The position numbers and the translations under genes were made by a program. Shown one piece after another: positions 1-60,000 of a stretch of DNA of 60,000 nt. The notes below the pieces were generated by a model, which worked only from the letters and a program-made list of their open reading frames with translations, searched no databases and was not told the DNA's origin. This stretch comes from Chiloscyllium plagiosum (Eukaryota): the NCBI RefSeq assembly GCF_004010195.1, contig NC_057753.1, positions 12,887,446 through 12,947,445 on the forward strand, written 5' to 3'. Position 1 is the stretch's first letter. The number at the start of each line of letters is the position of its first letter.

Positions 1-526
1 CTTTCGTCTTATTGACCGTCATACTGAGACATTCCGTTCAAAATCGCATGTTATCTTCGATTATTTCCCAAAAGATTAATTTGGGAGTGCCGAAGGCATT
101 ATCCTTTTGAATGACTGCACATTTCTGATTGGAAACTGTCTTGAATTAGATTCCCGGTTTCCTACCAATACATGAACTGGTCAAAGCATTTCTCAAATCT
201 TCGAGGATGAAAATGTGATGTGCAGTAAGCACTAATGATCCTTGCAAACACTCGTCCTTTTCTTTAAATTATCGGTTTTTCTTTGGCCCTTCTTGGAGGG
301 AAGATCAGGCTCAAACACGCTGCTGCGGGTCTAATGTGTACTCCGCACCAGGTAAGAACGGGACGTAGTAAAATGGATGGTGTTTCCAGCAATCAACAAA
401 TATTTTATGGTCTTAGCAGGTTCCTTACTTCTAGGTTTATTTTGTTGTAATGAAATGACACCAACTGCCATGGTGGAATTCGGACCTGGTCCCAGATTAT
501 TCGCTGGGCTTTTGGATTATTATCGA

Positions 527-740
527 GATTAGAGTGGAGCTGGAAAAGGACAGCATGTCAGGGAGCGTCCGAGGAGCAGGATAACCGACGTTTCAGACAA
601 ACGCCCTTCATCAGGAATGAAGGGCATTTTACCCGAAACGTCGAGTGTTCTGCTCCTCGGACGCTGCCTGTCCTGTTGTGCTTTTCCAGCACCACTCTAA
701 TTTTGACTCTAATCTCCACTATCTGCAGTACCCATCTCCT
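527..740. mobile_element. Penelope-derived palindromic (hairpin) element with hammerhead core
   Basis: Arms ~527-612 and ~618-702 are inverted repeats; the minus strand reads CTGATGAAGGGCGTTTGTCTGAAAC. Confidence 0.8.
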
Positions 741-1149
741 TCTGGATTGCTAGTCTAGCGGTAATCCCATTGAGGAATTGCCTCCTTCATTGTTAATTGG
801 ATGTATAATTGCATATCCAGCACTTGTTTCCAAGTCTAATGTACTTTCCCAGTTTGGATTTGCATTCTATTTGCATTCATAGCTTGGATTGACTCGTCCA
901 CCGTCCATGGTCTTCAGCAGGTCTCTTACGGATGTTCAGACTCTCTTGAAGAAATGTCAGAAGCGTCCAGACCTCCTAGTACTTAACCAATTCCTTGCAC
1001 TTCTCGTGATCCTGCATGTGAACCTGATTACCTTGTGGGTGATCTCTCTTGCGCCAAACTTATTAGTCTCGACTGGAGGAGAGGCATCAGTGCACACACC
1101 ACGGGGAAAATCATTCACGATTCAATTAGAAGGAGGGAAGCAGCACACG

Positions 1150-1512
1150 GCACCAGAGTAGGGGGAGGCGATTGCCGAGCAGCATTACCACTAACTGCCA
1201 ATCCAAAGACCCAGGTCACGTTTTGATGAACTTGAATCGAATCCAGCCATGTTCAAAGGAGAAATTCCAAATAAATGAATATCTGGGATTGAGAGTCGAA
1301 CGATGACCTTAAAACGATTGACTGTGAAATGAAAAAAAAGCATGTGTTTCACTAATACTTGGTACGGAGCTAACTGCCATCCTTACCTGGTCTGGCCTAC
1401 ATGTTGCTCCAGGCCAACAGCAATGTGGTTGACTCTTACTTGATTTGTGAGCAATTATTGACGGGTAATAGATGCTGACCTTTGCAAAGATTCCCTCATC
1501 CAATTAATAAAA
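1150..1512 (+). mobile_element. Old SINE (Deu-type-like) fragment; a related antisense piece lies at ~200-520
   Basis: CTGCCATCCTTACCTGGTCTGGCCTACATG...CCAACAGCAATGTGGTTGACTCT and tail GGGTAATAGATGCTG. Confidence 0.55.
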
Positions 1513-3063
1513 GTAGAAGAAAACATACATGAGTGCCAAATCACACACAGGGCCGAATTAGTGATTATGGAGGTGGTCAGATTTTACAAGGCGTCATAGA
1601 AAAGATTGCAACGCATTTGTTAAAGATTTAAGCTTTTACAAACGCTTGTGCCAAAGGTCTACAACAAGTAGAAGACAATCATATGCCTCGCTACTCACGC
1701 TGGGCCTCACATAAATTTAAACCTTCAGTTTGATGTGAGTTATTCTTTTACTGAACTACTGTTTTCATTCTGAACTTTGCCTGTCACCATGAGTATTGAA
1801 CTCTGAATTTTACACTTAACCATATTTAATAGACCGCTTCCCCTCTCTTCCTAAATCTCTGCCCTCATTGTGTCTTGAAAAGAGGGGAATTCATACCTGA
1901 CAAATTTAAAGGAATTGTGGATGAGATGGCGGAAGCAAAAATAAAAGGAAATGAGGAGGTAACATAGTTGCATTCCCAGATGACGCGTGATAAGTTTTTC
2001 ATATATTAATGAACCAAGAGACGATCACACTGCAGATCGCATATGATCGTGGACAGAGGACTGGATAACGAACAGGATACCAAATATGGAATCAAGTATT
2101 TGCTTTAGTTTTGTTACTGATTGTTGGCACCACTAAATGAAGGTGTCAGTGAACATGGACAGGAATTCCAGAGGCCCCTCAGAAAAACAAGCCAGAGGAG
2201 TCCGAAAAATAATGGTGTTGTTCAGAAGCGGAGATTCGTCAGCAGATTGTAGTATTGTATCGTTTCAATTCAAAGAGCAATCAATAGAGAGAGAGGTTAT
2301 GGCACTTTAATTCATTCAACCTCCAATCCAAGTGTCTGTCATTACATGCGGAGACAAACATACAGCACACATGCATGCATATATGCATGTGCACATGGAC
2401 ACACGAATTAGAAAACCGAAGAGGAACTTCGACAAAGAAATCTCACGGTCTTCCCTTGGTGTATAAACAGTTAAGGGATGCTGAATGGGATTAGACCAGA
2501 ATGGCATTTTTGGTCAGTTCAGACAAGTTCACTGAAGGATCTGCTTCCATTCTAGACGACACTATTACGTCATAAATGAAGAATAGATATAAACACAGAC
2601 CAGCAAAATGGGATTATCACTTGGAATTGGAGGCATGGCTAACTGGAAAGTAAATACGTTTGCATCTATCTTTACAAATGATGAAATTCCTTTCTCGGCT
2701 ATGGGAACAGAGGAGGATTTTTTTTTTACCGGAAGCGTTCAAAAGTTAGAAGAACGAAGGTGTGGATAGACTTGCGACACATTTAATAAGTCACTGGGAT
2801 CGAACAAGATACATCCAAGGACAGTGAAGGAAATAATGGGAGAAGTTGTGGGGACACTGGCCGCAATCGTTCAGTCTACCATGGTTTCGAGGACATGCCA
2901 GAACTGTCGAAACGTTAACTTTGTTTCTTCTTCCACTACAGGTGCTAAACCCCACCCCCACCCCAGTCTCTCCAATATGTTCTGTTTTCATCTCTGAATA
3001 ATTGTTTCTTTTCATGTTGTAAAAACGCCATCTGGTTGACACTAACTGGAATTTTCATCCTTT

Positions 3064-3534
3064 TTTTCTCTCCAGGGTTCTCTGCATCTCTGCAGATTTG
3101 TGAACCCCATGGCACAGAGATGTATGGCCATGCTGGGCATAATTCCGGCGATATTGAAATATCGTTACTTTACTTTGGGCAAATTATCAAAGCATCTTCC
3201 AGTTAAAACTGGAAACTTCTCTTCACTCTCCATGGTAGACATCTTTAGTTAATATCTTGGAGCTTCGCAATGATACCTAATTTACAAGAACATTGTTGGA
3301 GTGGCGTAGGTTGTCAAATAACGGGAGTCCTGAATATTGCAATATCGCTTCGAATCATTAATTTAAATTTATCTTTTGACATTGAATTTTTGCAATTCAA
3401 TCCAGTAACACAGTTACAATATGTTTCAAAAGTCGAACAATAAACACAACGCCTGTAACGTGCAGTACATATTGAGAATATAATTCACGAGGCAACAACA
3501 CCATCATATTCAGTGAAAGTCATAAGGAGCACAT
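3064..3534 (-). pseudogene. TCR alpha/delta-like V relic (leader 3489-3534; V ending ~3103; degenerate 23-RSS 3064-3102)
   Basis: 46-nt phase-1 leader MCSL*LSLNMMVLLP|GTGAAT. V remnant ...EAPRY*LKMST...MAIHLCAMG, then CACAAAT + 23 nt + poor nonamer. Resembles the V at 25.3 kb. Confidence 0.65.
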
Positions 3535-4696
3535 GGTGTCTGGTTTAGAGTTGAACAAGAAATTAAGAGAATATCATTCGATAGTTATTCTAATCGAGAT
3601 CAGTATCAGACTTTGGTTAGTTAGAAGATAGGGTCTTCCCTTGAGGCATGATTGGCTGTCCTGATCACAGCTACATGACAATTATTGAGAGCCATTGTCA
3701 TCATCTTCCTCCGATTGTTCCTCTGTCTTTCAAAATATCCGTTTTTCTCTGTGTCTTTTCCTTGATCTCTGTCGCTGTAGTGAAACGAGCTCCGCTTGAA
3801 ATAGACGTTATGTCTGTAGTAAAATATATCGCAATGAAGACTGGATAAATAATCTTGAAATGAACACAGTTTGACAGGTTTAACAAACACAAACCAGAGT
3901 CCAACAGCAGATGATGAGGAATCCATGTAGAATTCACGCTTTAGAACTGGATTGAAAGTTGATCCATCAATTAGTTTAACCCTAATGACAGAACACTGAT
4001 CAAAGACCATTCAAACAGCACCCTGAAATTAAAATTGTTAAGCACTGACTGAGGATCTGAAGTACACATGAAGTCAAAGATAAATAAACGGATGGATTAA
4101 TGTATTCTGAGACGATAGAGAGAAAAAACAATGCATTTTATCAGATTTAATAATTCCAAAATGTTGATAATTATTTTGTTTGCAAATATCGGCAATTATA
4201 TCTTCATGAAGTATTTCATCCACTGCTGCAAAATGAGTGTTGAGGTGGTGAGAGAGAGAGAGAGAAAGAGAGAGAGAGGCAGAGAAGGGTTTAGACTAAT
4301 AGACAGAAAGAGAACAGGCTAGGCGTTTCTATCCTAGTTTCAACAGGCAGCCAACCCCGAAGGTGATATTAAATTACGTCTGTTTAGAACACCCCAGAAA
4401 AATCCTGAATTCTGCCTATCAGGCTCTCTATATAGGAGAATGTCAAACTCTCCCCTTTGCTGTTCCAGCGCCATCGCTTCGATCCTGACATCGTCAGCGA
4501 ATCCTGATTTGTAAACAAACGATTGAATGACTTGTGTCCTATCTGTCTTCGCCGTCGTGAACATAAAGTCGTGCAAACACTTAATCTCAATTGGAGCTCT
4601 AAGGTTCTTGATATTTTATGAGATTTTTCAATCAGACGCCTTGTTTTACCATTTCTAAATACATTGTGGTGTTTGCATGTTGTTTATTTTCTTCAG

Positions 4697-5005
4697 CGAT
4701 TTTCTATGGCGATCAGAGCTCTCAAGATAATTAGATGATCTGCCTGGAAATTCAATGAATTGAACTTAATTGCAGGCTCTAAATTAGCACTGGGCGTATG
4801 GTGGCCTGGTATCGACAAATGTTACCAAAGGCTCCAACATATACGAGGGTGATCAGAGCACAGGCCATTACATGCTGTCCTTTGACCGCGTGAAGAAGTT
4901 GAACATCATCCCTATCGGTGATTCTGTGGTCGAGGATGTTGGAATGTACTACTGTGGAAAGGCAGACATAGTGAGGCAAATTTCGTTTCTGGCTGTGCAA
5001 CATCT
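4697..5005 (+). pseudogene. TCR/Ig-type V pseudogene with 23-RSS (heptamer 4967-4973, nonamer 4997-5005)
   Basis: Acceptor TTCTTCAG at 4696; IELNCRL*ISTGRMVAWYRQMLPKAP...DSVVEDVGMYYCGKA; RSS CATAGTG-23-GCAACATCT. Stops and a frameshift. Confidence 0.8.
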
Positions 5006-5248
5006 TGGCAGTACTATGTCTCTCGTTTCCCTTTAACTTTTTCTGTACGATAATTTAAAAAAAAAACAGTGATCCCAGTAAGAATTACTCTCTGATGTTT
5101 AAACTTGCCAAGCGATTAATGTACAAAATGTTAATAACTGTTGCGACAGATTGAATATAAGAAGTTTCTTCAAAAAAGGTTCCCTGTTGTAAGACGCTTC
5201 AGATAAAGGAATAAGAGTTTCAAACGATGACTTTGTCTTCGAAATGAC

Positions 5249-5345
<97 letters not shown>
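5249..5345. repeat. (TAGA)n microsatellite, ~24 units
   Basis: Direct reading. Confidence 0.98.
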
Positions 5346-6041
5346 GAGGTAAAAGCAACATTCATATGACACAAACACCAGCTTGTGACCATTTTCCAAC
5401 TAAAAAGCATATGTGACTATCATTCCCGCTGAGAACCGACGAGCAAAGTTCTGAGGGTTTCCATTCAACAGACACTGGATCAACATTTCAATGTCCTGGC
5501 TGTAAGAGTAGGTCTGCGGGCAAGAATCGCACCTCAACTAACTCATCTCCTGACTCCCAAAGCCTGTCTACCATCCACAAGACACAATCATGAGTATGCT
5601 GCAGTACCCTCCATTTTCCAAAACAGTGCAGCTGCAACAACATCCAAGAAGCTTAAAACTATTCATGGCAAAGTGTTTTGTTTGCAGCTCTCAGAGAACA
5701 ACAGGTTTTTGTTGAAATCAAAATGCTTACTCTGAAGTGATATTAATTCCCTGCAAAGGAAATAGTTACAATTACACTTAAAGAGAGAGGATTGTACTGA
5801 CAATATTCAATTAGTTAGCATTTGAACTAGAAAAAACAGTAAGTTTCAGAGAATAATGTATCGAGATAGCCAAATGCATGAATCGTGTTTTCAGACATAA
5901 AGTAACACTGCAAGAGAACGTTCATGTTCAGCGTTTTGTGTTTCATAATTGTTAACACGTTTCGTGGTTCTCTGTAAGCTGTTTGTATTTCTAGACGTGA
6001 AAGCGCCCTCTGATGAGCACGAACTAGAATTCTCAAGTTGA

Positions 6042-6554
6042 GGTTTTGTACCTTGTCTGTTGCAGCCCTGCAATATTGTGGGCTCCACAGCACAGAAATA
6101 CACAGCGTTGTCAGAAATGCGAATTGTTAAGTCGGTGATCTTCTCAGCTATTTCAAACGTAGAAGAAAATCCACCAGCGATGCTGTTATCCCTGCGCACA
6201 TCACTCCCAATAAGCCAAAGCATGTGTTGCGGCCGCTGCCCAAGACGTTTACTGTACAGTACACAAAAAGGTGAGAGCTGCTGGTCTTCACGTTGAAGAT
6301 TAGTTTAGTATTCTTTGCTTATTCAAACGTCTTTTCAGCAAAGGGCTGTCCCACTGTATCCTGCTGGCTCCATTCTGACATATAAAATGTAATAAATGAC
6401 AATCGGTGTCAGCCTTATATTGATCAACATATTCGTCATAACGACATCAACCAACAAATAACATTTATATTGTAGCCATCATTTCTTTTCTTAGAAGGAG
6501 ATACTTACTCACAAAGTTTAAAATGATGAGAAACTGTGTGAGGCATTTCTCCAT
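6042..6554 (-). pseudogene. TCR alpha/delta-like V pseudogene (leader 6509-6554, V exon 6081-6374, 23-RSS 6042-6080)
   Basis: Leader MEKCLTQFLIILNFV|GTAAGT; V reads DTVGQPFAEKTFE*...GQRPQHMLW...LTIRISDNAVYFCAVEP; RSS CACAATA-23-TACAAAACC. One stop, and a frameshift at the Trp41 codon. Confidence 0.9.
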
Positions 6555-7049
6555 GATTCTGACTGTTTTTCTGCAATGCAGGAAATTCTCTCTCAGAGCA
6601 GTAAGACAGATCCTTAATTGACGATGCGGCTGATCCAACTAATAATAAGATTGTCCGAGTGGTGGAATTCTCTCCAAGAACATGATTTATTCAGAGATAA
6701 TGAGGAAGACAGACATAGAGCAGAAAATGTAAACTGTGGGCGGAGATACCGCAAACTGAACATGACGACGTGTGTGCTGACTCTCGGGTGCACGAGGAGC
6801 TGATGGAGTGCAAACAGTGACGCCTGTGTCTCCAGTCTGTGACCAGTTCTCTAAACCTGGAAAATATTACTTATCATGGTTCAATAATCTATATTTTATA
6901 GCTAAATGGTGTATCCAAATATATAATAATATGCTGTTTTGATTTTCTTTTGAAAATGAACAATGTTACATTTTCCCTCGTTACTTTCTGAATGCCAACA
7001 GTTTTCACGCTTACATACCCTAACAACATCTCTCAGAAACTGTTTGCGC

Positions 7050-7700
7050 CCTTTTCACAATTTCTTTTTCACCTGTTTTGGTGCTATCTGCAAATTTGAT
7101 TGCAGTAAATTCTCTTCCGTCCTCAAGTACAATATGTATTATAAACATCTGTGGGCCCAGCACTGATGCCTGTGTTACCCCGTCTATCACAGGTCATCAG
7201 AACGAAACATAACTTTTCCCCATTTACTGTTTCCTGCCCTTTAGCCAATTCTTTGTTTATGCCAATAGACTACCTTCAACACCGCGGGGGCTCTTACTGC
7301 CTGAGTTAATCTTTTGTGAGGTATCTTGACGATCATATTTTGGAGGTCAAAATGAACACAACTACGCGTTCCCCTCTGTCCAATCAATTTGAGAAACCCC
7401 TTAAAAACTCTGAGAAATTAGTGAGACGTGATTTCCCTTTCATGAAATCAAGTGACATGTGTTGATTAGAAAACAATATTCCAAATGTGTGCTTTACTTC
7501 TTTGAGAATTAATTCGAATAACTTTCCAACAATAGGTGTCAGTCAAATTGACGTGCAATTCTGCGTTTTTTTGCCTGCCTGCTTTTCTGAGTGTCCTGTT
7601 GGCCATTATTCAATTCTCTCGTACTTTATCAGAGTTCAAGCATTTTTGGAAAATAATTGCAATCAATCCTTGTTTGTCGTTTGTAAATTTTTGCCTCCCA
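7050..7700 (-). mobile_element. Old degenerate CR1 RT fragment
   Basis: Antisense CR1 RT nucleotide motifs (GGGCCCAGCACTGA, TTAGCCAATT, GATTTCCCTTTCATGAAATC). Confidence 0.6.
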
Positions 7701-9799
7701 TTGCGTTTTCACATCGCTGGTTGGAACAATTACATTGCATTCGAAGGAAATTTAATGGAAGGATATTGAAACTCAGGTACCGGCACTTCTGGAATTTGAA
7801 GCCAGGCATGCCTGTTTCGTGGGTAACTGCCGACTAAGCCACAGTGCCGACTTTAGGCTGTTTCTGTCAATATCCTAGGATACTCTTCCATAGATTTTGT
7901 TTTCTGTTTCAATGTTGTTGAGTGTGAATGTCAAATATGAAAAAAAAAACGCACAACCGACTCTGAATAGTCACCAGTAAAATCGCACAGAAAGTAACAA
8001 TGTTGCACATGGCCCTTTCCCGATCTCTGATTTGGAACTGCAAGTTTAAAAAGACTGAATCATTCAATACGGAAGTCGCTCACTGGAATAGGATTTATTG
8101 TCAAATGCTCATTACCCCAGAAATCGAAATGATGAGCCACTTTTTAAACTATTATACTCCTTGGCACTCGGTGCAATCGTGATGGCAATGTGGATCGATT
8201 TCCAGAAGTCCAGAACTCAGACCTAGCGACTGAATGAACACCAATATATTTCCAACTCACAAGACTGTATGTTTTGGAGGATGCCTTGTCTGTGACAGTT
8301 TTCCCACATATCTGTTACCATTCTCTTTTTCTGGATGGAAGCAAACTCTAATTGGACTGAATCAGCAGGTTTAGGGTCTATGTGCTATTTGCATTCAGAA
8401 ATTCGTTTGCATTTGGAAAATTCCCATAAGAGAAAAAAGTGAGAGACAAAAGATATCCAGACGCAAGTGTATGCTGATACAACAATTTCAGTGAGGTTTT
8501 ACATTTTGTTTCCTTCAGCTAGACCCTATCATACCTGGAATTTCCTGGAATTGCTGTTTAAATTTAAATCAGTGTTTGTCTCACTATACCCATTGTGACT
8601 TTTCGTGCCTCTCGCACGGATTCACTCAGTGTCTGTTGAGTTCCTTCTCTTTAGTTCTCATTTTCCATGTTTCCATGTTGCAACATGTCTTTCTCTTACG
8701 GAATTGTCATCTCAGTCTCTCCATTATTATCGTTAACCTTCCTGTCTTGTCCGAAATATTGAGTGTTTTTTTTTTCCTATTATTTATTTTCCCGAATCTT
8801 CATCAGGTTTTTATCTGCTGACTGGTCCGCAGTATTTTTCCTTGAATCTCAATCCGCTTCACTTCTGGATCTCCTCACAATTGGAAACAAGCATGTCCAT
8901 TTTCTGTGAAGAAAGTTCTCGCATTTAAAACAGATTTCTTTTATTTTGTAGTGCCCTTAGTGGACAGTCCGCACTCTCTCAATCCCAACAGAAGGTTCCA
9001 AAGGAGGCAGCGTCATTTGAAGTCTAGTGAATTGTTTGTTGTTAAACCCATAGAACTGCAGATGAGGAAAATCAGAAATAAAAACAGAAATTGCTGGAAA
9101 TCTCAGCAGGTCTAGCAACATTTGTGTTGAAAAAAAAACAATTATCTCTACCAGGTGAGTGACCCTTCCTCAGAAATGCCTGTTGTGTTTTGTTATATAA
9201 ATTCTGATGAACGATTAAGTTTTTATGAATAACCACGTGATTTTCTTTTAACATAGCAGCTCCCACAGTTCATCATTTCACATCTACAGTTCCTACTTCT
9301 CCATTCCTATTGGATCTTTCAAATAGCCTCAATTTTATTCATATTAAATGAAGAACTCAACTTACTGACGACGTCGGTGGGTTTAAGCCATGATAATTGA
9401 GCAGGGCTTCGATAGGTCTCTTTTCATTAGCTGTCGGGAGCCAAAATGTTTGTACTCATATATTAGTTTTGGAAAGTTCAGCACTGATACCAGCACGATC
9501 TGAGCTGTTCTTCTTCGCTTGGCCCAGCTCATAGACTAAAGTATTTGAAAGGACCACATGTGGTTTAATTTTTGTCATGGTTCCTGTTTCAGTCACCACT
9601 GTCCATATGATGTCAGGAACTCGAGAACAAACGAGCAGTGAGATGTTTGATGACAGCTGCTGCTGTTGTCAAGAACGAGCAATTCTGGATACTTCCTAAC
9701 ATGAACACAATTCTTGAGGTTCACAGTTTCATCATCAGATTGCACTGTGCAAATCCACATCAATTGTCTACAAACATGACTGTTGCTTTACATTCATTC

Positions 9800-9995
9800 T
9801 TCACAACTGCAGCTGTCATAACTGGTAACACATTTCAAGATCTATACACTCTTCCACATTCAGGAATAACTGGAATCTTTTGTCTATTTCGAAAATGTTT
9901 AGTCCGATGTTAGTAGGGACCATAGCATGACGATAACATGTCAGAGTTGTGTATTTCTAATTTTTTTCAGGTGTTGGTGGTACATATTCAGTCTT
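9800..9995 (+). pseudogene. Truncated V fragment (promoter/leader region and start of V exon), paralogous to 11220-11420
   Basis: Aligns with the region upstream of the 11.4 kb V; TTTTCAG|GTGTTGGTGGTACA versus CTGCAG|GTGTTCGTGGTGCA, after which homology stops. Confidence 0.6.
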
Positions 9996-10029
9996 TGTTT
10001 TTAAAAAGTGTTCAATCTTAAACATATAA

Positions 10030-10620
10030 ATTTGTGAAAGTATATTCGCGTTAGACAAGTACTTGAGCTGGATTAAAGCAAATTTGGGTTATTGTATGCA
10101 TTTTTGGCCTTTCCCTTACACCCGGAATGAAAGACACAAAACACAACGGATGAGCAATGTATGAAAATGATGCTAGAATTGAATTGCGTTAATTATGAGA
10201 AATTAATGTGAGGGCTTGGGGTCCTTTCTCTGCTTGCGAGAAGACTAAAGGCTAACCTCCCAGACGGCTTTTCAATGGATTATATAGTTCTTAGGTTCCA
10301 GATATGGAGAGCAATATTCCACTTGAGGAGGATTCCAGTTCTATAAGAATACATAGACACATTTAAGTGACACAACGTTCTCCAACGAGGATTTGAGGAG
10401 AAATTTCTTTAGTTGGTGAACATGCAGAAAGTGGTTGCAATCACCAGAAGGAGCATTTATAATGAACAATAAAGATACATTTAAAGGGCGCTCCAGTTAA
10501 ACGTGTGAAGGAGAGGGGTGGAGAGATTTGCAGATCGAATGAGAGGATGAAGTATGCAGAATGCTTTCTTTATTATGCACATGGACTTCCACCTGACGTG
10601 CCGAATGATCTTGTTTTTCC
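10030..10620 (+). mobile_element. Old degenerate CR1 3-prime fragment
   Basis: Remnants of the TATTGT..CA..TTTTGG motif, GAGAAGACTAAAGG and TTGAGGAGAAATTTCTTT. Confidence 0.55.
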
Positions 10621-10734
10621 TTTCTAAGTCCGATCTATTAATTTGATAGCACTATGAATTGCCACCTTCAGTTCAGATCGCTCAAACATTTAATTGCTAA
10701 TTTCCAATTTTTTGAAACTCGATTTCTATATCTG

Positions 10735-11038
10735 AGCGATCGAATTTCTGTTACTCAGCGGTATCCCACGCTCAGACCAACAGACCCTGACGATACTATT
10801 GAAACTTCACCTGCGCGACAATGCTTAGTTTTTCAACTGTTGTCGTCAGTAACTGGGCAAACAGCCTAAGTTCACATTTTTAAAGTGCACAAACTTTGCG
10901 ACTGAACCTAGGCAGGTTTTATTGAGGTCCGGTTTATTGATTCACTCCTGCAGTCAGAGAATTACTACCAATTGCTTGTATTGGAGCTGCTGCTGTCTGA
11001 TACTGCGATCTGTTACCGTGCATGGGAACGAATGCCTC
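10735..11038 (+). pseudogene. Degenerate TCR V relic
   Basis: ISVTQRYPTL..., CCRQ*LGKQPKFTF and RFIDSLLQSENYYQLLVLELLLSDTAICYRAWE match FR1, FR2 and FR3 patterns; RSS barely recognisable. Confidence 0.65.
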
Positions 11039-11396
11039 ATACAATTGTTTTCTGGTTGGCATCTGCTGTATTTTCACAGCTTCGAACAGCGGGTCACACA
11101 CAGACACTTCAGTACTTTCCTGTGAGAGAATTGCTGTGTGATTAGTTCATGATCACTCACAAAAAACACACATTAACTGCCTACACATATGGTAGTGTTT
11201 TATATTCATTATTTGCAACTGCAGCGCTCATAACTGGTAAAACATTCTAAAATCTACACACTCTTCAACATACTGACATTACTCACATCGTTTTAAATGC
11301 ACTTTCTCTCTGATTAGAAAGTGTGCAGTCACAGATGGTAACAGGTACCATAACGATGATAACATATTGAAGTCCTATGTTTCTAAATTTCTGCAG

Positions 11397-11706
11397 GTGT
11401 TCGTGGTGCAGACTCAATCTCGCAGGAGGTGGTCTCAGCAATGAAAGTTGAAGGCAATGCGTTGATTTTTATTTACGCTTATTTGGTCACTGCAACTACG
11501 GAGCATTTTTGGATTTATATCGTCAGGATCGATACAAAGCACCGTCATTCTCGATCTACATCACTATCTATGATGATGTTCTCAGAGCTGAAGGTGTAGG
11601 GCTTCGATTTTTGATTAATGTTGACAGTGGGCAAAGTGAGGGGAGTTTCACCGTCCGTGATATGCGGTTGTCTGACAACACAATGTAATACTGCGGACTG
11701 AGAGAT
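11397..11706 (+). pseudogene. TCR alpha/delta-like V pseudogene, atypical family (no Cys23, LYRQ instead of WYRQ); RSS lost
   Basis: CTGCAG|GT; VRGADSISQEVVSAMKVEGNALIFIYAY...LDLYRQDRYKAPSF...EGSFTVRDMRLSDNTM*YCGLRD. Confidence 0.85.
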
Positions 11707-14671
11707 GCCAAGATTGGAACTAGAAGTAGCCTCGTAAAATGTTTTGATATTAACAATAATATCATCGTCCATCATACCGTTTCTCACAATACACAACAGG
11801 CATTTTCCTGAATTTCAATTGATGCTGCCTCCTGGGGAAGCACCTGCTGCGATTGGGATAGAACAGACGTCCAACTAATGGTTGCTACAAAGCCAAAGAA
11901 ATCTGTTTTTTTAAGCGAATTCGCTTCTATAGAAAATACTTATCTGAAATCTAAACCATGGAAGTTGTAATTTATTTCATTTCATTTTGCTGGTCTATTA
12001 TTATGGTAGAGCAGAAACATTACTGAAGAGAGGAAAACAGATTAAACGTTTCTAGTCCAGTGTTCTGCACTGACGAAAGGTCACTAGACCCGACATATTA
12101 TTGATCTTTCAACAATGATGCCAGACCTGCTGAGATTCTCCAGTAATTTGTGGTTTTGCTTTAGATCTCCAGCATCAGCAATTACTAGTTTTATATTATT
12201 GGAGAATTGGTTGAATTGTGATTGAATTCAATTTACAATCAAAAGTGAAATTTTAATCATAAAGAACATTTACCGAGAGTAATTGACCAACCTAAGGTGT
12301 TTACACGTTCTCGCTGACGCCAGGCGTGGAGACAGATTTCTCATTTATCTTCTCCAAAAAGAAAAACCCCTGCAGTACATGTTTATTACTGGTGAAGCAC
12401 ATTCTAGGCATTGAACTTTACTTCGGTTGAACCTGCAGTCAAGTTTCAGTTCCAGGTAGCGGGTATGAATATCTCTTTTCACAACGATTGGGTACGTGGA
12501 ATTGAAACACGTTGGACATTGTAAAGTCACTCTATTCAAAGGTATTGTATTGCGGGGCAAGTACATACACCGTGTCTGCTCAGCCCTTGCAATCAGTTCT
12601 TGCTATTTTCCATTACTTCGGCAGTGCCTCTGAAGTAAGTATTTGATTTTATCACCGATGCCTTGATGTCAGTGAGTGTATTTTATGGTGCCTGTTGTAA
12701 GTGATTGCCATTAGCCATGACCTTTTTTACACTGGCTGCATATTATTGACAAAAGTTTCCTTCCATAACACTAACAATCAACAAATTATCGACTGCAGTA
12801 GTAAAGGAACCCTATAATATAAGAAAGATCAGACCAGTATCTTGAGGACCAACGGGCAAGTACTTGTTTCATTGTGTGAGATGGTCCAGGCAAGAAATTA
12901 TTGAGACTCAGTAAGAAAAAAACTAAATGGTGGCAGGAGACAAAAAGCTGACCAAAGCACAGCGAATTAAACAGTAGGAAAGAAAACATTAGAAATTTCG
13001 GTAAATATAAGCATATTAGCCATCGTGACACTGAAGGACGAAGATGATCAGCAAGTGACAAAGAGACATTGTCAACGGTTCAGAACCATATGGACAAAGA
13101 ACTAAACAGTATCAACTAAATAAACTTTGTGAATTTAGGGTGGGGGAGGGAGACATGGAAAGGCACAAAGCGTACAATTAGAGACTATTGATTTAAATAT
13201 AAAATGGAATACTAGAAAATGTGAAAATGTAATGCAATATTATGAAAATGGGTGCTGATAGGAGTAAATGCAGCTATTCACTTGAAAATAAAGTTTAGTG
13301 GTCGCGAAAGTGGCCCTTATTTTGCATCAGAAAACTGTGAATGTCAGCCTTTTAACAAAGATCAGAGATGCATTTATTTCCACCACACACAGAAGATTTG
13401 ACAAATCCAGTGATCATTTCTATTTGAAATTTGTCCCAAGGCTGAGTGAGATGTTACTTTTTGTGAATTATAACTATTCACATGACATGACTTCCCTGTT
13501 GAAAATTGGATCGTTAGTGCCAGGAAGCTGGTGATCATGAACCTGTAAAAGAGTATCAGAGACTCGGGGATGGAGGTACGAACAGAATTGTTCAGAAAAT
13601 TACAGTTTCCATGTCAACAGCGATTACAGTTAATACGGTGTTTCTAGTTTTGACAACTGTTGCTGTTTTTGACAGATTTCTCAGAAAGACAAGAACTAGT
13701 AGAGGGTACCACCATAAGAATATTGACTTGGGATCACGAAGCCATCGCTATGATTTAGCTGTGCAATATACTTTGGTACAAGTCGTTGAGACAGAATGCA
13801 CTAGATGTAGTTTCAGAAAGATTTGGTGCTCCTGCACTTGAAAAGGGACAAGAGGACATCGAAGTCTGGATAGTGGGCTAACACAACGCAGTGCCAACTC
13901 CAGTTTTATCAGACATGAATGGCAATGAACTGTCAAATACTGCATTGCCAAACAGTGAGGTCTTCACATGAAACTTTGGAGGGAGCTACAACAGATTAGT
14001 AGTGATTTATTTACCTTATTAGATTCTGCACTATTGTGTCACCATTTTATGATATAAAATTGAAAATTTTAAAATGTTTTTGTTACTTATTCGTGTGCTT
14101 CTATATTTACTCATCGCTTTGTAAATGTTTGATTTTTGTTTTCTTCCATTGGAACATATTACATTTTTGGATGATAGATAGATGCTATTTTAAATAAAGT
14201 GATTTTTTTAAGAAAACGCAATAATAATTTTCCATAAATAAAGTGCAATTCTCTGAAGCGAAATGTTTCACACTATTTCATCTGAAAGATGACATTGTTG
14301 GAAATCTAAACACTAGCTTTCCAGTTCTCACACTTTCTCACGCAGATTTTCTCAATCTTTCTCTTTTCCCATCTCTTACTGATAATTAATCATTTTAATC
14401 CTTTTGCAGAGAAGATCCACTCTGTTTGGTTGCACCATTTATTTCCTGGTCTCCACAGATCTCCTTGTTATTGTCACAACGTTGTAATATTAAACTGTAG
14501 TGGTAAATTTTAATTTGCGTTCAGTTTCCTGTCTATCCCATCGATGTGCAGTATGCATTTTGTCTTAACTGATTCAATTTCGAAGAATTATTCCTGGCTA
14601 ACAAATTATTTCGCTTTTGATCAATTTGTGATTTGCGATCAATTGGAAGACTGCAACACGATTCATGCAAC

Positions 14672-16250
14672 ATAGATCACAGAACATTCCAATGCAGAAT
14701 CGGCCCTTTAGACCTCGATGTTGTGCCACTCTGGAGCCACTCTGAAGCCTATCTGCGCGACAATATTCCAGCTTCATCCGTATGTTTATTCAATCACCAT
14801 TTAAATGCCCTTAAATTTGGCGAACCTACTACTGTTGCAAGCAGTGTGTTCCATGCCGCTGAGTGAAGAAACTTCCTCTGACATCCATCCTATATCTATC
14901 ATCCTTAAATGAAAGCCATGCCCCGGCGTGTCAGCCATCAACATCCAAGGAAAAAGGCTCTCTCTGCCGACTCTATCTAACCTTGTGATTATCTTATACA
15001 TCTGAATTAAGTCAGGAATCAACCTTAGTCTCTCTGACGAAAACAGCCTCAAGTCATTCAGCCTTTCCTCAGAAGACCTTACCTCCGTTATGGGAGCATC
15101 TAAGTAAATTTCTTCTGCCCCCTTTCCAAAGCTTCCACAGCATTCATACAATGCGGTGACCAGGAATGTACAATAAACTATGCCAACTGCGGACGCACCA
15201 GAGCTGCAGCATGACTTGATGGCTCAGAAACTCAATCCTGCTAATAATAAAATTTAACACACCGTATGCCTTCTTAACAACCCTATCAACCTAGTTGGCA
15301 ACTTTCAGGGATCTGTGTGCATGGACACCAAGGTCGCTCTTCTCATCGGATCTACCAAGAGTCTTACGATTAGCCCAGTACGCTTTATCCCTGTTGGCCC
15401 ACCACATTGAATCATGTCACACTTCTCCACAATAAATTCCATTTGCCATCTCTCAGCTCCAGTCTTCAGTTTATCTATGCCCCTCTGTAACTGCAAAATT
15501 CTTCAGCGTGATCCACAGCTCCACTGACCTTCGGGTATACGTAAATTTATTAACGCATCCTTCTGGGCTCTGATACAGGACATTTATCAAAATGACAAGT
15601 AGCAGCGGCCCCAAAACAGACCCTTGCGGTAAACCACTAGTTACCGAACTCCGGGATGAACATTTCCTATCAACCACATTAAAAACAGTAATAATTTAAA
15701 ACCACCCCCTGTCTTCTTTCAGTTAGCCAAGATGAGGTCGAACCCGGTAAACTGTACTCATTACCATGCTGATGGATTTTGTGCAATAGCCTACCCTGGC
15801 ACCTTATCAAACGCATTATTAAAATCCATATACATCACATCACCCGCTTTTCCCTCATCCAACTGTTTCGTAACCATCTCAAGGAGTTCATTAAGGTTTA
15901 TGAGGCACGACCGACCCTTCACAAAACCGTGTTGGCTGTCCCTAATCAACGTATTCCTGCCCAGATCCTTATAAATTATCTCACTTCCAACATTTTCCCA
16001 CACTTTACCCACAACTGACCTAAGTCTCACTGATCTATAATTACCAGGATTGTCTCTTCTCCTCTTACTGAACAAGTCGACTTTTCCTCTCCTCCAGCCT
16101 TCTGGCACTATTTCGGTAGACACTGACGACATAACAATCAAAACAAAAGGCTCAGCAATCTCCTCCCTGGCTTTCCAGAGAATCCTAGGAAAAATCCCAT
16201 CTGGCCCACGTGAATAATCTATTTTCACACTTTCTAGAATGGCTCACACC
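14672..16250 (-). mobile_element. CR1 LINE 3-prime fragment
   Basis: GPDGIFPRIL, QHGFVKGRSCL, YMDFNNAFDKVP, SGLPQGSVLGPLL and WQMEF. Confidence 0.92.
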
Positions 16251-17039
16251 TCCAGTTGCAACAGTCGTATTCACACTGAACTGCATCAAAATATATATGT
16301 TTATATATGGACCTAGGTGCACAATAAAATAAAACTGTTCCTGCAAATATTATATTCGTTAGCTACATTGGTTACCTATGATTGGATCTATAACATTTAA
16401 TCGCATGTCTTCCATTTATACTGATTTTTCTGGTCACTGTATTTCTATCAGATAAATTTCAGTAGCCATGAAATCATCAAGGACACATGACCACAGCAAC
16501 AATGACGATATTCATAGTGACCCAGAGATTGAAAAAACAATAAAATGCCCATGGTTTTAGTCTTTATGATGTAGGATAGTTTTATCCTGTTCTATAGTTT
16601 CCCCTTTTAAAGGATGCTCTCTGCCACATTCAAACTGTCACTTATTTTGGAAGTTCCAGTTTTAGTGCATTACCATTTATTCATTCTTCATTTTTGTGTT
16701 CCAAACTTAATTCATTTAAGTATACAGACATGCAGAATACATTCAGTCGAATTAGACACTGGGATAAAATATCTCCTGAAACGATTTTTTACATTCTTCA
16801 AAGGCTAACGTAGGAAATCCCAGCATGAACTGTATAGTAGAATTCAAATTTTTACGTAAATCATTTTCACCCAATACACGTTCCCGTTTCCAATATATTT
16901 GCTTTTCCATTCGTATCGTGCACATGAACTTAGGAATCTATGTAAGCAGCGCTCCATTCTGACAGAAGTCAATTTTGCATACTGTCTGTGTAAACTTCCA
17001 GTTTTGTGACCAGTGTTGGTTTGCGCCTTATTTTAATAA

Positions 17040-18050
17040 TTCTTCAGGGCTCTGGAGGTCTCTAGCTGCTGTTATTAATCGGTGCTGAAATATGCAAGAA
17101 GAAGTTTTTCTTCAGTTAGTTGTATGGACACGACGCTTGAATTCAAAGTAATGAGTTTGCCATGCCAAGTTTTATTTCTGCAGCTGGAGTCCTGCCTACA
17201 GCTAACTAAATTGCTCCATTATTCCCCTACACATGTACATTGCTTAATGGCGTTTTGACCAAGTGACCCTCCAAATGTCGCATCAATATCTAAGAACTCA
17301 GTGATTTCTCCACAGGAGCAACTTATTAATTTGAAGTTGAGAATTAATTGACCCTTCCGTAACATTCTGGCAGCCTCTGGCAGGCTGTTCAAGTGTTGCT
17401 GTGCAGGTTATTGGGTCATTCCCTCTTGGATTTTGCCATTCACCATCTATCACTTCCTGCACATCTATGGCAGTGGACAAATGGGTAATAATGTGACACT
17501 AAAATAAAGTAAACGATGTATTGTTACTCCTAGAACCTTCTGCCAGTTTGCACAGTACTTCTGATTTTCCTGTGAGGAAATTCCTGATAATTTCAACTTT
17601 TCCTTTAATGCATTCACACCATATGGGTGTCTCTGTCAGGGGATATTTTCCATTCTTTATTGCCTTGAAGGCTGTTAAGAATCACTCACATTGCTATGGT
17701 ATTAAATATTTTGGATAATAAATGGAAGTACCTGAATAGCCTTTTTAACTATATTATCTACCTGCAATGCAGCCTTCAATTATCAATGGACGTGCACACC
17801 CAGCTCTCTCTGATCTCTGTAATTCCCATGGTTCGAACATCCAACACGGACTGTCTTGTCTTTTCATTCCTTCTAAAATTAATCAAATCACACATTTAGG
17901 ATTAAATTCTATTTCCCACTGATCAGTCTTTTGATTTGCCTGTCTGTACAATTCTGTAGATTTAGGGTTTCATCTTCGTGATGTACCCCAGCATCAATTT
18001 TCTTCTGAACTATAAACGTATTGATCATTCATACAACATTCACTTACGTA
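17040..18050 (-). mobile_element. Old degenerate CR1 fragment (duplicate at ~52770-53790)
   Basis: Antisense CR1 RT-like motifs; present in both duplication copies. Confidence 0.5.
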
Positions 18051-18714
18051 CTCATTCTCAAAATGGAATCTGCTGTTCTTATGAGGGAAAGGTGGATTGA
18101 TGAAATGGGAGCATCACTACAGATCATCGTCGTTTTTTCAAGTTAATTGATTTCGATTAATCTTCATGCGTTAAAAATATTTCATTCGCAATAAGGAAGC
18201 TGGCGGTCGTTGAGAAAATAATAATATGCAACCTTGAGTAAAATCACATTTTATTTCTTTGATTAATTTGCAAAGACTGAGAGCAATATTTTCAATGTAA
18301 ATAAAGGGTGAAATTGATGGGTTTATTAGATTGATGCGCTTGGAACTGCCTTTAATTCTGATTAAAAGGGAACAGCTTGTGCTTATTAATTGTCCCAGAA
18401 AACTTGATTTGAGAGAACAACTGTAGCATTAGGAGGGTAAAAAGAATCGCAAGTATAATCTACTTTTCCTTAAACAATGTCAAGAAATGAATGGAGTGTT
18501 GAAATAATGACATTAGGCCACGAAGGAGATAGTTTAGCATTTCAGCCAAAAGACAACACTTTCATAGTTCGACAGTCCTTCAGTCCTGCAGAATAAGGAA
18601 ATATTCTGAGATGAAAATAGGTCATGGTTCCCTCGAGGAAGGATCTACTTCTTTCTGCTTCAAAAATGGGCAAGATTCCTACAAGTCACAGAATTAACGG
18701 GCATTGGTTCTGTT

Positions 18715-21189
18715 TCACATTAGAAAACAACTCATGAGTGTAACACAGGGACACATTAACATTTTCTTTAGCTCTTTTCGGACTTGGTTCTGCGATATTG
18801 CATAAATGAAGACGTTATTACAGGAACTGAGTAACGTGAGAAAAATGGCCATCTCTTGTAGAATGTATTGCGGGTCACTGAAATTCAGACCCGTGAAGTA
18901 ACCTTCACCTGAAACACGCACGTAAAGAAAACGCCCAACGTAAGTGGACCACAGGAGCAGGAAACTAAGAGAAATGGTGAAAAGCAGAATAATAGATCTC
19001 TTGCGGTTGATCATTTCATGATCTCCATGAGGTTCGGTGCATCGGAGCCTCCTCCGGGCTCTGCTGACTACCAAGATGTGTCCTGCAGTCATGGCGTTGA
19101 GTAGCAGAATGAGGAAAAACGGGAGAAAGGGGGTTAAAATCTGTTCTAACATGTCAAAGGCCTGCCAGAATGGATCTGTGTAATACGTGGACTTGACATC
19201 GCAGAACCAGAACACCCCATCCAGGATGTACAAGGGTTGGGTGTTGATGTAGAAAGGGACATTCTTGAGACAGCAGAGGGCACAAACTATTCCAATGACC
19301 AGCGATGCAGTTTTCTCCGTGCAGTATTTGGTTTTCAGACTCTGGCAGCAGATGGCCACGGAACGGTCTATTGTGAAGGCAACTGTCAACCAAACAGAGG
19401 CGTCCCGGATGGCAAAGGCCATCGTGATAATTAAACTACAGGCGGGGGTCGTGGATAGGACACTAAATCGAAAATAAATGCCACTTATCCTGTTGACAAT
19501 GACTGCAACAATTATGACAAGAAAATCAGTCACTGCTATTGCAAGCAGGTAGTAGGTAATGCAGCGAGACAGTCCACATCTTCTTCGTGATAAGATTACT
19601 ATCGCCACCAAGTTGGCTGTAAAAAGTAAAAATAGAGATGGAATTGGTAGCATGCACTATCCAAGTCGTAGCTAATACCGCGTTAAACAATTGGGTCTCC
19701 ACGTTCAGAATTTAGACATGTTGAAACACATTGTTAATTGCTAACATACCACAAGTTGAATTAAACATTTGTCAATACTTCGGTCATTTCAAACTGTCAC
19801 CAGCACACATTCCATTCATTGTTTCCTAATTTATTTTCTGTGCCAAAGCGTTATGCTTAAGGCAAATTAGAATATTGGCTGATCATGTTGTGACCATTGA
19901 AATCCCAATGAAATCATCAACGATATCAAACCAGATTTGTATGGCGGTCCCAGTTGAACAACGTCTCATTCGCCGAAGTTTCAAAAGAAAACCCTATTGT
20001 AATTATACTTGCCTCCCATAAAATCGTGCAACCATTTCAGCTTGCAGAGTATCTCTAACTTTTATCATGATATTTCTCAGGATAACGAGAGGGCACACAA
20101 TCGCGTTCTCCCTCTTACGAATGCCTTCCTTAGTTGAGGTTCTGTCCTTTGCTAACAAAACCTTAACATTTCGAACCCTCTTGTTCAATATTGCCGACTT
20201 TCTGTCCTGCTTTAAGATGTTCAATGTAATCTGAATCTTCAATTAAACTTTAGGCCAGTTATAGACTTAGGTCGGTCAGTTTGTTTTCTGGTTAAGCTTC
20301 CGTAACATATGTGCATACTACATTGGCAAAACGCTACATTCTCAGGTGTTAATTAACAGTGTTAAGAAATGTTAACACTATCGGTTGCTCTACGTTGTCA
20401 TTAATATGAAATGGCAAAATCATATAAAGCTGATAAACCCTTACAACAGAAAGGATAAATGCAGAAAAACTAAACCATCTTATTCTTCACCCATTTCTTA
20501 CACGCAATTCCACATTGAATAGGCAAGACCATTTTAATAATGGACTGTTGGATCGGAACTCATTCCTTAGTAACCACGGCATGCTCCCAAATGTCACACC
20601 ATATACTGTTTCATTACTGGAATTGATTCTTTACTTCAATTCATCAAATAAAATGATTGCATGTGATAAATTATCTTCCAATTCTCTGCTAATACTTCGG
20701 CTGAAATGCATTAATTTCTTTCCAAATTATTATGCGTTCTTACCAGATGGCACCAGAGATTCGAACTTGCCTTTTGCAAATTTAGAATGAAACTTAAACT
20801 TCAATAATTTCCAGATGACTGATCAGATAGTGGACAGGGCAGTTCCGAAATTTTATAATTGCTATTCCATAAATGCGAGGCTTAATGAAGTGATTATTAC
20901 CGTGTAATGCTCAAAACTGCAAGTGCAAGCAAAGTACGATAATTCACTTCGTAGAGTTAGAAAATCGCACAATCTATTGATATATTTTTCAATGCAATTC
21001 AGGTTCTTTACATTCAGGCAAAGCTGAATATTCAATAACTTCCGGCAGTTCATGGAAGGGAGGAGATAGTTTCTGTCGAGATTTACAAAACAAACATTAC
21101 ATTGTAAATGATTACTTACCAGGGACGCCAATAAGAGCTATAATGGGATAAAAGATTGCAAAGAAGAGTCCGTTTGGTGGCCCATGCAT
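18715..21189 (-). CDS. GPR139/GPR142-like class A GPCR, copy A; two exons (21120-21189 and 18715-19616), 323 aa, intact
   Basis: Exon 1 encodes MHGPPNGLFFAIFYPIIALIGVP followed by G|GTAAGT. The acceptor TTTTACAG|CC gives ANLVAIVILSRRRCGLS, and 70+902 nt is in frame. Seven hydrophobic segments with TDFLV (TM2), FTIDRSVAIC (TM3), LTPFLPF (TM5), LLLWST (TM6), SSCNNVFIY (TM7). The track ORF 18715..19653 runs into the intron. Confidence 0.9.
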
Positions 21190-21259
21190 CGTGGCCAACA
21201 AAGAAAACTAACTCTTAAGTTGTCGCAGCCTTTTCTTCCAGACGCTTGAATCATCCCTC

Positions 21260-21266
21260 ATTTATA
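21260..21266 (-). promoter_or_regulatory. Putative TATA box of GPCR copy A
   Basis: TATAAAT about 70 nt upstream of the exon-1 ATG; conserved in copy B. Confidence 0.5.
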
Positions 21267-21580
21267 CGGAGTGAGAGTCTCCAGAGGAACAATAAGTTCC
21301 ACCATGCACATGAGTTACATTTCAATGACAGAACAGATTATCTCAAATCTGTAATATCGACAAAGTGAGTACTTCCTCGTTCTCACAACCCATGACTTTA
21401 TACTCTTCAGTCTCTATCATGCACCATCGATGTTGAGAGAGACGTAGCTGGTGTCCTATTTCAGAGCTAAAATAAATTATCCTTTTCCGCCACGTTCCCA
21501 ATTATTAAATCCTTTAGGTGAATGATTAATATATGCATTTGTGTCGTCGGTCAAGTGTTTTGCATTCATTATTTTAATGT

Positions 21581-22070
21581 CGAAGAAAGTGAGCACCGCA
21601 GATGCTGAAGATCAGAGTCGAAAAGGGTAGCACTGGAAAAGCATGGCAGATCAGGCAAGTAGGAGAAGCGATGTTTTGCAATTCCTGATGAAGGGCTTAT
21701 GCCCGAAATGTCAATTTTCCTGCTCCTCGAATGCTGCATGACCTGCTGTGCTTTTCCAGCATCACTTATCTAAACTCCTCTTCTAACTGTATATCAGGCT
21801 ACATGTGCTGAAAAGCCACATCCTGTTCTGGTGTAACGAAAATCCATATAAACCAAATCTACCACCCGAGGAGAAAGTAAGCACTGCAGATGCTGGAAAT
21901 CAGAGTCGAAAAGTGTGGCACTGGAAAAGCACAGCAGTTCAGGCAGCATCCGACAAGTAGGAAAAGCGATGTTTTGGACATTCCTGATGAAAGGATTATG
22001 CCTGAAACGTCGATTTTTCTGCTCCTCGGATGCTGCCTGACCTGCTGTGCTTTTCCAGTACCACTCTGAT
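21581..22070. mobile_element. Two Penelope-derived palindromic elements (~21581-21770 and ~21870-22070)
   Basis: CTGGAAAAGCA...arm / TGCTTTTCCAG arm around CTGATGAAGGGCTTATGCCCGAAAT and CTGATGAAAGGATTATGCCTGAAAC. Confidence 0.8.
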
Positions 22071-22149
22071 ATCAATACAATTCGTCGAGCATGAATCGCT
22101 GACAGTTGCACACAGATAGAATAGGTCAGAAAGAAGATAATTGGAAAGG

Positions 22150-22820
22150 TAACCTTTACTGCAAAAGTAATAAAATATAAAAGTTGGGAGATGTTGCTGC
22201 AACTAAAAAAGGCATTATTGAGAATGGGAGTTTCTTAGAATTTTGGTTCCCTCATCTGAAAAATGATGTAGTCTTAGTAGAGGCAATTAGACGACGTTAA
22301 CTGGATTGATTCAAAGAAGATTGATTTGACTTATGCATAGAGATAACTCATGAATTGAAGCATAATGGAATATTAACTAATTTCCGAGGTGAATGTAGTT
22401 AGCAAAGCTTTCAAGAAGCTTGGAACCATTCAGTACAAAGCAGAGCACTTGACTGGCATCACATCCCCATCACCCAATCTCCACTGCCGAGAACCACTAC
22501 CAGCAGTGTGTGCAACCTACAGAACGCACTGCAGAAATTCACTATTGATAATTATCCAGCGACTTTCAATGTTAACACCAATTACTTTAAGAAGGACAAG
22601 TGCAGATGTATGAGAACACCACCAGCACCAAATTCGCTTTGATGCTACTCGCCAAGCAGTCTTGGAAATATATTACCATTCTTGCAATGACGCCCAATCA
22701 AAGTCCTGCAATTCCACTCCGCAGGGCATTGTTGTCGACCTGCAGCACAGGAAGTACAACAATTCCCGCTGTATTGTATTCCTGTTCATCAAGTTGCCAT
22801 TCAAGGGCAGTCATCTCCCC
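22150..22820 (+). mobile_element. Degenerate LINE fragments (CR1 piece followed by an L2/CR1-clade 3-prime end); duplicate at ~57650-58330, related piece at ~5490-5680
   Basis: TTTTGGTTCCCTCATCTGAA..GATGTA motif, then AAGCTTGG.ACCAT.CAG.ACAAAGCAG...GCAGTGTGT...GCACTGCAGAAATTCAC typical of shark LINE tails. Confidence 0.55.
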
Positions 22821-23149
22821 ATGGAAGGATTTCGCAGACCCAGAGAGGCATGGGTTTTGAGATGTCAACTTCCTGAAACATAGCAACAAATAATTCAGGG
22901 TGGAAAGGAGAACAAGTATCCTCAAATCCGATTCTGTGATGGATTGTTGAGTCCAAGTGAAAGCTGCAGGCTATTTTCGCATTTCCTTCTTGAAACAGTT
23001 GGATGACTGTTAGAAACGTGTCAATTTAGACACGACTGGGGTTGTGTTTGACCAGTTAAGATCGCATTGGACATTGCAGCTATATCTGTCCATGATTCTA
23101 CAACACGCCCAAAAAGACACGAAATCTTCCCTCTTTGGCCAACTCAGGC

Positions 23150-23440
23150 TTAATTTGACCATGGAACGGGCTGTTTTCCAACACCGCATATCTCAAAGCA
23201 CAGTAACAGACAGCAGCTGCGGTTGTGAGATGTATGAACTGGTCAGTGAAGTTGAATTTGGGACCTTGATATCTTTGCCTTTGATACGACTGTGTTCACA
23301 TGTCCTGACCCTGGCTGTTGCTAACTCCACAATAAAATGCTGCCACTCATTATATCAATATCGATACAGTGTATAGTTACCTAATCTCCTTCAGAATCAA
23401 CATCTGAGGAGGACAGCTGGGCAGAATCTCCTTGACACAG
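23150..23440 (-). pseudogene. TCR alpha-like V pseudogene inside duplicated block A (degenerate 23-RSS 23150-23188; possible leader ~23543-23595)
   Basis: GDSAQLSSSDVDSEGD*VTIHCIDID...ILLWS*QQPGSG...AAVCYCALR; RSS-like TGCGGTG-23-TCAAATTAA. Confidence 0.75.
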
Positions 23441-25227
23441 AAATTAAGATTAAGCATTCTGAAGGAAAAAGAGAGAGAAGAGTCTGATGGGTGTTGGAAA
23501 CTTGAAATTAAACCATTTGGGAATTTGCTTTTTCAACTATTACCTTTCAGGAACCCATCACGGGCAAAGCAAATTCGAAGTAACGAAATTTCACTGCATG
23601 CTATGTAAAAGGGGAGGTGATCTTTGAAGTCATCCCTTCCAAATCTCTCAATCAAGAATCTGCCATTATTTCTTTGGATGTTTCCGCCTAATGATTTTGT
23701 TTTCTGGTTCTGCTGTAAAATTGAAGTAGTAATCTGCCCGTCAGTGAAGAGAAACACCTTCAAGTGGGCAATAATGTGCAATGTTACATAACAAATATTT
23801 TCTCTGTTCGATCCTTATTATTGTTTTCAAAATCTCAATTGCCTTGTTATTCTTTCTAAATATGGTTCCCTGGATTTTAAAAGGTGACTTATGAAAGCTT
23901 ACAATTTACTTGCGATTAAAATTAACATTGAGTCTAACAGTTCTAACAAAGATTGCTAGAAAGATTGAATAGAAGTTTTTTTTTCAGTTGTAAACAAACA
24001 AATTCTAACAACAGGAAACCCTGACCTGGTCCCATTCTAACTTGATTGAATAGAATCCTCCAGTTGACGGTGCATGAACGGTTCTATTTTTGTTGTACCA
24101 CTCGAGCCCAGCCACCCACAAACAATCGCCTGCAGATAGGAGTAACATTTGTTTGACCAACACAACTCGATTAGAATCTTTCGAAAGCCAAAAGCAAACA
24201 CACGAAAAAAACACTCTACGAGATTCTGTTGGAGAAATGTAAGGCAATCAATCCTTCACATGTGTTAACATATGAAACAGCAGTTTCGTGGCATAACCGC
24301 CATAACTCGCCATCACACGTATCAAAATAGAAGATTATCAGATTAGTTGGTGTTTGCAAATCAGTCTGAGACCATTATTTGGAAACTAGAAACATTTTTT
24401 TTTACAATTGTCACATCGGAAAGTAATCTCCCCCATTCCTCACCTCACTGTTTTGCTATATGAATCATGTGCTGAAGGGCTGCAGTGTTACTGGTGTTCT
24501 GTCCAAGATATGAGATTGGAAGAAACTCTTTTAAGCCACAGCCTGACAAATATTCTGCAGTATTTCAAGATGTGTACGTTAATATTGCTATGTGCCAGGT
24601 GGTGTTTTAAGACCGGTCTGTCGGGCACCTGCTCCCAGTGGACTGGACGAATCTCAAGTGCTCATAATATGTCCGAACAATGGAAATACTTACATTGTCA
24701 GGAAGCAAGGTGGATTTGAAGCAATTGGACCGCCATTTAAGAGTTAACATGAATAATGAGTTAATAAATGTCATCAGAAAACAATGAACAGCGATAACAA
24801 TCAGAATTGAGGAAATTTGTGTTCAAGACTGAATAGTTTCTAAATATGCTTTTTTAGATGTGTTCATGTTCTAGATATGCTCCAGATCGAAAAGTATTCT
24901 GATGAAATATATCCGGATAGAAACTGCAACCAAACGGAATACAAATAGACAATAGAAGTCGATAAAGAGGTGGACAATCCGTTTCACAGATAAATAACGA
25001 TGATAAAATGACCAAATATAGATTAATGTACAACAGTTTGATGCATTAAATGTATTTTAAAGTTAGCTGCATGTTAAATTAAAAAGAAACATATTTTTTC
25101 GGTTGCTGCTTCCATGTTCTTGTTGAGATTTGTGCTGTGATTTCGCGTTTCATGAACGACACTGTCACTCACGTGATGAAAGCGGGATTATTCCTTCTGT
25201 TTTCTGCCATGAGCGCTTTCTCAGCTG

Positions 25228-25686
25228 GGTTTTTTTACAGGGACTGCTGTGCCGTACAGCAGTGTTTGTCCCATGGCACAAATGTACAAAGCACAGTCTG
25301 AGAGAAGAACCTGAGCAACATTTAAACAAAGTGTTTTCTTTCCATTGTACAAAACGGCAGACAAACTGTCTTGAAAATCTTGAGACATACCTCTCTTCCC
25401 CGTGCTGTATACTTTCACTAAATATCTCGGATTATCTCAGGATATTAAATGTACCAGAATGCAGTTCGACCAGATGCTGTGGAATAACTACAGCTCCGTC
25501 GTTCTACGAGAATTAATTTGGGAGTAGTCTGTAATACCGCATCTCCGCCATTGGTCCCTGAAACAATGCATAATCTACTAAGTGTCTGGGAAACCGTATA
25601 ACTCGTGGAGGTAACAGTGAACATTTGGACTGAGACTTACTACGCAGCATGATCAATATTATCATTTAGGAGAACAGGGAACACAT
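25228..25686 (-). pseudogene. TCR alpha/delta-like V pseudogene (leader 25641-25686, V exon 25267-25557, 23-RSS 25228-25266)
   Basis: Leader MCSLFS*MIILIMLR|GTAAGT; V reads GDAVLQTTPKL...SCSYSTASGRTAFWYI*YP...PRYLVKVYS...LNVAQVLLSDCALYICAMG; RSS AACACTG-23-AAAAAAACC. Confidence 0.9.
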
Positions 25687-27994
25687 GTCGCTTCTTCCAG
25701 TTTTGCACAATAACAACAGAATCATTAAACTATGTTGGAAGTTCCAATCCGACGTGGAAGAAGTAACCCAGATTCGGGGTATACTTTGCTTCAGGGGCAA
25801 CCATGGAGTTTCCTAAGAAACATGATTGGTTGATCCCTCCGAGTGGACAAAGTTTGTAACCAATCACTGTTTCTTTAGACAAATTATGTTCTCTGGTTGT
25901 TTGCCTTTCTCTCCGTATCTGTTTCCCTGTCTTTCTCTGTATATGCAGCTTTCCCTTCTCCACAGTGACTGTCTGACTCTCTCAATCCAATGCGCTCTCT
26001 GCATCTCAAATTACATAATCACTATGAATATACATTTCTTCTACTGTGTCGCTGGAAACGCAATGCGCAGAAAACAATTTTTTTCCAACTCTCCCATTTC
26101 GATCAGTACTCTAAAATTCTCCACGACTAACAACATTTACAAGAAGCTGAATATGATCACCCCACTTCTGAAGAAATATGAACGTGGACGCTAATGCACG
26201 AAATTCCCAGCATCTAAAAAGAATATGAATCAGTTTATTTTCTGCATATTTTCTTTCTGCAGACAATGAAGTTCCAAATATTATCGGGAATTGCGTGTTT
26301 TAATTTAAATAAAACCAACAGATATTGACAGATATGACGGTGTGATTAAGTGCAAAGAATGCGAAATTAAGGTTTCAATTTGGAGTCGATATTATTTCTG
26401 CCTTTATGTTTATCTGGACTGACAGGAATAATAACAAAAATAGTGACGCACATTTATTCAAGAGAAAATTGCATCAACTTGCGAATTTAGAAATTTAGCA
26501 GGCAAAGGCGATTTCCCTCATATTATGAGAAGAGGGATCTATATCCTCAAGATTTTATATTCACTGCAGACGATCCAGCGACGTTAATGTCAGGGATACG
26601 TTGCCATGCCAGAAAAAAAAACACACGAGAGGGACTAATAATCTGATTTACTGATCTGGATTCAAATCATGAAATGCAGATATTTGCATTTACTTATTCA
26701 AAAAAAAAATTGCCATTAGTGCCAATATTTGACGGGAGTACCAAGTTGTAATAAAACATTTTGTGTTGGAAAAGAAACCTGTTGCTTTCTTTTATTTAGT
26801 TTGGGTTTAAGTCTTTTTGCGTGCAAGGTTAAATATGAATTTCCCTCGAAATTGACCTTATTCTTTATGTAGCGATGCAGATCTGTAATTGAAACAGAAC
26901 ATTGCAGATCAATAACAATTGACACTTCCAGAAATCCACACATTTTGACAGTTTGTTTCAGTTATTCATTCGCATAAAATAAGTACTTTATAACCTTAAA
27001 TCTTTTAATAACTGAAATAGTATTATTTAGAAACGGCATTGGTTAAAAATAAAACGGGTTTATTTTGCAGAAGATTCATGTGTCGTATTTTACTGTGCAA
27101 GAATCCCTGCTGTTGAACTATGTGACGCAATGTTACACACATCAGAAGGTCAACAGTAAAGCAGACAGTGAAACAAGCTCTTCCTGCAGCTCCACAGAGC
27201 AGAATGTGGAAAGGAAGAGAAAATCAAGTCTGAGAAACGTAATGATTTGGAGAAGCAGATAAATTGGGGCTCACATGATGTGGAGAATAAAGAAGCAAAA
27301 GGGATAAATAGAGCGACAGAGGCACGGTCATAAATTTGTCATGCGAAACACAAGAACACAAAACGGGAGGCCATCAGAAAGGATCGGGCAGATACATAAA
27401 AATCGGACAGTAAACGAAATTGAAGAAGTTTTCATTCAATCATGAATAGGGAGACCGTGAATGCAATGAAACAATCTGCAAATTGAGAGAAATGCAACTG
27501 AAATACACAACGGTTTGGAGGGAAAGGAGATTATATGGTGAAGGATCGAGAGAAACAAACAATAGAGGTAGCGACGAAGCAAGAATCTGATTGGATCCGT
27601 TTCTTGAGATGGTTCCACAACCAATAAAGCTGCTTGAGACAATAATTTGGACATCATTGGAAAATGAATTCTTTGACGGTGACACTTTCTGTCAGACATG
27701 TTACAGGACAGACACAACAACGAAAGCGTAGCTCTAATTTCTCCCTCATCGGAATACTGTTTCAACATCACTCCATTTCAACACCCTTTTGCTGAAGTTC
27801 AACATTTGAGGACGAAGTGATTATGAGCCACGTAGTTTTGGTGCAAAGCCATGCACTTGCCATTTGATTGGTTTAAGTTGTGTCTCTGATCAGAGCAAGC
27901 ATATCAGTAACAAGACCGTTATTAGTAAATCATCCCATCTGTAGACGAGTGCCCATTTAGTACAGAATCCATTTGACTTCAAACCTGCCAACAT

Positions 27995-28420
27995 GTAGAG
28001 TCACCGAGTTATAGAGATGTACAGCACAGAAACAGGCCCTTTGGTCCAAATCGTCCACGCCGACCAGACATCCCAACCCAATCTAGCCCCACCTGCCAGC
28101 ACCTGAACCATGTTCCTCCAAACCCTTCCTATTCATAAATACCTCCGGATGCCTTTTAAATGTTGCAATTGTACTAGCCTGCACCACTTCCTCTGGCAAA
28201 TCATCCCATTACACGTACCACCTTCTGAGTGAAACGGTTGCCTCTTAGGTCTGTTTTATATCTTTCCACACTCACCCTAAACCTATGCCCTCCAGTTATG
28301 GACTTCCACACCCCAGGGAACAGACTTTGTCTATTTATCGTCTCCATGCCCCTCAGGAGTTTATAAACCTCTATAAGGGCATCGCTCAGCCTCTGACGTT
28401 CCATTGCAAACAGACAGCCC
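27995..28420 (-). mobile_element. CR1 3-prime end fragment
   Basis: LIEVYKLLRGME...LFP...GHRF...FTQKVVRV followed by a CR1 3-prime UTR. Confidence 0.85.
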
Positions 28421-28554
28421 TAGCTAATTCTACCTCTTCCTATACCTTCTTTGAAAACATGTTAGAGCTTGGTGTTTACTTTACTGTTACCGTTTCAGCT
28501 ACCTCAACAGCTAAGTTAAAATATATATTTATCACTACAAGTGACAAAAGTCTC

Positions 28555-31500
28555 CCATGGCAGTATGATGTGAGAGCTGACTGATGCAATTTGACTGGCA
28601 CAGACGACATGCGTAGCAAGATTTGGTTGCTGGAGGAACTCTGGCTCAGAGTTGATGATCTCGAATCTGAGCTTCAAACATTGCGCCACATCCGAGAGGG
28701 GAAACAGTTACCTGAACGCATTGTTTCTGGAGGCTGTTATACTTGGTGGATTAAATAGTTCAAATTCAGTTACTGATCAGGGACAATAGGACTAGCTGAG
28801 CACGGCACCATAGGGCAGAAGGCCATTCAAGACAGGCGAAAAGAATAAGACAATTGGCATTAATAGGGAATTCTATAATTAAGGAGATAGATAGAATCCT
28901 TTGCAACCTGGATTGGGATTCTCGCCGGTTGTGTTATCTGCCCCGTGCCACGGTACAGGACGTCTCTGACTGGCTTAAGTAGATATTCGTTCGGACTCAG
29001 GAGGATCCAGTTATTATGGTCACGTTGGGACAAACAACACCGGCAAGGCTGGGATGGAGGACTTGTTTGGCGATTATCAAGCAGTAGGAAGGAAATTAAG
29101 TAACAGGTTATGGAGGGTCATAATCTCTGGATTACTGCCCGAGGTATGTGCAAATTGGCTTAAGGATATAGAATTAGGCAAGTAAATACGTGGCTGAATG
29201 ATTGGGGTCGGAAAGAGGCGTTCCTTTTCATGGGGCATTGGTGTCAGTTTTGGAATCAGGGAACTTGTATGATGGGATGGTCTCCACCTGAACCGAGCTG
29301 GAACCAGTGTTCAAGCGAAAAGGATAAATTAGTGTTCAGTAGGACATTAAGCTTGTGTGTCGGATTATTATAGAGATAAATTTAAAAAGAAAAGCAGCAG
29401 GTTAGCGTGTGTCCACAAGGGTTGAAGTTCAAGGTAGTCTGTGAAAGAATTAAAAACGAAGATAACACTGGAAATATTATTCGAGATGTTGGAGAGCAGG
29501 AGGGTAAGAAATCTAGCATAAAGGCACTTTACCTTTATAGTCGACGCGTTAGTAACAAGGTTAATGGGTTACTGGCACAATTCATCATGAATGATTATGA
29601 TTTAGTAGCCATTACAGAGACATGGTACAGGATAGTCACGACTAGGAGTTAAATATCCAGGCATTTCAGACCATTTGGAAGGACAGAAAGGAAGGTAAGG
29701 AAGTTGGAGCAGCTCTGATATTCAAGAACAACATCTGGGCGGTGATGAGAGATGTTGAGGTTGAATTGATTTGGGTGGAAATGAGAAATCCAATGAAGAA
29801 AAAGTTACTGATCGCCGTAGTCTATAGGCCACCAAGTAATGACATCACATTGGGGTGGGCAATAAACAAACGAATAACTAATGCCTGTAAAAATGGTATT
29901 GCAAATATCATGAGGGACTTTAAACGACATGCAGATTGGTCAAACCAGCTCGGTCAGGCTAGCCTTGAGGAGGGATTCATTGAGTGTATCCCTGATGGTT
30001 TTCTTGAACGGGATGTACTGGAACCAACGAGGGAATAAGCTGTATCAGATCCAGTCCTGTGTACTGAGACAGGAATAATTCATGACCTCATAGTAAAGGA
30101 TCCTCTCTGGAAGGTGTGATCGTAATATACTTGAATTTAGAATACAGATGGAGAGTGTGAAGATAAATTCAATACCAGGGTTCTGTGTTTAAACAAGGGA
30201 GACAAAAACAGAATGAGAGAGATTTTCGCTATAATACACTGCAAGTAGATTTTTTCGTGGGGCAGTTGGCGAGCAGTGGAGGACTTCTAAAGCAATTTTT
30301 CAAAAGTGCTCAGCAAAACTATATGTCTGTGAAAAGGAGGGACTGTAAGGAAAGGGGCAACCTGCCATGGGTGTCGAAGGAAATAAGGGAGGCTATCAAC
30401 CGAAAATAGAAGGCGTACAAAGTGGCCAAAATCAGCAAGAAACTAGAAGATCGGGAAAACTTTAGACGTCAAACGAAAGCCACAAAAAGAGCTATAAAGA
30501 GAAGTATACTCGAATATGAGAAAAAAACCAACACAGAAAATACAGAAAAAATACCAAAACTATTGATTAATATATCAAGTGAAAAATAGTAGTTCATATA
30601 AACGTTGGTCCTTTAGAGCATGAGAAGGGGCATTTAGTTATGAGATTTGATATAATCACCGAGGCATTGAAAAGGCAATTTGTGTCAGCCTTCACAGTGG
30701 AGGACACTAACATCATGCCCATAATTCATAAAGAGGCGGAGACATTTGAGGGATTGAAAACAATCATTATTGTGGAATAGGTTGTATTGAGCAAACTAAT
30801 GGAGCCAAGGATAGAGAATTCTCCTCAGCCTGATGGACTGCATCTCAGGATACGAAAAGAGATGGCAGGAGAAACACAAGTGTACTGTTGGAAATTTCCC
30901 AAAATTCGCTTTTCACTGTGGCATACCCAACAGATTGGAAAAAAGGCAAATGTGACACCACTGTATAAAATGGGAGGTAGACAAAGGCTCGGGAATAATA
31001 GACAGGTTAGCTTTAACTCTGTAGTGGGGACGATACATGAATCTATTATCAAGGCAGAATTAGTAGGGCATCTCTTCAAAATTTCTGCAGCTGGGCAGAC
31101 GCGGCATTAGTTCATGATGGGCAGGTCATGGTTAACAAGTCTTTTTGAATTCTTTGATGTCATTACGGCAAGATGGACAAGGGGATTCAGTGGATGTCCT
31201 GCGCCAAGGTTTCCAAAATGCTTTCAAACAGGTGCTGCAAAAGAGGCCGCTGCATAAGATAAGGATGCATGGCATTACAGGTAAAGTATTAGAATAGATA
31301 GGGGATTGGTTGACTAACAGGAAGCAGAATGGAAAGAAATAAGTGCTATTCTGGGTGGCAATCAGTGACGAGTGGTGTGTCTCAGGCGTCGTTGTTCGGA
31401 CCGCACTTATTTCCAATTTATAGTAATGATTTGTAGTTGGGACCGCGTGTATAAGACCATAAGACCATAAGACATAGGAGTGGAAGTAAGGCCATTCGGC

Positions 31501-34067
31501 CCATCGAGTCCGCTCCGCCATTCAATCATGGCTGATGGGCATTTCAACTCCACTTACCTGCATTCTCCTCGTAGCATTTAATTTCTTGTGACATCAAGAA
31601 TTTATCAATTCTGCCTTGAAGACATTTAGCGTCCCAGCCTCCACTCTGTGGCAATGAATTCCACAAGCCCACCACTCTCTGGCTGAAGGCATGTCTCCAC
31701 ATTTCTGTTCTGAATTTACCCCCTCTAATTCTAAGGCTGTGTCCACGGGTCCTAGTCTCCTCGCCTAACGGAAACAATTTCCTTGCGTCCACCCTCTCCA
31801 AGCCATGTATTGTCTTGTAAGTTTCTATTAGATCTCCCCTTAATCTTCTAAACTCCAATGACTACAATCCCAGGATCCTCAGCCATTCCTGATATGTTAG
31901 ACCTACCATTCCAGGGATCATCTGTGTGAATCTCCGCTGGACATGCTCCAGTGTCAGTATGTCCTTCCTGAGGTGTGGGGACCAAAACTGGACACACTAC
32001 TCCAAATGGGGCCTAACCAGAGCTTTATAAAGTCTCAGTAGTACAACAGTGCTTTTATATTCCAACCCTCTTGAGATAATTGACAACATTGCATTCGCTT
32101 TCTTAATCACGGACTCAACCTGTATGTTTACCTTAAGAGAATCCTCAACTAGCACTCCCAGATCCTTCTGTACTTTGGCTTTACGAATTTTCTCACCGTT
32201 AAGAAAGTAATCCATGCTTGTATTCTTTTTTCCAAAGTGCAAGACCTCTCATTTGCTCACATTGAATTCCATCAGCCATTTCTTGGACCACTACTCCAAA
32301 CTGTCTAGATCCTTATGCCGCCTCCCCACTTCCTCAGTACTACCTGCCTGTCCACCTAACTTTGTATCATCGGCAAACTTCGCTAGAATCCCCCCAGTCC
32401 CTTCATCCAGACCATTAATATATAATGTGAACAGCTGCGGCCCCAACACTTAACACTGCGGGACACCGCTTGTCACCGGCTGCCAATCCAAAAAAGAACA
32501 TTTTATCCCAACTCTCTGCCTTCTGTCAGACAGCCAATCCTCAATCCATACCAGTAGCTCACCTCGAACACCATGGGCCCTCACCTTGCTCAGCAGCCTC
32601 CCGTGTGGCACCTTATCAAAGGCCTTTTGGAAGTCGAGGTAGACCACATCCACTGGGTTTCCCCATTCTAACCTACTTGTCACCTCTTCAAAGAACTCCA
32701 ACAGGTTTTTCAGGCACGACCTCCCCTTACTAAATCCATGTTGACTTGTTCTAATCGGACCCTGCTCTTCCAAGAATTTAGAAACCTCATCCTTAATGAT
32801 GGGTTCTAGAATTTCATCAACTACAGAGGTTAGGCTAATTGGGCTATAATTTTCCATCTTTTGCCTTGATCCTTTCTTGAACAAGGGAGTTACAACAGCG
32901 ATCTTCCAATCATCCCGGACTTTCCCTGACTCAACCAACGCCTCCGCTATTTCCTCAGCCACCTCCCTCAGAACTCTAGGATGTAACCCATCAGGGCCAG
33001 GAGATTTATCAATTTTAAGACCTTTTAGCTTTTCTAGCACTTTCTCTTTTGTAATGGCAACCATATTCAACTCAGTCCCCTGACTCCCTTTAATTGTTGG
33101 GATATTACTCATGTCTTCCACTGTGAAGACTGACGCAAAGTACTTAAGTTCTCCTCGATGAGTGGCAGAGCAAAGTGTGCAGTGCACTGAACCTTTGCAG
33201 AGGAACATAAATACATTTAGTGAGTAGGTAAAGGTCTTCAGATGGCATGTTATGTTAATAAATGTGAAGTCGTCCATGTTGGTTGGAGTAACAGTAAAAA
33301 GAGGATTAATTGAATGGGAAAATGTTGCAGCAAGCTGCAATACAGAGGGACCTGGCTGCGTTTGTGCATGACTCGCCGAAGGTTAGTCTCCAGTTACAAT
33401 AAGAAATTTGGAAGACAAATGGAATTTTGCCTTTCATTGCTGGAGCGTTTGAGTTTAAAAGCAGAGAGGTTATTTTGCAGCTGTACGAGGTGCTGGTGAG
33501 ACCACACCTGGAGTACTGTGTGCGGTTTTGGTCTCCTTACTTGAGAAAGGGCGCACTGGCTCAAGAGAGGGCGCAGAAGAGGTTTATTTGCTTGATTCTG
33601 GAGTCCAGTGGGTTGATTTATACGGAAAGACGAAGTGGGCTGGCATTATATTCATTCTAATACAGAAGAATGACGAGGGATCTAAAAGAAACATATCAAG
33701 TCATGAAGTGAATAGATAAGATGGACGCAGAGAGAATCTTCCACTGGTAGTCGAAGCCAGGACAAGAGGGCAGAGCCTCAAGATTACAGAGAGCAGATGT
33801 ATGGCTGAATTGAGAAAGAACTTCACCACCCAGATGATTTTTAATCCATGGAATTGCTTGCCCAGTCAAGAAGATGACGCTCCTTCAGTAAACATTTTTA
33901 AAGAGAGGGTATATATTTTTTGGAACAGAAATGAATTAAGTGATACGGTGAGTGTCGGGTAAGTGGCCCTGAGTCCACAAAAAGATCAGGCACAATTTTA
34001 TTCAATGTCGTGAGTACGCTCGAGAGGCTGATCGGCCTACTGCTGCTCCTGGTTCTTATGTTCTTAA
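28555..34067 (+). mobile_element. Near full-length degenerate CR1 LINE (ORF1 esterase-like, ORF2 APE+RT), interrupted by a younger CR1
   Basis: ORF1-like CYLPRATVQDVS...VGTNN; APE region ALYLYSRRVSNK...DYDLVAITETW and IAVVYRPP; RT region PDGLHLRI and LYEVLVRPHLEYCVRFWSPY; tail GTTCTTATGTTCTTA. Confidence 0.9.
31451..33155 (-). mobile_element. Younger 5-prime-truncated CR1 LINE nested antisense in the older CR1
   Basis: RT ORFs KSPGPDGLHPRVL, QHGFSKGRSCL, VYLDFQKAFDKVPH, SGVPQ and LYKALVRPHLE; 3-prime tail (ATAAGACC)n at 31451-31473. Confidence 0.93.
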
Positions 34068-34669
34068 GTCTCATTTATTGCATTTAATCAGAGCACAGAA
34101 ACGTCGATATAATGACCTGAAGTGAAGACCATACATGGATCCGTTGTGAAATCGTCCTTACAAGAAAATGGCATGACTCACCGAACGTTTTAGGCAAATG
34201 GCTCATGTACAGAGCCAGCACATTGAATTCAAGTTTTGGTTTGACAGACGACTGGCATATTAACTTGTTGCAATACGAATAATGGGTATGCCATTAAGTA
34301 ATGTCAGGAGTAAAAAACAATTCTTCAAAAAATAGCCGTGAGCTTGTGGCATTTTCTATCACGAAATGCTGTTGGAGAGCATTCATTAGATATATTCAAG
34401 GGAGAGCTGAGCATGGCCTTTGAAGCTAAATGGATCAAGCAGCATGAACAGAAAGTGAGACTGACACACTGGAATTGCATGATCAGCCATGATCATTTTG
34501 GGCGATGTTGCAGACTCGAAAGCCCGAATGGCCTACGCCTACACCTACATCTATTTGCTTCGAATTGATATTTCCATTTTATATCATTACCAAGTCGTGG
34601 CTATGTTATGAAATGTAGGCTTAATTTCACTGTGCTCCGAGACCCATTTACCATTCCCCATTGCACTAG

Positions 34670-35174
34670 AGTTTCAGTAAGGGGATCCATTTGGTTCCTG
34701 TCTCTGTGTCTGCGACCACAATAATAAAGTGCGCTGTCAGATAGACACAGCTCACTGATGTTGAAACTCCCCTCTCTTTTGGAATTACTCAGAAATGCAG
34801 AGAATTGTTTGCCAATACTTCCTGCTTTGAAATCCTCTCCATGAGATCAGATTAAATCATGAATGTGGAAGATTCTCCAACGTACTGACGTTAGTTGTAA
34901 TGAGTAGAAATTAGCTGAGATCAAATAACTGAAGTGAAATATTACCGAATTTCATTCAATCTGTGTCGCTGCAAGCGGCTCCTATGAGACCCAGTCTGTA
35001 CAACTCACATCTGCGCAAATGTAGATGTCAAAGTCGTTGTTTTACTGTTACATTTTACAATCAATGTGATGGAGCACATTGCAAATGCAGTGAAAGCACA
35101 ACCAAAAGGTAAGATGTCAGTGTCACCTGCAAGTCAGAATGATCACAGTGTGAGGAACGTAACTGTTAAGACAT
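34670..35174 (-). pseudogene. TCR alpha/delta-like V pseudogene, same atypical family as 11397-11706 (leader ~35127-35174, V exon 34709-35010, 23-RSS 34670-34708)
   Basis: DVSCTDWVS*EPLAATQIE*NSVIFHFSYLISANFYSLQL-RQ...EGSFNISELCLSDSALYYCGRR; RSS CACAGAG-23-ACTGAAACT. Confidence 0.88.
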
Positions 35175-35999
35175 CTGCAGAATTGAGAACTGAGTAAATA
35201 GTAATAGCTAATGCTGGGTTTCACAGTTGGTAGTGAGTTTGAACCAATGCAGGTGAAGCTGAATTATTTCATCACTGAGCTGGTGGCCCGTTTGAATGTA
35301 TGGGGCTGAAGCTGAATTCGTTTAGTGCAGGGCTGTTGGTGCATTTAAAAGAGGAATCTGAAGATGGAATGTTTTCGTTCAAATCATAGATGTGGAGTCA
35401 TGTCCAGTCGTGGGTAACCGATTGAAGCGTCAATTGGGACAACCAATGAACGTCCAGTTATTTTGACCCACAATCCATGACCTCTGAGCAATGAACAGGG
35501 AGTGAGATTAAATTATTCTCAGTGTAGTCAACCGCACAAAATATCGCCATGAGCCTTGTGATCCATTCATCTATTCAATTTCATTTTAAATAACGTTATG
35601 AACTGGAGAACTCTCTGAGGTACTGGAAATGACTAAGGTTATTGATCTTTCATTGTTTAACAGAGTCAGTGTTTAAGAGAGGGAAGCGACTGTTAATATT
35701 TAATGTTATTCTAAAGGTGGTACCAGTGATCATCAGACAAAAATATTCGTCACAGATCAAAGGATCATTGACATAAGGAAAGACATTTTATGGAACAATA
35801 CACATTCAATACAAGTGAAAATGATAATTTAGGGACGATCGCATAAATATGGGGTTTTAGTCATATTAATACTTCACGATTCAAGTCTCAGATCTGATTA
35901 GATGAGACAAGTTAAGAGCGTGGACCCAGAGATTCAATGGATGACACTCCTGACTAAGGTCAGGAGATTGTAGACTCGACTGCTTTGTGGCTCGAATGA

Positions 36000-36345
36000 T
36001 GTTTTCAGCTTTTTTTCAAGTTTGTTCAGTTGTTCGGCCGGCTACACAACACCATAGACCCAGTTTTATGCTGAATGTCTGTGTGAAATTTGCACATTGT
36101 CCCTGTGGGTACGTGGGCTAACTCGGTGTGCTCTGGTTTCCTCCTACAGTCGAAATGTGTGCATATTAAGTGGGTTGAACGTGCTAACTTGCCCATACTG
36201 TTCAGAGATGCTTCAGATAATGAGTTGGCCACGGGAAATGCAAGTTTGCAAGGCTACAATAAGGGATTGGGTCTGGGTGGGATGCCCTTCGGTGTGGACT
36301 CGATGACACAAATATCCTGCTTCCAAAGTGTAGGGATTCTGTGTA
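36000..36345 (+). mobile_element. HE1-type V-SINE, degenerate
   Basis: V-domain-like TTTGCACATTGTCCCTGTG...TGCTCTGGTTTCCTCCTACAGTC...TGCTAACTTGCCCAT. Confidence 0.7.
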
Positions 36346-36384
36346 CTCAAAAAACGTTCCTGCCTCTGTCTGTATGCATACTGA

Positions 36385-36540
36385 CCATGCTTGTGACACA
36401 CAGTACACAGTGATATCGCGAAGTCAGCGATAGGAGACAACAATATTTAAATTTTCTTGTCTTGGTCCAAGTAAAAAGATCAGAGAAATCTGATAAATAT
36501 TTCCATTTACTCGAATCGTACTTCTTTAGTAAATAAGGAG
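36385..36540 (-). pseudogene. 3-prime half of a V relic abutting a CR1 element
   Basis: PYLLKKYDSSKWKYLSDFSDLF...LDQDKKI*...ADFAISLCTV matches CDR2/FR3 of the 25.3 kb V family. Confidence 0.55.
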
Positions 36541-36544
36541 TGTA

Positions 36545-39500
36545 GTCCGGGAAGGTATTTAAAGTGAGGAGGGGAAATTTTCCGGTTAGAAGACATGAGC
36601 TGTGGAGTATAAATTGGGAACAATTGTTCAACGGGAAATGCACAACAGAAAATTTGAATCTGTTTAAGGAGCACTTGCTGCGAGTATTTGAGAACTTTGT
36701 CCTCCAGAGACAGGCACGAATCGATAAAGTGAAGGTACCTTGGATGACAAGAGAAGTGAAGCTTCTCGACATGAGCAACAAGGAAGCTTATTTAGCTTTG
36801 AGAAGGGAAGGATCCGGCACAGCTTTAGAGGATGACAGTGTAACTGAAAATAATTCAAAAACGAACTGAAAACAGCTAGGAGGGGGCGCGAAAAGCCTTA
36901 GGCGGAAGGGATAGGGAAAACCCAAAGGCGTTCTACACTTACGTGAGGAATACCAGCATGACCACAGTGAGGTAGCGCCGATTAGTGATATTGGAGGGGT
37001 ATGGTGCCTGGAGTCTGAAGATGTAGATGAGGTCCTAAAGGAGTTATTTGCTTGGGTTTCTCTCGTGAGAGAGACCTTGTTCAAAGTCTGTCAGAAGATT
37101 TGTAGCTCGGGTGCTCGTTGTTGTGGTTGTATTCGCCGAGCTGGGAATTTGTGTTACAGACGTTTTGTCCCCTGTCTAGCTGACATCCTCAGTGCTTGGG
37201 AGCCTCCTGTGAAGCGCTTCTGTGATCTTTCCTCCGGCATTTGTAGTGGTTTGAATCTGCCGCTTCCTGCTGTCAGTTCCAGCTGTCTGCTGCAGTGGTC
37301 GGTATATTGTGTCCAGGTCGATGTGCTTATTGATTGAATCTGTGGATGAGTGCCATGCATCTAGAAATTCCCTGGCTGTTCGCTGTTTGGCTTGTCCTTT
37401 AATAGTAGTGTTGTCCCAGTCGAATTCATGTTGTTGTCATCTGCGTATGTGGCTACTAAGGATAGCTGGTCGTGGCCAGTTGGTGTTCATGGATGCGGAT
37501 CATCAGCTGTCTTCCTGTTTGTCCAAAAAAAAAGAAGTTGCATCAAGACACTGTTCAAAAGGGCCACAACACACTGCAGTACACCAGAACTGCAAACAGA
37601 GAAAGAAGAACACCTATACAATGTATTCGCCAAAAATGGATACCCGCGCAATTTCATCAACAGATGCGCGCAATTTCATCAACAGATGCCTAAGGGAAAG
37701 ACAACGGAATGAGGACATGCCGCAACCCAAACGACTAGCCACACTACCATACATCAAGAGCATTTCGGAACTGACAGCCAGACTACTGCGACCACTAGGA
37801 CTCATAACAGCACACAAACCAACAGCCACTCTCAGACAACAACTCACCAGAACGAATGACCCAATACCCAGCATGAGCAAAACCAATGTGGTGTACAAAC
37901 TCCCATGCAAGGAATGCACAAAACACTACATAGGACAAATAGGAAGACAGCTAACGATCCGCATCTATGAACACCAACTAGCCACGAAATGACACGACCA
38001 GCTATCCTGAGTAGCGACACACGCAGATGACAAGCAACATGAATTCGACTGGGACAACACTACTATTATAGGACAAGCCAAACAGAGTACAGCAGGGAAT
38101 TCCTAGAGGCATGGCACTCATCGACAGATTCAATCAATAAACACATCGACCTGGACCCAATATACCAACCACTGCAGCGGACAGCTGGAACTGACAACCG
38201 GAAGTGTTCAGATTCAAACCACTACAAATGCCGGAGGAAAGTTCATAGAAGCGCTTCACAGGATGCTCCCAATTTCTGAGGATGTCACCTAGAAAGGGGA
38301 TGAAACGTCTGCAACACAAACTCCCAGCTCGGCAAACAGAACCACAACAACAGACCTTGTTGTTAGTGAGAATACTATGAACCAGTTTAATAGGCTTCAA
38401 CAGATTGATATTAAGAAAGTGGATGTGCTGGAAATTCTGGGAAACATTAAGATACATAAGTCACCGGAGTAGGATCAGATATATCCAAGGTTACTACGCG
38501 AAGCAAAGAATGAGATTGCTGCGCCTCTGCTGATGATCTTTGCATCCGCAGTCTCAACTGGAGTAGGCCCAGACGATTGGAAGGAGGCTAATATTGTTCT
38601 TCTATAAAGGAAAGGCAATAGGGAATTCTTTGGTAATTACGGACCAGTCAGTCTTACGTCTGTGGTAAGCAAAGACTGGAAAGGACTTTGGGAGATCGGA
38701 TTCATGACTATTTGAAAAAAAAACATGGCTGGATTAATGATAGTCAGTATGGCTTTGTGAGGGACAACCATGGCTCACAATCCTTATTGAGTTATTTGAG
38801 AATGTGACAAGACAAGTTGACAAAAGGTCCACCAGTGGATATGGTGCACATGTATTTAGGTAAGGCATTTGACAATAGGCTTTTTCAGTTCTTCAGGAGT
38901 TATGGGATACAGGAAACCCTGGCTGTCTGCGCACAGAATTGTCTGGCCGAAAGAAGACAGGGAGTCGGTGACCACTAGTGTCTCGCAGGGATCCGTTCCT
39001 GTGCCTGTGCCTTGTGTATTTCTTTTAAATGGATGACTTGGATGAAGAAGTGGAAGGATGTGTTACTAAGTTTGCCGAAGACACAATGCTATTTTGTGTT
39101 GTAGATTGTGTTGAGGGCTGTTGCAAGTTGCTACAAGACATTGACAGAATGCAAAGCTAAGCTGAGAAGTTGGAGATGCAGGTCAAACTGGATAAATGCA
39201 AGGTGATTGGAATGTCGAAATGGAATACTGAATGCAGGATTAAAGGGCGGACTCTTCGCAGTGTGGAGGAACAGTGGAATCTTCAAACAGTTGTGAAGAA
39301 GGTGTATAGTGATCTGGCTTTCATTAACTGGGGGATTGAGCTTAACAACCGCGAGGTTTTGATGGAGGTCTATAAAAACTTGATGAGATCACACGTGGAA
39401 TATTGTGTCCAGGTCTGCTCGCCCTCTTGCAGGAAGGATGTAAATACTCGAGAGAGGATGCTAAGGCGATTTATGAGGATTCTGTTTAGATTGCAGGAGT

Positions 39501-39860
39501 TATATTATGAGCACAGGTTGAGTGAGTTAGCGCTTTTCACATTGGAGAGAAGACAGAAGAGAAGACAGAAGTTGATTAAGGTAATGAGAGGCATACAGTA
39601 GGTACCCAGAGACGTTTCCCGATGGCAGAAATGGCTGTCATGAGGTGTCATAACCTAAAGGTGATTGGAGGAAGGCATAGAGCAGATGTCATCGGTACGT
39701 TCTTTAAACAGAGTGTGGTGGGTGCGTGGAATGCTCTCCCAGTGGTGGGAGTGGAATCGGAGATTTAGGGACTTTTAAGTGATGTCTCGACAAACACGTG
39801 GACGGAAGTAAATTGAGAGCTGTTTAGGTTAGTTTGATCTTACAATAAGATAAGTTCTCA
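36545..39860 (+). mobile_element. CR1 LINE ORF2 fragment interrupted by a Penelope element
   Basis: INWEQLF...PWMTREV, degenerate RT motifs, YKNLMRSHVEYCVQVCSP and a CR1-type 3-prime end. Confidence 0.88.
37082..38351 (+). mobile_element. Penelope-like element with inverted 5-prime segment; TSD AGACCTTGTT (37072-37081, 38352-38361)
   Basis: LPYIKSISE...NVVYKLPCKECTKHYIGQIGRQL (GIY-YIG endonuclease); ~37116-37505 is the reverse complement of ~37958-38351. Confidence 0.92.
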
Positions 39861-39874
39861 GAAAAAAAAAATCA

Positions 39875-40222
39875 TCAGAACAAAAAAGGCCTGTATTTTG
39901 CTGAACTGTTGTATTTTCTGCGTTCTAAATATCTTTGAGTTTCCCGGCAAAGGTGAATGTGCCAAAAACGAATTACACCAACATATGTTACAATGTATTT
40001 GCAGTAAATTGTTCTGGAACATCCTTCCTCAATCACGAATTCTGGCGGCTCTTGAATGAGTAAATATTGGACATTCGTTGCTTTAAAAACACCGAATTTG
40101 TGAATATAATCTGAGAACCACAACCGGAAGAATTCAGCTCACATCGCTGAGCAGCATAATCTTCCTTACCAGTAAAACATGGAGAGTGCGCACGATTTCC
40201 AATGAGACAGTAAAAAGTTCAT
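39875..40222 (-). pseudogene. 5-prime half of a V relic (leader 40170-40222, V exon from 40080) truncated at the CR1 3-prime end
   Basis: Leader-like exon ending TG|GTAAGG; acceptor TTTAAAG; LLIQEPPEFVIEEGCSRTIYCKY...RFWHIHLCRETQRYL contains Cys23 and Trp41 equivalents. Confidence 0.75.
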
Positions 40223-42398
40223 TAAAATAAAGTCTCTTCCAATCTTCAGTTGCCGATCCAACATTAATCAGACACAGGTTCCAACCATTAGGAACTAAAG
40301 CATAATCATTTCTTTGTGCCGCGATCGGCCAGTCTCTCTCTCAGCTGGCAACAACTGTGCACCAATGTCTATTCCCTGAAGAACAAATGCAGGAATTTGA
40401 TGAAGAAGTCATGCCGTTCCAGCATCACAATTCCAACAAACACGAAAAAACGACAGACATGAATACATATCACTGACGCTGCTGATGTTAAGCTATCACA
40501 GACCTGCTGAACCAGTCCGAAACTAATCCATGTACTCACAAAGAACTGTACCGATTCAGACAACATTGTGCCTGGTTGTCTCTGAGTGTCACTGGAAGTG
40601 TCTCTGGGCATATGTCTCTATCTCCTTATGTTATCTGTATCGGCACCAGCCGTCACACATTTATCCAACGTTTCTGTCGGTTTCTCTGTATATCTTTCAT
40701 AGCGGCCTTCATCTTTTCTGATGGCATTTCCTTATACTTACTTGAATTTCGCCTTCATCGTCTCTCTGTTGTGTTCTTTGTGCATCAATGGACTGAGCTT
40801 CACTTTGAGTCAAGAGATTGTAATTTAACAAAATTCGGCTGCAGACAGAAATCTTCACCGTAAGAGCGCACAAACGAGCTGGCAGAGCTCAATAGATATA
40901 CTGTGTGAGTACATACAAATAATCGTATATTTTCTTTTATTAATTATCCACGGGATTATATGCATCAGTGGTATTTTTTGCCTATCCGTGTTGTTGAATG
41001 GCAAAGATATTGCTCTCGATCTCATGTCACATGCAAGATTTACCAGACCAGGTGAGCATGTCAGTTTCCTTCTCTCAAGAGATCAGTGAACTAGATGTAG
41101 TTTTCGTTTCCTGGCTACTGAATATGTGGTCATTATTCATTACTAATGCTTGTTTTTGATTTGATTATTTATATCCCACAATGGCAGGATTCAAATCCGC
41201 ATTCCCAGAAGAAACCTTGCCCTTAGAACGAATATTCCAATCACCACATCACGATATGGCCACTAGAAAGATGAAACTGATATATATGTTGACAGAGATG
41301 CTGACAAATAAGTTTGAAATTAAAGACGTGGAATGGGATTTTAAGTTCTTTATTTTGAGAAGGTCAGTTTGTGGTGCCACAAGTATTTATGTGAGGGGGA
41401 ATTATTGGGATGGCGGGCATGCACAATTGAGGGGGGTCACAAATTACCTTTTAACAAGATAAATTACAGCAAAATGAGGAAGTGGTAAAGCGAAAAGGAA
41501 AGAATCTTTAGCGCAAGACAAATGTCAACCTAAGGAATTGCATATCACGGATGGAGGCCAGTGTGTGTTAAAAAGCTTGCTGCTTTGTTTTAATAACAGT
41601 GACCAGCTCAACATATGTTAAGTGACTGAGTGCAAACTCTTTTTCACATGCTTTCACAAAATTTCCACTGACAATAACGTGGGAGGATCAGAGGTCCCAA
41701 GTCAAAAGGTTCCTCAGGCCGTAGTGTTAGAATGGGCATATTGAAAATATCTGACTCCACGACAAGAAAGAGGACGATGACAATACATATACTCACACTT
41801 CGTTTGTGTGTAGAGCATTTCCAACAGGTAACTGTGGAGGAAAAGCAGCATCAATTTCTTTTCTCGATACATTTTAAACTAGATCTAGTCTGAAAGGACG
41901 AATTCTTTCCTTGAATTATTTTCTCACAAAGATGAACTTCATTGAAATTAAAGCTTTTCAAGGCCTGAAAACCAAGATCCACAATATAGAACTGTCATAG
42001 GAGCTCATTGGCTTTATATCCCTTTGCTTCTGGCACTTATTCTCCATAAATGTCTGCATCCGTTGTATTTGGGACCAATGCACACTGAACTATTCTATTG
42101 GGAAAGAAATAACATGAGAGATTTTATCCCCCTCTGTGCTTAAAGCAGTTGGCGAAATGGTAAATCAAAAAATTCATGAACTCCATTCGAAGCATTCTGA
42201 GATATTGCATCAATTAAGACAATGTTGCAGGAACTGAACAATTGAAGTCTGTTGGTCGTCTCTAGGAAGATATACTGTAGGTCATTGTAATCCCACCTAC
42301 TGAAGTAACTCAGTGTTAAGCCGCATGTGGAGGTAATGTCCGACAAGAGGGGCCCACAGGAGGAGGAAGCTGGGTGACATGGCGAACCGCAGAATAAT

Positions 42399-45371
42399 AT
42401 TAAAAATCACACAACACCAGGTTCTTGTCCAACAGGTTTAATTGGAAGCAAACTAGCTTTTGGAGGATAAAGCGGATGATTTGTAGGATGGTGTTTGGAG
42501 ATTGGCAGTTGTTGGTGTTGAGTACTTCGGTTTGTTGCAGCGATGCCATCATTGTGCGGGATGCTGGTGCAGAGTGCTGAACCATCCATTGTGACGAGGA
42601 ACGTTCCCGGTTCGACTGGTCCGTGCGTGTTGAGTTTCTGTAGTGTCGCGACAGAAGCTGGGGATCCCCTGTACAATAGGTTTCAAGATGTCTTCAACAT
42701 AACCGGAGAGATTCTCACACAGGGTCCCATTGCCCGATAGGATTGGAGGTCCTTATGTGTTGGCTTTGTGTACCTTTGGAAGGCAGTAGAAATCGCCTGC
42801 ACAAGAATTACGTGGCATGAGGTCGCGTAGGAAACTCTGAAGGACTGGATCCAAAGTCCTGATCAATGTGTTTAATTCTCTGGTGTGTTCTTTGGTCTGA
42901 TCAGCTGGTAGTTGCCTGTTGAGTTCCTGGCTGTTCAGTTGTCGGCACACCTCCTTGCAGTAATCTGTGCCTTCAGTATGACGATGGCTCCTCCTTTATC
43001 TGCTGGTTTGATGACAATGCTGTGATTGGTTTTGAGAGCCCGGATGGCATTGCGTTGTGAACTGGTGATGTTTTGCTCGACCGTTTGTGTACGGCTGAAA
43101 AATCCGGCATTTATATATTTCCTGACGGTTTGAGCATACGTGTCAGACCCAGGGCAGCGGTCCTCCGGTGAGGTCCAAGTTGACACCTTCTTTGGCCGCT
43201 CCTGTACAGATCCCTGTGATGACTGTTCCAGTTCATCAGTGGTCTCATTGGGATCACTGCCGGCACATTGAAAGAATTCCCGGAGTCTCAATCATCTGAT
43301 GAACACCTCTGTGTCTGCTGCAAGAACCAACGTGTCAATTTTGGTGCTAACATTTTTATCCACACGTTCAAACATGACTTCTTCTCAATGCAGGATCTCC
43401 AACCAACAATGTACACCAGGTACATTGACGACACTTTCTTCCTCTAGACCCATGGCGAAGTGTCACTGATAAAAGTACACAGTGATATCAACAAATTTCA
43501 TCCCACCATCAAACTCACCATGGACTACTCTCGACGATGTGTCTCATTCTTGGACACATGCATCTTCATCAAGGATGGATGCCTCAGCACCACACTATAC
43601 CGAAAACCCACAGACAACCTCACAATGCTACACTTCTCCAGCTTCCACCTAAAACATATTAAAACAGCCATCCCCTATGGACAAGCCCTACGCATACACC
43701 AGATCTGCTCAGATGAGGAGGAACATGATGGGCACCTGGATGTTCTCAGGGATGTCCTCACAAGAACGGAATACGATGCTCAACTCATCGACGCCAGTTC
43801 CGACGTGCCCCAGCAAGGAGCCGTAATGACCTCCTCAGGAGACAGACACGTGCTGCAACCGACAGGGTACCCTTCGTTGTTCAGTAATTCCCGGGAGCTA
43901 AAACACAACGCCATGTTTATCGTGACCTTCAACACATTATCAATAAGACCTTCCCCACACCTCCACTGCTTGCCTTTAAACAACCGCCAAAACTCAAACA
44001 AATCAAGCTGCCCGGCTCTCAGAACCATTCCACACAACCCTGTCACGGTAGGCGCTGCAAGACGAGTCAGAGTGTGGACATAGATACCACTTTAGGGTAT
44101 AGGTTTGCTCGCTGAGCCCGTAGGTTTTGCCTACAAACTAAACCTCAACCTGAGCTACAAACCTTCACAAACCTTGCATAGATACCACCATTACAGATGG
44201 GAACACCCGCTGCCTATTACGTGGCAGGTACTCATGTGACTCAGCCAACGTTGTCTATCTTATACTTTGCAGGCAAGGATGCCCTGAAGCATGGTACATT
44301 GGGGAAACCTAGCAAAGTCTACGACAACGAATGAATGGGCACCGCACAACAATCAACAGGCAGGAGTTTTCCTTCCGAGCTGGGGAACACTTCAGTGTTC
44401 CAGGACATTCGACCTCGGACCTTCGGATGACCATCAACCAAGGCGGATTTCGGGACAGGCAGCAGCGACAAGTGGCCGAGCAGAGGTTGATAGCTGAGTT
44501 CGATACCCAAAGGGAGGGCCTCAACCGGGACCTTGGGTTCATGTCACATTACAGGTGACCACCATTGCACTATACTCACACACAGACTCTCCTACACACA
44601 CACAGACACAGACACAGGCATTCCTATACACACGCATACACACAGACATACATGTACACAGACATGCACACAGTCACACACACCCTTACAGACACACACA
44701 CTCCCACACTCACACAGGCATCCTCTCAGAGACTTAGACTACTCTACACTCAGGCAAACTGATATACACTCTCTCTCACACTCACAACCCCTAACCCAGA
44801 CAGACACACACAGACAAAGTCCCACATGCACGTATATATTTTATGCGGTGAATTTGCACTTGCAGATTTACATCATACATTGCTCAAAAACTGCATGAAT
44901 TCATGTAAAACTCTGAGCTCAAAAACTGCATGAATTCAAGTAAAACTCTGTTATCTCACCTTTTAGATTCGAATCAATCTAAACATGGCATAGACAGAGA
45001 ACACAGGGGGCTAACACCTTCAACATATTGTGTAGTTAACACCCGTTGTTACAGCTAACCTGAGAATGCAACTTCAAAAAAAACGTTTGTGATTTACACA
45101 TGAAAGAAGTGAAATTATCATGGTATTCGAACAAATGAAAGTCTCAACAGACAATCAAATTATTTTTCAAAGTATAATTTCAGTTACATCACACTGTAAA
45201 TTTTTGCTATAAATTCTGTGCCCTAGAATTATGTCCTCCACTATCATCTGATGAAGGACCGGTGCTCCGAAAACTAGAGTGCTTCCAATTAAACCTGTTG
45301 GAGTATAACCTGGTGTTGTGTGATTTTTAATTTTGTACACCCCAGTCCAACACCAGCATCTCCAAATCATG
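42399..45371 (+). mobile_element. Penelope-like element, rearranged (minus-strand RT N-terminal part ~42460-43345; plus-strand RT C-terminal part and GIY-YIG ~43350-44558; 3-prime UTR); TSD CGCAGAATAAT
   Basis: IVIKPADKGGAIV, FYCLPKVHK, LVTMDGSALCTSIPH, YTRYIDD, SFLDT, LYRKPTD and WYIGET motifs; terminal ~65-bp inverted repeat; 11-bp TSD at 42388-42398 and 45372-45382. Confidence 0.93.
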
Positions 45372-46880
45372 CGCAGAATAATGGATCTCTTGCGGTTGGT
45401 CATCTCCGAGTTTTATTGCTTCTCTGTGCCCTGGATCCTCCTGCGGGCTCTGCTAGCCATTAGAATCTGTCTTATCATCAGGACATTGAGCATGACCATA
45501 ACGTAAAATGGTGGAAAAGCGGTATAGATCTGGAAGAGCTAATCATAAGCCTGCTATTTGGTCATTTGTAGAAGTTGGCTTTGGTGTTGCAAAACCAGGA
45601 TATCCCATCTGAGATGTATGAAGGTTCAGAGATAAAGTAGTATGCAATATTCTTGATGCAGCACAGGGCACAGACTGTTGCAATGTCCAGAGATGCAGTT
45701 TTCTCTGTACAGTTTGTGCTCTTCAATGTATGACAGCAGGCGGCCACAAAACGGTCGATGGTGAAGGCGACTGTCAGCCAAACTGAGCACTCCTGCGTGT
45801 AATAGACCAGTACGATGTTAAGAGTGCACACAGGAGTGGTCGACAAGACACTTCCCCCGAAATCAATGCGGCTGATTCGATTGTGAATGACTGCGGTGAT
45901 GACAAGTAAATCAGTTACTTTGATGGCCTCCAGAGAGGAGGTTATGCACAGGAAGAGACCGCACCGTCCTCAAGAAAGGAATATAATTGCAAACAAAATT
46001 GGCTGTGTAAGATCAAAAGAGAAAGTTCTGACTGAACTAACTCAAAACACTTCCAGTCTCCGCCTTTTTTGAAACCATTGATGAGCGTTGGTCATTAAGT
46101 GCAGCATCAGACATCTGTCAATGTGATGAGCTCTGGGAGTAAACATTGCACTCTTGACACTGAGTTAATGGCAGTGGCTACGGTCCAGTTCAGGGTAAAA
46201 CGAATAATGCAGCGGCCATGAACTTATTCGTACCAAACCCTGACCACCCTTCAACCCATAAACGTTGACACACGTTGGCTTCTCGCTAATGTTGTCTCAC
46301 CAATTACAAATCTTATCCTTCGAATTTTCAGAAGTTCTCCAGTCTGGCGACATCCATTCTCGAAACGTCATACAACTCGTTGTAATCTCAAATTAACTTT
46401 CTTTGTGTGTCCCGTAAATGCCTCAAATTGATGCTTCTAAATGTGCAGGTTATGGATTTAAATAATAAAGCGCTCATCACTGGAATTATCACGCCAGATG
46501 CTTCGCTTATGTTCCTTTATTTCAGACATCCCTTTGATCAACACTTTTTGCAATGTCTTCCATTTCACAAAGCTACATTGATTTACTAAATCTGTTCTGT
46601 TGTTCACAATATGCAGTGTGGTGGCTTGAGACGATGTGTACTTTCTAATAATTGTGAAGAATGTTGTTCTGGCTAATTATTCAAAAAGACTTATCAACAT
46701 TGTGTGAATCCTTGCAGCAAAGAAGCAATTTAATAACAGTTTAAAAAGTTTGCATCCCTCCTGACGTTTTTTTTAACATTGAATACTAAGTAATTCCGAA
46801 AGCCACATTAACAATCATTCCATTCATTCAGGACTCCCAGCTTTATTGCACCCTTCCACACTGTGCATTGCGGATCCATG

Positions 46881-46884
<4 letters not shown>

Positions 46885-46931
<47 letters not shown>

Positions 46932-46942
46932 ACACACACACA
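46885..46942. repeat. Compound (CT)n(CA)n microsatellite
   Basis: Direct reading. Confidence 0.95.
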
Positions 46943-47741
46943 TATGTATATTACAAAACATCTGATATGGCACTGCCACAATATAGATCATCGACAGAGA
47001 CTGTAATGAGACCCGTGCAGAAAGTCATTTAGCACATTATGGTAAACAAGTAAACAATGGACTATAAGGTGAGAATGCATTTTAGTGATTTGAAATTCAA
47101 TCTAAAGTGTGTCAATATTGCAGTTTAATGTTCTTACATATTCATTCACCCCAATTCATAGTTCAGCGTCTAATATACCATTTTTCTATGAGTACACATA
47201 AGGCAAAATTCTGCAACATATTGTCATTCACACTTATGTAACTGTCAGTAATGAACGGTGATATTTCACAGTACACATAGTAGCCCATAATGTATTGTAC
47301 AAACTAATCGCTGATTGGTATCCCTTGAAATCAAAACTTTGCATGCTGGAAAAGGACGGCTAAATCCTGAAATTGAAAGAACATATTTCTGGAAAAATAT
47401 AACAAATAATATACTTTTCTTGTGAACCAGTAACTACGAGGGCGCCGATAGCCCCGAGAATTGATTTGGGAATATCAAAGTCGTAGGCAATGATTGGCTC
47501 GTGCATCGTCATTCAAAAAATTCACAAGCTTTTGTTACTTTGGAGGATTGATCTGCCACACATTTAAGTGGAGCCTCATTTATCCTGATTGATAATCTCC
47601 ATAGCGACTATAAAGTTACAACATGACCCTGACTTACAATTCGGGGAACAAGGAAATACCTCACGGCACCATGCCTTCCAAAAAAATTGAATGATTCTAT
47701 TTCAATTTGTGACAGTCTTGTAAATTTTTTTATGCTTCATC

Positions 47742-48937
47742 TGTCACGGACTAGGCGAGACCACTCAATATTTTTTTTAAGCAGGCAACCCAGACCGTAA
47801 CTTTGTTATGAGCTTCGGTAAGTGTACATTGAAATTTATCAGAGTAAGTTAGCCAGGTTGACTGCCAGGTTTTGAAACGGAGAAAGTTTATTCCCAAAAT
47901 TATGGATTGAAAGACAAAGAACCAAATACACAATATCCAAAGAACTCAATCTATCCAAACTCGACTTAATTATGCTGTTCCAAAAATACACAATAGTCCC
48001 AACAAACAAAGTAAAAATTAAACAGAGCCTTGTAGGTCAAAGGTAGAAGGTCAGAAGGAGAGCAATTCCAGTCTCAACTGACTGAGTTCATGAGCCTTTC
48101 GACAATCACGCTACTGCTGAACTGAACTGCGCAGCTGGAAAGCAGATCACGTTCCCTTAACTACACAGGTATTTCTAAACTATAAAAGCGTTGCCCTGAA
48201 GACCCTTTGTTTATGTAAACAAAAAAACGATCCTCCCAATACCTTTTTAATCTCTGTTCCAATTCAATCGATTCGGAGCTTGGGCTGTTATACAACCCCT
48301 CAGAAAAAAAACTTAAGGTCACAATAACCTTGAGGAAAGGAACAGCTTTTAGAAAAATGACCAGCTTTGTGAAACGTCCCACCTTGAAGAAAAGAATCAT
48401 CAAAATGCAGAAATGGCTTAATGGCCTCCTTATTACTTAGTCTTTGAAAAGCAGCGGGAGCATTCTTTCATAGAAAATGGCATGACTTTAAACTGATACT
48501 GTCCACTTGGCGTTACGAAAGCTGAAATTGCCTTCGAGCATTCTGACAAAGGTTCCTGCCAGTAGCCCCGCAGCAAGTTCAACGTGGAAAGGTAGTTTGA
48601 TTTTCCCACCTTTTTGACACAGTCCTCCAATTGCGGAATTGGATATACATCGGTGTTTGTAATGGCATTAATATTTGCGATAGACAGAAAAAAATAACAA
48701 TTGGCTACCATCTCGCTTTGGCCCCATGACTATGGGTGAGCTCCAGTCATCTAACTAATTTCTATTATGCCACCTTGGAGCATGTGTTCTATCCCCTTCT
48801 GAATCCATGCCACATTGAGAGGATTATGCCTATAAGATTGTTGTTTAATCGGAACAGCAACTCTGTATCTACATTATGCAGAATTAGGTAGTACTTCCCA
48901 CTTTATTCCCACATATCTGCCCACGTGAGAGCAATAA
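47742..48937 (-). mobile_element. Ty3/Gypsy LTR retrotransposon remnant (LTR ~47742-48374; RT fragment ~48430-48937)
   Basis: NAITNTDVYPIPQLEDC...LNLLRGYWQEPL...AFVTPSGQYQFKVMPF; LTR-like block with TGTCAC...GTGAAA ends and an adjacent purine-rich tract. Confidence 0.8.
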
Positions 48938-49112
48938 TACCATCTGTGACTGCATACTTTAGAAACAGAGAGAGTGCATTTACAACGATGTGAGCTATGT
49001 CTGTATGTTGAAGAGTGTGTAGTTTTAAAATGTTTTACCTGTTATGAGCGCTGCAGTAGCAAATAATGAATATAAAATACTACCATACGGGTAGGTAGGT
49101 AATGTTTGTTTG
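48938..49112 (-). pseudogene. Inverted copy of the promoter/leader region of the 11.4 kb V segment
   Basis: The reverse complement aligns closely with ~11165-11340 (GCAGCGCTCATAAC...CACACTCTTCAACATAC...GCAGTCACAGATGGTA). Confidence 0.8.
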
Positions 49113-52100
49113 TACAAAGCAAACTGAACATGGCAGTCAACCTGGCTAACTTACTCTGATAAATTTCAATGTACACTTTAACTTGAGAATTGTTTCTGTT
49201 GAATAACGTCTCAGCCAATTCTTTGGTTGTTGACATAGTCAGCAGGTGATATCCAGCAACTCATAGGGGCCGCAGTTAATTGGAGCACAGATAAGATCTG
49301 GAATCAAAGCCATTGTTGTGCCTTGAATAAATTCTGTCTGGGAGCTGGACAGTATGGAGCAAATTACTTGTAATCCTGTTGGTATCGCGACCGAAGATTC
49401 CAACTAAAGTAGCTGTGCAGTGAACTTTGAGGATAAGAGATTAATTTAAATCACGGTATAGATGAACAATGCGATTATAATGTTTTAAACTCAGCAGTAC
49501 ATTCAACAGGTTGAATGCATCGTATTATAAATACAAAATTGGCACTGATTTGATAGATTCGATGGGAAAGGCTGGATATTAGCAACAGATGTGAAATGAT
49601 GAACTATGACAGTTAATCTGTTGTATCAGAACAAAATCCCATATTGATATTAACAATAATATCATCGTCCATCATATCGTTTCTCACAATACACAACAGG
49701 CATTTTCCTGAATTTCAATCGATGCTGCTCCCTGAGGAAGCATCTGCTGCGATTGGGATAGAACAGACGCCCAACTAACGGTTGCTACAAAGTCGAAGAA
49801 ATCTGTCTTTTTTAAGTGAATTCGTCTGTATAGAAAACTCTCACCTGAAATATAAACCATGGAAGTTGCAATTTACTTCATTGTAATTTACTGGTCTATT
49901 ATTATGGTAGAGCAGGAATATTACTGGAGAGCGGTAAACAGAGATTAAACGTTGCGTGTCCAGTGGTCTGCACTGACGAATAGTCACTAGACCCGAAACG
50001 TTATCGGTCTTTCAACAGATGATGCCAGACCTGTTGCGTTTCTCCAGTAATTTGTGGTTTCGCTTCAGATCTCCAGCATGGGCAGTTCCTAACTTTATAT
50101 TATTGGAGAATTGGTTGAATTGTGATTGAATTCAAAGTACAATCAAAAGTGAGATTTTGATCACAAGGAACATTTATGCCTTTACCGAGAGTAATTGACC
50201 AACCCAAGGTGTTTACATGTTCTCGCCGACGCCAGGCGTGGAAACAGATTTCTCATTTATCTTCTCCAAAAAGAAAAACCTCTGCAGTACTTGTTTGTTA
50301 CTGGTGAAGCACATTCTAGGCATTGAACTTTACTTCGGTTGAACCTGCAGTCAAGTTCAGTTCTAGATAGCGGGGATGAATTTCTCCTTTCACAACGGCT
50401 GGGTATGTGGAATTGAAGCATGTTGTACTTTGTAAAATCACTCTGTTGTATTGAAAGGTGTTGCACTGCGGGGCAAGTACATACGCCGTGTCTGTTCAGC
50501 CCTCGCAATCAGTTCTTGCTCTTTTCCATTATTTAGGCAGTGCCTCTGAAGTAAGTCAAGACTGTACTTGATTTTAGTACTGATACCTTGTTGTCAATGA
50601 GTTTATTTTATGGTGCCTGTTGTAACTGATCTCCATTAGTCATGACTTTTTTTTGCACTGGCTGCATATTATTGACAAAAGTTTCCGTCCATAACACTAA
50701 CAATCAACAAATTGTTGACTGCAGTAGTAAAGGAACTCTATAATACAGGAAAGATCAGAACAGTATCTTGAAGACCAAACGAGCAAATACTTGTTTTTTT
50801 TGTGTGAGAGAAGGTCCAGGCAATAAATTATTGAGACTCAGTGAGAAAAAAAATCTAAATAGGGGCAGGTGACAAAAAGCTGAACGAAGCACTGGGAATT
50901 AAACAGAAGGAAAGAAAACGTTATAAATTTCGGTAAAGATAAACATACAAGCCATCGTGACACTGAAGGCTGAAGATGAGCAGCAAGTGACAAAGAGACA
51001 CTGGCAACGGTTCAGAACCATGTGGACGACGAACTAAAGAGTATCAACTGAATAAACTTTGTGAATTGGGGTCGGGAGGGAGGGGAGACATGGAAAGGCA
51101 CAAGGCGTAGAATTACAGAACATTGATTTAAATATAAAATGGAATTCCAGGGAATGTGAAAATGTAATGAAATATTATGAAAATGGATACTGATAGGAGT
51201 AAATTCAGCTATTCACTTGAAAATAAAATTTAGAGATACCGAAAGTGGTTCTTGTTTTGCATCAGAAAACTGTGAATGTCAGCGTTTTAAATAAGATCAG
51301 AGGTGTATTTGTTTCCACCACACACACAAGATTTAACAATTCCAGTGATTATTTCTATTTGAAATTTGCCCCAAGGCAGAGTGGGATGTTACTTTATGTG
51401 AATTATAACTACTCGCACGACACGACTTCCCTGTTGAAAAGTGAATGACGAGTGCCAGGAAGTTGGTGATCATAAACCTGTAAAAGAGTATGGAGACTTG
51501 AGAATGGAGTTACGAACAGAATTATTCAGAAAAAATCAGTTATTTTAGTTAACAGGGTGTTTCTAGTTTTAACAGCTGCTGCTCTCAGAAAGACAAGAAC
51601 TAGTAGCGAGTAACACCTTAAGACTATTGACTTGGGATCACGTCGCCGTCGCTATGATTTAGCTATGCAATATACTTTGGTACAAATCGTTGAGACAAAA
51701 TGCACTAGATGTGGTTTCAGATATATTTGGTGTTTCTGCACTGGAGAAAGGAAAAGAGTACATCGAAGTCTGGATAATGGGCGAACACAACTCAGTGCCA
51801 ACTCCAGTTTTATCAGACATGAATGGCAATGAACTATCAAATACTGCATTGCCAAGCAGTGAAGTCTTCACATGAACATTTAGAGGGACCTACAAAAGAT
51901 TAGTGGTGATTTATTTTCCTTATTACATTCTGCACTCATGTCTCTCCATTTTATGTAGAATGGTTCACAACTCCAGTTGCAACAGTCGTATTCACACTGA
52001 ACTGCATTAAAAATGTATATGTTTACATATGGACCCAGGTGCACAACTAAAGAAAACTGTTCCAGTGAATATTATATTCGTTAGCTACATTGGTTACCTA

Positions 52101-54468
52101 TGATTGGATCTATAACATTTAATCACATTGCTTCCATTAATACTGATTTTACTGTTCACTGTATTTCTATCAGATAAATTTCAGTAGCCATGAAATCAGT
52201 CAGGAGACACCGCCACAGCAATAATAACGATAATCATAGTGAACCAGAGATTGAAAAAGCAGGAAAATGGCCATGGTTTTAGTCTTTATGATCTCGGGTA
52301 GTTTTATCCTCTTCTACAGTTTCCCCTTTTAAAAGATGTTCTCTGATATGGTCAAACTGATACTAATTTTGGACGTTCCAGTTTTAGTGAATTACCATTT
52401 ATTCATTCTTCTTTTTGATTTTCCTAACTTAATTCATTAAATTATACAGACATGCAGAATAAATTCAGTCAAATTGGACACTGGGATAAAATGTCTCATA
52501 AAACGGTTTTTTTACATTAATCAAAGGCTAACATATGAAATCTCAGCATGAACTGTGAAATAGAATTCAAATATTTTTTCTTAATTCATGTTTTCCCAAC
52601 ACACGTTACCGTTTCCAATATATTTGCTTTTCCATTCGTATCGTCCACACGAACTTAGGAATCCATGTAAGCAGTGCTCCATTCTGACAGAGGTCAATTT
52701 TGCATACTGTCGTTGTAAACTTCCAGTTTTGTGACCAGTGTTGGTTTGCGCCTTATTTTAATAATTGTTGAGGCCTCTGGAGGCCTCCAGCTGCCGTTAT
52801 TAGTCGGTGCTGAAATATGTAAGAAGACGTTTTTCTTCAGTTAGTTGTATGGACACGACACTTGAATTCAAAGTAATGATTTTGCCATGCCAAGTTTTTT
52901 TCTCTGCATCTGGAGTCCTGCCTACACTAAATGAATTCCTCCATTATTACCCTACGCATGTCCATTTCTTAATGGCGTTTGGCCAAGTGACCCTCCGAAT
53001 GCCACATCAATATCTAAGGACTCAGTGATTTCTCCACAGGAGCAACTTATTAAATTGAAGTTGAGAATTGATTGACCCTTCTGTAACCTTCTGAGTGGTT
53101 GTGACTGAGGCAGTCACTGCCTCTGGCATGCTCAAGTGTGGCTGTGCAGGTCATTGGGTTATGCCCTCTTGGTTTTTGCCAGTCACCATCTATCACATCT
53201 ATGGCAGTGGACAAATGGGTAATAATGTGATACTAACATTAAGTAAACGATGTATTATTACTCCGAGAACCTTCTGCCACTTTGCATAGTACTGCTGCTT
53301 TTCCTGTGAGTGAATCCCTGACGATTTCAACTTTTCACTTAATGCATTCACACCATGTGGGTGTCTCTGTCAGGGGAAATTTTCCATCCTCTATTGCCTT
53401 GAAGGCTGTTAAGAATCAGCCACATTGCTCTGGTCTTAAATGTTTTGGATAATAAATGGATGTACCTTAGAAGCCTTTTAAACTATAGTATCTACCAGTC
53501 CTGCAGCCTTCAATTATCAATGGTCGTGCACACTGAGCTCCGTCTGATCTCTGTACTTCCCACAGTTCAAATATCCAACACGGACTGTCTTGCCATTTTA
53601 TTCGTTCTAAAATTAATCAAATCACTCATTTAGGATTAAATGCTATTTCCCACTGATCAGTCTTTTGATTTGCCTGTCTGTATAATTCTGTAGATTTAGG
53701 ATTTCACCTTCGTTATTTACCCTCACGTCAATTTTCTTCTGAACTATGAACTTATTGAACATTCTTCCAACATTCACTTACGTACTCATTCTCAGAAAGG
53801 AGTCTGCTATTCTATGATGGGAAGATGGATTGATTAAATGAGAGCATCGATACAGATAATTGTTGTTTTTTTTAAGTTAATTGATTTCGATTCATCTACA
53901 TGCGTTAAAAATATTTCATTAGCAAAAAAGAAGCTGGCGGTCATTGAGAGGATAATAATATGCAACATTGAGGAAAAGCACATTTTATTTCTTTGATTAA
54001 TTTGCAAATGCTGAGAGCAATATCTTCAATGTAAATAAAAGGAGAAATCCACAATTGTCTAGTTTATAAGATCGATGCACTTGGAAATTTCTTGAGTTCT
54101 GATGAAAAGGGAATAGCTTGTGCGTATTAATTGTCTGAGAAAATATGATTTGAGAGAACAATTGTAACATTAGGAGGGTAAAAAGAATCGCAAGATCTAC
54201 TTTTTCGTACACACTGTCAAGAAATGAATGGAGAATTTAAATCGTGACATTAGGCCACGAACGAGATAGTTTAGCATTTCATTCAAAAGACACAACTTTC
54301 ACAGTTCGGCAGTCCTTCCGCTCTGCAGAATAAGGAAATATTCAGAGATGGAAAATAGATCATATTTCCCTCGAGGAAGGATCTACTTCTTTCTGCTGCA
54401 ACAATGGGGAAGAGTCCTACACAACCAATTCTTGACAAGTCGCAGAAAAATCGTGCATTTGTTCTGTT

Positions 54469-56922
54469 TCACATTATAAAACAACTCATGAGTGTAACAC
54501 AGGGACACATTAACATTTTCTTTAGCTCTTTTCGGACTTTGTTCTGCGATATTGCATAAATGAAGACGTTATTACAGGAACTGAGTAACGTGAGAAAAAT
54601 GGCCATCTCTTGTAGAATGTATTGCGGGTCACTGAAATTCAGACCCGTGAAGTAACCTTCACCTGAAATACGCACATAGAGAAAACGCCCAACGTAAGTG
54701 GCCCACAGGAGTAGGAAACTAAGAGAAATGGTGAAAAGCAGAATAATAGATCTCTTGCGGTTGCTCATCTCCTGATCTCCATGAGGTTTGGCGCATCGGA
54801 GCCTCCTCCGGGCTCTGCTGACTGCCAAGATGTGTCCTGCAGTCATGGCGTTGAGTAGCAGAATGAGGAAAAACGGGAGAAAGGGGGTTAAAATCTGTTC
54901 GAACATGTCAAAGGCCTGCCAGAATGTATCTGTGTAATACGTGGACTTGAAATCACAGAACCAGGACATCCCATCCAGGATGTACAAGGGTTGGGTGTTG
55001 ATGTAGAAAGGGACATTCTTGAGACAGCAGAGGGTGCAAGCTATTCCAATGACCAGCGATGCAGTTTTCTCCGTGCAGTATTTGGTTTTCAGGCTCTGGC
55101 AGCAGATAGCCACGGAACGGTCTATTGTGAAGGCAACTGTCAACCAAACAGAGGCGTCCCGGATCGCAAAGGCCATCGTGATAATTAAACTACAGGCGGG
55201 GGTCGTGGATAGGATACTAAATCGAAAATAAATGCCGCTTATTCTGTTGATAATGACTGCAACAGTTATTACAAGGAAATCAGTCACTGCTATTGCAAGC
55301 AGGTAGTAGGTAATGCAACGAGACAGTCCACACCTTCGTCGTGATAAGATTACCATCGCCACCAAGTTGGCTGTAAAAGTAAAAAGAGAGATGGAATTGT
55401 TATGATGCACTGTCCAAATCGTAGCTAATACCGCGTTAAACAATCGAGTTTCCACGTTCAGATTTTGACCTTTGAAAGACATTGTTAATTGCTAATATAT
55501 CAAAGTTGGATTAAATATTTGTCAATACTTCGATGATTTCAAACTGTCACCAGCACAAATTCCATTCTTTGTTTCCTAATTTATTTTCTGTGCCAAAGCG
55601 TTATGCTTAAGGCAAATTAGACCATTGGCTGATCATGTTGTTACCATTCAAAGCCCAATCAAATCATCAACGTTATCAAACCAGATGTGACTGGCTTTCC
55701 CAGTTGAACAACGTCGCATGAGCTGAATTTTCAAAAGAAAACCATATTGTGATGATAACTTCATCCCTATAAAATCTTGCAACCATTTCAGCTTGCAGGA
55801 TATCTCTGACTTATCATATTTCTCGGGATAACGAGAGGGCACACAATCTCATTTCCCTCTTACGAATGCCTTCCTTAGTTGCGGTTCTGTCCTTTGCTAA
55901 AACAAAACCTTCATATTTTGAACCCTCTTCTTCAATATTGCCGGCGTTCTGTCCTACTTTAAGATGTTCAATAAAATCTGAATCTTTAATTACACTTTAG
56001 GCCAATTATGGACTTAGGTTGTTCATTTTTTTTCTGTTTAAGCTTCTGTAACACATCACATTGTATATTCTACAGTGGCTAAACGCTACATTCTCAGGTG
56101 TTAATTAGCAGTGTTAAGAAATGTTAACGCTATCGTTTGCACCACATTGTAATTAATATGAAATAGCAAAATCAAATAAAGCTGATAAACTCTTACAGCA
56201 GAAAGGCGAAACGCAGGCAAACTAAAACATCTTACTTCTTCACCCATTTCTTACACTCAATTCCACATTGAATAAGCAAGTCCATTTTAATAATGGGACT
56301 GCTGGATCGGAACTCATTCCTTAGTAACCAAGGCAGGCCCCCAAATCTCACACCATATACTGTTTGATCACTGGAATTGATTCTTTACTTCAATTCATCA
56401 AATTCAATGATTGCATGTGATAAATTATCTTCCAATTCTCTGCTAATACTCAGGCTGAAATGCATTAATTTCTTTCCAAATTATTATGCGTTCTTACTAG
56501 ATGACTTTGCAAAGTTAGAATGAAACTTAAACTTCCATAATTACCAGATGACTGATCAGATAGTGGTCAGCGAAGTTCTGAAATTTTGTAATTGCTATTC
56601 CATAAATGCGAGGCATAATGAAGTGATTATTACCGTGAGATGCTCAAACCTGCAAGTGCAAGCAATGTACGATAATTCACTTCGTAGAGTTAGAAAATCG
56701 CACCATCTATTTATACATTTTTCAATTCAATTCAGGTTCTTGACATTCAGGCAAAGTTGAATATTGAATAAGTTCCGGCCTATCATGGAAGGGAGTAGAT
56801 TATTTCTGTCCAGATTTACGAAATAAACATTACAATGTGAATGATTACTGACCAGGGACACCAATAAGAGCGACAATGGGATAACAGACTGCAAAGACAA
56901 GTCCATTTGGTGGTCCATGCAT
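54469..56922 (-). CDS. GPR139/GPR142-like class A GPCR, copy B; two exons (56853-56922 and 54469-55370), 323 aa, intact
   Basis: Exon 1 encodes MHGPPNGLVFAVCYPIVALIGVP followed by G|GTCAGT; same acceptor and exon lengths as copy A. About 24 amino-acid differences from copy A by manual alignment, with no indels. Confidence 0.9.
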
Positions 56923-56992
56923 CGTGTTCAACAAACAAAACCAACTCTTAAGTTGTCGCAGCCTTTTCTTCCAGACGCTTGAGTAATCACTC

Positions 56993-56999
56993 ATTTATA
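56993..56999 (-). promoter_or_regulatory. Putative TATA box of GPCR copy B
   Basis: TATAAAT at the equivalent position to copy A. Confidence 0.5.
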
Positions 57000-57374
57000 C
57001 CGAGTGAGAGTCTCCAGAGGACCAATTAAGTTCCAACATGCACATGAGTTACATTTCAATGACAGAATAGATTATCTCAAATCTGTAATATCGACAATGT
57101 AAGTAATTCGTCTGTATGAGTAACGTACAGCTGGATGTAAATTCTGTACTTTCTCGTTCTCACAAGCCATGACTTTATATTGTCCAGTCTTTATTATGTA
57201 TCATCGATGATGAGAGAGACTTAGCTTGTGTCATATTTCAGAGCTAAAATGAATTATCCTTTTCTTCCACATGCCCAATTATTAGATGCTTTAATGTGTC
57301 TGTATATGCATTTCTTTCATCGGTGTTTTGTATTCATTGTTTTAATTTTATGTTAACATATTCTACCGCCCTCG

Positions 57375-57572
57375 GAGAAAGTGAGCACTGCAGATGCAGA
57401 ATATTAGTGTCGAAAAGTGTGGCAATGGAAAAGCACGGCAGGTCAGGCAGCATCCGACAAGTAGGAGAAGCGATGTTTTGGACATTCTGATGAAGGGCTT
57501 TTGTCCGAAATGTCCATTTTCCTGCTCCTCGGATGCTCCCTGACCCGATGTGCTTTTCCAGTACCACACTGA
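57375..57572. mobile_element. Penelope-derived palindromic element (counterpart of 21870-22070)
   Basis: Same arms, with CTGATGAAGGGCTTTTGTCCGAAAT. Confidence 0.8.
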
Positions 57573-58656
57573 TATAAATACAATTCGTTGAGCATGATTC
57601 GCTGACAGTTGCACACAGATTGAATAGGTAAGAAAGAAGATAATTGGAAAGGTGACATTTATTGCAAAAGGAATAAAATTTAAAAGTTGGGAGATGTTGC
57701 TGCGACTGTACAAAGCATTATTGAGAGTGGGAGCATTCTTAGAATTTTGGTTCCCTCATCTGAAGAAGGATGTAGTCTTAGTAGACGCAGTTATATGACA
57801 TTAAATGGACTGATTCCAAAGATGATTGATTTGACTTATGCATGGAGATAACTCATGAATTGAAGCGTAATTGAATATTTACTAATTTCCTAGATGCATG
57901 TAGTTACAAAAGCATTCACGAAGCTTGGCACCATTCGGTACAAAGCAAAGCACTTGACTGGCATCACATCCACAAGCAGCCAATCCCCACTGACGAGAAC
58001 TGCTGCCAGCAGTGTGTGCACCTTACAAAACGCACTGCAGAAATTCACTATTGATAATTATCCAGCAACTTTCAATCTTAACACCATTTACTTTAAGGAG
58101 GACAAGTGCAGATATATGAGAACGCCACCAGCAGCAAGTTCGCTTTGATGCCACTCGCCATCCAGTCTTGGAAACATATTACCATTCTCCCAGTGACGCC
58201 CGATCGAAGTCCTGGAATTCCACTCCACAGGGCATTGTGTGTCAGCCTGCAGCACAGGAAGTACAACAAATCCCGCTGTATTGTATTCCTGCTCATCAGG
58301 TTGCCATTCAAGTGCAGTCAGCTCCCCACAGATGGATTTAACAGTCCCAGAGAGGCACAGGTATTGAGATGCGAACTTCCTGAAACATAGCAACAAATAA
58401 TTCAGGTTGGAAAGGAGAACAAGTATCCTCAAATCCGATTCTGTGATGGATTGTTGAGTCCAAGTGAAAGCTGCAGGCTATTTTCGCATTTTCTCTGTGA
58501 AACTGTTGGATGACTGTTAGAAACGTGTTAATTTAGACACGACTGGGGTTGTGCTTGACCAGCTAAGATCGCATTCGACATTGCAGCTATATCTGTCCAT
58601 GATTCTACAACACACCCAAAAAGACACGAAATCTTCCCTCTTTGGCCTACTCAGGC

Positions 58657-58947
58657 TTAATTTGACCATGGAACGGGCTGTTTTCCAACACCGCATATCT
58701 CAAAGCACAGTAACAGACAGCACCTGCGGTTGTGAGATGTATAAACTGGTCAGGGAAATTGAATTTGGGACCTTGATATCTTTGCCTTTGATACTACTGT
58801 GTTCACATGTCCTGACCCTGGCTGTTGCCAACACCATAATAAAATACTGCCACTCATTATATCAATATTGGTACAGTGTATAGTCACCTCTTCTCCTTCA
58901 GAATCAACATCTGAGGAGGACAGCTGGGCAGAATCTCCTTGACACCG
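58657..58947 (-). pseudogene. Duplicate of the 23.2 kb V pseudogene inside block B
   Basis: DSEGEEVTIHCTNID...LLWCWQQPGSG...AVCYCALR, with the same degenerate RSS (heptamer position 58689-58695). Confidence 0.75.
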
Positions 58948-59679
58948 TAATTAAGATGAAGCATTCCAAAGCAAAAAGAGAGAGAAGAGTGTGATGGATG
59001 TTGGAAATTTGAAATTAAGCCATTTGTGAAATTATGTTTTGCCAACTATTATCTTTCACGAACCCATCACGGGCAAAGCAAATTCTAAGTAACGAAATTG
59101 TCACTGCCTGCTATGTAAAAGTGGAGGTGATCTTTGAAGTCACCCCTTCTAAATCTCTCAATCAAGAATCTGCTATTATCTCTTTGGATGTTTCCGCCTA
59201 ACGTTTTTGTTTTGTGGTCCTGCTGTAATATTGTAAGTGGTAATCTGCCCGTCAGTGAAGAGAAACACCTTCAAGTGGGCAATAATGTGCAATGTTACAT
59301 AACAAATATTTTCTCTGTTAGATCCTTATTATTGTTTTCAAGCATAATGTTATTCAACAATTTCAATAGGATCAAGGAGAGTCTGTATTTTCATATACGG
59401 GTGCAACCCACATATTAACACACATCAATTAACACATTCAAAAGCAAGTCATTTCCAGGGCATGAATTGATCATCATGTACTCGACAGTCTCAGGGGGAT
59501 ATCGATAGCTATCAATATGATTCATTCCATAACCCTGTTGACAGGTTGAAATATTGAAATTCGCACTCCATCCGGGATTCTTTCCAGCTTTTATTCGAAC
59601 TGTGTAATCCAGAAATCATTCCAACTCGTTCAGAATTCCTCGATTAACCTCAATTAAACCACATAACATTGTGGCTCAA

Positions 59680-60000
59680 CAGGTGGCACTGTAGACTCAC
59701 AGTGGCAGGACCGGGTGTCAGTTCCAGTCTTGCTGGAGAGTATGTGTGCCGTTTGCACATTCTTTCAGTTCTGCCTTTGGTTTCTTCCTGACCTCCAGTT
59801 TCCTCGCACTGCCCAAAGATGGGCAGGTTAGATGGAATTGCCATACTAATTTACTAATTTGCCCAAGTGTCGAGGGATGTGCAGGTTAAGTGAATATCCA
59901 TGGGATAATGCTTCCCTAAAGGTAAGGAGAAAAGGGACGAGCCTGGTCAGGATGCTTTTCAGACAGTCCGTGTGAATTTATTGGCCTAATGAGCAGTTTC
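59680..60000 (+). mobile_element. HE1-type V-SINE, degenerate
   Basis: GTTTGCACATTCT...CTCCAGTTTCCTCGCACTGCCCAAAGATGGGCAGGTTAG. Confidence 0.7.

Follow-up and report, generated by a model that had tools for sequence, protein, structure and literature searches.

The stretch of DNA analysed here ('the window'), 60,000 nucleotides of the shark Chiloscyllium plagiosum, contains two intact GPCR genes, the remains of a third, and a scattering of decayed TCR V genes. Both intact genes lie on the minus strand, and each is divided into two exons: a first exon (21189–21120 in receptor A, where it amounts to 23 codons plus 1 nt and ends in a GT donor; 56922–56853 in receptor B) and an open, GPR139-like second exon (19616–18715 in A, from mid-TM1 to the stop; 55370–54469 in B). 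The junctions are GT/AG and in phase 1, and the proteins, each of 323 aa and open throughout, are 93% identical, with 24 residue differences over the 322 codons compared and no indels between them. The pair score 57 and 64 bits against Pfam 7tm_1 (cut-off 30.5), and with this domain, a DRx motif and the N..Y of TM7 they qualify as class A (rhodopsin) GPCRs. The DRx motif is DRS here, DRF in 113 of 124 relatives, and the TM7 motif is NNVFIY. The third gene, pseudogene C, survives in two parts on the minus strand, a 5' part with stops and a frameshift (46002–45374) and a 3' part (42398–42191), divided by ~3 kb of inserted DNA. The insert contains ORFs that look retroelement-like by motif; a Pfam scan of one of them (43448–44080) returned no match. 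The three GPR139/142-like genes reported among V relics in an earlier note on this DNA are thus two intact two-exon genes and one split pseudogene, to which we add a small degraded fragment (14481–14642, plus strand, 23.7 bits) absent from that note.

To seek V relics we used a DNA profile (nhmmer) derived from 36 V loci that lie beyond the window, and it found eight loci at E ≤ 1e-5 and a weak ninth; on the reversed window, the best E was 1.7. Relic 1 (3099–3545, minus strand; E 1e-5) is heavily degraded and matches another relic at 74% over 404 nt; relic 2 (4700–5005, plus) is the weakly supported one (nhmmer E 0.013, tblastn E 0.004); relic 3 (6040–6378, minus) retains a recognisable 23-type RSS; and relics 4 (10301–11022) and 5 (11164–11736) are both on the plus strand, the latter belonging to a family without Cys23 and Trp41. 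The remaining four, relics 6 (23163–23440), 7 (25225–25911), 8 (34636–35451) and 9 (58670–58945), are on the minus strand. The RSS is recognisable at 6040, 25225 and 34669 and degraded in others; in the V adjoining each intact receptor, the heptamer no longer has its CAC. Lesser remnants comprise a leader/intron-only piece (9707–9994, plus), one resembling the leader and upstream sequence of an intact V (28413–28015, minus), an inverted leader-only piece related to relic 5 (49329–48937, minus), and two weaker leader or upstream-only pieces (31873–31645 and 34041–34274). Relics and remnants total ~12–14, and so the earlier figure of 'about 12' is a fair one. None of these Vs is open, while the two receptors are open and free of indels, just as the earlier note observed.

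Each intact receptor lies downstream of a V pseudogene on the same strand. From the end of the V to the receptor ATG the distance is 2.0 kb for relic 6 and receptor A and ~1.8 kb for relic 9 and receptor B, close to the 2 kb first estimated. Both pairs belong to a tandem duplication, of which unit 1 (11744–47652, plus) measures ~36 kb and unit 2 (49644–60000 within the window, plus) continues for 18 kb beyond it, to window-equivalent position 78,008. Collinear blocks of the two units are 83–91% identical, at an offset of 30–38 kb. The description of this arrangement as one duplicated cassette holds in that receptor and V relics were copied together; it fails on size, the duplication of ~37 kb being far larger than a V plus a receptor. 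Deletions or frameshifts are common to both copies of three V pairs: relics 6 and 9 have the same internal deletion, frameshifts and heptamer loss; relic 7 has a duplicate with the same lesions at window-equivalent 62.1–62.4 kb; and relic 8 has one with the same frameshifts at 73.1–73.4 kb. The Vs were therefore likely dead before they were copied. Two such units could be imagined to be haplotypes, or a mis-join, in an assembly as fragmented as this one (101,977 contigs, many gaps, and C-alpha unplaced). This is extremely improbable, however: the units differ by ~10% and each has its own insertions, the window contains no N, and an independent DNA run covers 30 of 30 bins of the unit 1 receptor region, mostly with 0–6 differences per contig.

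The receptors have fared better than their neighbors. Between A and B dS is 0.10, equal to the distance between their introns, and dN is 0.033, giving a dN/dS of 0.33 (Fisher p 4e-4). Around six frameshifts would be expected between them under neutrality, and none is observed (P ~0.0025). Polarised on a quick tree, the changes number 8 synonymous and 8 non-synonymous on the branch to A, and 4 and 10 on the branch to B, with 6 unassigned; the counts for B do not show clear constraint.

The window lies in the distal part of the shark TCR alpha/delta V array, which is at least 2.35 Mb long; our base-by-base reading covered 1.14 Mb of this ~2.35-Mb span. Open Vs with 23-RSSs flank the window on both sides, and extend from 12.167 to 14.523 Mb on the contig concerned (C44). 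Between 12.147 and 13.047 Mb, 72 V loci include 24 full-length matches with an RSS, one of them with a stop in FR1; in this survey, no full-length open V with an RSS fell inside the window. The J cluster and C-delta lie ~1.6 Mb away. The cluster, at 14.553–14.694 Mb, consists of 115 J-like segments with 12-RSSs and FGxG motifs, and C-delta (C exon at 14,569,270, TM exon at 14,571,270) is nested between its two groups, J-delta and J-alpha. The map of flanking segments proposed in the earlier note thus yields C-delta, Js and functional Vs, as in a true TCR alpha/delta array, and with all of these linked, the orphon far from J and C segments that the note had set against its own reading is ruled out. 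A C-alpha-like gene sits on an unplaced contig (C93099). None was found downstream of J-alpha on C44 up to 14.80 Mb, where the sequence has gaps; a search with Pfam PF09291 recovered no C-alpha, and the best 150 matches of a C1-set search include none on C44 close to the J cluster. Ig C1-type matches do occur on C44 at 0.6–1.4 Mb, as expected for the elasmobranch antigen-receptor complex, in which, according to the accessible text of PMC12227049, IgM, IgW, IgNAR and UrIg2 are linked to TCR alpha/delta. Like that complex, C44 has TCR alpha/delta Vs in both orientations over megabases, together with Ig C1 exons.

The Js read on the plus strand; open Vs with near-consensus RSSs lie upstream of the window in both orientations, 11 plus-strand and 11 minus-strand. 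This makes deletion and inversion of the receptors by V–J joining possible by geometry. It could be supposed that the receptors are retained in the locus for the expression that its chromatin, or the C-alpha enhancer, gives them, and that rearrangement gives T-cell clones their own receptor content, a proposal to which the Ig C1-type matches on the same contig also lend something. We think this quite improbable. One set of RNA-like contigs (X7) has C-alpha exons at a depth of ~8 and nothing on the exons of receptor A, a weak result from a set with no tissue label, and a single-cell run (X5) has at most one partial read on receptor A alongside just three C-alpha reads; the shared T-cell regulatory context suggested earlier finds no support here. 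Paralogues number in the hundreds beyond the locus, moreover, and the mammalian olfactory receptors among TRAV genes, which are not known to have a T-cell role, share the same geometry. A more elaborate version, and a long shot, is that the subfamily of A and B has long resided in the V array and that V(D)J recombination rewires it, plus-strand V joins deleting receptors by the dozen and minus-strand joins inverting others to positions beside the C-alpha enhancer, such that each T-cell clone would both carry and express its own subset of a GPCR repertoire several hundred strong.

That repertoire is considerable. At least 430 GPR139-like loci occur genome-wide: 362 distinct loci come from three saturated searches, and a fourth search adds 71. 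The V span accounts for 29 of the 362, with 333 elsewhere, and a V-free cluster of receptors exists on another contig (C45). In the 1.14 Mb of V span read there are at least 43 receptor loci, 19 of them open, in both orientations and spread singly. Density in the distal array is 4.5 loci per 100 kb (40 in ~860–880 kb), versus 2.0 per 100 kb outside (4 in 197 kb sampled as 20 spaced blocks; p = 0.12), a test with little power in which the outside density is about half of that inside. Two V-free control stretches, picked as dense from known matches, hold 6 loci in 98 kb and 5 in 99 kb. An equal density in non-TCR regions, which the earlier note recognised as telling against it, is thus largely what is found (2.0 to 5–6 loci per 100 kb). 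The closest subfamily is another matter. Among 51 matches at ≥60% identity, 21 are in the V span, an enrichment that supports co-residence, and 30 are elsewhere. The receptor cluster and the V array also have nearly coincident left edges, at 12.191 and 12.167 Mb, respectively; no receptors were found in the 96 kb further left, nor in ten blocks at 9.0–11.7 Mb. Together, the edges and the concentration of the subfamily suggest that co-residence is long-standing, and that local duplications added copies. On a quick tree of 47 rows, which includes 24 of 120 database matches selected by species, the array receptors split into three or more deep lineages, and the nearest kin of some lie outside the array.

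Might V genes have been the engine? Selection for additional Vs could fix duplications, and the local receptor subfamily grow as a by-product. At least two tandem blocks copy receptors and V relics together, the one in the window and another at 12.667–12.714 Mb on C44, so that co-duplication, at least, is real; and the 21 close paralogues in the V span and the coincident edges point the same way. We nevertheless consider this reading unlikely. The Vs of the window block were likely dead before copying; a stretch of active V amplification (13.39–13.48 Mb, 21 Vs in 89 kb) contains no receptors, and nor does 14.44–14.72 Mb; and 30 of the 51 close paralogues and 333 of the 362 loci lie elsewhere, including in the V-free cluster. 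The earlier suggestion that V birth-and-death drives expansion of the family is not supported, in view of the same facts, the family's size and its density in V-free DNA, and the causal reading, of V-gene evolution producing receptors, is a weak one. Nor is there a recurrent V-plus-GPCR cassette: across 881 kb, a same-strand V lies ≤4 kb upstream of just 2 of the 15 intact receptors tested, and these are A and B, the products of one duplication. (Inspection raises the count to 16, as the rule behind the 15 passed over an open, divergent receptor at 12,869,285.)

We think it probable, instead, that the window belongs to the distal V array, that its V segments are interspersed with members of a GPR139-like family found in several hundred copies across the genome, and that one tandem duplication of ~37 kb copied a receptor along with Vs already likely to be dead. 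The receptors would then have been carried along, most likely as passengers, in a region prone to duplication, and purifying selection of their own would have kept them intact. Unequal crossing-over would copy everything within a block; receptor copies under selection would remain open, and the V relics and many receptor copies would decay. In some T cells, joins from more distal Vs to J would delete or invert the receptors on one of the two alleles, an event that probably has no effect. The receptors likely act as class A GPCRs with short N-termini and diversified ligand loops, and their ligands, by analogy with GPR139 alone, might be amino-acid- or peptide-like.

Human GPR139 (PDB 7VUG, 9M42) is the best match among solved structures, with an E of 5e-8 but just 36 bits. 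It has TM1–TM3 and TM7 motifs in common with the shark receptors. The intron within TM1 is presumably at the same place in both. One-to-one orthology does not follow, given the 36 bits and hundreds of closer paralogues (the direct comparison was with GPR139, not GPR142). An orthologue of either would further be expected to respond to L-Trp/L-Phe. Scores above that of human GPR139, at 75–114 bits, come from a distinct GPR139-like gene, single-copy in coelacanth and silverside, and from a related gene of a salamander. Contig C26 carries an orthologue (64%) of the coelacanth gene; the shark family is therefore a separate paralogue group.

The precedent for receptors in such a place is the olfactory receptor genes of the mammalian TRAV region, human OR10G2 and OR4E2 and mouse Olfr1507–1509, as given in the accessible text of PMC4574546. 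Those, too, are intact class A GPCRs of a large birth-and-death family amid distal TRA/TRD Vs, exposed to V–J deletion. They number two to three genes near TRAV1, though, whereas the shark case is far larger in scale, and the shark receptors are non-olfactory, two-exon, in both orientations, and co-duplicating with V relics. The trypsinogen (PRSS) genes clustered in TRB likewise place a non-TCR multigene family within a TCR locus, but in the available account (PMC12529555) they sit between V and D–J blocks, whereas the shark receptors are dispersed singly and belong to a family mostly outside the locus. In the openly accessible literature that we searched, we found neither the family nor its position within the TCR locus described; term searches of the accessible text of PMC12227049, PMC10620051, 10.1101/2025.06.08.657570, PMC11979771, PMC8455134, PMC12698447, PMC12529555 and PMC5931798 returned no such account, and that of PMC12227049 and its two supplements does not mention GPR or G-protein-coupled genes.

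Whoever annotates a shark TCR locus should be prepared to find receptor genes and relics by the dozen between V segments. Cartilaginous fishes have been viewed as poor in GPCRs (PMC8455134, accessible text), a view hard to square with a shark genome that has at least 430 GPR139-like loci. Where the family is expressed would reveal whether sharks hold an unrecognised chemosensory or immune-sensing repertoire, and array-resident and V-free paralogues offer an internal control for any T-cell link. In the database, 1041 proteins match at E ≤ 1e-20, and among the 120 listed every species-named one is from a shark or ray. Many such models occur per species, 57–77% identical to the receptors here and of the same length, ~323 aa; their name, 'probable G-protein coupled receptor 139', is automatic. 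In the white shark, matches fall on a record of 20.4 Mb, which might be the chromosome that table S1 of PMC12227049 gives.

Receptor genes A and B lie on the minus strand of the window and are built alike: a 70-nt first exon for the N-terminus, which is very short, and for half of TM1, a 1.5-kb phase-1 GT/AG intron, and a 900-nt second exon, for 323 aa in each case. Both pass the Pfam 7tm_1 profile, and they differ at 24 residues with no indels, so the earlier note was right to call them open and indel-free. From the indel rate of intron and flanks about 6 frameshifts would be expected in the two coding sequences; none is observed (P about 0.0025). Their dS of 0.10 matches the distance between the introns; with a dN of 0.033, dN/dS is 0.33 (Fisher p 4e-4). 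Polarised by one paralogue, 8 synonymous and 8 non-synonymous changes fall on the A branch and 4 and 10 on the B branch, with 6 unassigned, so constraint on B by itself is less clear. The third receptor gene, C, is a pseudogene interrupted by 3 kb of inserted DNA, and window 14.5 kb holds a small fragment of a fourth. TM3 ends in DRS in A (window 19362-19364 region) and in B, versus DRF in 113 of 124 family members.

The V segments nearby have fared differently. Searched with a profile of 36 V loci from elsewhere, the window shows eight dead TCR alpha/delta V segments, or relics, at E<=1e-5 and a ninth that scores weakly; the reversed window, as control, yields nothing below E 1.7. With leader-only remnants included, there are about 12-14. 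Every V was said to be broken, and none of the relics is open; the claimed spacing of ~2 kb also stands, the adjacent V ending 2.0 kb before the ATG of A and about 1.8 kb before that of B. Intact receptors do sit amid dead V segments, then, in a stretch that contains no N bases.

The arrangement reflects a tandem duplication whose unit is about 37 kb long (window-equivalent 11.7-47.7 kb versus 49.6-78.0 kb), collinear in blocks at 83-91% identity, in which a single intact receptor was duplicated together with three V relics; the receptor region of unit 1 is covered by an independent DNA run. All three pairs of V relics carry deletions or frameshifts common to both copies, as is the heptamer loss of the pair adjoining the receptors, and so these Vs were dead before copying. 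The duplication made no new usable V; selection kept the receptor. Another tandem block, at 12.667-12.714 Mb with an offset of 27-28 kb, likewise copied a receptor with Vs, and its receptor pair has a dN/dS of 0.23. Co-duplication of V and receptor, as proposed, is therefore seen at least twice, with the qualification that the Vs co-copied in the window were already dead.

The larger proposal, that birth-and-death of V genes drives expansion of the receptors, is not supported by the genome-wide count. Three genome searches, each saturated at 131-135 matches so that counts are lower bounds, found 362 distinct loci, spread over 28 of the large numbered contigs and over unplaced ones; 129 are on C44, the 15.3-Mb contig (of a 3.56-Gb genome) that holds the window at 12,887,446-12,947,445, and only 29 in its V span. 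A fourth search added 71 (overlap checked by hand), bringing the GPR139-like loci to at least 430. Most are open, and they lie at C44:1.1-8.8 Mb, on C8, C37, C45-C50, C27 and others; given the saturation, the true number is higher. The distal array holds 40 loci in 881 kb (4.5/100 kb), 15-16 of them intact (about 1.8/100 kb), and two V-free stretches, both picked from known matches, hold 6 in 98 kb and 5 in 99 kb. Twenty spaced 10-kb blocks at C44:1.5-8.7 Mb gave 4 loci in 197 kb (p=0.12 versus the array); samples totalling 185 kb from 9.0-12.15 Mb gave none. Where V amplification is productive there are no receptors. The 89 kb at 13.39-13.48 Mb contain 21 Vs, most of them open, in repeats of a unit of four V families in a fixed orientation mix (two plus, two minus), and no receptor; the proximal tandem V cluster and the J region likewise contain none. 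A same-strand V lies within 4 kb upstream of only 2 of the 15 intact receptors tested, A and B themselves. Against this, the receptor cluster starts where the V array starts, and the array contains 21 of the 51 paralogues that share 60% identity or more with A. In a quick tree the A/B subfamily clusters with proteins of eight other shark genera, and at least two further receptor lineages have members in the array as well. Receptors and Vs are long co-resident here and duplicate together, and receptors can expand without Vs. Passive co-duplication is the most likely mechanism; that the receptors hitch-hike on selection for V genes, to which the shared starting point and the paralogues inside the array might lend themselves, seems improbable beside Vs that were dead when copied.

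The region is no orphon, a reading we reject because open Vs with 23-RSS, J segments and C-delta are linked on C44. As mapping of the flanks brought out, open Vs with 23-RSS, pointing in either orientation, flank the window to left and right between 12.167 and 14.523 Mb. C44:14.553-14.694 Mb carries 115 J-like segments with 12-RSS, many of them arranged as recent tandem repeats, and C-delta exons lie between two J groups at 14.569-14.571 Mb. C-alpha was not found on C44 up to 14.80 Mb, a stretch in which gaps remain; a C-alpha gene, with C exon, TM exon and 3' UTR, lies instead on unplaced contig C93099:6,387-9,479 and not after the C44 J cluster. The J-proximal V cluster (C44:14.44-14.52 Mb) is almost wholly inverted relative to the Js, and its Vs would thus join by inversion. 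Just past the last J, at C44:14.709-14.720 Mb, are broken open frames that, judged by their motifs, look LTR-retroelement- and retrovirus-like. A cluster of C2H2 zinc-finger ORFs flanks the array at its distal end (C44:12.05-12.14 Mb). Ig C1-type exons occur also at C44:0.6-1.4 Mb, in agreement with the antigen-receptor complex described in PMC12227049.

Upstream of the window, 11 plus-strand and 11 minus-strand open Vs have a near-consensus RSS. By their geometry, joining to the plus-strand Js would delete (plus V) or invert (minus V) A and B on that allele. A function in T cells, which residence in such a locus might suggest, is very unlikely. In contig set X7, presumably RNA, C-alpha is covered over its exons only, about 8-fold and with one end hanging loose at the border of an exon, and nothing matches the receptor A exons at 92% stringency, which should catch B too since the coding identity of A and B is 95%. 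Single-cell run X5 (2% read) gave 3 reads for C-alpha and no more than one, a partial one, for A; no X6 read fell on either stretch, C-alpha included. X7 and X5 count, weakly, against high T-cell expression of the receptor, and are silent on other tissues.

The receptors are not GPR139 itself: human GPR139, the best solved-structure match, scores only 36 bits, and GPR139-like proteins of salamanders, coelacanth and silverside are closer. Among the 120 homologues listed, all that carry a species name come from sharks or rays; a bamboo-shark protein, at 77%, is the nearest of them. The coelacanth protein finds one 64% match in the genome, on C26, and then 117 at 30-38%; with the closer non-shark proteins, this pattern marks the family, by sequence, as a separate GPR139-related group. 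The C26 gene (G000:C26:36,600,769-36,601,743), single, conserved and distinct from GPR139, is a candidate for the expanded family's sister gene. Across 124 members, variability is higher in ECL2 (1.41 bits) and ECL3 (1.65) than in ICL1 (0.64) and ICL2 (0.79), with ICL3 at 1.35 and the C-tail at 1.97, a pattern that would be compatible with ligand diversification.

In human and mouse, 2-3 olfactory receptor genes lie amid the distal TRAV genes (PMC4574546), and TRB loci contain trypsinogen clusters (PMC12529555). The shark case works in the same way as the olfactory receptors but involves dozens of genes and a different receptor family. Literature searches, outside subscription journals, found no paper on the receptor family or its place in a TCR locus. 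At least 430 loci contrast with the paucity of GPCRs ascribed to cartilaginous fishes in PMC8455134.

Two V observations may be added. V-like exons far from the locus, some amid receptor genes (C44:2,125,301; 2,417,199; 2,532,058; C45:13,594,722; C7:59,210,039), are possibly orphons or other Ig-superfamily genes. And one multi-copy V family (C44:12,298,690; 12,713,659; 12,828,833; 13,392,256; 13,419,973; 13,436,224 and others; window relics at 11164-11736 and 34636-35451) has open frames, a near-consensus RSS and, in all three members checked, a leader. Leu replaces its conserved Trp and Phe its first conserved Cys, so its V domains would be without the canonical disulfide; one member (12,767,992) retains the Cys.
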